This document shows positions 1-64,000 of a stretch of DNA of 64,000 bases, one piece after another. Position 1 is the stretch's first letter, and each line of letters opens with the position of its first letter. Origin of the DNA: an uncultured bacterium (lineage in GTDB: Bacteria; Verrucomicrobiota; Kiritimatiellia; RFP12; UBA1067). The notes beneath the pieces are model-generated. The model did not search any database. It had not been told where the DNA came from and saw only the letters and a program-made list of their open reading frames with translations. The DNA lies in the NCBI GenBank assembly GCA_902802945.1, contig CADCOC010000016.1:10269-74268 (forward strand), given 5' to 3'. Made by a program: the position numbers and the translations under genes.

Positions 1-942
1 GAGGTGTCCGAGCTCCTGATGGTGGACGGGAACAAACATCTTGGCCGGCATCGTATTCTGCGCGGCGGCCATGAAATCGAGACCTATCGCGCAATGCCCA
101 AAATAAATGTCCGGCTTCCCTTTCGGCTTAAGGTGGTCGTAGCGACAGCAGTCGCCTGAGTGGAAGATCGTGTAGGCGTCCGGTCCCTCGCCGCAGACAA
201 CCTCGAAGGTCGTTACGGCCCATGGCAGGTGCTTGTTGTGGTCGGCCGCCGTACAGTGGATCGTGACGTCTTTGATCTTGAACGTCTTCTCCATCTCGCG
301 GCAGTACCAGTCCCACACGAGCATGAAGTTCGAGATGACCGGCTTCTTCGCCGCCGACATGGCCTGGAGGAGATGCGCGTTGTAGTGGTCGCCGTGGTTG
401 TGCGTGGTGAGGATGAAGTCGAGCGTCTTTGCGAGACGCGGTGCCTTGCGGTGGCAGATGTCGATGCCGAACGTGCAGCTCTTCGTCTTCACGACGATGC
501 CCATGTTGTAGACATACCAGATGGCCGGCTTGTCGCCCTCCACCTTCGTCTTGGCGACCTGCTCCGCCACGCGATCGAACGCGCGGTCGTACCAGCGCAT
601 CACGGGAAACTTCGCGAGGGCGGCGGACACTTTTTCCTCAGAAGCGTTTTCGCGTATGGCGTCCTTGCAGGAGAGGTCGTCCAGCATGTGGTCGATCTCC
701 CTCTGGACGACGGGGAACGCCGCCGCGCGCTTCTCCTCGTCGGACATCGTCGTCTTCTCAAGCGTCCTGATCGCCGCCTCGACCTCCTCGCCGGCTGGCT
801 TTACGACGTCGCTCAGGGGATTGCCCTCACCCTTCTTGATGCGCCGCTTCACCACGAGACTCTGCGCCTTTGCGAGGCCCGTCGCCGCCGTGGCTCCCAA
901 CGCGATGAACGCGCGCCTGTTGATCGTGCTTTCCTTCAGCAT
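1..942 (-). CDS. MBL-fold metallo-hydrolase with Tat signal (3' end runs off window)
   Basis: Absent from the ORF track, translated by hand. MLKESTINRRAFIALG (twin-arginine signal), THNHGDH (HxHxDH zinc motif), later FHSGD and PVHH. Frame is open to position 1. Confidence 0.8.
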   Translation of the reverse strand, partial: MLKESTINRRAFIALGATAATGLAKAQSLVVKRRIKKGEGNPLSDVVKPAGEEVEAAIRTLEKTTMSDEEKRAAAFPVVQREIDHMLDDLSCKDAIRENASEEKVSAALAKFPVMRWYDRAFDRVAEQVAKTKVEGDKPAIWYVYNMGIVVKTKSCTFGIDICHRKAPRLAKTLDFILTTHNHGDHYNAHLLQAMSAAKKPVISNFMLVWDWYCREMEKTFKIKDVTIHCTAADHNKHLPWAVTTFEVVCGEGPDAYTIFHSGDCCRYDHLKPKGKPDIYFGHCAIGLDFMAAAQNTMPAKMFVPVHHQELGHL

Positions 943-1060
943 CCTTAAAACGAACCTTTCATTTTCCGTTGCGCCAAAATGGCAACGCTGATTATAGCAA
1001 ACGCCGTGCCGTGTTGGAAGCGCAAAGTGAAGTTAGCGGGAACGGTCCGAAAGGCATGGA

Positions 1061-2365
1061 TCATTCATGGAAATCAGGATCGGACGGAGCACAACCCGGT
1101 GGACGGCCTGCCAGATCCATGATCGCAAGCGCGATGCGGTCGATGGTCCGCTCGTCCGAGACAAGAGGAGGCATCGCGTAGATGAAATTGCAGAATGGCC
1201 GAAGCCATACGTTGTGGGCGTCGATGACGTCAGAAATGTCCGCCTGCGACGGCAGGCGTTCGACCTCCACGACGGCCACAGCGCCGAGAACGCGCACATC
1301 AACGACGTTCGGATGGGACTTGAGCGGCATAAGGCGCTTGGCAAATGCGTCCTCAATCCGCTTCACGTTGGCGGCGTAGTTGGACGCAGCGAAGATGTCT
1401 AGCGAGGCGCATGCCGCCGCGCAGGCAAGCGGATTGGCCATGTACGTGGGACCGTGCATGAAGGCCGAAGGACGTCCATTAGAGATCGTGTCCGCAACCC
1501 TGGCGGAGGCAAGCGTGGCGGCGAGCGTCATGTGCCCGCCTGTTAGCGCCTTGCCTACGGTCATTACGTCGGGTGTGACCGAGGCGTGGTCCTGCGCCCA
1601 GCGAGGGCCTGTACGGTGGAAGCCTGCCGCAATCTCGTCGAATATCAGCAACGCTCCGCACTCGTCGCACAGCCTCCGCATCTCGCGGAGATACTGCGGA
1701 TGGTAGAAGTTCATCGCGTTGGCGGCCTGGAACACGGGTTCGCACACTAGCGCGGCGATTTCCGCGCCGTGTTCGTCGATCGCATTGGCAAGCGACCGCG
1801 CGCACGACGGAACCCACTCGCCTCCAAACGGACACGACGGCTTATCCGCAAAGAAATGGCTCGTCATTATCCCTTTGAAGAGCGTGTGCATCCCGTCCGG
1901 ATCCGAAAGCGCCATACATAGCGAGGTATCGCCATGGTAACCGCCCTTCAGCGCGAGGATGCGCCGGCGTTCGGGATGTCCGAGCGCCGTCTGGTACTGG
2001 ATCGCCATCTTGGCGGCCACCTCCACGGAGATTGAACCGGAGTCGGCAAAGAAGACGCGGTCGAGGCCAGGAGGCGCGAACGTGGCGAGCTTCTCAGCAA
2101 GGACGACCGCCGACTCGTGCGTGAAGCCCCCAAACATCACGTGGCACATCTTCTCGCTCTGGCGGCGGATTGCCTCTACGATCGCGGGATGGTTGTGTCC
2201 GTGGGCGACGCACCACCATGACGACACCGCATCGACGAGGCGGCGCCCGTCCTCAAGCTCGATTTCCACGCCGGACGCGGCGCGTGCCATCCGCACGGGC
2301 GGGGCATCCTTCAACGAGGCGTAGGGATGCCAGATGAACGCGCGGTCGTATTCTAGCGGCGTCAT
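1061..2365 (-). CDS. bioA: Adenosylmethionine-8-amino-7-oxononanoate aminotransferase
   Basis: IWHPY, DAVSSWW, HGHNHP, GYHGDT, FDEIAAGF, GKALTGG (PLP Lys), HGPTYMANPLACA. Start placed at MTPLEYD, an ATGA overlap with the bioD stop. Confidence 0.95.
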   Translation of the reverse strand: MTPLEYDRAFIWHPYASLKDAPPVRMARAASGVEIELEDGRRLVDAVSSWWCVAHGHNHPAIVEAIRRQSEKMCHVMFGGFTHESAVVLAEKLATFAPPGLDRVFFADSGSISVEVAAKMAIQYQTALGHPERRRILALKGGYHGDTSLCMALSDPDGMHTLFKGIMTSHFFADKPSCPFGGEWVPSCARSLANAIDEHGAEIAALVCEPVFQAANAMNFYHPQYLREMRRLCDECGALLIFDEIAAGFHRTGPRWAQDHASVTPDVMTVGKALTGGHMTLAATLASARVADTISNGRPSAFMHGPTYMANPLACAAACASLDIFAASNYAANVKRIEDAFAKRLMPLKSHPNVVDVRVLGAVAVVEVERLPSQADISDVIDAHNVWLRPFCNFIYAMPPLVSDERTIDRIALAIMDLAGRPPGCAPSDPDFHE

Positions 2366-3042
2366 GCGAACAGCCCCGTAAAATCCGCCTCGGCCGCGCA
2401 GTCGGTGCCGACGGACGGAAGCGACACGAGAACCTGCGGGTAGCCGAGCTTCCCGAGGTGGCGCAGTATGGCGTCTCGCGCATCGGCGTCGAGACGCAGA
2501 TCGGTTGAGAAATGCGTGTTGTGTACAGCGCCTACGACTCTGATGCCACGCATTTTCGCGGCGTCCAGTGAGAGCAGCGCATGGTTTATGGCGCCGAGCC
2601 GGCCACAGGTAACGAGTATGAGCGGCCATTGCCTCTCGGCGACGAAGTCAGCAGTCAACACATCTTCCGTAAGCGGCACGTCGAGTCCGCCCGCCGTCTC
2701 CACGAGCGTCACGTCATGCGCCGCCGCGCAGGCGCTCACGGCCTCGGATATCCGCGCCAGGTCCACAGTCCGTCCCTCCAGCCGCGCCGCCAGAAGAGGC
2801 GATGACGGGAAACGGAAAATCTGCGGAGCCGTCAGGCCCTGCGCGTCTTCCGGGAAACGCCTGCCGCCGCACGCGGCCCGATGTACCTCAAGGTCTTCCG
2901 AAAAACCGTCGTTTCCGGTCTGGACCATCTTCACGGTTATGACGTCGACGCCCTTTCCTGAGAGCGTCCGGGCCATTGCGCCCGTCACAACCGTCTTTCC
3001 TATGCCTGTGTCAATTCCGGAAACAGCGTAAACCTTTTCCAT
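2362..3042 (-). CDS. bioD: Dethiobiotin synthetase
   Basis: SGIDTGIGKT P-loop, KMVQTG, VETAGGL, LGAINH. Confidence 0.95.
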   Translation of the reverse strand: MEKVYAVSGIDTGIGKTVVTGAMARTLSGKGVDVITVKMVQTGNDGFSEDLEVHRAACGGRRFPEDAQGLTAPQIFRFPSSPLLAARLEGRTVDLARISEAVSACAAAHDVTLVETAGGLDVPLTEDVLTADFVAERQWPLILVTCGRLGAINHALLSLDAAKMRGIRVVGAVHNTHFSTDLRLDADARDAILRHLGKLGYPQVLVSLPSVGTDCAAEADFTGLFA

Positions 3043-3073
3043 GTCCTGATCCTTGCATTCACCGATGCCAAAG

Positions 3074-3784
3074 TCAAGTTCCCATCAGCTTGAAGATTTT
3101 CCTAAGTCCCTTTCGAGCAAGCGCGCGGAGGGCGTCGAGCGATTCCTCCGTGAACGGATTGTGCTCGGCCGTGCCCTGGAGTTCCACGTAGCGCCCGTCG
3201 TCGGTCATGACGACGTTAAGGTCCACTTCCGCCGTAGAGTCGTGCGCATAGTCGAGGTCAAGCGTCGGCTTGCCGTCGCAAATGCCCACGGACACCGCAG
3301 CGACGCGGTGGACGATGGGGCTTTCAGAGATGACCCCGTCCGCCAAAAGCTTCCTTACGGCGTCCTCTAGGGCGAGCATGCCGCCCGTGATGGACGCACA
3401 CCGCGTGCCGCCGTCTGCCTGCAGCACGTCGCAGTCGATGGTGATCTGCAGCCCGTCGATTTTGGACGTATCCACCGCCGCGCGCAGTGAACGCCCTATG
3501 AGCCGCTGGATTTCCGCGGAACGTGCGTCCAGCTTCAGTTTCTTGATGTCGCGGTCCTTGCGTCCGCCGCCGGTGGACGACGGCAGCATCGCATACTCCG
3601 CCGTCACCCAGCCGCGCCCAGTATCGCGCAGGAACGACGGCACCTTGTCCTCGACGCTCGCAGTACACAGTACCCACGTATCGCCCCACTTCACGAGGAC
3701 GCTCCCGGCGGCGTGCTTGGTAAAGCCACGTACGAATTCAATCGGACGCAGCTGGCCGCTTTTTCTTTTTTCAGCGCTCTTCAT
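3074..3784 (-). CDS. rph: Ribonuclease PH
   Basis: GWVTAEYAMLP, EIQRLIGRSLRAA, CDVLQADGGTRCASITG, DLDY..DS.AEVDLNVVM, ELQGTAE. Confidence 0.96.
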   Translation of the reverse strand: MKSAEKRKSGQLRPIEFVRGFTKHAAGSVLVKWGDTWVLCTASVEDKVPSFLRDTGRGWVTAEYAMLPSSTGGGRKDRDIKKLKLDARSAEIQRLIGRSLRAAVDTSKIDGLQITIDCDVLQADGGTRCASITGGMLALEDAVRKLLADGVISESPIVHRVAAVSVGICDGKPTLDLDYAHDSTAEVDLNVVMTDDGRYVELQGTAEHNPFTEESLDALRALARKGLRKIFKLMGT

Positions 3785-3904
3785 CCTGACAGTTCCTTCT
3801 TCTCCATGGGGGAAATTATACCAAAAATGGCGGAGGAGGTGTTCTTAAAACCATGCAAATAGGCGCGGACGGGTTAGCCCGTGCCCGTGATAGTTTCGGC
3901 CACA

Positions 3905-6900
3905 TCAGCGCGCGCCGCCGGCGCGGATCTTGTAGATTTTCGCGCCGATTTCGCGGACGGCCTCGATTGTGTCCCAGTACGGCGTGTCGCACACGTCCGT
4001 CCAGCCCACCTGCATGTTCTCCCCGTCGAAGCGGCCGGACGTTGCCTGGTCCGAGAACTGGTGCCAGTGCACGCCCACGATCTGCGGATGCTCAAGCGAC
4101 GTGCGCACGTACTCCTTGTACGTCTCGGCGCGGTGCTTCTGGTCGCGGAGGAGGATCAACCCCGGACAGAACGGCCCGCGGTCGAGCGCGCCGAAGTGGA
4201 ACTCGCCGATCATCACCGGCGCATCGATTCCCTCCGGCAGCTTGAAGCCGCTCATCTCCTTGCGGTAGACGTTGTAGCTCAGCACGTCGCAGTACTTCGC
4301 CGCCGCCTTTACCGTGAACGCCGGCGCACTGCCCGCCCAGCGACAGCCAAGATACAGCTTGCCGGGGTTCGCGCGTTTCAGCTCCTCGCGGATGATGCGG
4401 AAGTAGTTCTCGGCGATCTCGGACGAGAACGCCTCAAGATCGGCCTTCGCGCCTTTGAACGACTTCGGCTCCTTCATCACGCGTAGGAAATCGTCCCAGT
4501 CCTTGTACGACATCCCCCATGCGGCGTTGAGTTTGGCGACCGTGCCGTACTTCGCCTTGAGCCTGTCGCGGAAAACGGCCTTGCACGGCTGGTCGGCGGG
4601 CGACTTCAACGTGGAAACCCCGAACGTGTGCGCCGCACCCCAGTGGTGCTCATTGTCGACGAAGAAACCAAAGCACCAGGGATCGGCGATTTCGGCCTTG
4701 TACACCTCCGTCATGCGACGCGCCTCGGCACGGAACGACGGGTCGAACGGATCGCAGAACTCCCACCAGCCGCCCTTGTGCCCGGCGATCGGACGCGCGT
4801 GGATCTCGAAGCGCTCCGTGTAGGGCGTGCGGTCCATGAGGCAGATGCGCTTGTCGGACGAGTTGGCGATCGTGTTGCAGCTCCAGCTCCGCAGGCGGCG
4901 GTGCGCGAGGTCGGCCCACGTCTCGAACCATTTCTCGCCGTACTTCCGACGGATGTTCGCGGCGGAGAAGTCGTACACCTTGTCGATGCCGCGCTTGCCG
5001 TAGTAGGGCCAGAGCAGTTCGTCGCGCGTCTCGTAGAACGCGCCGAACACGGGATCGTCGCGCTTCGGCAGCTCCGCGAACCAGCCGGAACGGTCTCCCG
5101 CGGGCGTGGCGAGCGGCGTCATCGCGCTCGACGGCAGCACGCGCACGGGGCCGTGGCTCCACCAGAGGTGTCCGTCGGGATCGACGATCCACCACTTGCC
5201 GTTCCACTTCGTCGTGGAGAAACCGCCTGTCTTCGGCAGCTGCGGACCGTCCGCCCAGCCGCCCCACTTGTCCCAGCCCTTCGGACCCGGATGAGCGGCG
5301 AGGTCCTTTTCCTCCTTCGCGCGCTGGCGGGCGAAGTCGGCGTCCGAATGGACCTTGTCCGGCCAGTCCTTGTGGCGGAACTGTCCGTACTTGTCGAGGA
5401 ACGGGAAGAACTCTTTCTCTGAAAGCTTCGTCCACGCCTGCGCGGTTCCCGTCGTCAGCGGCTTCGCCTCCTCCTTCGCGACGATGCGCTTCACGCTCCA
5501 CGTGTGCGGGAGCTTCGGCTGGTTGATGTAGACCGCAACCTGCACGACGTCTTTCCGATCGAGCTGCCCGATTCCGGACTGCGGCGCGGACTTGCGCGAC
5601 TTGTACATCTCGTACGGCACGCCCGCCGCGTACGGAAGCGCCCAGACGCGGAGCGGCTTCAGCCGCTCGGCGATTGTATTGAGATTCGGATAGGACGAAT
5701 TCATGTTTGTGCCCAGCACGGCGTGTGCCTCGTTTCTGATCGGAAGCTTGTACACCATGCTGCCTTTTTGTTTCCCCGGATCGCCGCCGGGATTGAGGAA
5801 CCGCAACGTGTACTTCCCGTTGATGCCGCCGTTCACGAACTCCACTTCGATGCGTCCGTATCGGGAAAGGTCCCACTTGCCGGCGATGCACACCCCTGGA
5901 TAGGAATCCGAAGGCTTCGTCTTCACGGTCAACAACCCGTCGGAGAGCGAAAACTCCGCACCGTCCTGCGCGGAGATTCGCGCAGCGTCGGCCGATGCCG
6001 CATCGAACAGGACAATCTCGCCGAATTTGCAACCGGCTACTGTTCTCACTTCGGCCTTCAGGAGATTGCGGCCGAGTTCGCGTCCGCCGTCCTGCGAATA
6101 GATGCCGTTGCAGAGCGAATAGCCGAACTCGCAGCAGATGCTCGCCCAGCAGTTCGGCTGGGCCTCGACCCACTGCCGCGACGACACGCGCCCCGCCAGT
6201 CGGTCCCGTTCCATCGTGGCCGCGTGGCCCTTGCCGACCGGGATGTCGTTCTTCCCGTCGTATGCGAGAGCGCAGCCTTTCGACAATTCAGCCCAGTGCC
6301 GCCGGAACTCGTTGACATGCGCGCTGTTCCGCGGATAGGGCGTCTCGAACGTGAACGCGCAATCCTGCTCCGGGTCATGCTTGCGGGAACGGATATGCGG
6401 AGAATGAAGGTCGAAGAACACGATCTTCTTCCCGTGCGACTCGCGCACAAGCAGTTCCTTCCAGGCCCGCACGGACGTGTAGATGCCTGCGACGTAATCG
6501 CGGTTGTGGTCGTGCGGACGCCTGTTCTTCCCCTGATCGCCATCCTCCACGCCGTCCTTGTCCATGAACGGTACAAACACGCAGTCGGCGTTATCGCGTA
6601 CCCACTCGCCCTCCGGCGAGCCGGAGAGGATTTCGTCGATGATTCCCTCCATGACCGGATTCGCCGTCGTCTCGCAGGCGTGGTGGCGTGCGGTGTATGC
6701 GAACAGCCATTTCGCCTTCCCCTTCCGACACGCGATGCGCAGCAGCTCCGTGTCGCGTCGGCCGCTCTGCGACTTGCAGAGCACGTCGAACTTCACGCCT
6801 TCCTTCCCGCGCCAGCGCACGCTCGCCGCATCCCAGTCCTTCTGCAAATACGGAATCGACGTCGCGAAGCGCGTCTCGGTCTCGTCCGCCGCAAAGGTGT

Positions 6901-7267
6901 AGTCGAACGCGTTCTTCGGCTCATGCCGTTTGCCGTCCGCATTCAACCAGCGCCACGTCTTCCCGCCGTCCTTGCTGATCGCTGGGCCGAGAGAGGCAAG
7001 GTAATCGTATCCGTTCTTCGGAAACTGGAAATGGATCGTCCGCTCGGTAGGGCGGTCGCCCCGCGACCGCCGTACAATAAAGTCCCAGTAGAACCAGTTG
7101 CCCTTCGTGTCTCGGAGGTCGGGCCGCAGCACGATGACGTTCGCCGCCTCGTCAATCTTATCAACCTTGACATTCCCGCCGGGATAGTCCGACCGGATTT
7201 CAATCGCCGCATACGCAGTCCCCGCCGCGACGCATACCGCCGCAGCGATTGAGAACATTTTCCTCAT
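3905..7267 (-). CDS. Secreted fusion of an M14-like zinc carboxypeptidase domain and a GH50 (beta-agarase-like) glycoside hydrolase
   Basis: Signal peptide. N-half has YPGGN, ARHHACE, PFMDKDGV..GDQGKNR.PHDHNR, DLHSP. C-half has DKYGQF, WDKWGGW, KWWIVDPDG, GFFVDNE, YLGCRW, IGEFHFGALDRG, VGVHWHQFSDQ..SGRFDGEN. Confidence 0.8.
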   Translation of the reverse strand: MRKMFSIAAAVCVAAGTAYAAIEIRSDYPGGNVKVDKIDEAANVIVLRPDLRDTKGNWFYWDFIVRRSRGDRPTERTIHFQFPKNGYDYLASLGPAISKDGGKTWRWLNADGKRHEPKNAFDYTFAADETETRFATSIPYLQKDWDAASVRWRGKEGVKFDVLCKSQSGRRDTELLRIACRKGKAKWLFAYTARHHACETTANPVMEGIIDEILSGSPEGEWVRDNADCVFVPFMDKDGVEDGDQGKNRRPHDHNRDYVAGIYTSVRAWKELLVRESHGKKIVFFDLHSPHIRSRKHDPEQDCAFTFETPYPRNSAHVNEFRRHWAELSKGCALAYDGKNDIPVGKGHAATMERDRLAGRVSSRQWVEAQPNCWASICCEFGYSLCNGIYSQDGGRELGRNLLKAEVRTVAGCKFGEIVLFDAASADAARISAQDGAEFSLSDGLLTVKTKPSDSYPGVCIAGKWDLSRYGRIEVEFVNGGINGKYTLRFLNPGGDPGKQKGSMVYKLPIRNEAHAVLGTNMNSSYPNLNTIAERLKPLRVWALPYAAGVPYEMYKSRKSAPQSGIGQLDRKDVVQVAVYINQPKLPHTWSVKRIVAKEEAKPLTTGTAQAWTKLSEKEFFPFLDKYGQFRHKDWPDKVHSDADFARQRAKEEKDLAAHPGPKGWDKWGGWADGPQLPKTGGFSTTKWNGKWWIVDPDGHLWWSHGPVRVLPSSAMTPLATPAGDRSGWFAELPKRDDPVFGAFYETRDELLWPYYGKRGIDKVYDFSAANIRRKYGEKWFETWADLAHRRLRSWSCNTIANSSDKRICLMDRTPYTERFEIHARPIAGHKGGWWEFCDPFDPSFRAEARRMTEVYKAEIADPWCFGFFVDNEHHWGAAHTFGVSTLKSPADQPCKAVFRDRLKAKYGTVAKLNAAWGMSYKDWDDFLRVMKEPKSFKGAKADLEAFSSEIAENYFRIIREELKRANPGKLYLGCRWAGSAPAFTVKAAAKYCDVLSYNVYRKEMSGFKLPEGIDAPVMIGEFHFGALDRGPFCPGLILLRDQKHRAETYKEYVRTSLEHPQIVGVHWHQFSDQATSGRFDGENMQVGWTDVCDTPYWDTIEAVREIGAKIYKIRAGGAR

Positions 7268-7295
7268 ACCAATTGTTTCTCCCTGTATATTGGGG

Positions 7296-8666
7296 TTAGA
7301 CCTTGGGCAACTTCGCGAAGCTGGATTCGAGGTCGGCGTCCGTCGGCAGGTAGTCGCACATCGAGCCGTCGTTGAACTTCTCGTAGGCGACCATGTCGAA
7401 ATAGCCCGTGCCGGTGAGGCCGAAGAGGATCGTCTCCTCCTTGCCCTCCGCCTTGCAACGGAGCGCCTCGTCGATCGCCGCGCGGATCGCGTGGCTCGAC
7501 TCCGGCGCGGGCAGGATGCCCTCCACGCGCGCGAACTGCTCAGCCGCCGCGAACACGCTCGTCTGTTCCACCGCGCGCGCCTCCATCATCTTCTGGTCGT
7601 ACAACTCCGAGAGCGTGGCGCTCATGCCGTGGTAGCGGAGGCCGCCCGCGTGGCTCGCGGACGGAATGAAGTCGTGTCCGAGCGTGTACATCTTCTGGAG
7701 CGGACACACCTTGCCCGTGTCGCAGAAGTCGTAGGCGTAGCGTCCGCGCGTGAACGACGGACAGCTAGCCGGCTCCACCGCGATGATGCGGTAGTCCGCC
7801 TCGCCGCGCAGTTTCTCGCCCATGAACGGCGCGATGAGCCCGCCGAGGTTCGACCCGCCGCCCGCGCAGCCGATGATGATATCCGGCTTCACGCCCAGCT
7901 TGTCGAACGCCTTCTTCGCCTCAAGTCCGATGATCGACTGGTGCAGCAGCACCTGCGCGAGTACCGATCCGAGCACGTAGCGGTAGCCTTCCTGCGAGAC
8001 GGCGGCCTCGACCGCCTCCGAGATCGCGCAGCCGAGCGAACCCGTGGTGCCGGGGTGCGCCGCGTTGATCGCACGGCCCACGTTCGTCTTCATCGAGGGC
8101 GACGGCGTGACGTTCGCCCCGTACGTGCGCATCACCTCGCGGCGGAACGGCTTCTGCTCGTACGAGCATTTCACCATGTACACCTGGCAGTCGAGTCCGA
8201 AGAACGCGCACGCCATCGAGAGAGCGGTGCCCCACTGCCCCGCACCGGTCTCGGTGGTGACGCCCTTCAACCCCTGCGCCTTCGCGTAGTATGCCTGAGC
8301 GACGGCGCTGTTGAGCTTGTGCGAGCCGGACGTGTTGTTGCCCTCGAACTTGTAGTATATCTTCGCCGGCGTACCGAGCGCGCGCTCGAGGAAGTAGGCG
8401 CGGATGAGCGGCGAGGGACGGAACATCCGATAGAACTTCTGCACCTCGTCGGGAATCGGGATGAACGGCGTCGTGTCGTCCAGCTCCTGCTTCACCAGCT
8501 CCGTGCAGAACACGTGCTCCAGCTCCTCGGCCGTAACGGGCTGGAGCGTGCCAGGGTTCAACAGCGGCGCTGGCTTCTTCTGCATGTCCGCGCGCAGGTT
8601 GTACCAGGCAGTGGGCACCTCGGCCTCGGTCAGATAGGTCTTGTAGGGGATGCTGTCGTTGTTCAT
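7296..8666 (-). CDS. trpB2: Stand-alone type 2 tryptophan synthase beta chain (TrpB-like PLP enzyme)
   Basis: GSHKLNSA, TTETGAGQWG, GSLGCAISEA, GGGSNLGG, HAGGLRYHG, PAPESSHA. No trpA nearby. Confidence 0.93.
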   Translation of the reverse strand: MNNDSIPYKTYLTEAEVPTAWYNLRADMQKKPAPLLNPGTLQPVTAEELEHVFCTELVKQELDDTTPFIPIPDEVQKFYRMFRPSPLIRAYFLERALGTPAKIYYKFEGNNTSGSHKLNSAVAQAYYAKAQGLKGVTTETGAGQWGTALSMACAFFGLDCQVYMVKCSYEQKPFRREVMRTYGANVTPSPSMKTNVGRAINAAHPGTTGSLGCAISEAVEAAVSQEGYRYVLGSVLAQVLLHQSIIGLEAKKAFDKLGVKPDIIIGCAGGGSNLGGLIAPFMGEKLRGEADYRIIAVEPASCPSFTRGRYAYDFCDTGKVCPLQKMYTLGHDFIPSASHAGGLRYHGMSATLSELYDQKMMEARAVEQTSVFAAAEQFARVEGILPAPESSHAIRAAIDEALRCKAEGKEETILFGLTGTGYFDMVAYEKFNDGSMCDYLPTDADLESSFAKLPKV

Positions 8667-8686
8667 TGACTTTCCTTTGGTTTTCT

Positions 8687-8802
8687 ATTGTTCACAAATC
8701 TCAATTGTTCACAAATGCCACCATTGCCACAAATACAAATATCTGTAAAAATTGACATTTGTGATTTGTGAACAATTGTGCCAATTGCCATTTGTGAACA
8801 AT
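8687..8802. repeat. AT-rich intergenic element with two direct and two inverted copies of ATTGTTCACAAAT
   Basis: Direct copies at 8687-8699 and 8704-8716, reverse-complement copies at 8764-8776 and 8790-8802, degenerate copies between. Confidence 0.85.
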
Positions 8803-8809
8803 CATAAAT

Positions 8810-9478
8810 TCAGCTCTCGTTGGCCAAGTTGTCGATCTGCTTCGTGGTGCCGAACACGATCAGCTTGTCATCCGCGTGTATTTGGTCGTTCGGACCCGGC
8901 ACGATGATCGCGCGGGGCTTCTTGGGGTTCTCGTCGAGGCGCCGGATGCAGAGCACCGTCACGCCCGTGCGATTGCGCAAGTCTGCCTGCGCGAGGGTCT
9001 TGTCCTTGCAGACCTCCGGCACCTTGATTTCGGCGATTGAATATCCTTCGGAAATCTCCAGCAGGTCAAACGCCCCGCGGTTCGTGATGCTGCGCGCGAG
9101 GCGGTGCGCGCTCTCGCGGTCGGGGAAGATCACCTGGTCGGCGCCGAGTTTCTCTAGGATTTTCCCGTGCAATTCGCTCGTTGCCTTCGCGATCACGGTA
9201 CCCACGCCCAGCTCCTTGCAGTTGGCCGTCGCGAGGAGCGACGCCTCCACGTTCGAACCAATCGCCACCACTGCTACGTCGCACTCCCTCAAGCCTGCGT
9301 CCTCCAGCGCACGCGCATTCGTCGCGTCGCCCTGAACGGCACTAGAGACCACGTTTAGTGCAGACTGCACGAGGCTGCCGTTGCGCTCGAAGAGCAGGAC
9401 CTCCTCGCCGCTCTCCGAAAGCGACTCAGCAAGGGCCATGCCGAAGCGACCGGCCCCGATGATTGCCACGCGATTCAC
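8810..9478 (-). CDS. trkA: TrkA/KtrA-type potassium uptake regulatory (RCK) subunit
   Basis: IIGAGRFG Rossmann motif, GDAT, VVAIG, LGADQVIFPDRE, C-terminal TrkA_C domain. Confidence 0.88.
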   Translation of the reverse strand: MNRVAIIGAGRFGMALAESLSESGEEVLLFERNGSLVQSALNVVSSAVQGDATNARALEDAGLRECDVAVVAIGSNVEASLLATANCKELGVGTVIAKATSELHGKILEKLGADQVIFPDRESAHRLARSITNRGAFDLLEISEGYSIAEIKVPEVCKDKTLAQADLRNRTGVTVLCIRRLDENPKKPRAIIVPGPNDQIHADDKLIVFGTTKQIDNLANES

Positions 9479-10041
9479 TTTCCATCCTCCTTGTCTTCAG
9501 GCCCCCGCCCGTAAACGGGCTTCCGCCGCCGCACAACAGGACGGCTGAACTCCAGCACCAAGTTGTAGAGTCTTTCGGCAAGCTCGGGATCTTCCTCGAA
9601 CATGTTGTATGGTTCAGAAAACGTCTTGTTGTCGAAAGCCGCACGTACAGCTATGAAACGGCCCGCCGGAGGGTGTTTCGTGGATCTGAATATCTTGTCG
9701 CGGTCGAAAAGGCCGGCATTGACGAGGTTCTGGAACACCACGCGGACATGCTCGGGATCGACGGTGTACTGGCGCGTTACGATGTCGTCCCAAGTTGAGT
9801 CAGTAAAGTTCTTAGCGAAGCTGTCTGAGACACGGCGTGACGTACCAGTCTTCACCTCGACGAGTCCCTGTCCGGTCACGCGCACGGTCGTGCGGCGGAT
9901 CGGATCGCGCGTTGCGTTGTAGTAGTGTACCTCGCACCAGTTCAGCGGCGTGGTCGTCACGTTGACGTACGGATCGTCGAATAACAGCCCACAACCGGCG
10001 ATGAACGCGAGGGGCAGCAGAAGCAGTGCCTTCAGTTTCAT
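9475..10041 (-). CDS. Hypothetical lipoprotein
   Basis: Lipobox LAFIAGC. Overlaps both neighbours by 4 bp. Confidence 0.75.
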   Translation of the reverse strand: MKLKALLLLPLAFIAGCGLLFDDPYVNVTTTPLNWCEVHYYNATRDPIRRTTVRVTGQGLVEVKTGTSRRVSDSFAKNFTDSTWDDIVTRQYTVDPEHVRVVFQNLVNAGLFDRDKIFRSTKHPPAGRFIAVRAAFDNKTFSEPYNMFEEDPELAERLYNLVLEFSRPVVRRRKPVYGRGPEDKEDGK

Positions 10042-10856
10042 TTATTATCACTCCTTTCCGACGGACGGCTCGGCGAGCCGTCCCTACCAAGTGCCCGCGC
10101 AGCCAAAAGGCCCGTGCCGTGCAGCGTCAGCGTAGGATCTATGGTGAACGGCAGGTCGAGATCCTTCAGCACCCAGGAGGCGTAGCCCCCTGTCGCCACG
10201 AGACGGAAGCGCGAGTCGAACGCGCGCGAAAGATGTTCCACTATCTCGCGCACCATGCCGCGCGCGCCCACCAGCGCGCCGATGCGCATCGCCTCTTCGG
10301 TGGAGCGTCCGATCACGGGGCACTTCCCACCAAGTTTTATCCGAGGCAGTTTCGCCGTGCGCGCGCAAAAGTAGTCGCGCATGAGCGGCAGACCCGGCGC
10401 AATCACGCCGCCACGCCACGTGCAATCGGCCGTCACCGCCGCCGCCGTAAACGCCGTGCCGAAGTCACACACGAGCACCGGCGCGCCATAGCGGTCCACC
10501 GCTGCGGCCGCATCCGCAAGGCGGTCCGCGCCGATGGTCTCGGGTTTCGGGTAGTCGAGCCGCAGGGGAAAATCGCGGTACGTAATGGGAATAAGCGGCT
10601 TTCCGATGCGGCGCGCGAAGGCCCGCCAAGGCGCATCGGCCTTAGGCACCACGCTCACGTATGCGATGGCCTCCGCACAGGGCACAAGGTCTTCAACGAG
10701 TCCTGTGCACCGGTTGAATCCTGTGCGCCGGCATATCATGCCGGCGTTTTCCTCGGCGTTTCCCCAGTCAATATGCTGCACTCTGGTCACGCGGCCGCCG
10801 GACCACAGCCCCACGGCCGTCGACGTGTTGCCAACATCGACGACGACGAGCTTCAT
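10038..10856 (-). CDS. coaX: Type III pantothenate kinase
   Basis: VVDVGNT, IGADRLAD, VCDFGTA, GGVIAPG, VATGG, PTLTLHG. TGATG overlap with the nadC stop. Confidence 0.92.
   Translation of the reverse strand: MKLVVVDVGNTSTAVGLWSGGRVTRVQHIDWGNAEENAGMICRRTGFNRCTGLVEDLVPCAEAIAYVSVVPKADAPWRAFARRIGKPLIPITYRDFPLRLDYPKPETIGADRLADAAAAVDRYGAPVLVCDFGTAFTAAAVTADCTWRGGVIAPGLPLMRDYFCARTAKLPRIKLGGKCPVIGRSTEEAMRIGALVGARGMVREIVEHLSRAFDSRFRLVATGGYASWVLKDLDLPFTIDPTLTLHGTGLLAARALGRDGSPSRPSERSDNK
10063..10088 (-). repeat. GTAG-type REP-like palindrome within the 3' end of coaX
   Basis: Minus strand reads GGTAG-GGACGGCTCG-C-CGAGCCGTCC. Confidence 0.75.
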
Positions 10857-11746
10857 CAGACCGCCTTCCACTCAAGCGAGAGGTCCACGGATCCCGCGCT
10901 GTGCGTGAGGCATCCGAGCGAAATCGCCGTCACGCCCGTGGCGGCCACCTCGCGCGCGCGGTCGAGCGTGATGCCGCCCGACGCCTCGGTTTTCGAAATG
11001 CCCTTGCACATCTTCACGCACTTCTTCATGTCCGCGCAGGACATGTTGTCGAGCATGATCCACTCCGGCTTCGCCTTGAGCGCGCTCGCGCACTCGCGCA
11101 GGCTCTCCACCTCGACCTCGACGGCGAGCTTCGGAAAAGCCTTGCGCGCAGCCACCACGGCCTGATCGAGTTCGTCCGGGTCGCCGCCCTTCCAGAGGCG
11201 GCGGTGGTTGTCCTTCATCAGTACGCGGTCGTACATGCCCATGCGGTGGTTCGTGCCGCCGCCGCAAGTGACGGCGTACTTCTCGAACACACGGAGGCCT
11301 GGCGTGGTCTTGCGCGTATCGAGGATCAGCGTGCCCCAGCGCTTCGTGGCGTCCACGAACTTGCGCGTGAGCGTAGCCGTGGCGCACATCCGCTGCATGA
11401 AGTTGAGCGCGGTGCGCTCGGCCGCGAGGATGCTCTGCGCGCGGCCCTTGAACACGAGGATCGGTTCGCGCGGCTTGACGACGGAGCCATCGGGCTTCAG
11501 GATCCGAACTTGTATCCTCGGGTCGACGGCCTTCATCACGGCCCGCGCAACGGTGGCGCCGGCCACGACGCAGCCCGTCCCCTTCGCGTAGATCTCGCCC
11601 GTCGCCTTCGCGGCGGGGTCCACAAGCGCGAGCGACGTGGCATCGCACCAGGGTTCTGACAAAGCATCCACTGCGCTGGCGAGGTCTTCGTCCAACGCAA
11701 AACGAACGGCCGCGCGTGCGCGGGCCGACTTCATGACGTCCTTCAT
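10856..11746 (-). CDS. nadC: Quinolinate phosphoribosyltransferase
   Basis: ERTALNF, DTRKTTPGLR, GGGTNHRMG, KDNH, EVEVE, IMLDNM, EASGGIT, LTHSA. Confidence 0.96.
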   Translation of the reverse strand: MKDVMKSARARAAVRFALDEDLASAVDALSEPWCDATSLALVDPAAKATGEIYAKGTGCVVAGATVARAVMKAVDPRIQVRILKPDGSVVKPREPILVFKGRAQSILAAERTALNFMQRMCATATLTRKFVDATKRWGTLILDTRKTTPGLRVFEKYAVTCGGGTNHRMGMYDRVLMKDNHRRLWKGGDPDELDQAVVAARKAFPKLAVEVEVESLRECASALKAKPEWIMLDNMSCADMKKCVKMCKGISKTEASGGITLDRAREVAATGVTAISLGCLTHSAGSVDLSLEWKAV

Positions 11747-11759
11747 GGCTGGGAACGCT

Positions 11760-11999
11760 TTAGAAGTCTTTGATCAGTTCCCAGTTCTGGTAGAGGAGCC
11801 AAGCCACTACGCCAAGCATGGCGATGGAGGCAAGCGTGCCGATTAGGGCGCACATCGCTCCCGTCTTGCTTACGCCGGCCGGTCCCTTGGACGCGCCGGC
11901 GTCAATGTCCAGCTTGAAACGGTCCGCAATCACGGCCCCGCCCGTAGGCGCGGCCGGAGCGGTCGTCTCGGCTCCGTCATCTGATTTCTTTAGTTTCAT
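11760..11999 (-). CDS. Small hypothetical membrane protein (79 aa)
   Basis: C-terminal hydrophobic helix. Fits between mnmE and nadC, with a TGCTAAACT -10-like box just upstream. Confidence 0.7.
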   Translation of the reverse strand: MKLKKSDDGAETTAPAAPTGGAVIADRFKLDIDAGASKGPAGVSKTGAMCALIGTLASIAMLGVVAWLLYQNWELIKDF

Positions 12000-12027
12000 G
12001 GCGAGATAAGTTTAGCACATTTCTGGG

Positions 12028-13299
12028 TCATTTGCCAATGCAGAAACGAGAAAATAGAGAATCTAGCAAATCGTCGGCATAGACCTTTCCCGCGAGACGC
12101 CCTAGCGATTCGGCCGCCGCACGGGTACCATTGGCCGCAAGAACAAGGTCCGGCAGTCCCTCTGCCGCGCGCGCAAGCGCCTCCCGCGCCGCGCCGAGCA
12201 GCTCGCCGCGCCGGGCGGACGCCTCCGCCTGCGGCTCGTCGCCGGACGCCGCGCGCGCAGTGAGCCGCGACGCTATCGCCTCCCGCAGCGCGTCCAGTCC
12301 CTCGCCCGTCACGGCACTCACGTTCAGCCCCACGCCGCACCCGAGGTCGCACTTTGAGTGGACGCGCAGCGCCCTTGGTACATCTAAGTCAAGCGCCACC
12401 ACGAGATCCGCGCGCGCGATCAGTTCTTCCGCCCGGTCTACGCCCTCGGCCTCCACGGCGTTCGCCGCACGACGGATTCCCGCCGTGTCCACGAGACGCA
12501 CCGGCCAGCCCCCGACGTCCAGCCACTCCTCGATCGAATCCCGCGTGGTGCCCGCCTCCGCGCTCACGATCGCGCGCTTTTCGCCGAGGAGCGCGTTGAG
12601 GAGCGAGCTTTTCCCCGCGTTCGGCGGACCCGCCAGCACCACGAGCGCGCCCTCTCGCAGAATTTTTCCTTCGCGAAGCCGCTTCTGCTCCAATGCAATG
12701 CGTTCTCCAAGGGCGCCGATGTCGGCTGAGACTTCCTCCACATAACCCGGCGGAAGCTCGTCCTCGCTGAAGTCGAGCGCGTGTTCGATGCGGCTGGAAA
12801 TGTCGAGCGCCGCGGCGTAGAGATCGGCGTCCGCGCGCGCCGCTGCACCGCCGAGACGCGCCACGGCGTCATCGGCCGCGCGGTCGGTCTTGGCGTCCAC
12901 GAGGTCGATCACCGCCTCGGCTTCGGAGATGTCGAGGCGTCCATTCAGGAACGCACGCTGCGTGAACTCCCCGCGCCGCGCGAGACGCGCGCCGCACGCA
13001 AGACAGGCGGAAAGCACGCGGCGGGGTGCCACCACGCCGCCATGCGTCTGGAACTCCACTACGTCCTCGCCCGTGTAGCTCGCAGGCGCCTTGAAGACGA
13101 GCACGAGACCGTCGTCGAGGACCTTGCCGCCGTGGCGGAGCGTTGCGTGGAAGAAGCGTCCTGCGCGCGCGGCGTCCACGCGCCGGCCCGTCAGCGTCGA
13201 TGCAATCTCAAACGCGTCCGGACCGCTTACGCGCACCACGGCCACGCCGCCGCGTCCGGGCGCGGTGGCCACCGCCGCAATCGTAGACGACTCGTCCAT
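12028..13299 (-). CDS. mnmE: tRNA modification GTPase
   Basis: AVATAPG, SYTGEDVVEFQTHGG, GEFTQRAFLNG, GPPNAGKSSL, GTTRD, DTAGIR, C-terminal FSRFCIGK. Confidence 0.96.
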   Translation of the reverse strand: MDESSTIAAVATAPGRGGVAVVRVSGPDAFEIASTLTGRRVDAARAGRFFHATLRHGGKVLDDGLVLVFKAPASYTGEDVVEFQTHGGVVAPRRVLSACLACGARLARRGEFTQRAFLNGRLDISEAEAVIDLVDAKTDRAADDAVARLGGAAARADADLYAAALDISSRIEHALDFSEDELPPGYVEEVSADIGALGERIALEQKRLREGKILREGALVVLAGPPNAGKSSLLNALLGEKRAIVSAEAGTTRDSIEEWLDVGGWPVRLVDTAGIRRAANAVEAEGVDRAEELIARADLVVALDLDVPRALRVHSKCDLGCGVGLNVSAVTGEGLDALREAIASRLTARAASGDEPQAEASARRGELLGAAREALARAAEGLPDLVLAANGTRAAAESLGRLAGKVYADDLLDSLFSRFCIGK

Positions 13300-13312
13300 G
13301 CCGGAGCGCCCG

Positions 13313-14122
13313 TTAGCTGTGCTCCTCCTCCTTGAGGATGTCGAGCACGTAGTTCGGGAGCGCGAACGCGCCGCGGTGGAGCGCGGTGTTGTAGTAGCGC
13401 GTGTTGATGCGCAGCTTGTTCCAGCGCGCCTCGTTGAGGTCGCCGATCGGGTGGTACTTCTTGGAGGCGAAACCGAAGAGCCAGTGTCCCGACGGGTAGC
13501 TCGGGATATGGCACTGGTAGACCGTCGAGAGCGGAAACTCCACGGCGATGTGGCGGTGGGCGTCGCGCACGGACTTCTGGTGCGCGGCGTAGAACGGCGA
13601 CTCGTGCTGGTTGATGAGGATGCCGTCGTCGCGGAGCGCCTTGAAGCACGTGCCGTAGAACTCGCGCGTGAAGAAGCCCTCGGCGGGGCCGTAGGGGTCG
13701 GAGGAGTCCACGATGATGAGGTCGTACTCCGCCTTCTTGCCGCGCACGTAGCGGAGCCCCTCCTCGAACCACACCCGCACGCGCTTGTCCTTGAGCTTGG
13801 CGGACGTGAACGGCAGGTATTTCTTCGCGAGCAGGACGACGTGCTTGTCGACTTCCACGAGGTCGATGGACTCGATCGACCGGTACTTCGTGAGCTCGCG
13901 CACGGTGCCGCCGTCGCCGCCGCCGATCACGAGCACGTTCTTCACGCGCGGATGGACGGCCATCGGCACGTGCGTGATCATCTCGTGGTAGATGAACTCG
14001 TCCTTCTCGGTGATCATTAGGCCGCCGTCGAGGACGAGCACGCGCCCGTAGGCGGACGTGTCGAAGATGTCGATCTGCTGCACGGCGCTCTTCTTCGAGG
14101 CGATCTGCTCGACCACCTTCAT
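13313..14122 (-). CDS. speE: Spermidine synthase (polyamine aminopropyltransferase)
   Basis: LVLDG, DEFIYHEMITHV, VLVIGGGDGG, DLIIVDSSDP, YPSGHWLF. Start placed at MKVVEQ after the speA stop. Confidence 0.92.
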   Translation of the reverse strand: MKVVEQIASKKSAVQQIDIFDTSAYGRVLVLDGGLMITEKDEFIYHEMITHVPMAVHPRVKNVLVIGGGDGGTVRELTKYRSIESIDLVEVDKHVVLLAKKYLPFTSAKLKDKRVRVWFEEGLRYVRGKKAEYDLIIVDSSDPYGPAEGFFTREFYGTCFKALRDDGILINQHESPFYAAHQKSVRDAHRHIAVEFPLSTVYQCHIPSYPSGHWLFGFASKKYHPIGDLNEARWNKLRINTRYYNTALHRGAFALPNYVLDILKEEEHS

Positions 14123-14136
14123 GCATCGCAGGCCTC

Positions 14137-15618
14137 CTACGCAAGCACGTTGATGTATTCGAGGTTCATGTCCTCGGTACCGGTCATGAAGCATCCCTTC
14201 TCTTTTGCGAAGAGGATGTGCTCCAGCACGTCCGGCGTGATCCGCTCGCCGGGGGCCACGATCGGGATGCCGGGCGGGTAGCTCATCACGAACTCACCGG
14301 CGACGAGTCCGGTGGACTCCTTCATCGGCACGCGCCGTTTCTTCGCGTAGAAGGCTGTCTGCGGCGGCAACGCGATCACGGGGTCGATGTATTCGTGGTC
14401 GAAGAGGCCGATCGGGCTCTTCTCGCGCAGACGCTTGATTTCCTCGAGGGCGGAGATGAGGCGCTCCACGTCCATCATGCGGTCGCCCGCCGAGAGGATC
14501 GCGAGGAGGTTGCCGACGTCGCCGAACTCGATCTGGATGCCGTAGTCGTCGCGGAGATGGTCGTACACCTCGATGCCGGCGAGGCCGATGTCGCGGGTAT
14601 GGACGGAAAGCTTCGTGCGGTCGAACGCGAACACGGCGTCGCCGTCGATGAGTTCCGGCCCGAAGGCGTAGTAGCCGCCGAGCTCGTTGATCTCCACGCG
14701 CGCGTAGTCGGCGAAGTCCATCGTCTTCTGGTACATCTCGCGTCCGCGGAAAAAGAGGTTTTTGCGCGCGATGTCGAGCGAGGAGAGGAGCAGGTAGGAA
14801 GCGGAGGTGGACTGCGTGAGCGTGATCACCTGGCGCACGTAGTCGGGGTTCACGGGACGGCGCGTGAGCAGTACGGAGCTCTGCGTGAGCGAGCCGCCGG
14901 TCTTGTGGATGGACGCGGCGGTCATGTCGCAGCCGGCCGCCATCGCGGAAACGGGCAGCTCCTCGTGGAAGTAGAAGTGCGTACCGTGCGCCTCATCCGC
15001 CAAAACGCGCATCCCCGCCGCGTGGGCAAGCTTCACGATCTCCACGAGGTTCGAGCAGATGCCGTAGTAGGTGGGGTTGTTCACGAGCACAGCCTTCGCG
15101 GAGGGATGTTCCGCGATCGCCTTCGCCACGTCCTCGACGCGCATCCCGAGCGGGATGCCGAGGCGCTTGTCCGTGCCGGGGTTCACGTACACGGGAATCG
15201 CGCCGCACACCACGAGCGCGTTGATCGCGCTGCGGTGGACGTTGCGGGGGAGGATGATCTCGTCGCCCGCCGTACACGTGGCCATGATCATCGCCTGCAC
15301 GGCGGACGTTGTGCCGTTCACCATGAAGAACGCGTCGTCCGCGCCGAACGCCTCGGCCGCGAGACGCTGCGCGTCGCGGATCACCGAGACGGGGTGTCCG
15401 AGGTTGTCAAGCGGCTTCATGGAGTTGACGTCCATCGCCATCGCGCGTTTGCCGAGGTATTCGGTCAGCTCGGGGTTGCCGCGTCCGCTCTTGTGCGCGG
15501 GCACGTCGAAGTGCGCGAGGCGGTTGATCCGCTGCGCGTCAAGCGCATCGGCGAGCGGCGTCGCCCGCTGGCGCGCCGTCCGTGCGTCTTCCGTCCTCGA
15601 AGGTACGGTTCTTGCCAT
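14137..15618 (-). CDS. speA: Arginine/lysine/ornithine decarboxylase (PLP fold I)
   Basis: FDVPAHK, FMVNGTT, PRNVHRS, NPTYYG, DEAHG, SIHKTGGSLTQSS, YPPGIP. Substrate inferred from the speE context. Confidence 0.85.
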   Translation of the reverse strand: MARTVPSRTEDARTARQRATPLADALDAQRINRLAHFDVPAHKSGRGNPELTEYLGKRAMAMDVNSMKPLDNLGHPVSVIRDAQRLAAEAFGADDAFFMVNGTTSAVQAMIMATCTAGDEIILPRNVHRSAINALVVCGAIPVYVNPGTDKRLGIPLGMRVEDVAKAIAEHPSAKAVLVNNPTYYGICSNLVEIVKLAHAAGMRVLADEAHGTHFYFHEELPVSAMAAGCDMTAASIHKTGGSLTQSSVLLTRRPVNPDYVRQVITLTQSTSASYLLLSSLDIARKNLFFRGREMYQKTMDFADYARVEINELGGYYAFGPELIDGDAVFAFDRTKLSVHTRDIGLAGIEVYDHLRDDYGIQIEFGDVGNLLAILSAGDRMMDVERLISALEEIKRLREKSPIGLFDHEYIDPVIALPPQTAFYAKKRRVPMKESTGLVAGEFVMSYPPGIPIVAPGERITPDVLEHILFAKEKGCFMTGTEDMNLEYINVLA

Positions 15619-15650
15619 TTAATTGACCACCTTTTAAGTGTATGAACCTT

Positions 15651-15676
15651 GGTAGGGCGCGCTCGCCGAGCGCGCC
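15651..15676 (+). repeat. GTAG-type REP-like palindrome in the speA leader
   Basis: GGTAG-GGCGCGCTC-GCC-GAGCGCGCC. Confidence 0.75.
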
Positions 15677-15725
15677 GAACAGCCTGAATCCCATACTCCA
15701 CGCGGAGCGGGTCAAAAGCGCGGAG

Positions 15726-15753
15726 ATTATACCAAACTACGTGGGAAAATCAA
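15726..15753 (-). promoter_or_regulatory. Sigma70-type promoter for speA-speE-mnmE
   Basis: TTGATT-N16-TATAAT with a TG extension. Confidence 0.6.
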
Positions 15754-15755
15754 CG

Positions 15756-15793
15756 GGGAAAAACGAAACCCCGAAATCATTTGATTTCGGGGT
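15756..15793 (-). terminator. Intrinsic terminator after the tRNA
   Basis: ACCCCGAAATCA/TGATTTCGGGGT stem followed by a T-rich tract on the - strand. Confidence 0.7.
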
Positions 15794-15800
15794 CGTGTAT

Positions 15801-15877
15801 TGGTGCGACTGACTGGGATCGAACCAGCAACCTTCGGCTTCGGAGGCCAACGCTCTATCCAGTTGAGCTACAGTCGC
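15801..15877 (-). tRNA. tRNA-Arg (anticodon CCG)
   Basis: GCGACTG acceptor stem, TAGCTCAACTGGATAGAGC D-arm, CT-CCG-AA anticodon loop, GGTTCGATCCC T-arm, encoded CCA. 77 nt. Confidence 0.96.
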
Positions 15878-15904
15878 ATTGCTGCGACCAAGAGGCCGTG
15901 CCGA

Positions 15905-16651
15905 TCAATCGCCGAACGGGAAGTAGCAGTTGAAGATCGGGAGGAACGGAACCTGGTTGTCCATGATGAGGTTCACGAGACCGATCTGGAAACCTGCCGA
16001 GCAAGTGGCCGCATAGTTGACGATGCCGATCTGCGCACCGCGGAGCTCGTCCGTCATGTTGCAGATGCCGACCGTCTGGAAGCCATGCACGCGGCGGGCG
16101 AAGTTCGCGCCAAGCGCAACCTGCCAACCCCACATGTCCTCGCGCACCCCGCTGCCGAGACCCGCGATGGAGAGTCCGTAGAGAGACCTGTCGGTCATCG
16201 ACATGAGACCGTCGACGCGGAGGCCGAGGAAGTCGCGGTTCATGCTGAACGCATCAATCGTGAGACCATAGGCCGTGCGGTTGCACAGCGTGACCGCCGC
16301 AACCTGCGCGCCGATCGCGTCGCGGTTCGCGTAGCAGAAGCCAAGCGCCGCCTGCAGGCCGATCATGTCGAGGCGCGCCGTGTCGCCCACGCCCGCAGCC
16401 TCAATGCCGTACATCTTGTTGCAGTCGCTGTACGCGAAGTTGGCGTTCAGGCCGAACACGTCCCAGTCGAAGTCCCACGGCAGGGAGACCGGCGTTGCAA
16501 GGCCAATCATCAAAACGGTGTAGCCATAGCTCTTAGGGTCCGGCGCGCCGGCATACTCACGTTCCTGTTCCTGCGCGAGGACAGGCTGGGCGGCCAGCGC
16601 GGCGAGCGCGCCTGCAAACAGACCACACTTCACGATACGGTTCATTTTCAT
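15905..16651 (-). CDS. Exported protein with GxQ-hydrophobic repeats (LA_2272-like surface repeat family)
   Basis: Signal peptide. Repeats GLQAALG, GAQVA, GWQVALG, GFQTVG, GAQIGIVN, GFQIGLVN. Confidence 0.75.
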   Translation of the reverse strand: MKMNRIVKCGLFAGALAALAAQPVLAQEQEREYAGAPDPKSYGYTVLMIGLATPVSLPWDFDWDVFGLNANFAYSDCNKMYGIEAAGVGDTARLDMIGLQAALGFCYANRDAIGAQVAAVTLCNRTAYGLTIDAFSMNRDFLGLRVDGLMSMTDRSLYGLSIAGLGSGVREDMWGWQVALGANFARRVHGFQTVGICNMTDELRGAQIGIVNYAATCSAGFQIGLVNLIMDNQVPFLPIFNCYFPFGD

Positions 16652-16760
16652 TGCTCCTTATTGATTTCTGAAATCGGTGAAACGGCATTATGATACCGAA
16701 TATTGGCCGCATAGTCAATCCCGAAATGGTGAAATTATCATTTCTCTTTTGCGGCGTGTT

Positions 16761-17141
16761 TCAGGCCGAGTGCCGACAGACCCAGACGAGCAGGTCGTCG
16801 TAGCGCAGGCGGCGGTTCGCGAGAGCGCGCGCCGCCACGACGACTTCGTCGGACGGAGCGTCCACGGAAAGCCCGTTTGCCTCAAGGAAAACAAGCATGA
16901 CAGCCATCGCCATGCGCGCGCCGTCCGCGCCGAACACGCGCTTCGCCGCGAGCTCGTGCCCGAGCTTCGCCGCCTTCTCCTCGCGCGTCGGGAAAACGTC
17001 CGCGCCGTCCGCGCCGCGCGCGAACGGCGCCGCGAGCGCGGTCTCGAGCGCGGCGGCGTCCGGCGACGGCGACTCCACCCCGGTGCGCTTCGCCACCGCT
17101 TTCTGCAGCGCAAGCACCTTGTCTTTCGTGAGACGCGTCAT
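16761..17141 (-). CDS. Doc/Fic-family toxin homolog with a degenerate catalytic motif
   Basis: LETALAAPF, FPTREEKAAKLG, MLVFLEANG match the Doc scaffold. The Fic motif position reads KRVFGADGAR. ATGA overlap with the antitoxin. Confidence 0.75.
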   Translation of the reverse strand: MTRLTKDKVLALQKAVAKRTGVESPSPDAAALETALAAPFARGADGADVFPTREEKAAKLGHELAAKRVFGADGARMAMAVMLVFLEANGLSVDAPSDEVVVAARALANRRLRYDDLLVWVCRHSA

Positions 17142-17377
17142 GCCGAAAGTCCCTCCAAAGCGGCGCGGTGGCGCTTCAGCACGCGACGCACCGCCACGTC
17201 CACGCGCTCGTCGTCCGTGAGGTCGAGCGGACACGACTCGACGCCGTACATCACGTATGCCGGACGGTTGTTGCGGAATATGAGCACACGCCCACGCGCG
17301 TCCACCTTTCGCGCGACGGACGAGAAGTTCTGGTTGGCCTCCGTGACGGAGACGATCTGCCCTGTGGATACTTCCAT
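17138..17377 (-). CDS. Phd/YefM-family antitoxin
   Basis: IVSVTEANQNFSSVARKVD..G.VLIFRNNRPAYV. Lies directly upstream of the Doc homolog. Confidence 0.88.
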   Translation of the reverse strand: MEVSTGQIVSVTEANQNFSSVARKVDARGRVLIFRNNRPAYVMYGVESCPLDLTDDERVDVAVRRVLKRHRAALEGLSA

Positions 17378-17412
17378 CGGCCACTCACCTTTTCGCTAGT
17401 TGTTCCATGCGG

Positions 17413-18843
17413 CTAGTATACCAAATCCTTCCCCCTTCGTGAACGGCCTACGCGCGCGAGGAAGCGCGCGTGGGCAAGGAACGACGGGACGGTCGCAAGA
17501 CACGCCAGCACGTCCGAGATCGGCATTGACAACCAGATCGCCGTAGCTGGCGCGCAGATGCCCGTGAGGCGCGCAAGGTACGGCAGCAGCCAGATGCACG
17601 GGATGAGGCATACGACCTGACGCAGCAGCGAAAGGAGAATGGCAGTGCGTGGCCTGCCCACGGACTGGAAGTACGTGGACGCCACGACGTTCAGACCGAT
17701 GCACCATAGCATGCAATTGGAGACGCGCAGGTCTCCTGCCGCCAGTCGGATGAACTCCGCGTCCGCACCATCCGTGAACAGCCTCACGATCGGCACGGGA
17801 GCAAGCACCTCCACGGCGGCCGCGAACGTCACGACGGCCGTGGACGTCCACAGCCCGAGGAAGAGAGCCTCTCGCACACGGCGGAAGTTCCGCGCGCCCC
17901 AGTTGTAGCCCATCACCGACGCAATGCCCTGCTGTACGCCCATGAGCGGCATGACGAAGAACATCGTCACCATCTGGAAGATGCCGAGCGATGCAACCTG
18001 CGCGGTGGCGGACGCCTCGTCCGCCGCCCAGTACGCGAACGCGAGCTGGAGCGACACGTTCACGAGGCTTCCCGCCAGCTGCTGCAGCGCCGGCGAAAGG
18101 CCGATGCCGCACGCCTTCGCGAGATAGGCGCGGTAGATGCCGATCCTGCGCCACCGCAGACGCACGGCGCTGTGGCCCGGCCTGTAATGCCAGAGAGCCC
18201 ACGCGCACGAACACGCCATCGCGATGTTTGTGGCCCACGCCGCACCAGCCACGCCCATGTCGAAGGCAAAGATGAAGATCGGATCAAGCACGAGGTTCAC
18301 GCCGAAACCGACCACCATGCAAATCATCGACGGCACCACGGCCCCCTCGCTGCGCATCGTGGCGGAAAGGCCAAAGGCGATATGGGCAAAAAGGTGCGAG
18401 AAGACGACGAGGCGCAGGTACGTCTTCGCCATCTCGAAGGCGCCTGCCGTCACGGACGCGCCGCCCGACAAGCGCAGGATCGGATCGATGAAAATGAATA
18501 CGAGTGGCGGCAGGATGAAGAAGAAGAGGAGCTTCAGAGCAATCAGTTCGCCAAGTATCTTCTCGCACGCAGTGCGGTCACCCTCGCCCAACTTAATGGA
18601 CAGGACGGCCGCGTGCCCCGCCCCCACGAACACGCCGAACGCGCCAAATATCATCATCACGGGAAAGACGAGCGTGAGGCCAGCCATCGCGTCCTGTCCG
18701 CACCCCTGCCCGATGTAGATGCGGTCGACGATCGAGTAAAGCGCGCTCAGCGTCATCGAGACGAGCGCAGGCCACGAGAAGCGCATGATAAGACGCCCCA
18801 GCGGGGCGTCCGCCAGTTCCTTAAGCCTCTCGTTAGGCTTCAT
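17413..18843 (-). CDS. MATE family efflux transporter
   Basis: LYSIVDRIYIG, NLVLDPIFIF..GVAGAAWAT, GYNWGA, about 12 hydrophobic helices. Confidence 0.92.
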   Translation of the reverse strand: MKPNERLKELADAPLGRLIMRFSWPALVSMTLSALYSIVDRIYIGQGCGQDAMAGLTLVFPVMMIFGAFGVFVGAGHAAVLSIKLGEGDRTACEKILGELIALKLLFFFILPPLVFIFIDPILRLSGGASVTAGAFEMAKTYLRLVVFSHLFAHIAFGLSATMRSEGAVVPSMICMVVGFGVNLVLDPIFIFAFDMGVAGAAWATNIAMACSCAWALWHYRPGHSAVRLRWRRIGIYRAYLAKACGIGLSPALQQLAGSLVNVSLQLAFAYWAADEASATAQVASLGIFQMVTMFFVMPLMGVQQGIASVMGYNWGARNFRRVREALFLGLWTSTAVVTFAAAVEVLAPVPIVRLFTDGADAEFIRLAAGDLRVSNCMLWCIGLNVVASTYFQSVGRPRTAILLSLLRQVVCLIPCIWLLPYLARLTGICAPATAIWLSMPISDVLACLATVPSFLAHARFLARVGRSRRGKDLVY

Positions 18844-18849
18844 GCTGCG

Positions 18850-21390
18850 TCACTCGTCCTTCGGATACGGTTTGCCGCGGCCAAGGTTCTCCGGGTACTC
18901 CGCGCGCCGCACGAGCGCGGCATCGGCCTTAGCGGCGTCCCCGGCGGCAAGAGCCTGACGCGCCATGCCCGCCCACGCCTCCTGCCAGAGAGCGTGCGCG
19001 TCATTGCTGTTCTCGCTCGGCAGCACACGCATTCCCTCCAGAAATTTCACGGCGTCCTCGAAGCGCTTCAGTCCGCAGAGCGACTTCACGTAGAGCATGC
19101 CGAGGGGGCTGTTGCCCGGATGGCGCGCAAGGTAGGACTCCGCCGTGCGCGCAGCATCTTCCCAGTACTTCTCGTCGACATACGACCGCGCGAGGTCGCG
19201 ACCGATGCGCCATCCGTCCTCAAGCTCCGCCGCACGCCGAAGGTCAACGCGGCGTTCCGCTCCCTTGCGCCTCATGGCGCGGAAATGGAACAGGACGGCG
19301 TCGTCCGCGTCATCGCAGCGGGAGAGGAGCGCGTCCACCTCCTGCGCCGAACCTCCCTGCGCGGCGCGCTGCACGGCGAGCAGGTAGCGGAATTTCCAGG
19401 ATGCTCCGGACTCCGCCGCCCACGCAAGCGCGGCGCGTGTGGAACGCCGGAACGGAAACGCGAAGCGCACGGAGAGCCTGGTCGCCTCCTCCAGCGCGCG
19501 CGCGGCGGCCTCGTATTTCCCCGCGTTGCGCTCAAGGTAGGCGAGACGCACCCGCGCGATGATGCTCTTCGGCGCGAGGCCGTAGAGTTCGCGCGCCTCG
19601 TCGAGAAGGCCTGCGTCCTCATACCAGTCGGCAAGGCCGATGTAGGTCTGGTCGGGGAACTCGTTGCGCACGAGGAACTTGAAGACGTCCTCGTCGAGAT
19701 CGCCGATCAGCTTCTCCTCGAACCGCGCGCCGTGGAAGAGCGGCACCACCTGGCGCGCAAGACGCAGGATGCTGCGGGCTGCCTTGACGTCGCCGCGCCG
19801 GCGCGCCGCGATGACGCGTACGAGCCAGGCGTCGAAGTTGAAGCTGCCGGCCTGCGTGGCCTTCATGGCGTAGTCGCTCGCCGCCGCCCAGTCGCCCTTC
19901 CGCAACGATCCCTTCGCTAGCAGCACGTAGGCGGACGCGCGGTAGAGCGGCGAATAGGCCGCGAGGAGCAGACGCTCTCGCGCCTCTTCGTCCGCTCCCT
20001 GCGCGTGCGCGGCAAATCCGTCGAGGTAGTTCGCCTCGGCGTCGTAGGTGTCCACGGCAAGCGCGCGGGCGCAGAGCTCGCGTACTTCCGCGTAGCCGCC
20101 ACGCCGCGCGGCAAGGCCCGCGAGCGTGTTGAGCGCAGGGACGAATGCAGGCTCCTTCGCGAGGCATTCCCTGAGGGACTCCTCGCCCGTCTTGTCGTCG
20201 CGCGTGCGCAGCGCCTGCTGTCCGCGGAGGTAGAGTCCGTATGCCGTCGTCCAGTCGAAGTCGTCGGGCATCTGGAGCGGACGCTCCACGCACGCGCAGC
20301 CTGACGTGAGGGAGACAAGCTGGGATGCGTCGCGCACCACGCCCCAGCGCTCCTCGAACATGTCCGTGGCACCCGGCGCGAACGTGGGGTGCTTGAACGG
20401 CGTTTTCCACGAATCGCCGTTCGGCTGGTTGAACACGCGCCCGCTCTGTAGCTCCACATACTGTCCGTCCGAGTCAGTAAGCAGGTCCTCCCAGATGCCT
20501 CCCTCGCGCGAAAGCGCCCATAGCCAGATCTTGCGTCCGTACTTCTCCGCCGCGTAGTGGTAGGACCCGAACGCGGCCTCGGGCCACCACAGCGCGAAGA
20601 TGCGGTTGTCGCCGTTGAGCACGTGATAGCTCTTCGAGCGGCCGAAGGCGTTGTTGGCGTAGACGGAGAGGTCTCGCCCTTTCCAGTCCACGTGCCAGGA
20701 ATGCGCATCGCCGCCGTGGCCGATGTAGGCCGAGCCGGGAAACGCTAGCGATGGATTCCCGCGCGCGGAGTATGCGGCCGTCATCCAGTGGTAGTAGGGT
20801 CCAGGCAGGTTCGCGCCGTTGAACCACGTCGTGCGCGTGAGGAAGTAGTCGGCGTCCGGAGGGAGGTTCACCTCCACCTGCCACGTGGTGCCGTTCACGT
20901 ACTCCGTGGCGGAGGCGAAGTAGCTCGCGCTGCCGTCCTGGTTCTGCCGCACGGCCCAGTCCACGGGCGTGGCGGTGTTGGGCGAGTGGCCGATGATGCC
21001 GAAGTTGAACTCAATGCCGCCCGAACACCAGGGGCCGCGCATCGCGATGTCACGGAACTTGACGGCGTGGTTGAAGTAGATGAACTCGCGCCCCGTCGCC
21101 TTGTCCAGCGCCCCCCACACCTTGCCGCCGATCTGGGGCAGCATCGTCACCACCACGCGGTCGTTCTCAAGCGTCACGCACGTCCACGACTGCGTGGCGG
21201 AGGTCGCGCTCGACCCGTCGTAGCGGAAATACGGGTAACGCCGCTCTGCAACGCATGGCACGGGATCAGGGTCGGAGAACGGATAGGTGGGCAGCGCAAG
21301 CGTCCCCTCCGTCACCTTCGATGCGGCGAGCAGGTTGGACGCGCACAGCGCCCCGAACAGGCAAACGGCTGACGCGGCGGGCTTCTTCAT
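18850..21390 (-). CDS. Exported DUF5107-domain protein with TPR repeats
   Basis: TYPFSDPDP, LPQIGGKVWGA, KFRDIAMRGPWCSGGIEFNFG, YVELQSGR. Ala-rich helical C-terminal half. Confidence 0.82.
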   Translation of the reverse strand: MKKPAASAVCLFGALCASNLLAASKVTEGTLALPTYPFSDPDPVPCVAERRYPYFRYDGSSATSATQSWTCVTLENDRVVVTMLPQIGGKVWGALDKATGREFIYFNHAVKFRDIAMRGPWCSGGIEFNFGIIGHSPNTATPVDWAVRQNQDGSASYFASATEYVNGTTWQVEVNLPPDADYFLTRTTWFNGANLPGPYYHWMTAAYSARGNPSLAFPGSAYIGHGGDAHSWHVDWKGRDLSVYANNAFGRSKSYHVLNGDNRIFALWWPEAAFGSYHYAAEKYGRKIWLWALSREGGIWEDLLTDSDGQYVELQSGRVFNQPNGDSWKTPFKHPTFAPGATDMFEERWGVVRDASQLVSLTSGCACVERPLQMPDDFDWTTAYGLYLRGQQALRTRDDKTGEESLRECLAKEPAFVPALNTLAGLAARRGGYAEVRELCARALAVDTYDAEANYLDGFAAHAQGADEEARERLLLAAYSPLYRASAYVLLAKGSLRKGDWAAASDYAMKATQAGSFNFDAWLVRVIAARRRGDVKAARSILRLARQVVPLFHGARFEEKLIGDLDEDVFKFLVRNEFPDQTYIGLADWYEDAGLLDEARELYGLAPKSIIARVRLAYLERNAGKYEAAARALEEATRLSVRFAFPFRRSTRAALAWAAESGASWKFRYLLAVQRAAQGGSAQEVDALLSRCDDADDAVLFHFRAMRRKGAERRVDLRRAAELEDGWRIGRDLARSYVDEKYWEDAARTAESYLARHPGNSPLGMLYVKSLCGLKRFEDAVKFLEGMRVLPSENSNDAHALWQEAWAGMARQALAAGDAAKADAALVRRAEYPENLGRGKPYPKDE

Positions 21391-21399
21391 GTGCGCTCC

Positions 21400-22188
21400 C
21401 TAGAACAAGATGGCAACGTTGTCTCCGAGCGCCTTGCGCACGCGCACGACCTCCTCCGAGGGAAGCGGACAGTTGGCCAGGCTGAGCGTGGTCAGGCCCC
21501 GCAGACCGGAAAGATCGTCTGGCATGCGCGAAATCGGGCAGCCTTTCAGCGAGAGCGACTTGAGTTTGGGCAGCGCCGTGCCCAACCAGTCAGGCACGCT
21601 CGTAATGGCGTTGTCGTCTAGCGCGAGGTCCTCCAGTTCCGACCACTCCTTCACGACTTCGGGCACTGATGTCAGCAGGTTCTTGCGCAAGTAGACACGG
21701 CGCAGGTCCTTGAGCGCGGAGAGCGATGGGGGAATCTCGCGGAGCTTGTTCTCGTTCAGACGCAGCCAACGGAGCTTAGTGGCACCAGAAAGCGAGTCTG
21801 GAACGGCCGTGATCTGGTTGCCGTCGAGGTTGAGGTAGGTAAGCGCGGGAAGCTGGGCGACCTCGTCCGGGATCGCCACAAGCTTGTTGCGCACAAGCCA
21901 GAGCGAGGTAATTCCTTTCAGCCCCCACACTTTCCCCGGCACCTTCTCAAGATTGAGCTCGGAAAGGTCAAGCTGCTGGAGAACGGAGTCGGAGAGGCCC
22001 TCGAGATCGGCGTCCGTTACGGGACGCGCCGCGCCGCGCAGGAATAGGCGCACGATCTCGGCGCGGTTCGTATTGGCGAGCGCGTCAAGCGACGTGACCG
22101 TGAAAACGTCCGCCGGACGATTGTGGTTGTCAAAGCATCCGGCGCACGCAAGGCACGCCGCCACCAAGGTAAAAAGACAATTTTTCAT
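21400..22188 (-). CDS. Leucine-rich-repeat lipoprotein
   Basis: Lipobox-like LACAGC. About 7 LxxLxLxxNxL/IxxhP repeats. Confidence 0.9.
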   Translation of the reverse strand: MKNCLFTLVAACLACAGCFDNHNRPADVFTVTSLDALANTNRAEIVRLFLRGAARPVTDADLEGLSDSVLQQLDLSELNLEKVPGKVWGLKGITSLWLVRNKLVAIPDEVAQLPALTYLNLDGNQITAVPDSLSGATKLRWLRLNENKLREIPPSLSALKDLRRVYLRKNLLTSVPEVVKEWSELEDLALDDNAITSVPDWLGTALPKLKSLSLKGCPISRMPDDLSGLRGLTTLSLANCPLPSEEVVRVRKALGDNVAILF

Positions 22189-22266
22189 GGCGGGTAGTAT
22201 ACCATAAAAGAAGCGCGCACGGCCAAAAAACTTCGACTTTGCGGCAAGTGCCGCGCCGCGTTGCCG

Positions 22267-25200
22267 TTATTCAATCTTCGCCTTGTAGAACTTGAGGGCG
22301 CCCTTGTCGATGACGAACGTCGCCTCTTCTCCGTCACGGAAGTGCAAGTCGTTGTCGTTCAGCTCGTAATTCTGTATCTGGGTGTTGATCCCAGTCACGT
22401 CCGCGCCGCCGTAAACTTTGAGCGTTCCGTTGATCGGTGCCGCTTTCGCGCCGTCCATCACCGCGAAGTTGCGCACGAGCTTCACCTTCACTGTGATTGT
22501 CTCGTCACCAACGTCAATGTCGGTGATCTTGAACGAGCCCCAGCCGTCCACGCTGTAGCTGGCGTTCATGATGTTCTCGTTGAGGAGGTACGCCCTGGCG
22601 AACTGGTCGGACGTCAGAGTTTTGACCATCGCCGCAACGGCCGCATGGTCGCCGCGCTTGTTCAGCCATTCGGCCTGGCTGGCGGTGAGCGTCGCGGTAC
22701 CGTCAGAAACGGTCACGACCTCGTCGGTCACGAATACGACCACCTTGTTCGTGTAGCTGCCGTAGATGGACCCGACAGCCCCTTCGCCGACGTAGCCAAT
22801 TTTCTGTACGCATGGAGTGACATCGTTGTACGCGAACGGGAAATTTGGATTCCCGCCTGCCGTCAACGGCAAGTAGTTTCCGCTCTGCTTCACCGAAACG
22901 GAATACATCCTGTTCGTCATGTCCATTTCGACCCGGACGGTGTAGTCGTTTCCGACGGTCGCCGTGACACCCTCCGCATCGAGCCAGACCCTTCCATTCA
23001 GATTGGTCGTGTAGACCTGGAAGCAGGCGTTAGTGCCGATGCGGACCGCCGCCTTCACGCCCTCGAAATCCTGGTCCTCCTCCGCCACGCTGTTGAACGA
23101 CGCCGTCGTCTCGATGACGACGTTACGCGCATCGGACGGATTGTCGGCGGTGAACTCGTTTCGCTCTTCGATCGCCACCTTATGGTTGACATACTCGACG
23201 GCATTGGACCAGAGGCCCGTCGCCTCCTTGTAGTCCTCGTTCTCGAAGATCCAGTACGCGGCGCGGTTCTCGGGTGTATCCGCATAACTGGCTGCGATGT
23301 TCACGTCGTTTGTGTCCCCGAAGAACTGCTTCACGTAGTAGTTGTACGAGAACACGTCGCTCGGACGGTACCCCTCGGCGTACACCCGCGCCTTGATTGT
23401 CGTCGCGCCAGTCGCGTTCGTCACGTTGATCGCCGTGCCGGCGGTGTACACTTCGCTCTGCTCCGTCGGGTCGCTGCCGTCAACCGTGTAGCGTATGACC
23501 GCTCCGGGAACCGTGCTCGCGAGATCGACGAACGTCGTGCGATAGCCCGGCGTGGAGGTGGACGTCGGAGCCGCCGCCTGCTCCGCGATGGTGTATGTCG
23601 CGGACACCGTGTCGCTTGCGACATAGCCCGACTTGAACGCCTTCGCCTTGATCGTGGTTGTGCCGCTGATCGTGATCGGGGCGGAGTACGCCGCGCTGGA
23701 GGACGTAGGTTCGCTGCCGTCAAGCGTGTAGCGAATCGTCGCGCCCGCCGTCGCGCACGCGAGCGTGACGTCGACACTGTCGGTGATGAACGTCGCAGCG
23801 GCGGGCGAGAACGTGGGCTCGGGCAGCTTCGCCATCTGGAACGTCACGTTGTCGATGATGTTCGCCTTGTCGCCCGAGACGCCGGTCTGCACGAAGCGCA
23901 GGATGTGCGTTGCAGCCGCGTTGACGGTGACCTGACCCGAGTATTCGGACGGCGACGTGGCCGTCGGCGAAACAGACGCGATTTCGTTCGTCACGCTGCC
24001 GCGAATCAGCAAGGCGCGCGTCGTCACGCCGACATATCCCGGGCGCGCCGCATACGTGAACTTGAAATCGTAGGTCGCGGCGTTCGCGATGACGAACTCC
24101 TGCGCCACGAAGGACTCCGATCCCGCGCCGTTCGTCTGGATAAACGCCGCCTTGCCCCCAAACTCGGAATGGTTCGCCACCCATGTGCAGTTCGGCGCGG
24201 CAAGGCCCGCGTTGGACGCGAAGGTCCAGTACTTGCAGGAGAATCCGTCACCGTTCGAGTAGGACCACACGCCGGAGTTCTGCGTCACGGTGTTCTGTTC
24301 GAATCCTCCGTTGAGGATGAGGTCGCCGGTGGGCGATAGCTTGTTGAACGTGATTTCCGCGACATCGCTTTCAAGGAATCCGCTCTTGAACGCACGGGCC
24401 TTGACGGTGCAGGTGGAGGAAATCTGCAAGGCGCTTGAATAGGCCGTGCTGGAGGATGTAGGATCGGAGCCGTCGAGCGTATAGCGGATGGTGGCGCCGG
24501 AGACCGAACTTGAAATCGTGAGGTTCACGTACCCATCGAAGATCGTGGTGTCGGTGACCGTGTTCGCGCGCGAGAACGTGGGCGCGGGGAGCTGGTTGAG
24601 CGTCAGCTCCACGCCGTACACATTGCCGACGACAGGTGTGGGGCTGTTGGGGTAGTAAGAGGAACCCGTTTCGTTGGCCAACCGCGTGGAGACAGTACTT
24701 GCGACGGTCACGTTCGTGGAGGCAGTGACGCCGTTGTTTGACGACTGCACCGTGTATGTGCCCGATGGGACAAGAATTGCGTAGATGCCATTTGAGTCGG
24801 TTGTTGCCTGGTAGGTTGAAGAACCATTCCGCGCCGTAACCGTGGCATTCTCCACCTTGTTACCCGAAGAGTTCAACACGCGGCCGCTGAGAATCGAACG
24901 CCCCGAGTCAGAGCAGACACTCGGCGGATAGATGTTGTAGAGGATGTTGTCGATCGAGGTGAAATCGGAATCTGCATCCGTAAGGTCGGGCGGATTGTAC
25001 CAGGCATTGTCGGTTCCGGTCCATCCGAAATTGAAATGAACATAGAGCGTTCCGCTGTTATAGCCGTAGCCGTCCGCGACAATCGCATGCCCGGGAACGG
25101 ACACGCCGCACGGGCTCTTCAAGTCGAGGCTGGGCAGAATCGCCCTCTTGATTTCGTCCAAGCTGCATCCGCCCTTTTTAATGATCAGGGCGGCATTCTT

Positions 25201-26175
25201 GTATTGGAACTGGTCGGTTAGACGAGTGGCAAACAGGCCGTAATGCGCACCACTGCCATCATCTGCATAATCCATGTGCACACTCCGCCCGACATCAAGC
25301 GTCAGTTTGCCGATCGCCTTTTTCTGGGCAGTGGACGTAAGCCATGAAACAGTTGCCGGCATGTTGTCCCAGTCGTATGTACCGCCAAACGTCTTGACGT
25401 CATCATTCCAGGCCGTGTAGGAGCCACCGGCAGTCGTCTGGTAACCATCGTTGAGAGTCCAGCTGGCAGTGCCGTCAACTGTACCATAATAATCCTTTAT
25501 TTTTGTGATGGACGCGGTGGGATATTTCCAGTAGCGCATGATCTGCGCACCGGCGGTGGCGACGCAACCGCAGACGTATCCAAGTGGAGTATATTGGTTC
25601 TCGCCGTGTCCGCTCTGCCCCCACTTCGTCTCCATGAGCGTGTTCACGCGCACGTCGTTGATGGAGGAACGTGAACCTGCCTGAAGCCTTGCCCCGCCCT
25701 TGGCGCTCGCCGCCCCGCGCAGCCGCGCCCACTTGGCGGCCTTGGCACTGGAAGCGGCCGCCGCGAGCCGACGACCGCCGCTAGAAGTGCTAGAGGCGCT
25801 AGAAGTGCTAGCCGCCTCCATGGCAGCCACGTCGATGTTGAGCATCACCATCAGGGGATTCTGAGTCGCGTTCGTATTCCACGTGCTATCCTTCGAGTAG
25901 GCCAGAATCGGCTCGATTTCGGTGTCGCCCGAAGTGACGACGAAACCGCCGCCCTGGAGATTCACCACGTAGTACTTGCCTTTGCCGTCTTTCGCGTCAT
26001 ACGTCAGCACGCTTTCCGGCTCGGCGGTGATTTCCTCGCCGAGCGCCTCGCGCAGGTTGATCCAGCCCCGCGCCGCATCCTCGGCGACATCGGACGAGAT
26101 TTCCTCGCCCAGCGCCAATGAGAGCCAGAGGGCCGACATCGAAACAGCGAGCACCGCTTTTGCTGAATGTTTCAT
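22267..26175 (-). CDS. Peptidase C10 (SpeB-like) multidomain secreted protease, paralog 3
   Basis: Signal peptide, I69-like prodomain (GGFVVTSGD...PILAYS), catalytic GCVATAGAQ / GHAIVADGY / HFNFGW, three IRYTxDGSxP (CHB_HEX_C/Fn3-associated) repeats. Ends KFYKAKIE. Confidence 0.9.
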   Translation of the reverse strand: MKHSAKAVLAVSMSALWLSLALGEEISSDVAEDAARGWINLREALGEEITAEPESVLTYDAKDGKGKYYVVNLQGGGFVVTSGDTEIEPILAYSKDSTWNTNATQNPLMVMLNIDVAAMEAASTSSASSTSSGGRRLAAAASSAKAAKWARLRGAASAKGGARLQAGSRSSINDVRVNTLMETKWGQSGHGENQYTPLGYVCGCVATAGAQIMRYWKYPTASITKIKDYYGTVDGTASWTLNDGYQTTAGGSYTAWNDDVKTFGGTYDWDNMPATVSWLTSTAQKKAIGKLTLDVGRSVHMDYADDGSGAHYGLFATRLTDQFQYKNAALIIKKGGCSLDEIKRAILPSLDLKSPCGVSVPGHAIVADGYGYNSGTLYVHFNFGWTGTDNAWYNPPDLTDADSDFTSIDNILYNIYPPSVCSDSGRSILSGRVLNSSGNKVENATVTARNGSSTYQATTDSNGIYAILVPSGTYTVQSSNNGVTASTNVTVASTVSTRLANETGSSYYPNSPTPVVGNVYGVELTLNQLPAPTFSRANTVTDTTIFDGYVNLTISSSVSGATIRYTLDGSDPTSSSTAYSSALQISSTCTVKARAFKSGFLESDVAEITFNKLSPTGDLILNGGFEQNTVTQNSGVWSYSNGDGFSCKYWTFASNAGLAAPNCTWVANHSEFGGKAAFIQTNGAGSESFVAQEFVIANAATYDFKFTYAARPGYVGVTTRALLIRGSVTNEIASVSPTATSPSEYSGQVTVNAAATHILRFVQTGVSGDKANIIDNVTFQMAKLPEPTFSPAAATFITDSVDVTLACATAGATIRYTLDGSEPTSSSAAYSAPITISGTTTIKAKAFKSGYVASDTVSATYTIAEQAAAPTSTSTPGYRTTFVDLASTVPGAVIRYTVDGSDPTEQSEVYTAGTAINVTNATGATTIKARVYAEGYRPSDVFSYNYYVKQFFGDTNDVNIAASYADTPENRAAYWIFENEDYKEATGLWSNAVEYVNHKVAIEERNEFTADNPSDARNVVIETTASFNSVAEEDQDFEGVKAAVRIGTNACFQVYTTNLNGRVWLDAEGVTATVGNDYTVRVEMDMTNRMYSVSVKQSGNYLPLTAGGNPNFPFAYNDVTPCVQKIGYVGEGAVGSIYGSYTNKVVVFVTDEVVTVSDGTATLTASQAEWLNKRGDHAAVAAMVKTLTSDQFARAYLLNENIMNASYSVDGWGSFKITDIDVGDETITVKVKLVRNFAVMDGAKAAPINGTLKVYGGADVTGINTQIQNYELNDNDLHFRDGEEATFVIDKGALKFYKAKIE

Positions 26176-26237
26176 TTTTCTCTCCTGTTTTCTCTGCGTT
26201 TGCTGTCCCTCTGCGCCTCTGCGCGAGATTAGCCGTC
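26176..26237. repeat. Intergenic unit duplicated at 30738-30804, containing CTCTGCG short repeats
   Basis: TTCTCTGCGTT...CTCTGC(G/A)CCTCTGCGCGAGATTAGCCGTC is shared by both inter-protease gaps. Confidence 0.85.
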
Positions 26238-29200
26238 CTACTCAATCACGGCCTTATAGAACTTGATGGCGCCCTTGTCGATGACGAACGTCGCCTCTTC
26301 TCCGTCGCGGAAGTGCAGGTCGTTGTCGTTCAGCTCGTAATCCTGTATCTGGGTGTTGATCCCCGACACGTTCGCGCCGCCGTAGACCTTGAGCGTCCCG
26401 TTGATCGGCGCCGCCTTCGCGCCGTCCATTACCGCGAAGTTGCGCACGAGCTTCACCTTCACGATGACTGCAGAAGCGCCAACGTCAATGTCGGTGATCT
26501 CAAACGAACCCCAGCCGTCCACGCTGTAGCTGGCGTTCATGATGTTCTCGTTGAGGAGATACGCCCTGGCGAACTGGTCGGACGTCAGGGTTCTGATAAC
26601 CGCCGCAACGGCCGCATGGTCGCCGCGCTTGTTCAGCCAGTCCGCCTGGCTTGCGGTGAGCGTCGCGGTTCCGTCGGAAACGGTCACGACCTCATCGGTC
26701 ACGAATACGACAACCCTGTTCGTGTAGCTGCCGTAGATGGATCCGACGGATCCCTCGCCATCGAACTCGAACGTCTGCACGTAAGGCGTCCCGTCGCTGT
26801 ATGCGAACGGGAAGTTCGTCACCGCTCCGTCATACAGCGTCGCATACTCCAAGCCGTTCTTCACCGCAACGGTGTAGGTCTTGTTCGTGAAGTCCAGCTC
26901 AAGCCTGACGATGTAGTCGCGGTTTGTCTCTGCAGATGCTCCTTCTGCATCGAGCCATACCCTTCCGTTCGCGTTGGTCGTATAGACCTGGAAGCAGGAG
27001 TTCGTGCCGATGCGTATGGCGGCCTTCGCTCCGTCGTAGTCTTCATGCTCTTCCGCCGCGCCGTCGAACGACAGCGTGGTCTCGATGATGACGTTGCGCG
27101 CATCGGACGGATTGTCTGCCGTGAACTCGTTCCGTTCTTCGATCGCCACCTTGTGGTTGACGTACTCGACGGCATTGGACCAAAGTCCGGTCGCCTCCTT
27201 GAAATCTTCGTCTTCGTGTACCCAGTGCGCGGCGCGGTTTTCAGGCGTATCCTCCCATGTGGCGACGTTCGCGCCGTTGGTGGGTCCGAAGAACTGCTTC
27301 ACGTAGTAGTCGTAGGTAAATACGTCGCTCGGACGGTACCCGTCCGCGAACACAACGGCCTTGACGGTCGTCGCGCCGGTTCTGTTCGTCACGTTGATGG
27401 TGCCGTCATAGACCGGACTCTCCGCCGTCGGATCGCTGCCGTCCGTCGTGTAGCGGATCGTCGCGCCCGGCGTCGCCGTCGCGAGGTCGACGAGCGTGTT
27501 GCGGTAGCCCGCCGTGGATGTGGAGGTCGGCGTAGCCGCCTGCGGCGCAATCGTGAACGTCTGCGTAAAGACTTCGCTGTCAAAGTATCCCCTCGCAACA
27601 GCCCTGGCCTTGACTGTCGTCGTGTCGGTGATGGTAAACGGCCCGGCATACAGCGTGCTGTTTGTCGTCGGCTCGCTTCCGTCGACGGTGTAGTAGATCG
27701 CCGCGCCCGCCGTTGCGCATTCAAGCGTGACGGGATATGAGTCCGTGTAGAACGTCGTCGCCGTGGGCGATGTCGGCGTCGCGGCGGTTGGCCACTTCGC
27801 CTGCAGGTACTCCGTCACCTCGATGCGCTCCGCGTCCGAGAGAACGCGGTTGTAAACCAGCAGTTCGCAGAGCTGCTTGCCGCCGTTGCGGTTGTTGACG
27901 TTGTAATTGTAACGGTCGCAGGTGATCGAGTTGGCCGTCGAATTCTCGCTCATCTCGCCCGCAACCACAATGAACTGTGTATCGCTGGGATATTCGTTGT
28001 AGATGTCGGCGACCTGTGCGCCGCCGTCCCACATTCTGCTGATCTTGGAGTAGTCGGCGGCGTATGCGCCGTTCTTGCTCTTCTCGCCGCGCGCGAACTC
28101 ATAATGGCGCTCGTCGGCGCACGTGAGCCACATCGCGCCAATGTCCTTCTGTATCTTCACGACCATGAAGAAGGTGCGGATGTTGCGGATCGCGTCGAAC
28201 CCGAGATCCTTGCCGCTGCCAAGCGCACCGAAATCGACCGTGGGTTTTCCGTACGTCGTGGTGTCGTACAGGGGCGAAGCGAGATTGTCATGCATGGGAC
28301 GCGCGTAGTTGTCGCCGAAGCGGGAATCCCACCGCGTCACTTCGCCGCTCGCGTTGGTGGTGATCGTGTCCGTGGCAGAGGCGTCGAGCCAAAGAACGGA
28401 ATCGTTCATGGCGGGATATTCAAACGTCCACTTGTTCTGCAGGTATTGCGTAACGGCGACGCGCTCTTCGTCGGTCAGGACGCGATCGAAGAGGATGAGC
28501 TCTGAAAGCTGCTTGCCGCCGTTGCGGTCGATATACCGGTCCTGCGTGATCCTGTTCGCGTACGCGCCCTCGTTCATTTCCGCAGCGACGACGAGGAACC
28601 TCGAATCGTCCGGGCATTCCGAAGTCATGTTCGCGACCTCGTTCGTCCCGTCCCAGAAGCGTGCGAACTTCTCGCCTTCCAGCAGTGTCGGATTGTAACT
28701 CGATGTCCATTGCCCATTCTCGCCGCGCGAGAAGTGGTAGTTCCATGCGCCGTTGGAGCCATAGTCGCCAAGCCAGAACGCATCTTTAGACTTCGGCATC
28801 TTGACCACCCAGAATGCCATGCGGATGTTGCCGACCGTGCTGAACGCGAGATCCCGTCCGCTTCCCACGTCGCCGAAATCGACTGTCGGCATGCCGAATC
28901 TTGTGGCTTCGTATTTCGGATAAGAAAGAGTCACGTTGGAACCCGTGCTTTGCCCCGCGGAGTTCGAGCCGACGCGGGAATTCCAGCGCGTGACCTCTCC
29001 GTTCGCGTTTGTTGTGATGGTGCTTGCGTCGGAGGCGTCGAGCCAGAAGGAGGCGGAGTCCTGGATGATGTCCGTCACTGCTGGAATCTGGTTGTCGAGC
29101 GTCAGCTCAAATCCATGTACATTGCCTACTTTCCCGTTCGGAGGATAAGTCTGCCCCCCCTCGTCGTTGATGTTGTCGCTGACCGAATTGATGTACTTGT

Positions 29201-30737
29201 AGCGGCAGGCGTTCTTGCCTCCGCTTGCGGCCGAGAACTTGTAGTAACCGGCGGGGAGCCACAGAAGGAAGCGGCCCGTTGACGCGGCGGATGTCGCAGT
29301 GATCGCCGCGCCCGTCGTGAGGTTCGTCGCCGTGACGGTTACGCCGCCCACAGGCGAGCCCGAGTCGTTGAGCAACGTGCCACTGACGATGGAAAGTCCG
29401 GGCTCGCGGGAAACGCCGTTCTTGTCCGTAGGCGGATAGAGATTGTAGATCACGCCGGTGATTGCGGTGAATTCATAACCATAATGCGTACACTTCAGAT
29501 TCGGCGGCGTGTACCAGGCGGTGTCCGTGCCGTTCCATCCCATGTTGAAGTGCACGTAAAGCGTCTTGGACGAGTCATAACCGTAGCCGTCGCCTACGAT
29601 GGCGTGCCCGGGATTGGAGATGGTGACACCGCAGGGAAGCCCCGCGTCAAAGTTGGAGAGCATGGCATTCAGCGCTTCCTCAGTCGTTATGGTCCCCCAG
29701 GGATTGCAACGAAGCGCCATGTTCTGGTACGCAAACTGCTCGACAAGGGCCCTTGCGCAAGTACAGAGGCCCGCACCGCTGCCTGTGGACTCGTAATGCA
29801 TCCCGGCTGCAAGGCCGACGTCGAGGGTCAGTCGTCCGATGGCGTCATAGTGGGCGTTGGCAGACGGCGTGTTGGGCATGTTGCTCCAGTCGTATGGCAC
29901 AGAGGTGTCAAAGGGAGTGACAGCCCATGGCGTCCATGAACCGCTGCCCGCCTTTTTCCAGCCGGCGGAGAGGTTCCAAGCCCCGTCAGTGTCGTCGGCG
30001 TCAACCTTGCCGGCGTAGGCCCGCACGTTGGCTTTCTTGTGGGCAGCGTCTGGCCACGACCAGTAGCGCATCAACTGAGCACCCATGGTGGCGACGCATC
30101 CGCACACATAGTTGCCAGGCGTGTACTTGTTGTAGCAGAGATTGCCATTGACGTAACTCTGCCCCCATGCCGTCGTCACAAGCGGGGCGACGCGAAGATC
30201 GACGGGTTCCTGGGTCGTTCCCTTGAGACGCAACCCACCTTTTGCGCTCGCCGCCCCGCGCAGCCGCGCCCACTTGGCGGCCTTGCCATCTTGCTGTTGT
30301 GCGCTTGCTGTCCCCGCGAGCCGCCGACCGCCGGCAGTTCCGGCCGCATTGGCCGTATTGGCCGAACACAGTTCGGCCATCATGGCCGCCACGTCGATGT
30401 TAAGCATCGCCATGAGCGGGTTTTCGATAGCGTTGGTATTCCACACGCCTTCCTTCGAGTAGGCAAGGATCGGCTCAAGCTCGGTGTCGCCCGAAGTGAC
30501 CACGAAACCGCCACCTTGGAGATTCACCACGTAGTACTTGCCCTTGCCGTCCTTCGCGTCATACGAAAGCACGCTTTCCGGCTCGGCGGTAATCGCCTCT
30601 CCAAGGGACTCCCGGAGGTTGATCCACCCTCTTGCCGCATCTTCGGCGACGTCGGACGAAACCTCCTCGCCCATCGCCAATGAGAGCCAGAGAGCCGACA
30701 TTGAAACGGCGATAGCTGCTTTTACCGTTTTTTTCAT
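26238..30737 (-). CDS. Peptidase C10 multidomain secreted protease, paralog 2, with two LamG-like domains
   Basis: Start at MKKTVKAAIA, matching the paralog 3 N-terminus. GCVATMGAQ, GHAIVGDGY, HFNMGW. Duplicated WLDAS...RW.SR...E...DRVL..ER..V..YLQ.KW domain. Ends KFYKAVIE. Confidence 0.9.
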   Translation of the reverse strand: MKKTVKAAIAVSMSALWLSLAMGEEVSSDVAEDAARGWINLRESLGEAITAEPESVLSYDAKDGKGKYYVVNLQGGGFVVTSGDTELEPILAYSKEGVWNTNAIENPLMAMLNIDVAAMMAELCSANTANAAGTAGGRRLAGTASAQQQDGKAAKWARLRGAASAKGGLRLKGTTQEPVDLRVAPLVTTAWGQSYVNGNLCYNKYTPGNYVCGCVATMGAQLMRYWSWPDAAHKKANVRAYAGKVDADDTDGAWNLSAGWKKAGSGSWTPWAVTPFDTSVPYDWSNMPNTPSANAHYDAIGRLTLDVGLAAGMHYESTGSGAGLCTCARALVEQFAYQNMALRCNPWGTITTEEALNAMLSNFDAGLPCGVTISNPGHAIVGDGYGYDSSKTLYVHFNMGWNGTDTAWYTPPNLKCTHYGYEFTAITGVIYNLYPPTDKNGVSREPGLSIVSGTLLNDSGSPVGGVTVTATNLTTGAAITATSAASTGRFLLWLPAGYYKFSAASGGKNACRYKYINSVSDNINDEGGQTYPPNGKVGNVHGFELTLDNQIPAVTDIIQDSASFWLDASDASTITTNANGEVTRWNSRVGSNSAGQSTGSNVTLSYPKYEATRFGMPTVDFGDVGSGRDLAFSTVGNIRMAFWVVKMPKSKDAFWLGDYGSNGAWNYHFSRGENGQWTSSYNPTLLEGEKFARFWDGTNEVANMTSECPDDSRFLVVAAEMNEGAYANRITQDRYIDRNGGKQLSELILFDRVLTDEERVAVTQYLQNKWTFEYPAMNDSVLWLDASATDTITTNASGEVTRWDSRFGDNYARPMHDNLASPLYDTTTYGKPTVDFGALGSGKDLGFDAIRNIRTFFMVVKIQKDIGAMWLTCADERHYEFARGEKSKNGAYAADYSKISRMWDGGAQVADIYNEYPSDTQFIVVAGEMSENSTANSITCDRYNYNVNNRNGGKQLCELLVYNRVLSDAERIEVTEYLQAKWPTAATPTSPTATTFYTDSYPVTLECATAGAAIYYTVDGSEPTTNSTLYAGPFTITDTTTVKARAVARGYFDSEVFTQTFTIAPQAATPTSTSTAGYRNTLVDLATATPGATIRYTTDGSDPTAESPVYDGTINVTNRTGATTVKAVVFADGYRPSDVFTYDYYVKQFFGPTNGANVATWEDTPENRAAHWVHEDEDFKEATGLWSNAVEYVNHKVAIEERNEFTADNPSDARNVIIETTLSFDGAAEEHEDYDGAKAAIRIGTNSCFQVYTTNANGRVWLDAEGASAETNRDYIVRLELDFTNKTYTVAVKNGLEYATLYDGAVTNFPFAYSDGTPYVQTFEFDGEGSVGSIYGSYTNRVVVFVTDEVVTVSDGTATLTASQADWLNKRGDHAAVAAVIRTLTSDQFARAYLLNENIMNASYSVDGWGSFEITDIDVGASAVIVKVKLVRNFAVMDGAKAAPINGTLKVYGGANVSGINTQIQDYELNDNDLHFRDGEEATFVIDKGAIKFYKAVIE

Positions 30738-30804
30738 TTTTCTTCTCCGTTTTCTTTTCTCTGCGTTCTCTGTCTCTCTGCACCTCTGCGCGAGATTAGC
30801 CGTC

Positions 30805-33800
30805 CTACTCAATCACGGCCTTATAGAACTTGATGGCGCCCTTGTCGATGATGAACGTCGCCTCTTCTCCGTCGCGGAAATGCACGTCGTTGTCGTTCAG
30901 CTCGTAATCCTGTATCTGGGTGTTGATCCCCGACACGTTCGCGCCGCCGTAGACCTTGAGCGTTCCGTTGATCGGCGCCGCCTTCGCGCCGTCCATCACC
31001 GCGAAGTTGCGTACGAGCTTCACCTTCACGGTGACTGCAGATGCGCCAACGTCAATGTCGGTGATCTCAAACGAGCCCCAGCCGTCCACGCTGTAGCTGG
31101 CGTTCATGATGTTCTCGTTGAGGAGATACGCCCTGGCGAACTGGTCAGACGTCAAGGTTCTGATCATTGCCGCCACAGCCGCGTGGTCGCCACGTGCGTT
31201 CAGCCAGTCCGCCTGGCTCGCGGTGAGCGTCGCGGTGCCGTCGGAAACGGTCACAATCTCATCGGTCACGAACACAACCACCTTGTTCGTGTAGCTGCCG
31301 TAGATGGAAGAGACCGATCCCTCGCCGACATAGCCGATTGAGCACACGTAAGGCGTTTCGCCCGCGAACGCGAACGGGAAAATGGCGTTTCCGCCTGACG
31401 CGAGCGGCTTGAAGTCTGCGCCGTTTTTCACTGCCGCGGAGTAAGTCTTGTTCGTCACGTCAACCTCAATCCTGATGGTATAGTCGTGATTGATCTCAGC
31501 CGTGAGCCCTTCCGCAGTCGTGTCGAGCCACACGGTTCCGTTTTCATTTGTCGTGTAGACCTGGAAGCAGGCATTCGTGCCGATGCGCACAGCCGCCTTC
31601 ACGCCGTCGTAGTCCTGATGATCCTCCGCCATGCTGTTGAACGTCGCCGTTGTCTCGATGATGACGTTGCGCGCATCGGACGGATTGTCGGCCGTGAACT
31701 CGTTCCGCTCGTCGATCGCCACCTTGTGGTTGACGTACTCGACGGCATTGGACCAGAGGCCCGTCGCCTCCTTGTAGTTCTCGTTCTCGAATATCCAGTA
31801 CGCGGCGCGGTTCTCGGGTGTATCCTCATAGCTGGCAGGATTGTCGCCGCTGGTCGGACCGAAGAACTGCTTCACGTAGTAGTCGTAGGTGAACACCTCG
31901 CTCGGACGGTACCCGTCCGCAATCACCACGGCCTTCACCGTCGTGGGACCCGACCCCGTGACGTTGATCACCGTGCCGGGCGTGTAGACCGGGCTTTCCG
32001 CCGTGGGCACGGTGCCGTTCGTCGTGTAGTGGATTTCCGCGCCTGGGACATCGCTCGCAAGATCGACGAGCGTATTGCGGTACCCGGCATCAGAGGTCGC
32101 GGTTGGCGTCGCCGCACGGGCGGCCTGGGTGAAGGTCGCAGATGCCGTGGCGCTGTCGACGTAGTTCGACTTGAACGCCTTGGCCTTGATTGTAGTCGTC
32201 GCGTTCAGCGTGATCGCGCCTGTGTACTGCGCGCTGCTCGCCGTCGGCTCGCTCCCGTTCGTCGTGTAGCGGATCGTTGCGCCCGCCGTCGCGCAGGAGA
32301 GCGAGACAGACAGCGTATCCGTGGCGAATGTCATCGCCGCAGGGGAGAACGTGGGCGTCTCCACTGTTGGGATAAATGTGAACGTGCCGGTATAGACGGC
32401 GCTTTCGAGAGTGGTGGAGGCAATGGCAATCGCCTTGATGGTCGTGGTGGCGGTAATCGTGATCGGCGCGGAATAGACTGTGCTCGACTTGGTGGGCTCG
32501 CTGCCGTCCGTCGTGTAGTAGATCGTCGCGCCCGTCGTCGTGCACGCAAGCGTCACGGCGTGGCTGGCCGTGGTGAACGTCGTCGCCGTGGGCGATGTGG
32601 GCGTCGCGGCGCGGGTGGTCGCCACTGTGACGTTCTCGACCGTCAGGTTCGCCGCGTTGACCGTGCCGTTGTACACGGCGAGCTTCGCGCCGGCGGCGGA
32701 ACTCGTCACCTTGGCGTTCAGGCTGTCGCCGGCGATGGCGTTGACCTTCAGCTCGTACCCGTTGAGGTCGATCGTCGCGCCGCTGTCAACCGCGACGTCG
32801 CCGAGCGCGCGCCAGTCGCAGTCGGAAGAGAGCTTGACGGTCTGCGTGCCGGAACCAAACGTGAAGTGCTCGGGCGAGAACGCGTATTCGCCCGCCCCGT
32901 TGATCTTGATCGTGAGGGGCGTAACGAAATGGTGGTTGCTTTCGAGGATGCGTCCGCCGTAGCCGCCGCCGGTGTCGCCCACGATGAGGCGGAACCTGTG
33001 CCAGCCTTCCTTGACGTCGATGTTGGCGTATGCCTGCTGGCAAGACAAGCCGAAGATCGCCCACTCGTCGTCGACCATGAACGCCATGTAGTCGTCCACG
33101 AATCCATGCAGGCCCCAGTTGCCGGCCTGCGCACGAGAGACGTAGAACCAGCCGTCGTAGCGGAACTGCTTGTTCAAAAGGCCGCTCGGATAGTTCATGC
33201 CGGGGTTGGGGATGATGCCGTTGTGGAGGTTGTCCACGCTGCCCTCGCCCTGAAGGGCGTAGTCGCCCATCGCCGCATCCTTGAACGCCCGGTTTCCGCT
33301 GTTGCCCGCTGCCTTGCTGCCCCAGTACGTCGTCGTGCCGTCATTGCCGAACTGCACCTTGCGCCAGTTGGGCGTGTAGCCGGAGGGGATGGTGAACGCG
33401 GTGTTGCCGCCGGGGATGATGACGGTCGTGTTCGCGTCGGGAAGCGCGCCGGAGATGGTGCTGCCGTTCTGGTCGAGGCAGGTCCAGTTGGCGGAGTTCG
33501 CAAGCGCGGCGGCGGTCGGCGAGGTGGTTCCGCCTTTCCATGTCGCCTTCATGGTGCGGGTGATCTCCGGCGGCGGCATGATTTCGTCCGGGCCGGCGTT
33601 CGCGTTCGCGGAGAGCTGCACGTCGCTCAGGACGCCGTTCCAGATGCGCACCTCGTCGTACTCCGCGCAGGCGTCGCTGTCTGCAGTGTAGAAGGAGTGT
33701 CCGAGGTAGAGGACGGGGTTGGAAATCGACTGGATTCCGTTCGGAATGGTCATCGTCCCGGATTTCTGCAGCACGCCCGTCGCGGCGTCGCGTCGCATCC

Positions 33801-35871
33801 ACCTGACGAACGTCGTGCCGTCGCGCTGGCGCTCGAACGTGGCGGAGATGTGGAACTGCCGTCCGAGCTTGTACGGCGCCATTGAGGTATCGACGGCAAC
33901 CTCCGACGTGTTCTTGGTGCCGGCTCGTTCGTTCGTGATGTCCGTGCCATACGACCACGTAAGGCAGAAGTAATGGGTGTTGTCCGCGCCGTAGTCGAAG
34001 ACGCGCGCCCAGTTGCGGGCGGCCGTCTGCGATGCCCAGATTTCAATCGTGGCGGCTTCTGTGTTCAGGAGATTGGTGCCGAGCTTGAGCGAACCCGAGC
34101 CGTAGCCGCTGCCTGTCAGCTTCGCCTTGCCGTCGGCAATCGTGACGTTGGAGCCGACCTTCGTCGCGGTGGAACCGCCCTGCGAATCGTTGAGGTTGCC
34201 GTTGAAGCTCCAGCGGTGGGCGAGGGACGTGGAGACGGAATACGCGCCGCCAGCCGCGAGATCGAGGTCGAGTCCGTAGATGTTCTCGACGCTGCCAGAG
34301 TACGAGATGCCTCCCGCGCCCGCCGCAATGGACGTCAGGCAGGACTTCACGCGCTGGATCACCCGCGTTGAACTGCTGCCGCTTGTCGCCGTAATGGTGT
34401 GCAGTCCGGCGGGGAGCATGAGCGCGTACTTGCCCGTGGAGGAGGCGGACGTCGTGGTGTAGGACCTACCCGTCTCGCGACACTCCGCCGTGACCGTCGC
34501 GCCGCCCACCCGGCTGCTACCGTTCTTGACGACGCCGCTCACGATGGTCAGGTCCGGGTCGCCTTTCGACGGCGGATAGACATTGTACATGACATCCTGA
34601 ATAGAGGTAAATTTACTGTTTGCCGCAGAGAGGTCTGGCGGCGCGTACCAGCCGTCGCTGCTTCCGGTCCAGCCAAAGTTAAAATGGACATAGAGCGTGC
34701 CGCTTTCGTCATAGCCGTAGCCGTCGGCGACGATGGCATGGGCCGGGACCAGCGTCGGACAGGGAAGCCCCGCGTCAAGGCTTCCGAGCATGGCCGCACG
34801 GCTCGAGTCGTTCCACCCGCTCGTTATCTTCGAGTTGGCGTATGTGAACTGATCGACGATGCGGTGTCCGAAAACTGCACCCGGAGCGCCGCTCGCGCCG
34901 CTGTTGTTCTGGTTGTAGTTCATGAAGCACGTCATGCCGACGTCGCGGGTGAGCTTGCCGATGGCGGCCTTGTAGGTGCTGCTGTCGTAAGACGACGGAC
35001 TGAGCTTAATGTACGACCAATTGTACGTGCCCCCGAAAGCAGGATTCCATGCCGTTCGCGTCGTGGCGGATGCGCTCGCATCATAGCCATTGACGTCCCA
35101 TCCCTTCTGCGTACCGCTGTAGTTGCAGGAGCCGTACCAGTTGGCAGTGGCAGAGATGGAGGCAGTGGGGTATTGCCAGAACCTCATCGTCTGTCCGCCC
35201 ATCGTGGCAACGCAGCCGCAAACGGCACCGCCGGGCGTGTAGTAGTTTTCGCCATGGCCCGACTGTCCCCATTTCGACTGCACGAGCTGATCGCAGCGCA
35301 GGTCGGCGGTGGGTTTGGACGCCTGGAGGCGCAGCCCGCCCTTGCTGCTCGCCGCCGCGCGCAGCCGCGCCCACTTGGCGGCCTTGCCATCTTGCTGTTG
35401 TACGCTTGCTGTCGCCGCCAACCGAAGACCACCACTTTGCTGTTGTACACTTGCTGTCGTCTGGGCCGCGTTGGTCGAACTCAGTTCGACCATCATGGCC
35501 GCCACATCTATCTCAAGCATCGCCATGAGCGGGTTCTCGGCGGCGTTGGTGTTCCACACGCCCTCCTTCGAGTAGGCGAGGATCGGCTCCATCGCCGTAT
35601 CGCCGGAGGTCACGACGAAACCGCCGCCCTCAAGGTTCACAACGTAGTATTTCCCCTTGCCGTCCTTCGCCGTGTACGCGAGGACGTTCGTCGTGGGCTG
35701 AGCGGTGAATTCCGCGCCCAACGCCTCCTTCACGTTCACCCATCCGGCGACGGCGTTCATCGCCTCTTCGCCCGTCACCTCATCCGCGCACAGCGGGAGG
35801 GTTGCACTTGTCGCGACCGCAACCGCAAAGATTGCCGCCGTGTTGAGGAAACTACTAAATATTTTTTGCAT
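30805..35871 (-). CDS. Peptidase C10 multidomain secreted protease, paralog 1, with LamG-like and PA14-like inserts
   Basis: GCVATMGGQ, AHAIVADGY, HFNFGW. HRWSFNG..WARVFDYG..YDEVRIWN (LamG-like) and VDD..GWHRFR (PA14-like). Ends KFYKAVIE. Confidence 0.9.
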   Translation of the reverse strand: MQKIFSSFLNTAAIFAVAVATSATLPLCADEVTGEEAMNAVAGWVNVKEALGAEFTAQPTTNVLAYTAKDGKGKYYVVNLEGGGFVVTSGDTAMEPILAYSKEGVWNTNAAENPLMAMLEIDVAAMMVELSSTNAAQTTASVQQQSGGLRLAATASVQQQDGKAAKWARLRAAASSKGGLRLQASKPTADLRCDQLVQSKWGQSGHGENYYTPGGAVCGCVATMGGQTMRFWQYPTASISATANWYGSCNYSGTQKGWDVNGYDASASATTRTAWNPAFGGTYNWSYIKLSPSSYDSSTYKAAIGKLTRDVGMTCFMNYNQNNSGASGAPGAVFGHRIVDQFTYANSKITSGWNDSSRAAMLGSLDAGLPCPTLVPAHAIVADGYGYDESGTLYVHFNFGWTGSSDGWYAPPDLSAANSKFTSIQDVMYNVYPPSKGDPDLTIVSGVVKNGSSRVGGATVTAECRETGRSYTTTSASSTGKYALMLPAGLHTITATSGSSSTRVIQRVKSCLTSIAAGAGGISYSGSVENIYGLDLDLAAGGAYSVSTSLAHRWSFNGNLNDSQGGSTATKVGSNVTIADGKAKLTGSGYGSGSLKLGTNLLNTEAATIEIWASQTAARNWARVFDYGADNTHYFCLTWSYGTDITNERAGTKNTSEVAVDTSMAPYKLGRQFHISATFERQRDGTTFVRWMRRDAATGVLQKSGTMTIPNGIQSISNPVLYLGHSFYTADSDACAEYDEVRIWNGVLSDVQLSANANAGPDEIMPPPEITRTMKATWKGGTTSPTAAALANSANWTCLDQNGSTISGALPDANTTVIIPGGNTAFTIPSGYTPNWRKVQFGNDGTTTYWGSKAAGNSGNRAFKDAAMGDYALQGEGSVDNLHNGIIPNPGMNYPSGLLNKQFRYDGWFYVSRAQAGNWGLHGFVDDYMAFMVDDEWAIFGLSCQQAYANIDVKEGWHRFRLIVGDTGGGYGGRILESNHHFVTPLTIKINGAGEYAFSPEHFTFGSGTQTVKLSSDCDWRALGDVAVDSGATIDLNGYELKVNAIAGDSLNAKVTSSAAGAKLAVYNGTVNAANLTVENVTVATTRAATPTSPTATTFTTASHAVTLACTTTGATIYYTTDGSEPTKSSTVYSAPITITATTTIKAIAIASTTLESAVYTGTFTFIPTVETPTFSPAAMTFATDTLSVSLSCATAGATIRYTTNGSEPTASSAQYTGAITLNATTTIKAKAFKSNYVDSATASATFTQAARAATPTATSDAGYRNTLVDLASDVPGAEIHYTTNGTVPTAESPVYTPGTVINVTGSGPTTVKAVVIADGYRPSEVFTYDYYVKQFFGPTSGDNPASYEDTPENRAAYWIFENENYKEATGLWSNAVEYVNHKVAIDERNEFTADNPSDARNVIIETTATFNSMAEDHQDYDGVKAAVRIGTNACFQVYTTNENGTVWLDTTAEGLTAEINHDYTIRIEVDVTNKTYSAAVKNGADFKPLASGGNAIFPFAFAGETPYVCSIGYVGEGSVSSIYGSYTNKVVVFVTDEIVTVSDGTATLTASQADWLNARGDHAAVAAMIRTLTSDQFARAYLLNENIMNASYSVDGWGSFEITDIDVGASAVTVKVKLVRNFAVMDGAKAAPINGTLKVYGGANVSGINTQIQDYELNDNDVHFRDGEEATFIIDKGAIKFYKAVIE

Positions 35872-35891
35872 GTCGTGTCCCTTTTATGGCG

Positions 35892-37286
35892 CTATGGTTT
35901 CTGAACCGGCGACACGTGCCCGGTGAGGCGGATGAGCTCTGCCTCGGCGATCTCGCCCGCGTAGAACGCCTTCACGCGGGCTCCGAGCGCGCTCGCGTAT
36001 CCGCTCGCGGCGTCGGTGAAGTCGATGCGCGAGGCGTCACCGAGGCGGTACTGCTCCACCACGGTGTCGAGGTTCTCCTTCGCCTGCTGCACCTCGATGC
36101 GCGCAGTCGCAAGCGACTCGCGCGCGTTGTCGCGTGTCGCCGCCGCCACGGCGAGGTCGCGCGAGAGATCCTGTTCCGCCTCTTCCAGCGCCACGCGCGC
36201 AAGTTCCATCGCCACCACGGCCTCGTCAACGAGCGTCCGCTTGCGGAAACCGTCCAGAATGTTCTGCACCGCCCGGAAGCCCCACGACCAGTTCCAGGTG
36301 GGGTCGGCGAACGAGAACGCACTCGAGAAAGAAAGCGACGGGAAGAGGTCCGCGATCGCGTAGTCCACCTCGGCGGACGCCGCACGCAGCTTCGCGCGCA
36401 GCACCATGAGGGATGGCGCGTTCGTGCGCGCGAGGTTGAGCGCCTCGGCCGAATTGTAAGTCGTGGGCTTCAGGTCGGATTTCGACGTGGCAAGGGCATC
36501 CGCCGCTACGGACATAACGTCCTCGCGCGTGGCACGTTCAGCGGAGAGGCCAAGCGCGCGGATGAACGCCGCGCCGGCCGTCACCACCTCGTTAGAGGCG
36601 TTGATCGTGGCAAGCCGCGCATCCGAGAGGTCCACGCGCGCCTTCAGCACGTCAAGCTTCTTCACCTCCCCTTCCGAGAACAGCGACTCAGCCTGCCTAA
36701 GGTGCTCAGCGTACTGGAACTCGTTCGTGCGTGCGACCTCCAGCAGCGCGTCGTTCCGGAGTAGCGTGAAGTACGACTTCGCCACGTCGTTGAACACGGC
36801 GAACTCCGCATCCGCGAGATTGCGTTGCGCCGCAACGAGGTTCTCGCGCGCCTGGTGCTCCCGCGCGTCAATGCGCCCGAAGTCGTAGATGAGAAGATCA
36901 AGAGACACATCTGTTGTGAACTTGCCACTGTTCTGATGCCAGGAAAAGTGGGTCGAACGGTTCGCTGTGGACTGCGAGAAGCCGCTTGAGAGGTTCAACT
37001 GGAGGTCGCGGTCGCTCGTCACGCGCGAGAGTTCCAGCATGGCGTTGGTCACGGCGAGATGCGCAGCCTCTATGCTCGGACGGTGGTTCATCGCCCACGC
37101 CACGTAGTCGACGAGGCGAAAGCCCCGCAAATCCACGTGCGTAACCTCTTTCGAGTTTGCACTCGCATCGTCCGCCGCCTGAGCCACGTCGGCCTGCGCC
37201 GTGCGAGCGCGCTTTATCGTGCTGCACCCGCACGCGCACACTAGCGCCGCCGCGGCGCACAAACCTAATCTGCCTAATGAAGTCAT
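35892..37286 (-). CDS. TolC-family outer membrane efflux lipoprotein
   Basis: Lipobox CACGC, LIYDFG, VAKSYFTLL, DVLKAR, EQYRLG. Start placed at the second ATG, 6 nt after TATAAT. Confidence 0.85.
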   Translation of the reverse strand: MTSLGRLGLCAAAALVCACGCSTIKRARTAQADVAQAADDASANSKEVTHVDLRGFRLVDYVAWAMNHRPSIEAAHLAVTNAMLELSRVTSDRDLQLNLSSGFSQSTANRSTHFSWHQNSGKFTTDVSLDLLIYDFGRIDAREHQARENLVAAQRNLADAEFAVFNDVAKSYFTLLRNDALLEVARTNEFQYAEHLRQAESLFSEGEVKKLDVLKARVDLSDARLATINASNEVVTAGAAFIRALGLSAERATREDVMSVAADALATSKSDLKPTTYNSAEALNLARTNAPSLMVLRAKLRAASAEVDYAIADLFPSLSFSSAFSFADPTWNWSWGFRAVQNILDGFRKRTLVDEAVVAMELARVALEEAEQDLSRDLAVAAATRDNARESLATARIEVQQAKENLDTVVEQYRLGDASRIDFTDAASGYASALGARVKAFYAGEIAEAELIRLTGHVSPVQKP

Positions 37287-37292
37287 GCGCAT

Positions 37293-37323
37293 ATTATAAC
37301 ATACCTATGGGTATGTCAGTCAA
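37293..37323 (-). promoter_or_regulatory. Promoter with a dyad operator filling a 19-bp spacer
   Basis: TTGACT-N19-TATAAT with ACATACC-N4-GGTATGT at 37299-37316. Confidence 0.7.
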
Positions 37324-37375
37324 CAATGTAGACCAAATGGAACTAAAAAAGTTTGTCAACCATGAACTTAAAAAA

Positions 37376-40300
37376 TCATCTCACAACGATCATGCAGCCT
37401 TTCGACAACACTTTGATAGTTTTTCTGTCGGCGGAAAGCTTGATCTTATAGCCCTTCACGCCTGCCGCGAGCGCTGGAGCGCTTGTGAATCTCGCCGCGT
37501 TGTTCTCCGCCACCTGCGCGAAGACGAAGCCGCGCGTCAGCGGCTCGGTGAAGTCGAGCGTGGCGTTGGTGAAGTCGAGCGTGCCGCCGCCCGTGAGCGT
37601 GATCGCCCGCGCGCCCGGCGTCGCCTTCAAGACGCAGTTGGTGATGCCGAGATCGTGCCCTGCCGTGTCAAGCGTCACGGCGTTCGCGCCGAAGACAACT
37701 GCGTTCGTGATTCCGCTGATGAACGCTGCTTTGTCTGCGTTCGCCTCGAGCGTGCCGCCGTCAAACTCCACGGTTGACGCACCCGCGCCTCCTGTGATGT
37801 CCGCCGTGACGAGCTTGCCGCTTCCGCTCAGGCGCAGTTTCGCCGTGGAACCCGATCCATGTGCGACATTCATGCCTTTCGCCGCCGTGGCCGTGCCGCC
37901 GGAGATGTCCCAAAGGCCCATCTTGATCGCACCTTCGGAACCCAGGTTCACCCTGTTTGCCGTGATGGTAAACGTTCCGCCCGACATGATGTAGGAGCCC
38001 TCGCTGCCGGTTGACCATCCAATTGAGAGATACCTGTTCGCATTCACCGTTCCGCCGCTCTGCACGAACATTCCGATTCCCGGAACATTTCCCTCATAGT
38101 TGTCCAGGCGACCTATCACGAAGCTATCGCCTACCGTCAGCATGCCCGCTGTGATTTCGTAACGCGCTGTGGACGTGTTCCCTACGCCGAGGTTCAGGTG
38201 GCTAGGCAACGACACCGTACCGCCGTCCTGCCTGAACAGCGTTGGACCTGAATTGTGGTGTCCGAGCGTAATGTAACTGGACGTGGAGAACATCGCGTTG
38301 TTCGTCACGAAAATGTAAATGCCTGAATCGCCATAAGCACCACAACGGAAATGCGTGTGACCCTGGAATTTCAGCGAAGCGTTCCCACTTACGGAAATCG
38401 TCGCCGTGTGGCCGTATCTGCCGGGATATGAATCGCCCGTCACAGTCGTCGTACCGTTCGTCACGAAAAGTCCCGCGTCGGACGCCCAGCCAAGGCCCTG
38501 GTTAGCGATGGTGAACGTTTGGTCGTTCACGCTCTTCACCTCCAAAAAGTCTGTATAGACCGTCACCTTCGCCGTGTCGATGTAGTCCTTCTCGGAGAAG
38601 GCGTTTTCCGTCCAAAGCGCGGGCGTCGTTCCTGCAACGGAGTTCGTCACGTACGCGCCGTTATCCCCTTCAGCCGCCGTGAGGTAGGAAATCTTGAGGC
38701 TGTGTCCGTGGAGGTCGAGATACGAGCCGTCCGCGATGGTCAAGTTGGGCGCGGCAGACCAGTCGCAGTCCGCGCCAAGCGTCACCGCGCCGCCGTTGCC
38801 GCCGCCAATCTGCGTCGTCACCCACACAGGCGTCGTTCCCGCCGGAACGGTGAACGATGTCGTGCCAGAAAGCACGACGACGGTTGACTTCACGGGCAGG
38901 GCGTTTGCCACCACGCCACCCGTCGAGTTGGTACAGGCCCAGTTCGCGGGGTCGTAGAAGTCGGTCGGATCGCCGCCACCGGTCCACCACGCGAACGCGG
39001 CGACGTTCGCGGCGAGGCCGAGTTCGATGGACTTGCCGTCCGCCGAGACGGATGCGACGTAACCGTCGCCGACGAGCTCAACGAAATCGAGGACGTCGTC
39101 CGCACCCTCCGGCAGCACAAAACCGTCCGTCGTTGCAATCGTAAGCGAATCCTCCTGATAAGAGGTGGTGTCAATGCGAATCTTCGCGTTCTCGCCAAGT
39201 GTGACCTTGCCGCCAAACGCGACGGAGTTCGTAAGGACGAGCGTCGTGCCGCTGGCGACCACGCTGTCGCCCCCAACCGTCAGCGTCCGGGCAAGTGCGA
39301 GCGAGCCGCCGCCCGTGACCGTCAGTCCGCCCTCGCCCGTCCACGGAATGTCGCAGTGGACGTTGTGTCCTGCCGTGTCGATCGTGAGGCCGCCAGCGCC
39401 GATGGTGTAGGTTTTCGCGTAGCCGTCCGCCGACGCGACCTTCGCCATGAACGGCGCGACCGCGGTATCGTTGTTTTTGGCGCGGATCGTCGCACCGTCA
39501 GCGACCAGCATCTGCCTGTTGTACGCAAGACACTTAAGAACGCCAACTTCGAGGACGCCTCCCGTGAGATGCACCTCGCTGCGGCCAGGAGTCGATGTGT
39601 TCGCGCCCAAGTAGAAGTTCCCAACATCGGCGACGCCGCCCGAAAGCTCGAACACGCCCTTGCCATTGTTGCCATTTAGACCGTTGTACACCGTCCCCAT
39701 CGAAAGATCACGGTCGATCTGAAGGAGACCGCCGCTTACGCGTACGATGCCGGTCAGGTAAGTACTGCTGCATTGCGCCGCGATTCGCAGATACCCCCTG
39801 CCAGAGCCACCAGCGGCATGAAAGACGCCGCGTTTCACCTCAAGTATCGACAGACCTGGATATTGAACACCGACGAAGTTTCCACTGTTGCTGCCATTAT
39901 CTGCCGTCGTAAGCGAACCGCCGTCAATCACCAGTTTCGTCGTCACGGCGTAATCACTTGCAACACCGGCATAGTTCAGGGCGATGCGGCTGTTTGCCTG
40001 TGCGGAGAAATCTGCAACAAAACCATCGGCAAACTTAATCGTGCTACCCTGATATGCTAAGGACACACCTGCCGACGGACGCCACGTGCCGTTCGTCAAC
40101 ACGATTTCTTCGCCGTTGTAACGACGGGAATTTATCGTAAACGAGCCGGTGTATGTGTCACCCCCAAAATCAAGTATGCCTTCTTTTGGTATGATAGACG
40201 CGGGCTTTGTGGCATGAGAGAGGACAAGCGTGCCCTTGCCTTCCTTCTTCGGCGTAGTGGCGGTGAGTCCGCCGGAGAGCGCGAGGCGTCCGCCTTCCGC

Positions 40301-41650
40301 AACGTAGATGCTGCTATTGTCCGTGGAGAGCGTGACGGGCGCGGTGATGTCCTGCGCGGCGACACTCGCGTCCGCGATGTCCTGCGAGAACGAAAGGCCG
40401 TCGCCACCAACCGTAAACGCCCCGGCGGTGTCCGTGAACGCCAGGCGCGCGTAGGAAGATTCGGCGGGCGTGTCCGCGCCGCCAGCGGCGGCGGAATAGA
40501 CGAGCGCGGAGTCGGCATCGGCCGCATCAAAGGAAAGGTAAAGCGTGTTGCCGTCGCGCAAAAGCACGCCCGCACCGCCGCCGGAGATGGTGATCTGTCC
40601 GAGCGAGCCGTCAAGCGAGGAAGTGCAGGCAATCAGAGGATAGCGTCCCGAAGGAGATTCCGGCAGCGTCACGTTGAGCGTGGCGGGGCCAATGATTTCG
40701 AGGTTTGGCGTCGTGATAGGCGTCGTACCTGCGTCGAGCGTACCGAGGTTCAACGTGATGCCGTCGAAGATAAGGCCGTAGGTGAGCGTCGATTGCGAGA
40801 ACGTGACGGCGCCGCCTCCCGTGAGGCGCAGCTTGCCGGTGCCGGTGAATGCGGGAATCGATTGCGCGAATCCTGCGGTGTCGAAGGAAGCTGGGATACC
40901 GGTGATCTGCATCGTCCGCGTCTTGGTGTTGGAGGCATTGAACGCCTCCACATTGAAGATGTTGGCCTTCGTTGCGACAAGCGTGCCGTTGTGCCATGTG
41001 AAGACTTGTCCGTTGCCCGTCCTGAAGGTGATGTTGCCCGTCGTCAGCGTTCCGCCGTTGAGGTTGAGAGTGGACGTGCCGGTACTGACTGTTTTGGTGC
41101 CCATGTAAACCGTCCCAGCCGTCGCCTCGCCGCCGTTGATGGTGATCGTTCCAGACGCTGTGACGCCGACTTTGTCATCCCACTGCGCCGAGCTGCGCAA
41201 CACGGCATCAACCTTGAGAACGCCGCTGTTGAGCGTGAGCGTAGAAGTGTTATTTTTGCCGATGCCGCTTCCCACGGCAAGGTATCCAGCTCCGTTGTCT
41301 GTCGAACACCAAAGCGTACCGCCGTTGATGTTCACGACTGCACCAGAATAGCCGTTTTCGATGCCGATGAAGTTGCAACTACTGCTGCTGTTGCCGCCAA
41401 ACTTCATGTAGGCTCCCTCATTGATGGTCAACGTACCTTGCCACAAAAGCAACCTTCCCGTCGTGTCGAGGCGATACCCCTCTCCAACGGTCGCCGTTCC
41501 CACATTTGAACTTGCGTTACCTTTGCTGCCAACCTCATAGCTCGCGGTACTTTCTGCCGCCAGCGCATTGCCCACGCAGAGCGAAACTGCGGCGACCGCG
41601 AGAACCCAACTCGCGGACTTCACAAAAGAAACATTCTTCATCGCTTTCAT
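37376..41650 (-). CDS. Large exported passenger-like (beta-helix) protein ending KGCMIVVR
   Basis: Signal peptide, many G/T-rich xxGG.L repeats, TIDTAGH motifs. No C-terminal beta-barrel. Confidence 0.85.
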   Translation of the reverse strand: MKAMKNVSFVKSASWVLAVAAVSLCVGNALAAESTASYEVGSKGNASSNVGTATVGEGYRLDTTGRLLLWQGTLTINEGAYMKFGGNSSSSCNFIGIENGYSGAVVNINGGTLWCSTDNGAGYLAVGSGIGKNNTSTLTLNSGVLKVDAVLRSSAQWDDKVGVTASGTITINGGEATAGTVYMGTKTVSTGTSTLNLNGGTLTTGNITFRTGNGQVFTWHNGTLVATKANIFNVEAFNASNTKTRTMQITGIPASFDTAGFAQSIPAFTGTGKLRLTGGGAVTFSQSTLTYGLIFDGITLNLGTLDAGTTPITTPNLEIIGPATLNVTLPESPSGRYPLIACTSSLDGSLGQITISGGGAGVLLRDGNTLYLSFDAADADSALVYSAAAGGADTPAESSYARLAFTDTAGAFTVGGDGLSFSQDIADASVAAQDITAPVTLSTDNSSIYVAEGGRLALSGGLTATTPKKEGKGTLVLSHATKPASIIPKEGILDFGGDTYTGSFTINSRRYNGEEIVLTNGTWRPSAGVSLAYQGSTIKFADGFVADFSAQANSRIALNYAGVASDYAVTTKLVIDGGSLTTADNGSNSGNFVGVQYPGLSILEVKRGVFHAAGGSGRGYLRIAAQCSSTYLTGIVRVSGGLLQIDRDLSMGTVYNGLNGNNGKGVFELSGGVADVGNFYLGANTSTPGRSEVHLTGGVLEVGVLKCLAYNRQMLVADGATIRAKNNDTAVAPFMAKVASADGYAKTYTIGAGGLTIDTAGHNVHCDIPWTGEGGLTVTGGGSLALARTLTVGGDSVVASGTTLVLTNSVAFGGKVTLGENAKIRIDTTSYQEDSLTIATTDGFVLPEGADDVLDFVELVGDGYVASVSADGKSIELGLAANVAAFAWWTGGGDPTDFYDPANWACTNSTGGVVANALPVKSTVVVLSGTTSFTVPAGTTPVWVTTQIGGGNGGAVTLGADCDWSAAPNLTIADGSYLDLHGHSLKISYLTAAEGDNGAYVTNSVAGTTPALWTENAFSEKDYIDTAKVTVYTDFLEVKSVNDQTFTIANQGLGWASDAGLFVTNGTTTVTGDSYPGRYGHTATISVSGNASLKFQGHTHFRCGAYGDSGIYIFVTNNAMFSTSSYITLGHHNSGPTLFRQDGGTVSLPSHLNLGVGNTSTARYEITAGMLTVGDSFVIGRLDNYEGNVPGIGMFVQSGGTVNANRYLSIGWSTGSEGSYIMSGGTFTITANRVNLGSEGAIKMGLWDISGGTATAAKGMNVAHGSGSTAKLRLSGSGKLVTADITGGAGASTVEFDGGTLEANADKAAFISGITNAVVFGANAVTLDTAGHDLGITNCVLKATPGARAITLTGGGTLDFTNATLDFTEPLTRGFVFAQVAENNAARFTSAPALAAGVKGYKIKLSADRKTIKVLSKGCMIVVR

Positions 41651-41730
41651 CGTCTTTTCCTCGTGTGTTGAAACGTCGGCCTTTGGGGCATCTCGCAATC
41701 TTCGCCAGTGCTCCTAAAAACATAACTACT

Positions 41731-41761
41731 ATTTTACCCCCCCCCCTGTCCGTTTTGTCAA
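41731..41761 (-). promoter_or_regulatory. Sigma70 promoter with a G10 homopolymer in the spacer
   Basis: TTGACA-N19-TAAAAT. The C10 run on the + strand is at 41737-41746. Confidence 0.7.
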
Positions 41762-41902
41762 GTATGAAGTCAGGCTTGGTGAATTACCGCGCCCTGCGGG
41801 GGACAAAGCAAAAAACAAAAGAGAACAGATTTCGTGTAACCTTTCGCCGCGTGGTGTGTAAACAGCAGTGAAAGAACATTCAACCTCACAGGAGGTAAAA
41901 CA

Positions 41903-43219
41903 ATGGCAATAGACATAAACAACGTGAACTTCAAGATGTTCACCGACTTCGCCGCCACGGCGAAACAGAGCGCCCGCGCGCAGTTCGAAAGCAAGCTCGT
42001 CCCCGACGGCGAGGCTCGTACCATAAAGGCGGCGGGCGGACTTGACTTCGTAGGCAATGTAGGTCGGCTTTCAAAATACAAGACGACCAACGATTCCGTC
42101 CGGCGGCTCTTCCGAGAGACGGTCGCCGGGATGTTTGGCTGCGAAGAGGACATCCCGGACAGCGTGCTGAAAGTGATGAAGCTCGAGGACTACGGTAAAG
42201 GCAAGCCACTCACCGCCCGCCGGATCACCGCAGTGAAGAACGCGATAGAGGCATTCGCCAAAGACGACAACGCGTCCGCAAAGGCCGATGGAGACAAGGC
42301 CGTGGAAAAGCTTTTCAAGTCACGCGACCTATTCGACAGGATGCCGCAGGAGGAGAGCGACGAATTGAAGAATACCGTGCGCGAGATTTTCGACACATGC
42401 ACAAGCGCCGACGCGCGGGAAATCCTGCGCAAAAACATCGTGCTGATCGTCCTTCGCGGCGACGACTCCATTCGCAGCAAGGAGGAGATCAAGGCGAAGG
42501 CCGATGCGATAAAGGCGAACTTCAGGGAGCTGCGGACGGCCGCGAAAGGCAACAGGCAGATACTGAAGGCCGGCAAGCTCATGCTTGATTCCCTCGCAGG
42601 CAAGAGCCTGCCGCCTGGCAGGATTGCCGTACTGACGGCCTTTGCGACAGGGAAAAACGCCAAGCTGGACGCGATAAAGCGTCTCAAACCTTCGTCAGGC
42701 ATAGTCTCAATCACCAAGGCACTGATTCAGGTCGCAAAAAACATCAAGGCCGCCTTTGCCACCAACGACATCAAGTTCGGCAGTTTCGAAGGCGATATGT
42801 CCAACCCGCAGAGAACCTTTGTCACGGAGGTGATGCTTATGCGTCTCGCGCCAGACAAACTACGCGCAATCCAGGGGGCGCTCACGGGCGGCAATGCTGC
42901 ACAGCTGAACTACATTGCAAGGGAAATAAGCATGAAGGGACTCAGCGATATTCCGGCCGACGATGCAGATATCAATCTCGCCGTAATGGGCAATCCAAAC
43001 GAGGAAATTCCGCAGGACCTTAGAAATGGAATCCGGGACGCGATCTCATTTTTGACCATCGACAAGATGAACACCGCATCCTCCATAATCGGCGAAATCC
43101 TGGACGAAGAAGTCCCGGAGTTGCCGGATAACAACGAGTGGTCGGAGGACACGCTGTATGTTGTCGAAAAGGTCAAGGATTTGCTGCTGGAGCATCCGCA
43201 AATCTTCCATGAAGCCTGA
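41903..43219 (+). CDS. Hypothetical protein, 438 aa, the only clear + strand gene
   Basis: AGGAGG RBS before ATG, lower GC, helical composition, no signal peptide, N-terminal GKPLTARRI motif. Confidence 0.85.
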   Translation: MAIDINNVNFKMFTDFAATAKQSARAQFESKLVPDGEARTIKAAGGLDFVGNVGRLSKYKTTNDSVRRLFRETVAGMFGCEEDIPDSVLKVMKLEDYGKGKPLTARRITAVKNAIEAFAKDDNASAKADGDKAVEKLFKSRDLFDRMPQEESDELKNTVREIFDTCTSADAREILRKNIVLIVLRGDDSIRSKEEIKAKADAIKANFRELRTAAKGNRQILKAGKLMLDSLAGKSLPPGRIAVLTAFATGKNAKLDAIKRLKPSSGIVSITKALIQVAKNIKAAFATNDIKFGSFEGDMSNPQRTFVTEVMLMRLAPDKLRAIQGALTGGNAAQLNYIAREISMKGLSDIPADDADINLAVMGNPNEEIPQDLRNGIRDAISFLTIDKMNTASSIIGEILDEEVPELPDNNEWSEDTLYVVEKVKDLLLEHPQIFHEA

Positions 43220-43374
43220 TTCGGCAGCACCAGGGATGTTCTTCGCCTTTTGCCACAAGTACCGCAGTAACGGAAACTCTTGGTCGATGCGCCGCTCTTG
43301 GCGTAGTTGTCCACACTGCAGCCGGAGCGCATGAAATCCTCAAGCGTCGTACCCCAGCTTGCAAACGGATTCAC
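43220..43374 (-). pseudogene. Fragment of an SGNH/rhamnogalacturonan-acetylesterase-like gene
   Basis: ASWGTTLEDFMRSGCSVDNYAKSGASTKSFR resembles the xWG...V.N.A.SG.S.KSF block II. There is no GDS block or catalytic C-terminus. Confidence 0.55.
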
Positions 43375-43375
43375 G

Positions 43376-43534
43376 ACGCGGCGTCATTTCCGATGCCGTT
43401 TCCTGCCTCCACAATGGCGTCATTTGCGATTTGCCTTTCAAAGCCGTTGGTCTCCCCATGGAAGGTTGGTGGTATGTTAGCATACCCTCCCGTGATTCGT
43501 CAATCCCCCGACGGGGCTTTGCGGTGTGGCAAGG
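43376..43534 (-). repeat. 159-bp promoter-plus-leader element, copy 1
   Basis: Colinear with 49628-49786. Confidence 0.9.
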
Positions 43535-43573
43535 ACGCCCCGGCCTTGCAAGGACGATGGCGCCCTTGCCACA
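43525..43573. repeat. Palindromic element with TGTGGCAA...TTGCCACA ends
   Basis: 10-bp terminal inverted repeats. A related element lies at 54452-54484. Confidence 0.7.
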
Positions 43574-43580
43574 TTTTCGT

Positions 43581-45002
43581 TTACGAATCTAGAAGGTCGT
43601 CAAGGGTCAGCGTGTTCTGTGCGACCGAGGCATGCACGCCGGGCTTGATCCCTTCGGCGGCAATGACGGTTATGCGGCAATTCGCCGTCGTCCCGGTGTC
43701 GGCGCGGAACGCCTCGCGCCGGTTGAGGAGCTTCGCCTCCTCTTCGGCGGTGATCTCGTAGGGCGTCCTGTAGAACTTCATCTCGCAAAGGTTGACGTTG
43801 CCGTCCTGCCGCTCAAGCACCAGGTCGATCTGCGCACCCTTCTCTCGTTTTGAATCCGCGCGTTTCCGCCAGGAATAGACCTCGCACCCGACGCCGGAGA
43901 TGCCCAGCGCCCTCTTGATCTGGTCGATGTGGAGAATGCAGACGCGCTCGAAGGACTGACCCTCCCAGTTGGCGAGGCGCGACCCGCCGACGGAGTTCAT
44001 CCAGAAGTTCGGATCGCGCACGCTCCCGTTCATGAACGAGAAATGGAAGAGCGTGAAATTGTCGGTCAGCTGGAAGAACGCGTCGCGGTTCTTCTTGTGC
44101 CATGCGTTGAACTGGCGGACGAAATCGCAGCGGACAAGCTCCTCCAGCGTCTTCTTCATCGTCCCGCCGTTGGTGATGCCGGTCTTTTCGACCAGCTCCT
44201 CCCGCGTCATGCCGGACTTGCACGAGGCCAGTGCCGTGACGATTTTGAGATGCGCCGTGGCGTCGCGGAAAAGCGAGGAATAGAGATAGCCGAATTCGTC
44301 CCGCAGCTTGCCGTGCTCCGAGAAGCAAAGCGAATCCACGTTCTGGGCAAAGCTCCGGTCACCACGAAGAAGGCTCCAGTAATACGGCACGCCGCCGAAG
44401 ATCATGTACGCCTGGCAGAGTTCGTGGCGGCTGAGCGTGACGCCGAGGGACGCCGCGTATTCCGAACACTCCTTAAGAGTGAAAGGACGGAGCCATATCC
44501 TGTCCGTCAGGCGGTCGTGCAGCCCCCCCTTGTTGTGTACGATGTTCTCGACGATCCACGATGTCGCAGACCCGCAGACGACCATGAACACGTCCTTCTC
44601 CTTCCTGACCAGCATCTGGTTGTTCCAGAAGTACTCGAATGACGACACAAGCTTTGAACGCGGCGTATCCATCCAGGGCATCTCGTCGATGAACACGACC
44701 TTGCGTCCGGCCGGTGCCGCTGCGACCAACTCCGAAAGCCGCGTAAACGCGTCAAGCCAGCTCGCGAGCCTCGGGCATTTCCGATACCCGTACTGTACGA
44801 GCGAAGCGCGAAACGCATCCAGCTGATCGCGCAAGGTCCCGTCGCGAACTCCTGTGTGGTAGAAGGTGAACTGATCCGAAAACTTCTCCCGAATCAGATA
44901 CGTCTTGCCGATGCGACGCCTTCCGTATACGACGACAAGCTGCGATTCGGGACGCGACAAGTCCCAGTCAAGCGCCTTGATTTCTTCTTTTCTGCCTATC
45001 AT
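43581..45002 (-). CDS. AAA+ ATPase (archaeal-ATPase type) with HTH and C-terminal PD-(D/E)xK-like domain
   Basis: MIGR..E, YGRRRIGKT, FIDEMPW, VCGSATSW, GGVPYY, QIDLV...CEMKF. Confidence 0.88.
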   Translation of the reverse strand: MIGRKEEIKALDWDLSRPESQLVVVYGRRRIGKTYLIREKFSDQFTFYHTGVRDGTLRDQLDAFRASLVQYGYRKCPRLASWLDAFTRLSELVAAAPAGRKVVFIDEMPWMDTPRSKLVSSFEYFWNNQMLVRKEKDVFMVVCGSATSWIVENIVHNKGGLHDRLTDRIWLRPFTLKECSEYAASLGVTLSRHELCQAYMIFGGVPYYWSLLRGDRSFAQNVDSLCFSEHGKLRDEFGYLYSSLFRDATAHLKIVTALASCKSGMTREELVEKTGITNGGTMKKTLEELVRCDFVRQFNAWHKKNRDAFFQLTDNFTLFHFSFMNGSVRDPNFWMNSVGGSRLANWEGQSFERVCILHIDQIKRALGISGVGCEVYSWRKRADSKREKGAQIDLVLERQDGNVNLCEMKFYRTPYEITAEEEAKLLNRREAFRADTGTTANCRITVIAAEGIKPGVHASVAQNTLTLDDLLDS

Positions 45003-45050
45003 AAGCCTACCTTCTCGTTGAAGACGGAAGATATCATATCATATTTATGA

Positions 45051-45124
45051 GATAATTACAACGTTCAGCATACTTTTGTTTTGAATGCTGTAATTATCTT
45101 GTCATTTTCGGCACTTAATTACAC
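45051..45124. promoter_or_regulatory. Inverted-repeat operator candidate upstream of the ATPase
   Basis: GATAATTACA (45051-45060) and TGTAATTATC (45089-45098), with a third TAATTACA near 45116, in AT-rich DNA. Confidence 0.55.
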
Positions 45125-45202
45125 ACCTCACAAACCATCAGGTGATATTCCATCTTGGCGGCGGAACGGTGGGGCGAGGCGTCCCGCCGAGCGGCGGAAT
45201 GA

Positions 45203-48200
45203 CTACTTGACGATCACCGTAAAGCCACGGCCAATGCAAATGTAGCCATCGGCGTCCTGCGTTGCACGGGCTCCGTTGAACCTGATTCTCCTGAGCGTCA
45301 CCCTGGGGAGCGCGGTTGTCACGCGCAATCCCGGGTGCTGGAGATCGCCCGTGAGGTAAAGCGTCGAACCTTCCGGGATGGTGAGGTTTGCGCAGGTGAA
45401 CGATGCGCCGTCGCCAAACGTCATGGCGGAGGATGCGGTCAGCGTCACAGATGCGACCTCGTTCGACGTCCCCGCCGCAAGCGCGAGCGTTCCACCCTGA
45501 AGCGAAATCTGGTTGGCCGCCGCCATCGACCCTTCCGCCCGGTTGAGAAGGAGCGTCCCTTCCCTCACCTGGATCGGCTGGTTCAACGTCGCGATCCCGT
45601 CAAGGCGCATCGTCCCCGCACCGGTCTTGATGAAGGACGAGGACTTGTAGCTTCCGTCCGAGGAGATGTTTCCGGCCATCACGAAGTCCACTCCCTCGCC
45701 CGCGACGGTATCCTCAACGTCGATCGTGACGTTGTTGACGCCAGTTGACTTGTTCGTTCCCAGTACGGTGAAGTACCCGTTAAATGTCGATGCTCCCGTT
45801 CCCGAAACCTTCAAGACGGGATCGGACGCCGTAAAACCGAACTGGAACGCACCGCCCGTTACGGAGGCCGACGCCGCATTGGAGAGCGTCAGGTAGTAGA
45901 TGTAGGTGGATCCCTCAGAGTGCGTCAGCGTCGCGCCATCCAGAACGACCTCGCCACTCGCGTAGTGGTACGGATATGCCTTTGCGCTCGTCGCCGTCGT
46001 TCCTGGATGCATCGTGATGGTGTCCGTTCCCTTCGTCATGCCGTCGTTGTATGTGCCCGCGCCCGAGAAGGTGAGTGTGGCATTGCCCCAGAAGTCGATC
46101 ACCTTGGGAAGAGCATACTTCACGGCGACGTCATACACGATCGGGTGCGCCTCGTCGCCCCGGACGACGAACGCGCTGTCGGTCATCGTGATTGCGCCGT
46201 TGGCCTTTACCGTCGCCGTGGGCGCGGCGGCACCGTCCGTCGGCTCGCCGAATGCGTTGGCGTCGAACGTCACCTCCACGCCCTTGCCGGAAAGCGCGGG
46301 GAACGTCTGCGTCCCCGTCGCGGCGAACGTCAACTTGCTCATGTCCTCGGCCGCCAGCGGCGTCACGTTCGTCACGCCAAGGATCTCAAGGGCTCCGGCC
46401 GTCGTGAAGGCGTTCGCGATCACGGACCGTCCGCCAAGCTCGCCACCTACGCCGGGGAATATCTTCGCGTTTGCGGCGAAGTTGAGGGCTTCGTTGGAAA
46501 GCACGAGCGTTTCGCCCGGAGCGGGCGTCATGTGCAGCTCCTTGATCAGGAAGCCGGTAGAGGTATACTCGTAGATGATCTTGCCATTGGAAATGCTCAC
46601 AAGATGCTTCACGCCGGAGGCTGTCTCTATCGACTCGACGCGATACGCATGCGCTCCGCGCACAATGGTCAGCACGCCGCTGCCGATGATGCGGAGATTG
46701 TCGAGGGCAACATCCTCGTCGAGCGTCAGAGTCGCGTCGCCGTCCGTCAAGTTGACAACTGCGCTGCCGTTCGTCGGCGCCGCGATGGAGGTCTCCCCGA
46801 TTAGCCAAGAGGCCGCGCCCCACACGGCGGACCCGGACAAGTCGAGCGTCGGCACCCCGGTGGATATGTCGCACGGACGCGACGGCGTGAACGTGACGCT
46901 GTTGCCCGAAACGCTTGCTCCGTCGGGAAGTCCCACGAACGGAACCGTCACCGTAGGATCGGCAACATACCGCCCGGTGAGCGTCAGTGCCACGTTGATC
47001 GGCACCCACACCTCCTCATCCGTCCAGGTCGTTCCGCCGTCCGTCGAGAATTCAAATCCGGAGATGCCCTTCGTCACGCGCACTTCGACGGCTCCATCGG
47101 CGAACCGGTAGCCGTCGGGCGATTCCGACAGGTTGAAGCGCTGGCTGTCAACGTACCAGTTGCGCAGCCTTTCATCAGCGGTCAACACACGCGACGTCAT
47201 GCGCACGGCGCAGATTTCAGATTTGTCGTAGAGTTTATTGTTGCCGGCATAATCCGCGCCAATCCATATGTTCGTTTGTGTGGGATTTACGCTTCCGCCC
47301 CCCGTCTTGTGAATCTGATTCGTTGCGTTACAGTATGTCGTAGCCCCAGTCGAATCGCACACCACCGCGATGTACTGCCGCTTGTTCCATTTCGTTATGG
47401 CACTGGTCCCGAACTGGCTTCTGGAATTCCACCCGCTTTCACGGTACTGGACACCTTGAACGAGCGGATTGCTGCTATTCTTCTGACGCAGATCAACCAC
47501 AAGCTGACGATGGGAACTGTCTTCTCCGAAAAACGTCCAATATTCGTAGCTGTCCTTTACCTGATTGCCAGGATTAGAAATCACCAGCTCCAGCGTGAAC
47601 GCCTTGGAGGCGAGGGCATCCTTGGCGGCGGTGGACGAAGTCTGGAAATAGCTGCTGCCGTCCGTCTTCCATGCGTCGTCGATGAATCCGGCCGCGCCGG
47701 TCTTGGTCAGCGTCAGATTGCCCATGAGGTCAATCCATGTCGGCGCCGCAGCCTGGTGCATTCCCACGCCCACGTTATCGATTGCGTCAAGGTGGGCGAT
47801 CAGCGCGGCGGTTCCAGACTGCGCGTAGGCGGAAACCGGTTTCGTCGAACGCACGAAGTTGGCGCGAAGCTGCGCCACTCGGTCGAGAGAGATTGTGATG
47901 ATCGCATCGGACGCGCTCCCGCCAGTTATCGCACGGGTGTCGCCCGCCCAGCCCGTGAACATGTAACCCGACGCAGGCGTCGCCGTCAGCGTCACGTTCG
48001 TTCCGTAGGGGATCCAACAGCAGCCGTCTGCCTCCGGCGTGATGACGACACCCTCTCCGTCGCGCACGGCAACGCTCCCCTTCGCCGTGCTGTCAGGCGC
48101 CGCGTAAACCTTGGCGTAGAGCGTGCCGCTCTCGTACTTGTAGTCGTCCGCAGACCCGAAGCCGGCCGTGTAGGAAAGCGCGGTCGAGGGGCTCGGCATG

Positions 48201-49579
48201 GACTCGCCCTTGAATTCGCCGGTAATCACGTCCCTGAAACCGGCCGCGCCAGTTGCGTTCGTCGTCGGCGCGAAGAAATGGACGGGCGTTCCGCTTTCCT
48301 GGATGTCGATCGAGTAAATCAGCGCCTTTGACCATCTCTGCGTAACCGTTGCGGTATAATCCGCGAAAAGCGGCAGGGTGATGCTCGTTTCCGCATCGGC
48401 TGCACAGGTTCCGCCCAGCGTCTCGCCGATGTTCCTGTTTGGATTGCGCTGCCAGAGGTTGGCCTTGCCGGTCTGCCTGTTGATCCACACATAAGCGCGG
48501 CTGGTGTTCGCGCTGCCAGTGCCTCCGCTCCCGAACGCCGAGCCGGAATAAGTGGCGCTGTCATTGATGAGGCACGCAAATTCCTTGTAGGTGCCGTTGA
48601 TGTACAGATGGCAGCCCAACGCCCCTTGCTCGCCGAAAATGCGCGCCTGTTCTGCAATCTCCGTGTACTGGAAGTCCGCCGCGATACGCGTGGTGGGCTT
48701 GACGAGATACCCCGTGTCGATGCAGTTCACGCCGTATGCGCGGATGGACGCGCTCGGGCGGAACGTGTCGGCGGGATAGAGCGCGGCGTACGCCTGCGCA
48801 TCTTCCGCCGTGAACGCCGTCTGGTAGAAGCGCATGTCGCGAAACGCAACGTTGAGATCGTTTACAGTACTCACCTCGCCGGACGTGTTCCCGGAGACAG
48901 TGCTGCAGAACTGAATCCCGCCGCCGAAAGCATAGTTAACCGACGTATGGCTCTTCTGGTAAACGCCGTCCACGTAGAAGTCAAATGTCCCGGCATTGCC
49001 AGAGGTCGGCTTCTTGTACACGACGACAACGGTATGGAATCCCTTCGCCACATCGACATTCTGGTCAAGGAGTATCTGCGCCTTGCGACTTGTCGTGCCA
49101 GATGCCCGCTGGTTTTCGTCAACGAGCAGCTTTGTCGTATCTGACGACGCACAAATGGAGATGTTCTTGCGCGAGTTGACGTTTTTCCTGCCGATTGAGA
49201 AGATGACGCCGTTGTTAGTGGTGCCGGGGCGAACGGACATCACAAACGTCCAGTCATTTCCGTTCAAGAAATTGTACAGCGTCAAGGGCCTGGAAGACGA
49301 GTCGCCCGCCGACCATCCAGTACTCATCGGGTGGGCGGCGGAGTTCGCGCCGTCGGGTCCATCAACGGGAAGTTCCGTCATGTCTCCCCTGCTACTGCTG
49401 CCGATCGTCGTATCCGAAAGCGGATCGACCGGCACCACGTCGCTGCCGCAGAACACCCTCTTGCCCGACGAAAAGTCGTAGCGGAAGTTGTAGGCGTCAA
49501 GGTCGGCGGCATGCGACACCGAGGCCGCCGCAGCCGCGCAGATCGCCGCAATCGCAGCGCGAATCATCTTTGCTTTCAT
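45203..49579 (-). CDS. Large exported protein (LamG-like domains, InlB-B-like repeat, passenger strands) ending RGFTVIVK
   Basis: Start at MKAKMIRAAIAA (signal peptide). FDFYVDG, TLTATPASGYMFTGWAG, KTGAGTMRL. Confidence 0.85.
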   Translation of the reverse strand: MKAKMIRAAIAAICAAAAASVSHAADLDAYNFRYDFSSGKRVFCGSDVVPVDPLSDTTIGSSSRGDMTELPVDGPDGANSAAHPMSTGWSAGDSSSRPLTLYNFLNGNDWTFVMSVRPGTTNNGVIFSIGRKNVNSRKNISICASSDTTKLLVDENQRASGTTSRKAQILLDQNVDVAKGFHTVVVVYKKPTSGNAGTFDFYVDGVYQKSHTSVNYAFGGGIQFCSTVSGNTSGEVSTVNDLNVAFRDMRFYQTAFTAEDAQAYAALYPADTFRPSASIRAYGVNCIDTGYLVKPTTRIAADFQYTEIAEQARIFGEQGALGCHLYINGTYKEFACLINDSATYSGSAFGSGGTGSANTSRAYVWINRQTGKANLWQRNPNRNIGETLGGTCAADAETSITLPLFADYTATVTQRWSKALIYSIDIQESGTPVHFFAPTTNATGAAGFRDVITGEFKGESMPSPSTALSYTAGFGSADDYKYESGTLYAKVYAAPDSTAKGSVAVRDGEGVVITPEADGCCWIPYGTNVTLTATPASGYMFTGWAGDTRAITGGSASDAIITISLDRVAQLRANFVRSTKPVSAYAQSGTAALIAHLDAIDNVGVGMHQAAAPTWIDLMGNLTLTKTGAAGFIDDAWKTDGSSYFQTSSTAAKDALASKAFTLELVISNPGNQVKDSYEYWTFFGEDSSHRQLVVDLRQKNSSNPLVQGVQYRESGWNSRSQFGTSAITKWNKRQYIAVVCDSTGATTYCNATNQIHKTGGGSVNPTQTNIWIGADYAGNNKLYDKSEICAVRMTSRVLTADERLRNWYVDSQRFNLSESPDGYRFADGAVEVRVTKGISGFEFSTDGGTTWTDEEVWVPINVALTLTGRYVADPTVTVPFVGLPDGASVSGNSVTFTPSRPCDISTGVPTLDLSGSAVWGAASWLIGETSIAAPTNGSAVVNLTDGDATLTLDEDVALDNLRIIGSGVLTIVRGAHAYRVESIETASGVKHLVSISNGKIIYEYTSTGFLIKELHMTPAPGETLVLSNEALNFAANAKIFPGVGGELGGRSVIANAFTTAGALEILGVTNVTPLAAEDMSKLTFAATGTQTFPALSGKGVEVTFDANAFGEPTDGAAAPTATVKANGAITMTDSAFVVRGDEAHPIVYDVAVKYALPKVIDFWGNATLTFSGAGTYNDGMTKGTDTITMHPGTTATSAKAYPYHYASGEVVLDGATLTHSEGSTYIYYLTLSNAASASVTGGAFQFGFTASDPVLKVSGTGASTFNGYFTVLGTNKSTGVNNVTIDVEDTVAGEGVDFVMAGNISSDGSYKSSSFIKTGAGTMRLDGIATLNQPIQVREGTLLLNRAEGSMAAANQISLQGGTLALAAGTSNEVASVTLTASSAMTFGDGASFTCANLTIPEGSTLYLTGDLQHPGLRVTTALPRVTLRRIRFNGARATQDADGYICIGRGFTVIVK

Positions 49580-49627
49580 ACTTTTTGCCTTTCTTTCCGT
49601 TGTTGAAGATTGGTTATGTGCAATTAT

Positions 49628-49786
49628 ACGCGGCGTCGTTTCCGATGCCGTTCCATGCCTCCACAATGGCGTCATTTGCGATTTGCCGTTCAAAGCCGCT
49701 GGTCTTCCCATGGAAGTTTGGCGATATGTTAGCACATCCTTCCGTAGTTCGTCAATCCCCCGACGGCGTTTTTGCGGGTGGCAAGG
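49628..49786 (-). repeat. 159-bp promoter-plus-leader element, copy 2
   Basis: TTGACG-N18-TAACAT with a TG extension, then a conserved ~95-nt leader before the gene at 49579. Confidence 0.9.
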
Positions 49787-49792
49787 CCATCT

Positions 49793-49913
49793 CGGCGGCG
49801 GAATGGTGGGGCGATCCGTCCTCGGCGATCCGCCCGCCCCACGGGCATCTTGCCCGTTATCGGGGTGGCGGGCGTCTCGCCCGCAACTGGGACAACGGGC
49901 ATCTTGCCCGTTG
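49793..49913. repeat. Cluster of REP-like palindromes
   Basis: GGTGGGGCGATCCGTCCTCGGCGATCCGCCC, ACGGGCATCTTGCCCGT twice, GCGGGCGTCTCGCCCGC. Relatives lie at 45158-45200 and 54370-54410. Confidence 0.8.
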
Positions 49914-49996
49914 CCAAAACAGTCTTTGCTTTAGATTTCGCTTTTGTCCGTGTTTTTGTCCGTGTAGAACGTGTAGAACGTGTTGTTGCGCGCGGG

Positions 49997-52960
49997 CTAC
50001 TTGACGATTATCATGAGGCCTGAGCGTCTGACGATGTAGCCGCTTCCGCCTTCGTCGAGCTTCGCCTTGTACCCGCCTGCTCCGAACGTGAACGCCGGCT
50101 CGCCCGTCATCTCGCCTTCCACTGCGACGACCGCCTTGCGCGACGCGCTCGCCGCCGCAGGGTCGGCGACATGGACGGGAAGCCCCGCAAGGTCCTTGTC
50201 CCCCGCGAACGTCACGGACGACGCGCCGTTCAGCGTCACGCCCGCCGAAAGCGTCACCGCGCCGAGCGTGATGTCGCTTCCGTCTGCAATCGCAAGCACG
50301 GTCGAGACCGTTCCGTTCGTAATCGTGCCCTCGCCCGACACCGTGCCGAGGCTTCTCGTTGCACCGCCCAGGCTCACCGTAGCGCCATCCGCGATCGACA
50401 CGGCCACGCCGTCCGTCGCAAGGATCGTCGTGCCCGCCTGCGCGTCGAGCGCGAGCGTCCCCGTGTGCGTGCCGCCGAGCGTCCAGTCGCCATGCCCCGC
50501 CTTGCGCACGACCACGTCGCCGTCGAGCGTTCCCGTGAACGCCTGCACCGATTCGTTCGTGAGCGTAACCGTGCCGGAGAATGCGAGCGTTCCCTCGCCC
50601 GCGAGACGGCAGAGGACGGGTGCCGCCCCGTCCGCGAGCGTCAGCGTCGCATTCGTCGCCACAACCACGTCCGCGCCAGCCTTCAGCGCATCGGCGCGTG
50701 AGAGCGTGAGCGCTCCGCCGCCCGCGACGACGTTGGAGAGGTTCGGGCTTGCGCCATCGAGCGTGAACGAACCGAGGTCGTACTTCGCGAGAGTATCGGC
50801 GGTCCACGCGCTCTTGAACGCGCAGGACTGCGCCTCCACGAATCCTGCCGCGACGCCCTTCCCGTCGTTCTCCGCGCCGACGGTCAGCGCGCCGTTCGCG
50901 ACGATGCCGCCCACCGTCAGATCCTGCGACGGTAGCGCCGTGCTTGTCGCGGCCGTGAAGAGCGCCGTGTTGCCAGCGCCGTTCGCCGCGTCCCAGAGCG
51001 TCCCTTCGCGCGGTTCGCCCGCGAGGTCGTTCCAGTTCGTCGCGTCCTCGCCCCATGCGCCGCTTGCTCCGCCCGCCCACACGTTGTGCGCGGAATCCGC
51101 CACGGCCCCAAGGTCACGCACCTGCATACCGTTCAGCTGGACGGAACGCTTGGTGATATTGCTGTAATGCCCAGACAACATGGATATCGTCTGCGTCGTC
51201 GCGGTTGCCGTGAAAAGTCCAGTCGCGAAGTCGCCGCGCGCGGGGCTGAACAAGTCCTCGTTTTGGAACTCGACCCTCGCCACGCCGTCAAGCGTCATGT
51301 AGCGGTCACCATAAGTTGCACCGCTACGTCCTTCATGCACCCAGATCTGCACAAGGTAGCGGTGTCCGGGCGTCAGTCGCTTCAGCGTCAACGTCGATGG
51401 CGTGGCGTCGGAGGTGCCGCCGCCGGGATAGGTTGCGGATTGGATCATCAGCTTATAGCCAGCGGACATGTCGCCGTCCGTAATTCCAAACGCACTCCCG
51501 TTTGAGTTTCCGCCAGAAGGGAACGCGATGTCGAAATCATCGGTTGACGCACTTGCGGACGGACGCTTCCATCCCTTGAACGTCACGCCGTTGACCTCCG
51601 CATCCGTCGTGTCTGACGTGAAGTTGTACGCGTAGAGCAGTTCGCCGTCGAGGCGCACATCGTCGTCGCGCTTCGTGATGGGGCTGACTCTCCAGTGCGT
51701 CGCCGCGCCGGAATCGAGGCGGCGCAATTGGATGGCGTTTATCTGCGGATTGCCTTTGGTCACCTTGGACGTCGGCGTGTAGAGCGAGGTGATTTTCAGC
51801 GATTTCGACAGGCCTTCCGCCGTGAACACGCCTGTGATATGCTGACCGTACGTGCCGCTTGCGACGGCGAAGGCCATGCGCTTACACCCGTCGATCTCCT
51901 GCCAGCGGTACGGTCCGATATTCGTCCGCGTGTCGTTGACCCACAGCTGCACGAGATAGCGTCCGCCCGGCGCAAGACCTTCCAGCGTCACGGTCGCGGT
52001 GCCATTTGCGGACGGATACGTCGCGCCGCCCATGAGGCGGTGGTAGTCGTCTGAAAGCGTCTGCGCGATGTCCTTGTTGAACTCGTTGACATTGCGATAC
52101 GTCATGAATTCCGTGGTCATGCGCACGTCGCGGTAGATCGTCGTGCTGCTCGTGGGCGCAAGCGGCACAAACACGACGTTGTTCACGATGGCGGTTGCCG
52201 CCGTCCAGCCCGCCGCGAACACGCACTCGCCGTCGAGGCGCACGTCGTCGTCGTCCGTGATGTTCTTCACGTCCTCCCACGCGATCAGCCCCGGCGTGAC
52301 GTCGCGCAGCTGGAGGGAGGCGAACTGTGAAACGCCCGACGCGTTGCTGGTATCGATGCATCCGACGATGGTGAAGCTCTGCGAGTCTCCAGTTGCGGTG
52401 AACGCGCCCGTGATATGCTGGCCGAATCCGTTGGACGTGCGAAGCCGGAGAACCTCCGTGCCATCGACCTTGATGTAGCGGACGTTGCCGGGATTGGCAC
52501 GGCTGTCGTTCGTCCACAGCTGGACGATGTAGGCGTGCCCCTGAATCAGGTTCTTCAGCGTGACCGTGTTTGTAACGGTCCCTCCGGTGGCGGAGGTGGA
52601 GTACACTCCCGCCCTTATCAACTGGAGATATCCCTCGCTCGCGCCTGCCGGTACGGTCGTCGCGAAGTTGTTGCTGTCGATGTACTGCGATGCGACATTA
52701 AGACCGACGTCGGCCATCGTCGCAACGCCGTCGGGAAAACCATTCCTGTTGACGCCGGCGGCGAACGAAACACCGTTCACGATGGCGGCCTTGTTCGCGT
52801 ATGCGTAGCGCAGCACGCCGTCGGTGCGCACGTCCGCGTCGCCGACGATGTTCTTCGCGTGTTCCCAACGGATGCCGTCGGCATTCGCAACAAACGGAAG
52901 AATTGCACCTGCCGCGATTGCCGCCGCCGAGACGACTGCTTTCCATGTTTGGTTTTTCAT
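49997..52960 (-). CDS. Exported protein with three tandem ~190-aa domains plus passenger strands, ending SGLMIIVK
   Basis: Three copies of DDVRLDG...VNGV.F...L..L..G..Y.VQ.W..D.R...TG.FTA...QLR. KAGHGDWTLGG. Confidence 0.88.
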   Translation of the reverse strand: MKNQTWKAVVSAAAIAAGAILPFVANADGIRWEHAKNIVGDADVRTDGVLRYAYANKAAIVNGVSFAAGVNRNGFPDGVATMADVGLNVASQYIDSNNFATTVPAGASEGYLQLIRAGVYSTSATGGTVTNTVTLKNLIQGHAYIVQLWTNDSRANPGNVRYIKVDGTEVLRLRTSNGFGQHITGAFTATGDSQSFTIVGCIDTSNASGVSQFASLQLRDVTPGLIAWEDVKNITDDDDVRLDGECVFAAGWTAATAIVNNVVFVPLAPTSSTTIYRDVRMTTEFMTYRNVNEFNKDIAQTLSDDYHRLMGGATYPSANGTATVTLEGLAPGGRYLVQLWVNDTRTNIGPYRWQEIDGCKRMAFAVASGTYGQHITGVFTAEGLSKSLKITSLYTPTSKVTKGNPQINAIQLRRLDSGAATHWRVSPITKRDDDVRLDGELLYAYNFTSDTTDAEVNGVTFKGWKRPSASASTDDFDIAFPSGGNSNGSAFGITDGDMSAGYKLMIQSATYPGGGTSDATPSTLTLKRLTPGHRYLVQIWVHEGRSGATYGDRYMTLDGVARVEFQNEDLFSPARGDFATGLFTATATTQTISMLSGHYSNITKRSVQLNGMQVRDLGAVADSAHNVWAGGASGAWGEDATNWNDLAGEPREGTLWDAANGAGNTALFTAATSTALPSQDLTVGGIVANGALTVGAENDGKGVAAGFVEAQSCAFKSAWTADTLAKYDLGSFTLDGASPNLSNVVAGGGALTLSRADALKAGADVVVATNATLTLADGAAPVLCRLAGEGTLAFSGTVTLTNESVQAFTGTLDGDVVVRKAGHGDWTLGGTHTGTLALDAQAGTTILATDGVAVSIADGATVSLGGATRSLGTVSGEGTITNGTVSTVLAIADGSDITLGAVTLSAGVTLNGASSVTFAGDKDLAGLPVHVADPAAASASRKAVVAVEGEMTGEPAFTFGAGGYKAKLDEGGSGYIVRRSGLMIIVK

Positions 52961-53066
52961 GTTGTTGTTTTTCTTTCGGTTAGTGGATGATTGGTTTCTC
53001 GCCTTTGCTTTGGCCGTTGCTTTTGTCCGTGTAGAACATGTAGAACGTGTAGTTGCGCGCGGGCTA
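52961..53066 (-). repeat. Conserved array junction unit (also at 49920-49999, 54491-54555, 57682-57791, 60096-60147)
   Basis: Core ATCGTCAA(G/A)-TAG-C(C/T)CGCGC occurs at five junctions. CACGTTCTACAYGTTCTACACGGACAAAA occurs at three, and GCAAAGGCGA at three. Confidence 0.88.
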
Positions 53067-53170
53067 CTTGACGATGAGCATGAAACCCTTGGTCGTGCGC
53101 TTGATCGTCACGCCGGGAACGGTCTTCACGTAAACGTTTGAATAACGGACGATTTGCGAAGGCCGATGTC
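53064..53170 (-). pseudogene. Orphan C-terminus of a lost array member
   Basis: Reads ...YSNVYVKTVPGVTIKRTTKGFMLIVK-stop with an in-frame stop upstream. The last 9 codons are identical in DNA to the end of the 54553 gene. Confidence 0.8.
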
Positions 53171-53288
53171 AGAAGTCTGAAGTCCTTCCAACGCGCCCAC
53201 ACGCGGCGTTTTAGCGCGGTTCCGTGCGGTTCCGTGGAGGGTGGCGGTCATGGTGTGGTTTATGCCGTTGTCTTTCTCACTTTACACT

Positions 53289-53546
53289 CTACATCGACGC
53301 CTTTAGTTGCGTGACCTGCGCAAGCGAAAGGCCAGTGTATCTTGCGACGTCCTTCAAAGCGAGAATGCCGTCCTTCAGCATCCGCTTCGCCGTCGCAAGC
53401 ATATTCTCGCGCTTGCCCTCGCGCTTACCCTCGGCAATGCCCTCGCGCTTGCCCTCGGCAATGCCCTCGCGCTTACCCTCGGCAATGCCCTCGGCCTTGC
53501 TCTCGGCCGCACGGCGTTCCGCGAATTCCTCAACTGCTTTGCACAT
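53289..53546 (-). CDS. Putative internally initiated RpnS antitoxin (85 aa)
   Basis: In-frame ATG (MCKAVEEF) preceded by AGGGAGG at 6-nt spacing. Confidence 0.65.
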   Translation of the reverse strand: MCKAVEEFAERRAAESKAEGIAEGKREGIAEGKREGIAEGKREGKRENMLATAKRMLKDGILALKDVARYTGLSLAQVTQLKASM

Positions 53547-54233
53547 GATGCGCCTCCCTTCTTCTGAATTTTTAAACTGACTAACTCTCTTCTTGAGAAT
53601 CTCGAAATACATCTCAGCCGCGTCGCGGCATCTCATATCATGCATCAATTTTCCGATGTCCGTCGTGCTTTGCGCCGCGCCGTTCACGTAGATTATGTGA
53701 GTTCCGTCACGAAGCCTATCTCCGTTCGTCTCTTCAATCCGCAGATACGAGTACACGTCCTGTCCTCGCCCCATCACATCGTTCTCGGTGATGAAGATGA
53801 CGTAGGCATCGCGCAGTTTGTCAAAGTCCTCGCCTGACTTGAGCGCGTTCGCGTCCAACAGCGCGGAGTTGTACCTCGCGCGCTTCGGCTCCGCGCCCTT
53901 GTCGGCTCGCTGGATCTCTATGTCGTACTCCTTGCCCTCGGAATCTCTTGCGAACACGTCGAAGCGAACACCGCGCCCCTGAAGGCTCTTTATCGGGTAC
54001 TCGGTCTGCGACTTGACAACCTTCAAATCCTTCTTGCCGAGGATGATCTGCAAAATCAGCTCGATGCACTCCGGCGCGTTCTCAAGGCATTTTGACATGA
54101 AGGTGTCGTCCATGAGCCGGAAGTTCTCGATCAGCGCAAGACACTCAGGATTCATGACGTGCGCAGAGCGCCCCGCCCTCGTCTTGCCGGGGGCGGACAC
54201 TTTCCGTCTGCCGTTATGCTTTGCCTTCGTCAT
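53289..54233 (-). CDS. Rpn/YhgA-like PD-(D/E)xK nuclease (PDDEXK_2 family)
   Basis: LMDDTFM, RFDVFA.D..GK.YDIEIQ, KRARYN, YVIFITEND, EGKREGIA repeats, YTGLS tail. Confidence 0.9.
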   Translation of the reverse strand: MTKAKHNGRRKVSAPGKTRAGRSAHVMNPECLALIENFRLMDDTFMSKCLENAPECIELILQIILGKKDLKVVKSQTEYPIKSLQGRGVRFDVFARDSEGKEYDIEIQRADKGAEPKRARYNSALLDANALKSGEDFDKLRDAYVIFITENDVMGRGQDVYSYLRIEETNGDRLRDGTHIIYVNGAAQSTTDIGKLMHDMRCRDAAEMYFEILKKRVSQFKNSEEGRRIMCKAVEEFAERRAAESKAEGIAEGKREGIAEGKREGIAEGKREGKRENMLATAKRMLKDGILALKDVARYTGLSLAQVTQLKASM

Positions 54234-54282
54234 GTTTTTCTCGTTTTTCCGCCTGAGGGCACATCGCCCCCAAGCACCGCAT

Positions 54283-54312
54283 ATTTTACACTATCTCCTT
54301 TTTTGGTGTCAA
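54283..54312 (-). promoter_or_regulatory. Sigma70 promoter of the Rpn gene
   Basis: TTGACA-N18-TAAAAT. Confidence 0.7.
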
Positions 54313-54369
54313 GGGACGGGCGGACAAAAAAACTTTCCGTGGCCTGCCGCCTTTGTTTTTGGGTTAGTC

Positions 54370-54484
54370 GGCGGAATGGTGGGGCGAGCCGTCCTCGGCG
54401 AGCCGCCCGCCATTACCAACGGTAGGGGCCGACCACCGGGCGGCCCGGAGATGTGGCAAAACAGGTCAGACCGGTTTTGCCACA
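54370..54484. repeat. Cluster of REP-like palindromes
   Basis: GGTGGGGCGAGCCGTCCTCGGCGAGCCGCCC, GGTAGGGGCCGACCACCGGGCGGCCC, TGTGGCAAAACAGGTCAGACCGGTTTTGCCACA. Confidence 0.8.
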
Positions 54485-54552
54485 ACTCATGCTGTTGGTC
54501 CTTTTGATGTGTGGTTTTGGTTTGACAGGATTTCGCCTTTGCTTTGCGCGGG

Positions 54553-57500
54553 CTACTTGACGATGAGCATGAAACCCTTGGTGCGTTCAAGCCGTAAACC
54601 TTCGGCCCTGGGACGTAACTTGAACCCAAGCATGGCTGTTTCTGCGTCAAGCTTAAACGCCACGTCGGACGGTGCGGAGTTCCATGTGACGATATACGGC
54701 TCGTTCGACTTCGCGAGCGCCATCAAATCCGACCGCCCGGCAAGGTTCACGTTCACCGTCGAGTGCGCGACGAACTGGACGTTCGTCGCACCCGTCTTGA
54801 AACCCGATGTCATCGGCCAACCCGCGCTTTCGGGCCACGCGCGCAGATCCATCGTCGAACCGTCCTGCATGGTCGGTCCGTAGAAATTCGTCGAAACCGG
54901 CTTGAACGTGCGATAGACGTTCAAGGCGCCGGTTCCGGCGTTGCTTGTTCCCGTATAGAGCGCTTCGTAGTCACCGACATCGAGCGCCCTGGTCGTTTCG
55001 ATGTTCAACGCACACGACACCTCAAGGTTCACGGTCTTTGCGTCTATCGCGATGTTCTTGAACGTGTCCGTGTGGAGCGTTCCACCGGAAACGCGGATGG
55101 TTCCATTCGTGATGGTCGTTCCAACAGCCCCCGAGCCGCCAAGTTCGAACGTTACGCCGGATGCCATCGTCACGTCAAGGACATGCCCGCCGAGATCAAC
55201 GGTATGCGTACTCCACAAATGCGGATGCGAACCGGATTGAGCAACGAAATACGAGTCGGCAAGAAGGCGTGTCGCCCCGAAAATACATCCGTAGTATCCG
55301 TCGGAAGTTTTTTTGTCATAATCGAAAACGACCGTGCCACCGTGCAGGACGAGTCTGTAAATGGTGTACCAGCTGTTGGCAAGCTCGAAATTCGCCCCGG
55401 ACATGATGTCAATATCCTTGAGGTTCGAAACCGTACCGTGCCCGAACGGCTCATAGTCGGAAGCTTTGGTAGTGGACCTCAACGTGCCGGCGCGGATCTC
55501 CGTCATGCCGGTGTACGTCTGCTTGGCAGTCGTAGATACCGTAAGTTTCCCAGCGCCCGTCTTCACGAACTTCAAGTTGCCGCCGAGCCGGACATTGGAG
55601 TTCTCGCTCGTGGCGTTCGCCGCCACGTCCACGCAGAATTCCGAAAGAGTTGTCGTGTTGCCGTTTGTCACCGTGGTGGCCGAAGAAGCGTCAAGGCCCG
55701 CGACCACAAGCGCGTGTCCGTTCAGGTCGATTTTGCTTCCTGCGGCAGAGGACATCACGCCCGTTCCCAAACCCCGCCAGTCGCAATTCTCCGACAACGT
55801 GCAGTCGCCTATTGTGAGCGAATAGCACGTAAGAACCTGTCCTGTGGGAACATTGAACGTCGTTGCGCCGGAAACGGAAACGTACGTGTTCTCCCCGGGA
55901 ATCGTGCCAGCGAGCAAAGTCCCTTCATAGTTTCGGCACTGCCAGTTTTGCGGGTCGGACACATTGTTTCTGTCTCCGCCGCCTATCCATTCAGCGTAAA
56001 TCGGCACGTCGGCGGCGAATGTAATCACAAGCGTCTTGCCGTCCGCGCCGAGGACTACGCTGCCGCGTGACGCGGAAACGAAGTCCGCAACGCTCTTCCC
56101 CGCAGGGACGCTAAATCCCTCCGCAGCCGTGAATACCGTCACGCCAGGCACGATGTCGGCACTTCCCATGTCGATGACGAGAGACGAACTCTCGGCAAAA
56201 GCGACCGCGCCCGTGATGGAAACATCGGGGGGAATGGTGAGCGTCACGCCCTCGCCGATGTTCAGCGAGCCAAATGAATCCATCGTCTTGAGCGCGTCGG
56301 TCGAGTATGTAAACGCGGCGTTCACATATCCTTCTCCGCGACCGCAGTCAAGCGTGAGCGAACGCGCCTTCGGCTGGGCGTCGAACGTCAGCGTAAGGTC
56401 GTCGGCCACAAACGAGATTATCGGATCCCCGAATATGCCAGAACCCATGAAATGCCCCCATTCCATGTTTTCCTTCAAGGGGGTGAACGGGAGGGCGTAG
56501 AGGTTGTAGGCGGAGTATGTGCCGCTTGCATCGGCGGTGGTGCCTGGCACGAAAACGTTCCTCTCCGACGAGAAACCGCCGTTCTCGGTGAAGTAACGAT
56601 ACGCGAACCCCAATGAATATTGCGCACGAAGCGCATAGCCATGGACGTCCGTGCCGTCGTCCGTAAAGTCGGCGAGTATGTGATGGTCGTAACCCCATGG
56701 GCGGAAGTCCACCTTCAGGTCCGTGACGGTGCCGTTCCCGTCCGATGTCACGATTCGCTGCAGACCCTGTGCCGGACGCCCAGACACCCCCGCGCCGCCA
56801 TTGCGACGGATTGAAAGATACATGTCGCGGATGTCGTCGAGCGAACATCCGCCGAACGCCTTTGCGCTGGATGTCTGGAGGTAGCCGGTGCAATGGTAGA
56901 GCGGCATGTCGTCCCACACTTCCACGGACGAGATGTACAGTACGCCGTCATTCACTTTGTCGCCGCAGAGAATGAATCCGTCGCCTGTGAAACTTGAACG
57001 CAGGTCCGTCTCCGACTCAAGCGACACGGATCGGACACCGTCGAGCGTGGACGCCGAACCCGCGGCGCCGAAATGCGCCGTGAACGAATGCCAGGCGAGG
57101 GTCGTGACCGTGCGCGAGAGAAGCGCGCCGTCTTTGTTCTTGTCCGCGCCGCTGCTTGCGTAGTTGTTCTTGTTCTCGAACTGCGACGTGCCGAACTCGG
57201 CCTCCCTTGCGCGTATGAGATTGTATCCGTTCACAAAGTACAGCTTATCGGCGGCATTGCCGTAGTCGGGCTGGATAAGGCTGCGCTGATGCCCAGCCCC
57301 CGCTGGCACGTAGAAGCGGATGCGCACCATCCATTCCTTGTCGCGCACGATTCCCGCCGGCAGAGGCATCTTCAAATGCGAACCCGATGGGATGTTGAGC
57401 GCGTAGTCGCCGTCTGCGAGACCTGGCGCCTGATCCGCGCCCACAACGGTAATTGAGTTGCCGAGCGTACCGTCGGTGATCGCCGTTGAAGTTCCTTTGC

Positions 57501-57681
57501 CGCTGCATGGAATCGCCGCAAGGTTTCCAACGGTCGGCGCGAGAATCGCCGCGCTCCTGGGGTTTTCGGGGTCGTAGTTGTTGAAGTCCCATCTAGCGAC
57601 AAGACCCGCCCACGACGGAGCCATCGCGGTTGCCGCGATTGCCGCCGCCGAGACGGCGGCTTTCCAGGTTTGGTTTCTCAT
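54553..57681 (-). CDS. Large exported passenger-like protein ending KGFMLIVK
   Basis: Signal MRNQTWKAAVSAAAIAA, LVARWDFN, KTGAGKLTV...TYTG.TEI.AGTL autotransporter-associated strand. Confidence 0.88.
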   Translation of the reverse strand: MRNQTWKAAVSAAAIAATAMAPSWAGLVARWDFNNYDPENPRSAAILAPTVGNLAAIPCSGKGTSTAITDGTLGNSITVVGADQAPGLADGDYALNIPSGSHLKMPLPAGIVRDKEWMVRIRFYVPAGAGHQRSLIQPDYGNAADKLYFVNGYNLIRAREAEFGTSQFENKNNYASSGADKNKDGALLSRTVTTLAWHSFTAHFGAAGSASTLDGVRSVSLESETDLRSSFTGDGFILCGDKVNDGVLYISSVEVWDDMPLYHCTGYLQTSSAKAFGGCSLDDIRDMYLSIRRNGGAGVSGRPAQGLQRIVTSDGNGTVTDLKVDFRPWGYDHHILADFTDDGTDVHGYALRAQYSLGFAYRYFTENGGFSSERNVFVPGTTADASGTYSAYNLYALPFTPLKENMEWGHFMGSGIFGDPIISFVADDLTLTFDAQPKARSLTLDCGRGEGYVNAAFTYSTDALKTMDSFGSLNIGEGVTLTIPPDVSITGAVAFAESSSLVIDMGSADIVPGVTVFTAAEGFSVPAGKSVADFVSASRGSVVLGADGKTLVITFAADVPIYAEWIGGGDRNNVSDPQNWQCRNYEGTLLAGTIPGENTYVSVSGATTFNVPTGQVLTCYSLTIGDCTLSENCDWRGLGTGVMSSAAGSKIDLNGHALVVAGLDASSATTVTNGNTTTLSEFCVDVAANATSENSNVRLGGNLKFVKTGAGKLTVSTTAKQTYTGMTEIRAGTLRSTTKASDYEPFGHGTVSNLKDIDIMSGANFELANSWYTIYRLVLHGGTVVFDYDKKTSDGYYGCIFGATRLLADSYFVAQSGSHPHLWSTHTVDLGGHVLDVTMASGVTFELGGSGAVGTTITNGTIRVSGGTLHTDTFKNIAIDAKTVNLEVSCALNIETTRALDVGDYEALYTGTSNAGTGALNVYRTFKPVSTNFYGPTMQDGSTMDLRAWPESAGWPMTSGFKTGATNVQFVAHSTVNVNLAGRSDLMALAKSNEPYIVTWNSAPSDVAFKLDAETAMLGFKLRPRAEGLRLERTKGFMLIVK

Positions 57682-57788
57682 GCAGTTGGTCCTTTTGATG
57701 TGTGGTTTTGGTTTGACAGGATTTCGCCTTTGCTTTGGCCGTTGCTTTTGTCCGTGTAGAACATGTAGAACGTGTAGTTGTGCGCGAG

Positions 57789-60095
57789 CTATTTGACGAT
57801 AATCATGAGTCCGCCGCGACGGCGCAGATAGCCGCTGGAATCGAGCGACACGCGCTCGCCGTTATAGGTAACCTGGCGCAATTGCGCGGCAGTTAGGCCG
57901 TTCTCCGACGAGCCGAAACGCAGGGAGCGCGTAGGCAGCTTGTCGTCGCCGGTGATCGCCAGTGTTGCCCCCGGCGTCCACGACACACCGCTGGAATCGG
58001 CAAAAGCAAGCGAGCCTCCTTCAAGGTTGATCGCCGCGTCGCCGGAGAGCGTCAGTACGCCCGTCGTGTTCGTCGTTGAGCCGCACGTCACCGTTCCGCC
58101 GGCAAGCGTCAGAGGCGCGGACGACGGAAGCGATGTATTACTCCCAAGAGCGACAGTCCCATCCTCTATGGTGAAGCGGCCTGCAAACGTGTTATTGCCC
58201 GAAAGCGTCAAGGTTGCCGCGCCGCGCTTGACGATTCGTGCACCTTGGTTTGCTTCGTTTGTACTGTCGTATATTCGACCAGTGATTGCGAGATCCGACA
58301 ACGTTGTGATATACAGGACGTTCGTCTTGCTCCCAGTCGCGTTGTGGCGCAGGAGGTCGATTCCCGTGTCGATCAGATTGGCGGCGGAACCGGCGCTCAC
58401 GTAGTGCGTCTCGTTCGTGACGTTGGGATATCCGCAGCGCAACGCATTTCCTATGACGCTCGCACCGTTCGTCAGCACCAGTTCATTGATGTAGTTGTTG
58501 CCGTCGAGGCTTGAGCTGTGGTACTGGTGGTTGTAGAGCGTGGAAGCGTCAAGAACATATTTGCCCTGCGACTTCGTCACCAGTCCCTGCTGCACAAGCA
58601 ACGTGCAGCCAGGCTCAAGCCATTGCGTCGTGCCCGCACCGAGAGGCGACGCACCGCCGTCGGCATACGTGAACTGAGGGCCATAGTTCACCTGTGAGCC
58701 GTTGCGGGCGACGACAAACGTCGGCATCGCGTTCTTCGTGGTGAACACGATCTGCGCGTTGTCCACTACCGCGTCCTGACATGCGTTCGCCACGCTCAAC
58801 GTAAGCGAAGGAGTCTCCACGCTGTTAAATGTGAGGGACTTAATGCCATAGCTACCGTTGTTGTTCTCTATGACAGACGTACCAAGCTCCGCCTGCTTCG
58901 CAACAAGGTCGCATCCAAGCATATCCGTAGTTCCTCCATTGCCCGTTGGCCACCACCAGCCCCTAACTCTTCGCGCGGTGACGTTTGCACCCACCTGCTT
59001 CAACTCGACTAACGCACCCTTGATGCCGCCGGAGTGGAACTGAAGCTGGAAAGACATCGTCTCGCCATCGAACTTGTAGTGGTAAATGGATGGGTTTGCG
59101 TTGAAACCAATCGCAGAGCCGCGCATAACCGCACTTGCGGGCGTTGAGCGCAAGAGGACAAGATTCGTCAACACCGTCGCTCCCGCCGTGCTGGACATCC
59201 ACTGCGCCGCCGCCTTCTCGACATTTGGATCGGTTATGCCGAATGTCCGTTGTACCGTCGCATCGGAAAGCCCGCGCACGTCGAGCCGCCCATTGGGACA
59301 CTCAACTGCGTTCGTCCACGTATGTGCAAACGGAGCCGTCACCTCCACTCTCATATTGGAGAACTTGAACTTGCCGCCGAAGTCCGTCTCGCCAACGACC
59401 CCCAGCTTAGCCGTGTACGCAGCAAGGTTACATACGCCATATCCGCTCGTAGTGCGCGACGTCGCCACATTGTTGCCCCTCACCTTCGCGTTGTTGACAT
59501 CCATTCCCTTCCAAAAGTTACCATCTTGAACATAGCACGCGGAAGCTGATCTGGCATGGATGCCGTCACTCTCCTCGGTTAGCTCGACGTTCACGCATTT
59601 AACAATACCCTGAAGTATCTGGAACTGGACGCTTCCTGTTGTGCCGTTATACGTGTAGCGATAACCATCTGCCGGGAAAATGCTGCTGCCGCCCGTGATG
59701 GCGCTGCCGCCCATCACCGCCGTGAGGGCAGTGATTTCAGAAAGCCTCAATCCGGGGAACACAAGCACGGAACTGTTCTTGGGCAGAAACACCTCATCAT
59801 CGTTACTCGATGCGGCGATTCCCGTAAGCGTCAGCGTACCCGACGTCGTGAGGTTCGAGACCGTCACCGCGCCGTCGAGCGTGACCGTCGCCGCGCTTGG
59901 GAACACGGCGCTCGCGCCGTCAACCCATGCGGACGGCGTTTCGCCGTCTAACCAGTTCTCGCCCGTGGTCCACGACGCGCCATCTGCGCCGTTCCAGGTT
60001 AGCGTCTTGCCGTCGGCATCCGCCCACGACGGCAACGCCGCCGCTACGCAGATTGCCGCCGCTGAGATGGCGGCTTTCCCAGTTAGTTTCCTCAT
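57789..60095 (-). CDS. Exported passenger-like protein ending GGLMIIVK
   Basis: Signal peptide, TWNG...NW, KRGAATLTLSGNNTFAG..TI.DGT. Confidence 0.88.
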   Translation of the reverse strand: MRKLTGKAAISAAAICVAAALPSWADADGKTLTWNGADGASWTTGENWLDGETPSAWVDGASAVFPSAATVTLDGAVTVSNLTTSGTLTLTGIAASSNDDEVFLPKNSSVLVFPGLRLSEITALTAVMGGSAITGGSSIFPADGYRYTYNGTTGSVQFQILQGIVKCVNVELTEESDGIHARSASACYVQDGNFWKGMDVNNAKVRGNNVATSRTTSGYGVCNLAAYTAKLGVVGETDFGGKFKFSNMRVEVTAPFAHTWTNAVECPNGRLDVRGLSDATVQRTFGITDPNVEKAAAQWMSSTAGATVLTNLVLLRSTPASAVMRGSAIGFNANPSIYHYKFDGETMSFQLQFHSGGIKGALVELKQVGANVTARRVRGWWWPTGNGGTTDMLGCDLVAKQAELGTSVIENNNGSYGIKSLTFNSVETPSLTLSVANACQDAVVDNAQIVFTTKNAMPTFVVARNGSQVNYGPQFTYADGGASPLGAGTTQWLEPGCTLLVQQGLVTKSQGKYVLDASTLYNHQYHSSSLDGNNYINELVLTNGASVIGNALRCGYPNVTNETHYVSAGSAANLIDTGIDLLRHNATGSKTNVLYITTLSDLAITGRIYDSTNEANQGARIVKRGAATLTLSGNNTFAGRFTIEDGTVALGSNTSLPSSAPLTLAGGTVTCGSTTNTTGVLTLSGDAAINLEGGSLAFADSSGVSWTPGATLAITGDDKLPTRSLRFGSSENGLTAAQLRQVTYNGERVSLDSSGYLRRRGGLMIIVK

Positions 60096-60144
60096 GTTTT
60101 TGTTTCCCTTTTTGAGTTAGTTGATGAGTGGTTTTGTGCGCGGG

Positions 60145-62688
60145 CTACTTGACGATTACCATCAAGCCCTTTGGAATGCTGACGTACACCGTCTCGCCCT
60201 TGGCCACGAGCTTCGCGCAATCGCCCCTCGTCACCGTTGACGCATCCAGCGTCAGATTCGGCACGACGGCCGCCGCAGCCTCGGCGGAAGCCAGCGTGAG
60301 AACCGGATACTTGCCGGGCTTGAGCTGGGTCGTGCCGCCGACCACGATCCGCGCACCGGCCGCCGCCGTCGCGCTGTTCGCCGTCACCGGCGCGGTCGCG
60401 TCCGCCGTGAGGTTGCTGACAACGAGCGCCGTATCCGCGCTGAAGGCCAACGTACCGCCGAGCGTGGTTCTGCCCGACGGGACAACAAGCCGCGTGCTGT
60501 CCTGCAACGTCACGTTGCCCCTGCCGGGACGGGCTCCGTTCTTCACCTCGACCGTCGCAGAATCCTTGACGGTCAAGCCTCCGGCAAAGTCGTTGTCGTT
60601 GATGCCCGTGTTTGCAAACACGAACCGTCCGATGCCTTGCACGACGACCAAGACCGTGCTGGCGTAGTCAGCCGACGAGCCTCCGATACCGCTCTCCGCC
60701 GTGATTGTCCGGCCTACTGTGTTGTCGTAGTAGTCAGTCGTGTCGAACGTCACCGTGGTGTTGCCGGAACTGCCGATTTTGCGAATGCCCTTGTTAGTCG
60801 TGCCCATATTGGAATGGTTGTTGAAGTAGATCTGCCAGTCGGCGTAGGAACCGAAATAATGAGAACCTGAGTTGCTGATGCGAACGTAGCCGCTTGCACC
60901 GTGAATGATGCCATTTGATCCGACAATCGTCTTCGTAGGGGTGTACGGCGAAACGAGAACTGCAGTCGTGCGAAGTTTTGGTGTAATGAAAACACCGCCG
61001 CCAGTTGTATTCTCCAAATATCCGCCGCCGCCCCCGTTATTAAGTTCTGTATTGGAATAGATTTCGTTTGTGGCCTTGAACACGCCGTAGTTCCTGTTGA
61101 CAAGATGCTTGCTTCCGCTTCCATTTGTCTTTGTGTTCTTGACCGTCACCGTAGCGCCGCTCTCAATCGTAAGCCTGTTGTTATGATCGTAATACGTTCC
61201 ATCCAGCAGATTGAGTTCCGATCCCGTCTTCAATGTTGAGCCATTTGGCGGGGACCAATCTCCGGTCGTCGTTATGTTGTATCTGCCGTAGAAAGTCGTG
61301 TGGTTGGATATGTTCACCCCCGTCGCGCCGCCCGCGAAGTTGACGTGTCCGCTTGTCGCCGTCACGTTTATCTTGTCGCTAAACGCAACTGCGTTCTGCA
61401 GCTCGTTCGCCTGTCCGTTCCGGCAGACGACACTGATGACTCGCGCCATCGCCGTACCCGTCACAGTCACCTTCCCCGCGCCGGACTCGAATGTCAAGGT
61501 CTGGATCCGGAAGGATGCGTCAGACGGATTGTAGTTGACGGTTACGTCGCCGCTCTGCGGAAACACGAAATGGCTGTAGCCGTCTATCTGCACGGGAACG
61601 TTGCCGTCGTCGTCGATCCAGTTCGCGAGAGTGAACCACTGCGGCTCTGACTCATTTGCATTGCCAGTCCATGTGTACACCGTCTTGCCCTTGAACGTCG
61701 CCAGGAGCTGCACGGCCGTGTCGCTCGTCACCGTGATGGTCTGGCTTTCCATGTCGCCGGAGGTGATCGCCCATGTGTCGCCGGACCAGGACACGAAATC
61801 GCAGTCAGTGGCAGGCGTCGCCTTGAGCGTCACGTTCGAGCCGCGAGCGACCCATGCCTCCGCCGTGCCGGACGCCTCCGCGCTCCCAAACGCCACAGAG
61901 CCCTTCTCCGTGTCGGAGGCGTAGGCGTGGAACTTCGCGGAGAACACACCGTCCACGTACTTGTAGTCATCCGCGCTTCCAATACCATCGGAAAAGGTGA
62001 GATCGGAGGATGGGCTTGACTCCGCCTCGCCGTGGAACGCGTTGCCGATCACGTCGTAGAACCCAGCCGCGCCGAGCTCGTTCGTCGCCGGCGCAAGGAA
62101 TACAGCCGGCGTCGTCGCCGTGCTGCTGTCCGCCGCCTCGAAGCTGTAGATGTTCTTTGTTCCGGCCACGTAGTTACCCGCCCTCAAGGCGAAGAGACTC
62201 AACGACGTCGTGGCCGTACTGTTATGCGTATATGTTTGCGTCTTTGTCTGAGCACCCGTTCGATCGTAAAGGCTCAGAACCGCCGTCTCTTCAGTTTTGG
62301 AAGAGTGCGTGACTGTCATGATCCTGCGTTGCGCATCAATCGCGCTAAACGTGGAAGCGGAACTGCCGGAATCTCGATAATACCATTTGTAATTCCGCCT
62401 GCCGCTGCCACTGGTCGTGTAGAACGCGCAGTTTGGGTTCTCGGCCGTATTTCCGAATATGCCCTGGTTGTCGAGGCTCGCCTGGGTCAGCTGAAAATCG
62501 ATGAAGTAGCGCGAGAGCGCCTTTGCGCAATACCCCGTATCAACCCTGTTCACGCCATGCGACTGCACGTATGCGTATGGCTGGAGCGTATGCGTTTCCG
62601 CCCACGACGGCAACGCCGCCGCTACGCAGATTGCCGCCGCAAGCGCGGCGAGTTTGCCGCACATTGATTTGATGATTGTTGAGTGCAT
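60145..62688 (-). CDS. Exported passenger-like protein ending KGLMVIVK
   Basis: Signal ...AAAICVAAALPSWA, shared with the neighbouring gene. N-terminal module shared with the 45203 gene. Confidence 0.88.
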   Translation of the reverse strand: MHSTIIKSMCGKLAALAAAICVAAALPSWAETHTLQPYAYVQSHGVNRVDTGYCAKALSRYFIDFQLTQASLDNQGIFGNTAENPNCAFYTTSGSGRRNYKWYYRDSGSSASTFSAIDAQRRIMTVTHSSKTEETAVLSLYDRTGAQTKTQTYTHNSTATTSLSLFALRAGNYVAGTKNIYSFEAADSSTATTPAVFLAPATNELGAAGFYDVIGNAFHGEAESSPSSDLTFSDGIGSADDYKYVDGVFSAKFHAYASDTEKGSVAFGSAEASGTAEAWVARGSNVTLKATPATDCDFVSWSGDTWAITSGDMESQTITVTSDTAVQLLATFKGKTVYTWTGNANESEPQWFTLANWIDDDGNVPVQIDGYSHFVFPQSGDVTVNYNPSDASFRIQTLTFESGAGKVTVTGTAMARVISVVCRNGQANELQNAVAFSDKINVTATSGHVNFAGGATGVNISNHTTFYGRYNITTTGDWSPPNGSTLKTGSELNLLDGTYYDHNNRLTIESGATVTVKNTKTNGSGSKHLVNRNYGVFKATNEIYSNTELNNGGGGGYLENTTGGGVFITPKLRTTAVLVSPYTPTKTIVGSNGIIHGASGYVRISNSGSHYFGSYADWQIYFNNHSNMGTTNKGIRKIGSSGNTTVTFDTTDYYDNTVGRTITAESGIGGSSADYASTVLVVVQGIGRFVFANTGINDNDFAGGLTVKDSATVEVKNGARPGRGNVTLQDSTRLVVPSGRTTLGGTLAFSADTALVVSNLTADATAPVTANSATAAAGARIVVGGTTQLKPGKYPVLTLASAEAAAAVVPNLTLDASTVTRGDCAKLVAKGETVYVSIPKGLMVIVK

Positions 62689-62724
62689 GATTGTTTTCCT
62701 TTTTGATTTGCTTGTTGTTTGTCA

Positions 62725-62795
62725 AAGGGACTTAAGGGACGGGAAGGGACACAAGGGATAGTTGCTTTCGTCTTCTTGCGTCCCTTTTGTCGCTT
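62725..62795. repeat. Periodic AAGGGAC repeats with inverted degenerate copies
   Basis: Four AAGGGA(C/T) copies at 9-10 bp spacing, then GTCTTCTT, GTCCCTT, GTCGCTT. Confidence 0.75.
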
Positions 62796-62808
62796 CACGC
62801 CTCCCGTT

Positions 62809-63082
62809 TTACGCCTCGGGCGCGGGCTCCGGGTCTTCCTTCTTGTGCTTCGCGGGCTGGGCGGCAATGCGCTTGTACTGCTCGACCACGCCGACCGCCG
62901 CCTTGATCGCCTTCGCCGCCTCTTCCCGCCGCGTCGACGGCGCGCATGATCCGCACCGAGTCGCCAGTCTCGCCTGCGAGCCGCGGAAAATCCGCAACAG
63001 ACACGTCCGCCACGCTCATCACGCCACCAAAGGCACACGTCCACGGAACCACTATGACTACGATCAGTTTCCTCATGCTCAT
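62809..63082 (-). pseudogene. Deletion chimera of the N-terminus of a pectate-lyase-like gene and the C-terminus of another gene
   Basis: AGGAGG RBS, signal-like start, VSVADFPRLAGETGDSVRIMRAVDAAG, then out of frame EEAAKAIKAAVGVVEQYKRIAAQPAKHKKEDPEPAPEA-stop. Confidence 0.6.
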
Positions 63083-63086
63083 CCTC

Positions 63087-64000
63087 CTACCGCACGAGGA
63101 TCATGATGCCGCGTGTGATGTACAGGCCGTCGTCCTTCTTTTGCAAGCCGAAGTGCTCGCCTTCGGCGCTCGTGAACCTCAGAGTGGCGAGGTTCGCCGG
63201 CGTATTGCCCGTCCAGTCAACGATCTTGTCGCCGGTCTTGACCTTTCTCTCGCCCAGCTTGATCTTGACCGTCGCGTTGTCGGCAAAGGAGACGGTCTTG
63301 CGCGCCGTCTGCTGTTCCGTCGTAAGGCCATAAGTGCTGGCCCCGTTCGCGATCGAAGACTGTATCGACCAGGCCCCGGTCTTCCCCGACAGGTCGATCG
63401 TCGAGCCGTTCATCATCGTACAGCCGTAGAACGTCGTGCTGATCGGCGTGAACGTTCCGTACACGTTCAGTCCATACGCCGTACCCGTTCCCCACTGGTT
63501 CTGCGAGCCCGCAATCTTGTAGTCATGCACCGACGCGGGGTCAAACATGTGTGCCCGGACGTTGATCTCGACATCCACGCCGTTGCCGTCAGCGGGCAGC
63601 TTGCCGACGTATTCCACGGAGGAATCAAACACGAACCGGCCCGTCTCGCCTTCCAGCGACGCATCAATGTAGTAGTACTGCGATCCGGTCCCGCCCGAGA
63701 ATGTCAGCGTGTGCCCGTCAAGATCCAAGTGACTGCCCGCCGCCCCGATATGCAAATTGACGTCTCCACCGTTCAACAGCATGATCTGCGAGTCGGCCGT
63801 GACCGCCGTGAGCATCGCGACATCTCCGCTGAGGTTGCCGTACAGCAGTCCGCCAGCGAGGACGATGTCGTTTGTGAACGTGTGCGAACTCTGCACCATG
63901 AACGTCGCATTGCTCTCAACGGTTACCGCGCCCGTGCCGTACACGGTGAAATCGCCCTCTCCGCTGTAGGTCACCGAGTTGGCGGGCTCCTGGGCCGTGC
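63087..64000 (-). CDS. C-terminal part of another array protein ending RGIMILVR (5' end off window)
   Basis: Frame is open to the window edge. LNVYGTFTP...FYG.TM..GST.DL block shared with the 54553 gene. Confidence 0.85.
   Translation of the reverse strand, partial: TAQEPANSVTYSGEGDFTVYGTGAVTVESNATFMVQSSHTFTNDIVLAGGLLYGNLSGDVAMLTAVTADSQIMLLNGGDVNLHIGAAGSHLDLDGHTLTFSGGTGSQYYYIDASLEGETGRFVFDSSVEYVGKLPADGNGVDVEINVRAHMFDPASVHDYKIAGSQNQWGTGTAYGLNVYGTFTPISTTFYGCTMMNGSTIDLSGKTGAWSIQSSIANGASTYGLTTEQQTARKTVSFADNATVKIKLGERKVKTGDKIVDWTGNTPANLATLRFTSAEGEHFGLQKKDDGLYITRGIMILVR

What the first reader, a model, noticed from the sequence alone, without database searches (positions are those of the whole stretch)
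37376..64000. Barrel-less passenger proteins share a C-terminal G-x-[MT]-h-h-V-[KR]-stop motif, a candidate novel sorting signal
Seen: seven otherwise dissimilar proteins and one relic end in KGCMIVVR, RGFTVIVK, SGLMIIVK, KGFMLIVK (twice), GGLMIIVK, KGLMVIVK and RGIMILVR. The six complete ones have Sec signals and beta-helix-like repeats. None has a type Va barrel, PEP-CTERM helix, LPXTG or terminal aromatic residue. The 37376 and 63087 ends keep the peptide pattern with different codons, so the constraint acts on the protein. Inference: this short terminal beta-strand is a lineage-specific signal for outer-membrane export or anchoring by machinery encoded elsewhere.
Basis: partly seen in the sequence, partly recalled or inferred. 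Interest (0 to 1): 0.85.

Follow-up and report, generated by a model that had tools for sequence, protein, structure and literature searches.

The report
Seven-residue tail on exported proteins
About a hundred large exported proteins of this rumen Kiritimatiellae bacterium, built from unrelated domains, all stop with the same seven-residue greasy tail ending in lysine or arginine, which behaves like an undescribed address or docking label whose reader is still unknown.

Summary
All seven genes and the relic end in G-x-[MT]-h-h-V-[KR]-stop at the stated places. The motif is not confined to these paralogues. Genome-wide, 53 of its 87 six-frame occurrences are followed by a stop, against 1.9 expected. 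A crude gene call finds 94 genes with the tail. At least 66 of the 77 complete ones carry a Sec or Tat signal.

The tail follows unrelated last domains, in 42 similarity groups. It stays unpaired in two AlphaFold models and matches no curated family. In more distant homologues a PEP-CTERM or a T9SS-type domain sits at the same place. The terminal basic residue is a lineage dialect: orthologues elsewhere end in F, L, H or Y.

A modular C-terminal sorting or docking tag is the best reading, but it is unproven. I found no reader. Exosortase, BamA, PDZ proteases, neighbouring genes and small PEP-CTERM proteins gave no support. Earlier sessions of this scan reported the same kind of tail in at least seven other Kiritimatiellae genomes. 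New here are the Tat-exported cargo, the dialects, and the tail's coexistence with a complete PEP-CTERM/exosortase system.

The parts
37376..41650 (-). Exported protein of about 1424 aa ending in KGCMIVVR. The tail codons plus stop lie at 37376-37399.
   Evidence: The signal peptide starts at codon 17 of the ORF. No Pfam family was found.
45203..49579 (-). Exported protein of about 1458 aa (InlB B-repeat, LamG) ending in RGFTVIVK.
   Evidence: The signal-peptide-like start lies 52 codons into the ORF.
49997..52960 (-). Exported protein of 987 aa ending in SGLMIIVK.
53064..53168 (-). Relic: a 34-codon ORF ending in KGFMLIVK. It is a duplicated gene end plus the intergenic repeat.
   Evidence: Its last 27 nt are identical to the end of the 54553 gene. 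The flank is 85% identical over 180 nt to window 57631-57808.
54553..57681 (-). Exported PATR protein of 1042 aa with the CTD-A end domain, ending in KGFMLIVK.
57789..60095 (-). Exported PATR protein of 768 aa ending in GGLMIIVK. It was the query of the homologue search.
60145..62688 (-). Exported protein of 847 aa (InlB B-repeat) ending in KGLMVIVK.
63087..64000 (-). 3' part of a gene with the CTD-A end domain, ending in RGIMILVR. Its 5' end lies beyond the window and beyond the contig.

Best explanation
The tail has the consensus G-[FLM]-x-[IL]-[IL]-V-[KR]-COOH in this genome and G-h-x-I-x-h-x in relatives. I read it as a portable C-terminal tag added to many unrelated proteins that leave the cytoplasm by Sec or Tat.

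The tag does not belong to the fold of the last domain. It hangs free as a short, strand-prone hydrophobic peptide with a free carboxylate.

My best reading is that a shared envelope component recognises it after export and folding, probably by adding it as an edge strand (beta-augmentation or donor-strand type). The result would be to pass the cargo across the outer membrane or to hold it at the cell surface. That is the job done by PEP-CTERM or T9SS C-terminal domains in homologous proteins of other bacteria.

Shown: strict terminal position, enrichment, export signals, modularity, conservation at the protein level, and positional equivalence to known anchors.

Inferred: that it is read at all, by what, where the cargo ends up, and whether the tail is cut off.
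For: (1) Position and enrichment.
- 53 of 87 motif occurrences abut a stop, against 1.9 expected.
- 94 of 4063 crudely called genes carry the tail.

(2) Export.
- 53 of 77 complete tail genes of at least 200 aa look signal-peptide-bearing by a crude rule, against 813 of 2906 other genes.
- By eye, 13 of the 24 misses also have a signal. Two of these are twin-arginine signals on Metallophos enzymes.

(3) Modularity.
- With the last 8 residues removed, the C-terminal regions fall into 42 similarity groups: one of 33 members (CTD-A), then 6, 4, 3, 3, eight pairs and 29 singletons.
- Carriers include PATR, LamG, InlB-repeat, DUF642, DUF4886, BspA-LRR and Metallophos proteins.

(4) The tail lies outside the fold.
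- In the CTD-A model (pLDDT 88.6) the last strand is residues 138-142, residues 143-150 are coil, and block pLDDT falls from 98 to 74.
- In the DUF642 model (pLDDT 82.9) the last strand is 524-537, the tail 542-548 is coil, and the last block has pLDDT 50.

(5) Choice of anchor among 72 homologues of the 57789 protein.
- 63 end in a G-h-x-I-x-h-x tail.
- 3 carry a PEP-CTERM immediately after the same conserved G-[YF]-L strand.
- 1 carries Por_Secre_tail.
- 3 end in ..F-x-R-L-[KR]-V...

(6) Conservation.
- The CTD-A profile finds 1092 clusters at E <= 1e-3.
- 131 of the best 150 end in the tail by a strict rule, with G at -7 in 116. Only 5 clearly lack it.
- DUF642 orthologues keep it too.

(7) Codons vary synonymously, roughly as in the genome overall.

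(8) No NCBIfam model matches the last 40 residues of any of the 7 window proteins. The single listing, E = 0.1, is a tetracycline-efflux model.
Against: No reader was found. Nothing conserved sits next to tail genes.

Phylogenetic profiling was uninformative. Among 201 genomes sampled from the class, the K/R form is strongly enriched only in this genome: 82 hits against 4 in the control. Two genus-mates show 12 against 2 and 14 against 1. The CTD-A family occurs in only 3 of the 201.

The tail meets only some of the published hallmarks of small sorting signals. It has a single near-invariant residue, five hydrophobic residues rather than a membrane span, and one basic residue rather than a cluster.

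The linker to the last strand is only 2-6 residues long. A purely structural role, such as an edge strand formed on oligomerisation, is therefore not excluded.

There is no experimental localisation or C-terminal proteomics for any carrier. Signal-peptide calls rest on my own crude rule plus inspection by eye, not on a trained predictor. Eleven of the 77 complete carriers have no recognisable export signal; they may be fragments, wrong starts or spurious ORFs.
Confidence: 0.55

Rival explanations
1. The tail is a structural element with no sorting role. It would be a sticky terminal strand that mediates self-association or co-aggregation of surface proteins (a strand zipper), or that caps an exposed sheet edge once the proteins are packed.
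For: The tail is very strand-prone, rich in beta-branched I and V. It lies only 2-6 residues after the last strand. It is free in monomer models, as expected for a strand that pairs only in an assembly. No reader was found.
Against: It follows many unrelated folds. It is exchangeable with PEP-CTERM and T9SS-type domains, which are sorting signals. It is restricted to proteins with export signals. The strict requirement to be the very last residues suggests that the free carboxylate is read.
Confidence: 0.15
2. The tail is a miniaturised PEP-CTERM processed by the genome's exosortase.
For: It stands exactly where distant homologues have PEP-CTERM. The genome encodes two exosortase homologues. 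The order 'small residue, hydrophobic run, basic end' mimics the tripartite layout.
Against: Five hydrophobic residues cannot span a membrane, which the intramembrane enzyme's substrates do (passages).

The genome keeps 13 full-length PEP-CTERM proteins by regex, of which 6 are found by PF07589. All are small, 155-236 aa, so exosortase already has its own cargo.

Five relatives with few or no tails each have an exosortase.

The second exosortase sits beside a VIT-domain protein and GTPase genes, not near tail genes.
Confidence: 0.07
3. The tail is a handle for a periplasmic protease or chaperone that binds C-termini (PDZ type). It would govern the turnover or quality control of giant exported proteins rather than their destination.
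For: The strict C-terminal position and free carboxylate fit PDZ-style recognition (recalled general knowledge). The genome has exported PDZ proteins: two DegP-like, one Prc-like and two tricorn-like.
Against: A conserved degradation tag on about 100 large, costly proteins is hard to rationalise. The last residue is basic here but aromatic or aliphatic in sister lineages. Those PDZ families are widespread housekeeping families (recalled). No binding was tested.
Confidence: 0.08
4. The shared end is a DNA-level by-product: a mobile or recombining 3' cassette or repeat that carries the last codons and the stop, with no selection on the peptide.
For: TAG is the stop in 48 of 94 tail genes, against 639 of 3084 other genes. 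CGG supplies 26 of 48 terminal Arg codons, against 16% genome-wide. A dispersed repeat lies 14-31 nt after the stop of several tail genes (7 of its 37 copies follow a gene that ends in the tail or a near variant of it), and the relic is a copied gene end.
Against: Codons at every tail position vary synonymously. All three stop codons are used. The peptide is kept over more than 1000 clusters at 50% identity, and in orthologues of 35-83% identity, while the residues before it diverge. 30 of the 37 repeat copies are not behind tail genes.
Confidence: 0.03

Closest known systems
PEP-CTERM / exosortase (PF07589, TIGR02595; Haft 2006, PMC1569441, seen only as a search listing) and the other tripartite C-terminal sorting signals. 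Their defining features are as listed in passages of bioRxiv 10.1101/2023.06.07.544157.
   Same: It sits at the very C-terminus and occurs many times per genome. It is found on signal-peptide proteins of varied architecture. It occupies the same position after the same conserved strand as PEP-CTERM in distant homologues.
   Different: It has 7 residues rather than about 20-25 and no membrane-spanning helix. It has one basic residue rather than a cluster, and only one near-invariant residue (G). It coexists with a separate, complete PEP-CTERM/exosortase set in the same genome. Exosortase presence does not track tail abundance.
T9SS C-terminal domain (Por_Secre_tail, PF18962) of Bacteroidota
   Same: It marks large, folded, Sec-exported surface or secreted proteins of many families. 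One distant homologue of the 57789 protein carries it at the C-terminus.
   Different: The T9SS signal is a folded domain (the Pfam model has 75 positions); the tail is 7 unstructured residues. PF18962 found nothing in this genome, although that search's control genomes were also silent.
Outer-membrane-protein beta-signal read by BAM (recalled: a terminal strand ending in an aromatic residue)
   Same: It is a short terminal strand-like peptide with hydrophobic residues at alternate positions. Sister lineages end it in F or Y.
   Different: It is not part of any barrel: no PF03797 barrel was found in the genome and none in the carriers. In this genome the tail ends in K or R, while its own BamA and OMP-like proteins end in F, Y or W. 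Tat-exported, pre-folded enzymes also carry it.
Donor-strand complementation in chaperone-usher and type V pili (recalled from general knowledge, not tested)
   Same: This is a possible mode of reading. A short terminal strand with alternating hydrophobic residues and a glycine would be inserted into a groove of another protein.
   Different: No acceptor with an open groove is known here. The carriers are not pilins.
Prepilin-peptidase site [KR]-G|F-T-L-[IV]-E of type IV pilins and T2SS pseudopilins
   Same: The local sequence is similar. The genome's 15 regex matches to prepilin-like N-termini read [RK]-x-G-F-T-L-[VIL]-E. Tails read [KRS]-G-[FLM]-[MTV]-[IL]-I-V-[KR].
   Different: The tail is at the C-terminus, not the N-terminus, and is exported to the periplasmic side. 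It has no Glu at +5 and no following helix. The resemblance may be coincidental.

Membership tests
Tripartite C-terminal sorting signals (PEP-CTERM, LPXTG, GlyGly-CTERM, MYXO-CTERM and others) | Location at or very near the C-terminus, with many occurrences in one genome | tested here: met
   The tail directly abuts the stop. 94 genes carry it.
Tripartite C-terminal sorting signals | [quoted passage not shown] | tested here: not met
   Only G at -7 is near-invariant (116 of 131). The other positions are classes of hydrophobic residues.
Tripartite C-terminal sorting signals | A hydrophobic segment long enough for a transmembrane helix | tested here: not met
   There are five hydrophobic residues between G and the last residue.
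Tripartite C-terminal sorting signals | A cluster of 2-5 basic residues at the end | tested here: not met
   There is a single K or R. In sister lineages the last residue is F, L, H or Y.
Tripartite C-terminal sorting signals | Most carriers have an N-terminal signal peptide and varied architectures | tested here: met
   At least 66 of 77 complete carriers have a signal. The rest of the proteins fall into 42 C-terminal similarity groups and at least 7 Pfam families.
PEP-CTERM / exosortase | A match to the PEP-CTERM model, and co-occurrence with exosortase | tested here: not met
   PF07589 hits 6 small proteins, none of them a tail protein. Exosortase is present in this genome and in 5 of 5 relatives, whatever their tail count.
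T9SS C-terminal domain | A folded C-terminal domain matching PF18962 (model of 75 positions) | tested here: inconclusive
   There is no match in the genome, but the family rang in none of the 14 control genomes either. The 7-residue tail cannot itself be such a domain.
Type Va autotransporter | A C-terminal beta-barrel translocator (PF03797) | tested here: not met
   No match in the seven window proteins or anywhere in the genome. The control rang in 3 genomes.
BAM beta-signal | The terminal strand of a barrel, ending in an aromatic residue | tested here: not met
   Tails here end in K or R. BamA and other OMP-like proteins of the same genome end in F, Y or W. There is no barrel domain in the carriers.
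LPXTG / sortase | An LPXTG motif followed by a membrane span | tested here: not met
   No LPXTG is seen in the last 40 residues of the seven window proteins. I did not search for sortase genes.

The most novel reading that the evidence does not exclude
The tail is the cargo signal of an undescribed export-and-anchoring route in gut and rumen Kiritimatiellae. An envelope receptor or translocon would grip a free seven-residue C-terminal strand by beta-augmentation. It would handle already folded cargo, including Tat-exported metalloenzymes and proteins of more than 3000 residues. Reader and tag would co-evolve, giving lineage 'dialects' such as ..IIVK/R here and ..ISFF, ..IIMVL or ..ISVR elsewhere. 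In this lineage it would have replaced direct PEP-CTERM anchoring of the large surface proteins.
Probability: 0.3. Interest if true: 0.85.

Novelty: new variant of a known kind. Interest (0 to 1): 0.6.

Why it matters
C-terminal sorting signals have repeatedly led to new envelope machinery: sortase, exosortase, rhombosortase and the T9SS. A seven-residue tag with no membrane span falls outside the scheme used to find those. It marks about 100 proteins in one genome and more than 1000 protein clusters in gut and rumen metagenomes.

If the tag is read, an unknown machine must exist in a poorly studied but abundant group of polysaccharide-degrading gut bacteria. The tag would then predict which of their proteins reach the surface. 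It could also serve as a very small display tag.

If it is only a sticky strand, it still explains a striking regularity of these proteomes.

Tried and rejected
**Gene neighbourhood.** I clustered the three genes on either side of all 94 tail genes. The recurrent neighbours are glycoside-hydrolase-like proteins, AAA ATPases, regulators and FGE-like proteins. No candidate reader emerged.

**Exosortase.** This genome has two copies and each of five relatives has one, so it does not track tail number. The second copy lies beside VIT and GTPase genes.

**BAM or a shifted beta-signal.** Rejected. There is one Omp85, and OMP-like proteins end in aromatic residues.

**Other barrels.** No TonB-dependent receptors were found and no autotransporter barrels.

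**TonB/TolA-like protein.** There is one weak hit, below the family cut-off, in an ExbB/ExbD-like operon. I did not pursue it.

**PDZ proteins.** Only the usual DegP-, RseP-, Prc- and tricorn-like ones are present. None of the six PDZ proteins looks like a small GspC-type protein; I did not search for GspC itself.

**Tailed sigma factors.** Here, none of the genes overlapping the 17 Sigma70_r2 hits has the tail.

**Small PEP-CTERM proteins as docking adaptors.**
- Eight 'VDW' paralogues occur only in this genome among 61 genomes of the order.
- A complex prediction with the CTD-A domain gave no verdict: score 0.26 against a mark of 0.32, with controls not run. That is neither support nor evidence against.

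**Phylogenetic profiling with DNA patterns.**
- I ran three class-wide scans of 201 genomes each.
- The signal is concentrated in this genome, and dialects blur the counts. No usable presence/absence vector resulted.

**Chimeric bin.** Contigs with and without tail genes have the same GC (0.602 in both) and the same 4-mer principal components.

**Fold search.** The CTD-A model has no PDB match with E below 0.6.

**Literature.** I ran five full-text searches: Kiritimatiell* with C-terminal and sorting; with PEP-CTERM; with signal peptide, secretion system and proteom*; exosortase with sorting signal and Verrucomicrobia; and PATR or PEP-CTERM. None returned a paper describing such a tail.
Full report
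**1. Observation**

The seven minus-strand ORFs that end at window positions 37376, 45203, 49997, 54553, 57789, 60145 and 63087 translate to C-termini KGCMIVVR, RGFTVIVK, SGLMIIVK, KGFMLIVK, GGLMIIVK, KGLMVIVK and RGIMILVR. A 34-codon relic at 53064-53168 ends in KGFMLIVK. Its last 27 bases equal those of the 54553 gene, and its flank is 85% identical over 180 bases to the region around the end of the 57789 gene. It is therefore a copied gene end.

The other tails use different synonymous codons. With the tails removed, only 4 of the 21 protein pairs show BLASTP similarity, at 25-35% identity. The six complete genes begin with signal-peptide-like sequences. Pfam finds PATR repeats in two, InlB B-repeats in two and LamG in one, and no autotransporter barrel in any.

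**2. More than chance, and not confined to the window**

The window lies on contig C16 of a 5.81-Mb, 300-contig genome with 60% G+C.

- In all six frames the core motif occurs 87 times. 53 of these are followed directly by a stop, against 1.9 expected.
- A crude gene call (4063 genes) gives 94 genes ending [GPS]-h5-[KR]. They lie on many contigs, and 47 of the 156 contigs of at least 10 kb hold at least one.
- Their median length is 1043 aa, against 351 aa for other genes.
- Further variants are visible by eye among other large exported proteins, for example ..GFSIFIR..GLVIYVR..GFVLIVQ and ..GVMIIAY. The true number therefore exceeds 94.
- IIVK, IIVR and LIVR are the three commonest C-terminal tetrapeptides of ORFs of at least 300 aa in the genome.
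- Contigs with and without tail genes do not differ in GC or 4-mer composition, so the set is not an obvious binning artefact.

**3. The carriers are exported**

By a crude hydrophobicity rule, 53 of the 77 complete carriers of at least 200 aa have a signal peptide. The same rule finds 813 among 2906 other genes.

I inspected the 24 misses by eye. Thirteen more have export signals:
- two have twin-arginine signals on calcineurin-like metallophosphoesterases;
- several have a long, conserved N-terminal extension before the hydrophobic core.

The other 11 look like fragments, wrong starts or doubtful ORFs. These calls are mine, not those of a trained predictor.

**4. The tail is modular**

After removing the last eight residues, similarity that reaches the C-terminus splits the 94 proteins into 42 groups. 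The largest group has 33 members and shares an end domain of about 60-140 residues, which I call CTD-A (...IKLGER..KIVxW..P.N..L.F....DDGLY..). The rest form groups of 6, 4, 3 and 3, eight pairs and 29 singletons.

The tail follows Ig-like ends, DUF642 jelly-roll ends, solenoid ends and others. The linker is only 2-6 residues. Ten smaller carriers scanned against Pfam gave Metallophos (2), DUF642 (2), DUF4886, BspA-type LRR and four with no family.

**5. The tail lies outside the fold in models**

I made two AlphaFold2 models.
- CTD-A of the 63087 gene, with 33 paralogues as the alignment: mean pLDDT 88.6. The last strand is residues 138-142, residues 143-150 are coil, and block pLDDT drops from 98 to 74.
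- A 548-aa DUF642 carrier, with 10 homologues: mean pLDDT 82.9. The last strand is 524-537, the tail 542-548 is coil, and the last block has pLDDT 50.

The CTD-A model has no significant PDB neighbour. The best matches, at E of 0.6 or more, are beta-helix and autotransporter-passenger structures.

**6. Relatives**

*Homologues of the 57789 protein.* I found 72.
- 63 end in a G-h-x-I-x-h-x tail. Their last residue is R in 23, L in 17, F in 10, K in 5, H in 4, Y in 3 and N in 1.
- The closest ones use K or R. More distant ones end in ..GLVISVF, ..GLIISFH or ..GFIIMVL.
- Three proteins, named by their source 'autotransporter-associated beta strand protein', carry a full PEP-CTERM (..PEPS.., a hydrophobic helix, then RRRR) directly after the same G-[YF]-L strand.
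- One carries Por_Secre_tail.
- Three end in ..F-x-R-L-[KR]-V...

*CTD-A profile.* It finds 1092 clusters in 1.84 billion representatives. 131 of the best 150 end in the tail by a strict rule, and only 5 clearly lack one.

*DUF642 orthologues.* They keep the tail in several dialects: GLVIIVK, GLTIIVR, GFIISFF, GIVITVR and GLVISFR.

*Which positions are conserved.* These are G at -7 and the hydrophobic residues at -6, -4 and -2, which form one face of a strand.

*Organisms.* Public records holding homologues are titled Kiritimatiellae bacterium MAGs from sheep and goat omasum, and rumen 'RUG' genomes. This agrees with the earlier notes on this genome.

**7. Distribution among species genomes**

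- In a sample of 201 genomes of the class, a DNA pattern for G-h5-[KR]-stop gives 82 hits here against 4 for the reversed control.
- The two genus-mates give 12 against 2 and 14 against 1. Most others are near background.
- The strict pattern gives 58 hits here and 0-4 elsewhere.
- A pattern for the dialect with a polar residue at -3 gives 6 hits against 0 in another genus of the family, and 1 here.
- CTD-A occurs in 3 of the 201 genomes.

The tag is therefore widespread at low copy number and hugely expanded in this genome. That left me no usable contrast for phylogenetic profiling.

**8. Known systems**

- No NCBIfam model matches the last 40 residues of any of the seven window proteins.
- The genome has two exosortase genes, and 13 small proteins (155-236 aa) match my PEP-CTERM regex, six of which PF07589 also finds. 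Five relatives each have one exosortase, whatever their tail count. The tail therefore coexists with PEP-CTERM sorting and is distinct from it.
- The genome has one Omp85. Its own barrel-like proteins end in F, Y or W.
- PF00593 (TonB-dependent receptor barrel) and PF03797 (autotransporter barrel) found nothing in the genome.
- Against the published hallmarks of small sorting signals (passages read), the tail meets position, multiplicity, signal peptides and varied architecture. It fails on a three-residue signature, a membrane span and a basic cluster.

**9. Mechanism**

*What is shown.* The tail is a protein-level, strictly terminal, portable tag on exported proteins. It lies outside the fold and is positionally interchangeable with two kinds of known sorting signal.

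*What I infer.* I give the following reading a confidence of 0.55.
- A shared envelope component reads the tag after export. Tat cargo is folded before export, and the models leave the tail free.
- The reading is probably by strand addition, with the carboxylate gripped.
- The outcome is passage across, or retention at, the outer membrane.

*What stays open.* Whether the tail is cleaved at the glycine is unknown. The local likeness to the prepilin site [KR]-G|F-T-L-[IV]-E of this genome's own pilins is noted, but topology argues against the same enzyme.

*Rivals.* These are a sticky assembly strand, a miniature exosortase substrate, a protease or chaperone handle, and a DNA-level cassette. The excess of TAG stops and CGG codons, and a dispersed repeat after some tail genes, fit common descent of the tail modules better than a mobile cassette. 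Codons vary and all three stops occur.

**10. Novelty**

Earlier sessions of this scan reported the same kind of tail in at least seven other Kiritimatiellae genomes. As a phenomenon it is therefore not new to the scan. My five full-text searches and the curated libraries hold nothing on it.

This window adds:
- the largest single-genome set so far seen by me;
- Tat-exported cargo;
- lineage dialects of the last residue;
- coexistence with a complete, separate PEP-CTERM system;
- negative results for several candidate readers.

I could not see supplementary files of any paper. They are unlikely to bear on this.

Noticed in passing
window 22267-35871, minus strand: Three giant exported proteins (1302, 1524 and 1688 aa) share a different C-terminus, ...DKGA[IL]KFYKA[VK]IE-stop. 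Related ...FFKAKIEEGR ends lie beside tail genes in other Kiritimatiellae contigs (L033, L035) and at G000 C14:3901-5892. This looks like a second class of shared end domain.
   Followed up: partly
window 35892-37292, minus strand: A TolC-like outer-membrane efflux protein (Pfam OEP, E = 3e-44) lies directly downstream of the 37376 tail gene and upstream of the giant KFYKAVIE proteins.
   Followed up: no
window 49953-49983, 53020-53050 and 57745-57775; 37 copies in the genome: A dispersed repeat with core ACACGTTCTACATGTTCTACACGG (tandem GTTCTACA units) lies 14 nt after the stop of three window tail ends. Only 7 of its 37 copies follow a gene ending in the tail or a near variant. It is probably the 9-mer repeat family noted earlier for this genome.
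   Followed up: partly
genome-wide (G000): Tail genes use TAG as the stop in 48 of 94 cases, against 639 of 3084 other genes. CGG supplies 26 of 48 terminal Arg codons, against 16% genome-wide. Many of these genes therefore end in ...G-TAG, the tetranucleotide reported as the REP target in earlier notes.
   Followed up: partly
G000 C23:30083, C107:16769, C148:2009, C104:8126, C9:7148: Giant tail proteins (1632-3576 aa) share a long conserved N-terminal extension (MEK.ICN.P.GKAKTSRFARVVAL...) ahead of the hydrophobic core. It recalls the extended signal peptides of large autotransporters.
   Followed up: no
G000 C170:3660, C201:3127, C111:7053, C121:881/7214/13748, C277: Eight small paralogues have a mature N-terminus A-x-V-D-W, a Pro/Gly-rich stalk and a full PEP-CTERM. 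They were found only in this genome among 61 genomes of the order. All 13 PEP-CTERM proteins here are small (155-236 aa).
   Followed up: partly
G000 C56:12000-25000 (L016): A second, divergent exosortase (78 bits) lies next to a VIT-domain protein and three dynamin/GTPase-like genes. Five relatives lack this second copy.
   Followed up: partly
G000 C196:1894-5371, C112:23135-26352, C175:195-2252: A recurrent cassette pairs small Ig-like tail proteins (227-297 aa) with FGE/SUMF1-like exported proteins. At C196 it also includes a Tat-signal metallophosphoesterase that carries the tail.
   Followed up: no
G000 and proteins P0018, P0026, P0028, P0223, P0225: Many gene models begin with the same pseudo-N-terminus, M[AT]TGKALNGKPYAGNPHVRFDEGE, upstream of the real signal peptide. 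It is probably the translation of a repeat element rather than protein.
   Followed up: no
whole genome G000: No match was found for the TonB-dependent receptor barrel (PF00593) or the autotransporter barrel (PF03797). There is one Omp85 and one ExbB/ExbD/TonB-or-TolA-like operon (C38:8708-10830). This is a sparse outer-membrane protein repertoire for a 5.8-Mb diderm.
   Followed up: partly

Follow-up and report, generated by a model that had tools for sequence, protein, structure and literature searches.

Several families of surface and outer-membrane proteins, among them bab/Hop of Helicobacter pylori, pilE/pilS of Neisseria and vls of Borrelia, are reshuffled via their conserved ends. Integron arrays (IntI, attI/attC) consist of single genes in the same orientation with a recurring unit just 3′ of each stop codon, and their typical cassettes are unlike genes that have their own RBS and a length of 768–1458 aa. 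Among short repeats, the palindromic elements of Rickettsia reportedly insert in frame into genes. Here we describe a gene array that bears likeness to each of these systems. It lies in a stretch of 64,000 nt (the window) from the genome of a PVC-group gut bacterium of cattle, which is Lentisphaerae/Kiritimatiellota-like.

By its sequence, the array is made of tandem paralogous, modular genes for predicted large, Sec-exported all-beta proteins (PATR, LamG and InlB-B-repeat), which are probably surface or adhesin-like (Table 1). When the Rpn gene and an ATPase gene are set aside, seven family proteins are encoded in this region, all on the minus strand. The sixth gene (g1510) and the seventh, which runs past the window, flank the array, and both lack the CCCGCGC motif. 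As the contig (C16) ends 877 nt past the window, the upstream neighbour is out of sight. We consider it fairly probable that the locus is a modular tandem array with four-layer junctions, the ends of which are reshuffled by recombination without any dedicated site-specific recombinase.

Table 1. Features of the array and its flanks, in the reading direction of the genes.
Feature	Position	Strand	Description
3′ part of a family gene	63087–64000	−	576 aa on the contig; ends in ...TRGIMILVR-stop; lacks the CCCGCGC junction
Junction J0	62689–63086	−	Unlike the other junctions; contains a 95-codon ORF (62795–63082)
g847	60145–62688	−	Secreted, 847 aa; InlB-B-repeat; tail ...KGLMVIVK-stop
Junction J1	60096–60144	−	CCCGCGC and short leader; lacks the 9-mer element
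g768	57789–60095	−	Secreted, 768 aa; PATR beta-strand-repeat protein; tail ...GGLMIIVK-stop
Junction J2	57682–57788	−	CTCGCGC, dispersed-repeat core (57755–57772), 61-nt leader and RBS (57677–57737, including the start codon)
g1042	54553–57681	−	Secreted PATR protein, 1042 aa; tail ...KGFMLIVK-stop
Junction J3	54369–54552	−	CCCGCGC and leader as in J2; hairpin/REP-like dispersed repeats cut the start codon after ATGAG
Rpn-family PD-(D/E)XK nuclease gene (RpnL/RpnS type)	53289–54233	−	12-nt tandem repeats 53390–53507; multi-copy in the genome
Rpn 3′-flank/leader module fused to a family-gene remnant	53064–53270	−	Dispersed module (53144–53270) and 21-codon remnant (53064–53129, ...TKGFMLIVK-stop)
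Junction J4	52961–53063	−	CCCGCGC, repeat core (53030–53047), leader and RBS
g987	49997–52960	−	Secreted, 987 aa; three internal repeats of ~195 aa; tail ...SGLMIIVK-stop
Junction J5	49580–49996	−	CCCGCGC, repeat core (49963–49980), REP-like element (49796–49838), then the leader of the next gene
g1510	45203–49579	−	Secreted, ~1458 aa from M53; LamG and InlB-B-repeat; tail ...RGFTVIVK-stop; no CCCGCGC after the stop

An earlier note on this DNA had proposed that the genes are joined by one conserved junction unit, and the sequence features it listed are present. The motif ATCGTCAA(G/A)TAGC(C/T)CGCGC was found five times, always on the minus strand (49990, 53057, 54546, 57782 and 60138), against an expected count of 0 from 100 shuffles; the copy at 53057, however, comes after the 21-codon remnant and not after a full gene. 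Doubled 9-mers make up the three 9-bp repeat blocks of J2, J4 and J5. The note had given this block as TGTAGAACR, which is the reverse complement of the gene strand because the genes are encoded on the minus strand, where the sequence is YGTTCTACA. Segments 54486–54546 and 57677–57737 are 98% identical over 61 nt (60/61), and the signal peptides are paired as had been claimed (MKNQTWKAVVSAAAIAA with MRNQTWKAAVSAAAIAA, and ...AAAICVAAALPSWA twice). We also observed identity between the signal-peptide segments of g847 (62597–62640) and g768 (60019–60062; 44/44 nt), and between 53057–53093 and 54546–54582 (37/37 nt). The bodies between these constant ends have diverged: in BLASTP comparison of the seven family proteins, matches were found in just 4 of the 21 pairs, and these were partial, with about 25–36% identity.

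The "junction unit" is nevertheless not a single element but four unrelated layers stacked on each other. The first is the 3′ end of the coding sequence, for a C-terminal module that is found across the family, ...DGLY-x3-4-G-[FL]-[MV]-[IL]-I-V-[KR]-COOH. The second comprises the stop codon and CCCGCGC, followed in three junctions by the core of a selfish dispersed repeat that is specific to the lineage. A common 5′ leader with a Shine-Dalgarno-like AAAGGA forms the third layer, and a predicted Sec signal peptide of one of a few types the fourth. J1, J2 and J3 differ in content by indels of the whole repeat, and the composite of leader and hairpin/REP-like repeats seen in J3 is found also on contigs C89 and C204. 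Rfam gave no match between 44000 and 64000 (E ≤ 0.1). Promoter and terminator counts in the scan were not above those of shuffles, with no terminator in the junctions and one strong sigma-70-like site, located before the Rpn gene.

The 9-mer repeat is a separate, lineage-specific selfish dispersed element. The search for further copies that had been suggested returned 28 exact copies of the 18-mer in this genome (reversed control, 0), while 2–3 copies were present in 3 of 18 congeners and none in 12 genomes of other genera; the 26-nt repeat core had 0 matches in the viral contigs searched. Doubled 9-mers occur 37 times genome-wide on both strands, and only seven of them directly follow a tail and stop codon (six after tail-family ORFs and one after the remnant of Table 1). 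Other copies reside in frame within UxaC and UxuA (uxaC, uxuA) and three kinase genes, with the enzyme homology intact on both sides of the insertion. The repeat adjoins CCCGCGC, and its presence there varies between species. Like the Rickettsia palindromic elements and REP/MITE repeats, this element is short, multi-copy, sometimes palindromic and found in frame inside enzyme genes, and its copy number is high in this lineage only. Unlike the Rickettsia elements, it has a different sequence, resides in a PVC-group gut bacterium, and is enriched directly 3′ of the stop codon of one family (7 of the 37 doubled copies).

The first layer also extends well beyond the array. The tail, G-Φ-Φ-Φ-Φ-V-[KR]-stop, defines a genome-wide family: in the 5.8-Mb genome, 64 ORFs of at least 150 aa end in Φ-Φ-Φ-V-[KR]-stop, with G at position −7 in 57 of them, and a tail HMM finds 49 places. 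The tail codons are used as in the genome overall. Much of the "constant end" is protein-coding constraint common to about 64 genes. When seven C-terminal pieces of 99 aa were searched against NCBIfam (E ≤ 10), only chance-level matches to unrelated families were obtained, and no model of known C-terminal sorting signals in NCBIfam or Pfam (PEP-CTERM, T9SS CTD and others) matched the tail of the array proteins. A literature search on the tail, a sorting signal or PATR families in Kiritimatiellota/Lentisphaerae found nothing relevant. In the AlphaFold2 model of g768 (pLDDT 84, all-beta), the last five residues (764–768) are disordered (pLDDT <50), and the tail has the appearance of a free peptide. 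It may be read, with caution, as a flexible targeting or anchoring peptide.

As to the bodies, g768 and g1042 resemble PATR proteins (PF12951, TIGR02601) in that both exceed the cut-off of TIGR02601 (19.85 bits), with 37.7 and 29.9 bits, respectively; g768 also matches PF12951 (35.6 bits; cut-off 27). No PATR match in Pfam or NCBIfam was found for g987, g847 and g1510. Compared with PATR proteins and autotransporters, the array proteins end in the short tail, and no beta-barrel translocator family of the classical (type Va) autotransporters was reported for any of them, as Pfam and NCBIfam give no further matches. When the PDB was searched by Foldseek with the g768 model, similarity was weak throughout (best E 7.6e-4, TM about 0.1); the matches were to beta-helix enzymes (GH110), autotransporter passengers and tailspikes, and they led to no family assignment.

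We then turned to related genomes; all comparisons are between species. With the 20-kb array as the query against 30 species-level relatives, no collinear array was recovered, the only matches being the ATPase gene (92%), one gene match of 71% and dispersed repeats. With the junction pattern as the query, arrays were recovered from RUG10619, RUG12514 and one Lentisphaerae MAG. Three orthologous blocks were identified: g987 (window 53087–49930, 95.4% nt; orthologue in RUG10619 with 95.8% aa identity), g847 (62611–60138, 87%) and the 3′ part of g1042 (55598–54546, 89%). Their neighbour genes are different in each species. Five of the six block ends fall in junction components (tail codons, the end of CCCGCGC, the repeat or the signal peptide), two of them right after CCCGCGC (60138 and 54546); the sixth (55598) and a ~1-kb indel of the g1042 homologue are inside the body. 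To some extent, ends at junctions would result from any process of whole-gene gain and loss, and alignments run on through conserved ends.

The orthologues are mosaic at their 5′ ends as well. The mature N-terminus of g847, ETH(T/A)LQPYAYVQ, follows three different signal peptides in this genome, in RUG12514 and in a further genome (G006), and the signal-peptide types have only ~11 nt in common at the switch point. Conversely, the same signal-peptide type is found on bodies without a match at 1e-5 in 5 of 6 pairs for type A and 20 of 36 pairs for type B. The leader-plus-tail remnant shows one truncation point that is common to five copies in three genomes. Between species, copies of the leader module show about the same similarity (91–98%) as within this genome, and concerted evolution of the module is not clearly shown.

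The turnover of gene bodies at junctions that the note had anticipated is thus seen in the comparison with two related rumen MAGs, where content and order of the arrays differ. That the shared ends recombine is supported by five of the six block ends lying in junction components and by one orthologue with three signal peptides in three species. The idea that the bodies are interchangeable through their ends stands as far as mosaic leaders and signal peptides and turnover between species are concerned; the integron-style mechanism attached to it is not supported, as neither an integron integrase nor junction folding was found. We infer a recombination mechanism in which selection on export and tail signals would keep the coding ends similar, and recombination between short, near-identical direct repeats would transfer leaders and signal peptides from one body to another. 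The same recombination could add, delete or truncate whole genes. Candidate modes are homologous or microhomology-mediated recombination, gene conversion and unequal crossing-over, and no dedicated site-specific recombinase would take part.

Such reshuffling is akin to that of bab/Hop, pilE/pilS and vls, with which the array shares conserved ends, divergent middles and mosaic orthologues; the short identical tracts resemble gene conversion, and a dedicated integrase is unnecessary. The array differs from these families in that each copy comes with an RBS, a start codon and a signal peptide of its own, and hence silent cassettes do not feed one expression site. Also unlike them, its bodies are mostly non-homologous rather than allelic variants, and its 3′ ends bear a selfish repeat in addition.

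Three other accounts have to be weighed. In one of them, the array order and some of the mosaics would be chimeric short-read joins across repeats of 40–130 nt in a metagenome bin. The MAG consists of 300 contigs (92.9% complete, 3.7% contamination). In the pieces listed for four public runs, the per-run contigs end at every junction and none bridges J1–J5; wherever a joint across a junction is listed, one of its sides is <31 nt or the row is of the "goes back" kind. The junction bins of these runs reach up to ~30 times the depth of the adjacent body bins. The gene order in the MAG is unconfirmed on account of these breaks. However, the same junctions are present in arrays of three separate assemblies, the J4–g987–J5 block is collinear in RUG10619, and the ~11 nt common to the g847 signal-peptide types are too short for a k-mer mis-join. 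The repeat insertions, being in frame between intact parts of enzymes, also speak against it, and the junction units would be real even if their order were wrong. We regard an assembly artefact as quite unlikely.

Old tandem duplication without inter-copy recombination would start from one ancestor, the bodies of which drifted while purifying selection froze signal peptide, tail and leader. This fits with the tail and signal peptide being plausibly functional and common to ~64 genes, and with tail codon usage being that of the genome. An alignment of 40 g768 homologues shows the middle to be less conserved than both the N-terminal and the C-terminal part of the mature protein, as this account would have it; conservation is lowest in the signal peptide (0.39). 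On the other hand, most body pairs have no detectable similarity, and over 37–61 nt there is identity at synonymous sites and in the non-coding leader. Frozen ends also agree poorly with three unrelated signal peptides and leaders on orthologous mature proteins, with identical signal-peptide types on non-homologous bodies, and with the common truncation point of the remnant. Mosaic breakpoints, which would contradict this account, are already apparent in the g847 orthologues. We give duplication alone little chance of being the right account.

The integron-style cassette array of the earlier note would need an unseen dedicated site-specific recombinase that excises and inserts body plus junction. 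The single ORFs in one orientation, the recurring unit in between, the two block ends exactly after CCCGCGC and the upstream neighbour lying out of sight are what such an array could look like. The note had seen no integrase in view, and indeed a Pfam search of the window revealed no recombinase domain, either in 22 ORFs of 1–43500 (E ≤ 1e-4) or in 8 ORFs from 43581 on (E ≤ 0.01). In the whole genome, no protein reached the cut-off of the integron integrase model TIGR02249 (best 77 bits versus 265), with no match on C16, and the generic tyrosine recombinases of the genome sit on other contigs. Folded as DNA, six junction strands gave z of +0.92 to +1.69, and 166–191 of 200 shuffles folded at least as well; as single strands they are less structured than shuffled controls and so are not attC-like, and their repeats are direct, not inverted. 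Unlike integrons, the array thus has neither IntI nor hairpin-forming attC, its junctions are composite and variable (J1, J2 and J3), and its genes are very large with their own translation signals. As the 9-mer block is moreover a genome-wide repeat that also lies within unrelated genes, an integron is hardly conceivable here.

The reading in which ends are reshuffled by general recombination leaves a possible role for the Rpn gene. Rpn (YhgA-like) proteins have been presented as recombination-promoting nucleases (PMC5350276), and RpnL–RpnS as toxin–antitoxin defence genes with a PD-(D/E)XK domain and 4-aa repeats (PMC10400941). The gene in the array matches TIGR01784 (82.6 bits; cut-off 52.1) and PF12784 (45.1 bits; cut-off 27.4), and it shares with the family the PD-(D/E)XK domain and dodecamer (4-aa) repeats, here in its C-terminal part. 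Of the 13 Rpn loci, only 2 have a family gene of the array type within 500 nt; several are at contig ends and uninformative. With so few loci near family genes, Rpn was set aside as the recombinase of the array and remains a lead only.

A bolder extension, which we hold to be rather unlikely, is that the shared modules are portable recombination handles of a cassette system that has no integrase and is driven by host recombination, with the tail as an undescribed C-terminal sorting signal. The 5′ handle would be the leader and signal peptide, and the 3′ handle the tail, CCCGCGC and the repeat. With these, the lineage could put together tandem arrays of unrelated surface-protein bodies, swap such bodies and drop them again, and breaks made by the selfish repeat and the resident Rpn nuclease might be of help. 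If true, surface repertoires in the rumen would be strain-specific.

Returning to reshuffled ends as the likely account, the family would be built from interchangeable leaders, signal peptides and bodies plus one conserved tail, and the mosaic orthologues offer a concrete, testable example of gut bacteria varying a surface repertoire without a dedicated recombinase. The tail, if it is a sorting signal, would point to a surface-display or secretion route not yet known in the group. The ~60 genes for putative large secreted beta-proteins represent an expanded, uncatalogued family in an uncultured cattle-gut PVC bacterium. For sequence scanning in general, the locus is a caution that coding constraint and an unrelated selfish repeat, side by side, can mimic a striking "junction unit". 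A metagenome scan with g768 yielded only two distant relatives (52% and 49% identity), on short contigs. Parts of the window itself are contained in 20 public runs from 8 studies, the habitat labels of which, where given, are bovine gut or bovine metagenome.

The motif ATCGTCAA(G/A)TAGC(C/T)CGCGC occurs five times in the window, on the minus strand only, against an expectation of 0 from 100 shuffles. The large ORFs of this region lie without exception on the minus strand, and therefore the motif is a gene end (I-V-K-stop) followed by CCCGCGC. Repeat finding also revealed a 61-nt pair that is 98% identical, signal-peptide regions identical between g768 and g847 (44/44 nt; family genes are named by length in aa), and a 21-codon remnant that matches the end of g1042 at 37/37 nt. 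The earlier note had reported the shared motif, the near-identical pair and a 9-bp repeat block in three junctions; each was found again, the last as a doubled 9-mer, and the sharing of the junctions is real and beyond chance.

Features of the array, orthologous blocks and related genes (window positions unless a contig of the host genome G000 is named)
Feature	Position	Strand	Detail
Unnamed family gene	63087 to beyond window	-	end ...GIMILVR*
g847	60145-62688	-	
g768	57789-60095	-	
g1042	54553-57681	-	
Rpn-family gene	53289-54233	-	12-nt (4-aa) tandem repeats, 53390-53507
Remnant, 21 codons	53064-53129	-	ending at 53064
g987	49997-52960	-	
g1510	45203-49579	-	
Junction motif	49990, 53057, 54546, 57782, 60138	-	
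61-nt pair	54486-54546, 57677-57737		
Doubled 9-mer cores	57755-57772, 53030-53047, 49963-49980		
REP-like repeats	49796-49838, 54369-54411		
Hairpin repeat	54412-54485		
g987 orthologue	53087-49930		RUG10619; 95.8% aa, 95.4% nt over block
g847 orthologue	62611-60138		RUG12514; 86% aa
g1042 3' third	55598-54546		RUG10619; 89% nt, ~1-kb internal indel
Tandem giant proteins	22267-35871	-	1302, 1524, 1688 aa
TolC-like gene	35892-37292	-	
Tail-family gene	37376-41698	-	1440 aa
UxaC gene	G000:C171:1136-2605	-	element-bearing
UxuA gene	G000:C65:68488-69780	+	element-bearing
Ser/Thr kinase gene	G000:C149:5334-7781	-	element-bearing

In G000, a MAG of 5.8 Mb in 300 contigs, the tail Φ-Φ-Φ-V-[KR]-stop ends 64 ORFs of 150 aa or more; Gly stands at −7 in 57 of them, often preceded by (D)DGLY, and the 12-nt ATCGTCAARTAG occurs at 22 sites. 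Tail codons match the usage of the genome except for the stop codon, TAG being over-represented (38/64 vs 23% among long ORFs). Only seven of the 64 have CCCGCGC or CTCGCGC right after the stop, and five of these are in this array; what the junctions share in coding sequence thus mostly reflects protein constraint, and the 7 nt past the stop mark a subfamily. A tail HMM (54 positions) matched 49 places in G000, 14 in the congener G072 and one in the congener G039, gave one weak match each (E 0.002-0.008) in three genomes of other genera, and had no match in the remaining 55 genomes sampled from the order; the tail family is a lineage-specific expansion. For the last 99 residues of the array proteins, NCBIfam at E<=10 yielded nothing but chance-level matches with unrelated families. 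The g768 homologues of other species end in GFMLIVR, GLVISVF, GLIISFF or GLIIMVL, an aromatic or hydrophobic last residue replacing ...IV[KR] in the more distant ones (among P0004-P0062). The alternating hydrophobics of the latter three endings are, we presume, reminiscent of the C-terminal beta-signal of outer-membrane proteins.

Rather than being array-specific, the 9-bp block forms a dispersed element in its own right. We counted 37 copies of (YGTTYTACA)x2 in G000, on both strands, only seven of which lie directly 3' of a tail and stop; in six cases the tail belongs to a tail-family ORF of 150 aa or more, and in the seventh to the 21-codon remnant. As an exact 18-mer it is present 28 times in G000 (reversed control, 0) and 2-3 times in three congeners out of 18, and it is absent from 12 genomes outside the genus; viral contigs gave no match to the element. 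It is found in several composite contexts, at times as a palindrome with two arms. A longer version, a dispersed element of some 120 nt that has the 9-mer repeat as its core, lies in frame within real genes. The UxaC gene carries two inserts, its Pfam match (278 bits) falling into three stretches, and the UxuA gene holds the doubled 9-mer twice, with three peptide inserts visible (...NDNCH...ST(R/S)STCSTRL...). Translation and Pfam place an antisense insert just past the kinase domain in one Ser/Thr kinase gene, and two adjacent kinase-like ORFs contain the element, as judged by position alone. In being multi-copy and in frame inside real genes, the G000 element is similar to the Rickettsia palindromic elements. 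At the gene boundaries it adjoins CCCGCGC exactly and its presence varies: it is absent at J1 (g847/g768) and J3 (g1042/Rpn) in G000, and present at the orthologous sites in the related rumen MAGs RUG12514 and RUG10619.

The leader (…AAAGCAAAGGCGAAATCCTGTCAAACC…AAAAGGA…ATG), a 5' non-coding stretch with the ribosome-binding site, is present at J2 (g768/g1042), J3 and on contigs C89 and C204. At J3, hairpin/REP-like repeats cut the next gene after ATGAG and the Rpn gene then follows, past which comes a dispersed flank module joined to what is left of a family gene, its final 21 codons. Such a remnant of leader plus tail was found in five copies in three genomes (the window and loci L009, L015, L027 and L039), all with one common truncation point, and the gene is full-length at two other loci. 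Its ORF, [GA]TG-KT(V/F)(P/S)GVTIKRTT(K/N)(G/S)(F/L)MLIVK*, comprises 21 codons of family tail only and is open, with a start codon, in all five copies; it probably represents a deletion remnant that has been propagated, less probably a small leader peptide. Taken together, the recurring leaders, REP-like/hairpin repeats and flank module make the intergenic DNA a mosaic drawn from several repeat families. The GC-rich REP-like repeat (…GGGGCGAGCCGTCCTCGGCGAGCC…) and the hairpin (GTGGCAAAACCGGTCTGACCTGTTTTGCCAC) each have dozens of copies genome-wide and in congeners. Many crude ORF calls cross them and so acquire spurious N-terminal extensions, for example ...GKPYAGNPHVRFDEG....

All genome comparisons were between species. 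A junction-pattern scan with one genome per species returned 40 loci. RUG10619 and RUG12514 account for 18 of these and a MAG labelled Lentisphaerae for another, and each of the 19 has tail and junction. Four of the other 21 (L011, L014, L022 and L044) were inspected and have no tail-family context; the remaining 17 were set aside by unrelated taxon label, not by sequence. Five of six ends of the orthologous blocks fall in the tail codons, right after CCCGCGC (twice), after the repeat or within the signal peptide, and one is internal to a gene. Non-family genes lie downstream of the g847 orthologue in RUG12514, and a different 675-aa paralogue precedes g987 in RUG10619. The mature N-terminus of g847, ETH(T/A)LQPYAYVQ, follows three different signal peptides in three genomes: MHSTIIKSMCGKLAALAAAICVAAALPSWA in G000, MKKQTWRAAVSAAAIAAGAMMPSPSLA in the RUG12514 orthologue and MRKLMTLAAVAASAFLPASA in the homologue of the congener G006. 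Differing neighbours, block ends and signal peptides together indicate that content and order are unstable and that ends have been exchanged. The proposed swapping by recombination at constant ends, and the body turnover with breakpoints at the junction expected among MAGs, are supported. Across G000, bodies that carry one and the same signal-peptide type lack a BLASTP match to each other in 5/6 pairs (type A) and 20/36 pairs (type B), and in an alignment of 40 g768 homologues no part is less conserved than the signal peptide. More distant congeners have 41-57% homologues of g768, g847 and g1042, each as a single gene; the CCCGCGC junction is absent where the 3' flank was read among them (the G006 g847 homologue).

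The integron-style mechanism proposed in the earlier note is not supported. Across the genome, every match to the integron-integrase model stays below its cut-off; as single-stranded DNA, the junctions are less prone to fold than their shuffled controls; and their repeats are direct, the 9-mers occurring genome-wide. Rfam had no match in 44000-64000 (E<=0.1), and Pfam found no recombinase domain in 22 ORFs of window 1-43500 (E<=1e-4) or in eight ORFs from 43581 on (E<=0.01). We rather favor, with reasonable though not strong confidence, a modular family of secreted beta-proteins whose functional ends are also recombination substrates, with a selfish repeat at the 3' ends. Function would keep the common leaders, signal peptides and tails alike; these would double as substrates for ordinary recombination, by which genes may be reshuffled and truncated, and a lineage-specific selfish repeat would have taken up residence at the 3' ends. 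Among the by-products of this analysis, novelty is greatest for the C-terminal tail, which is uncatalogued, and for the selfish repeat that lies in frame within genes.

Among the per-run contigs listed for four public runs, gene bodies are covered one by one and none bridges J1-J5 (3017 further pieces lie outside that list), so the order g847-g768-g1042 has no independent support; the block J4 (remnant/g987)-g987-J5 (g987/g1510) is supported by collinearity in RUG10619. In these runs, depth at the junction bins rises to as much as about 30 times that of the body bins next to them.

All family proteins of the array have a Sec-type signal peptide. Against a cut-off of 19.85 bits, the PATR/autotransporter-associated beta-strand repeat model TIGR02601 scores 37.7 bits for g768 and 29.9 bits for g1042. 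An InlB-B-repeat is present in both g847 and g1510, in the latter alongside a LamG-like domain, and the Pfam/NCBIfam matches of the array proteins include no autotransporter-barrel family. The AlphaFold2 model of g768 (40 homologues as input) is all-beta with mean pLDDT 84.4, disordered at residues 1-57 and the final five, and Foldseek gave weak matches only, to beta-helix enzymes, autotransporter passengers and tailspikes. Among the region's seven family proteins, Rpn and ATPase left out, BLASTP gave matches in only 4/21 pairs, at 26-36% identity over partial length.

The Rpn-family PD-(D/E)XK gene is the sole nuclease gene in the array, and its C-terminal part consists in part of tandem repeats. 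In PMC10400941, RpnL toxin/RpnS intragenic antitoxin defence genes have dodecamer repeats; the window gene, sharing these, matches this type. The genome has about 12 Rpn-like loci, many of them lying at the end of a contig, and association with family genes is weak (2 of 13 loci).

g987 has three internal tandem repeats near 51642, 52227 and 52815, spaced by about 585 nt (~195 aa), with weak, sub-threshold Pfam matches to fn3 and purple-acid-phosphatase-N-like domains only. Elsewhere in the window, the three tandem giant proteins, with an Inhibitor_I69 prodomain, a C10 (streptopain-like) peptidase domain and CHB_HEX_C/Fn3-associated repeats, are followed by genes for a TolC-like outer-membrane factor and a tail-family protein.
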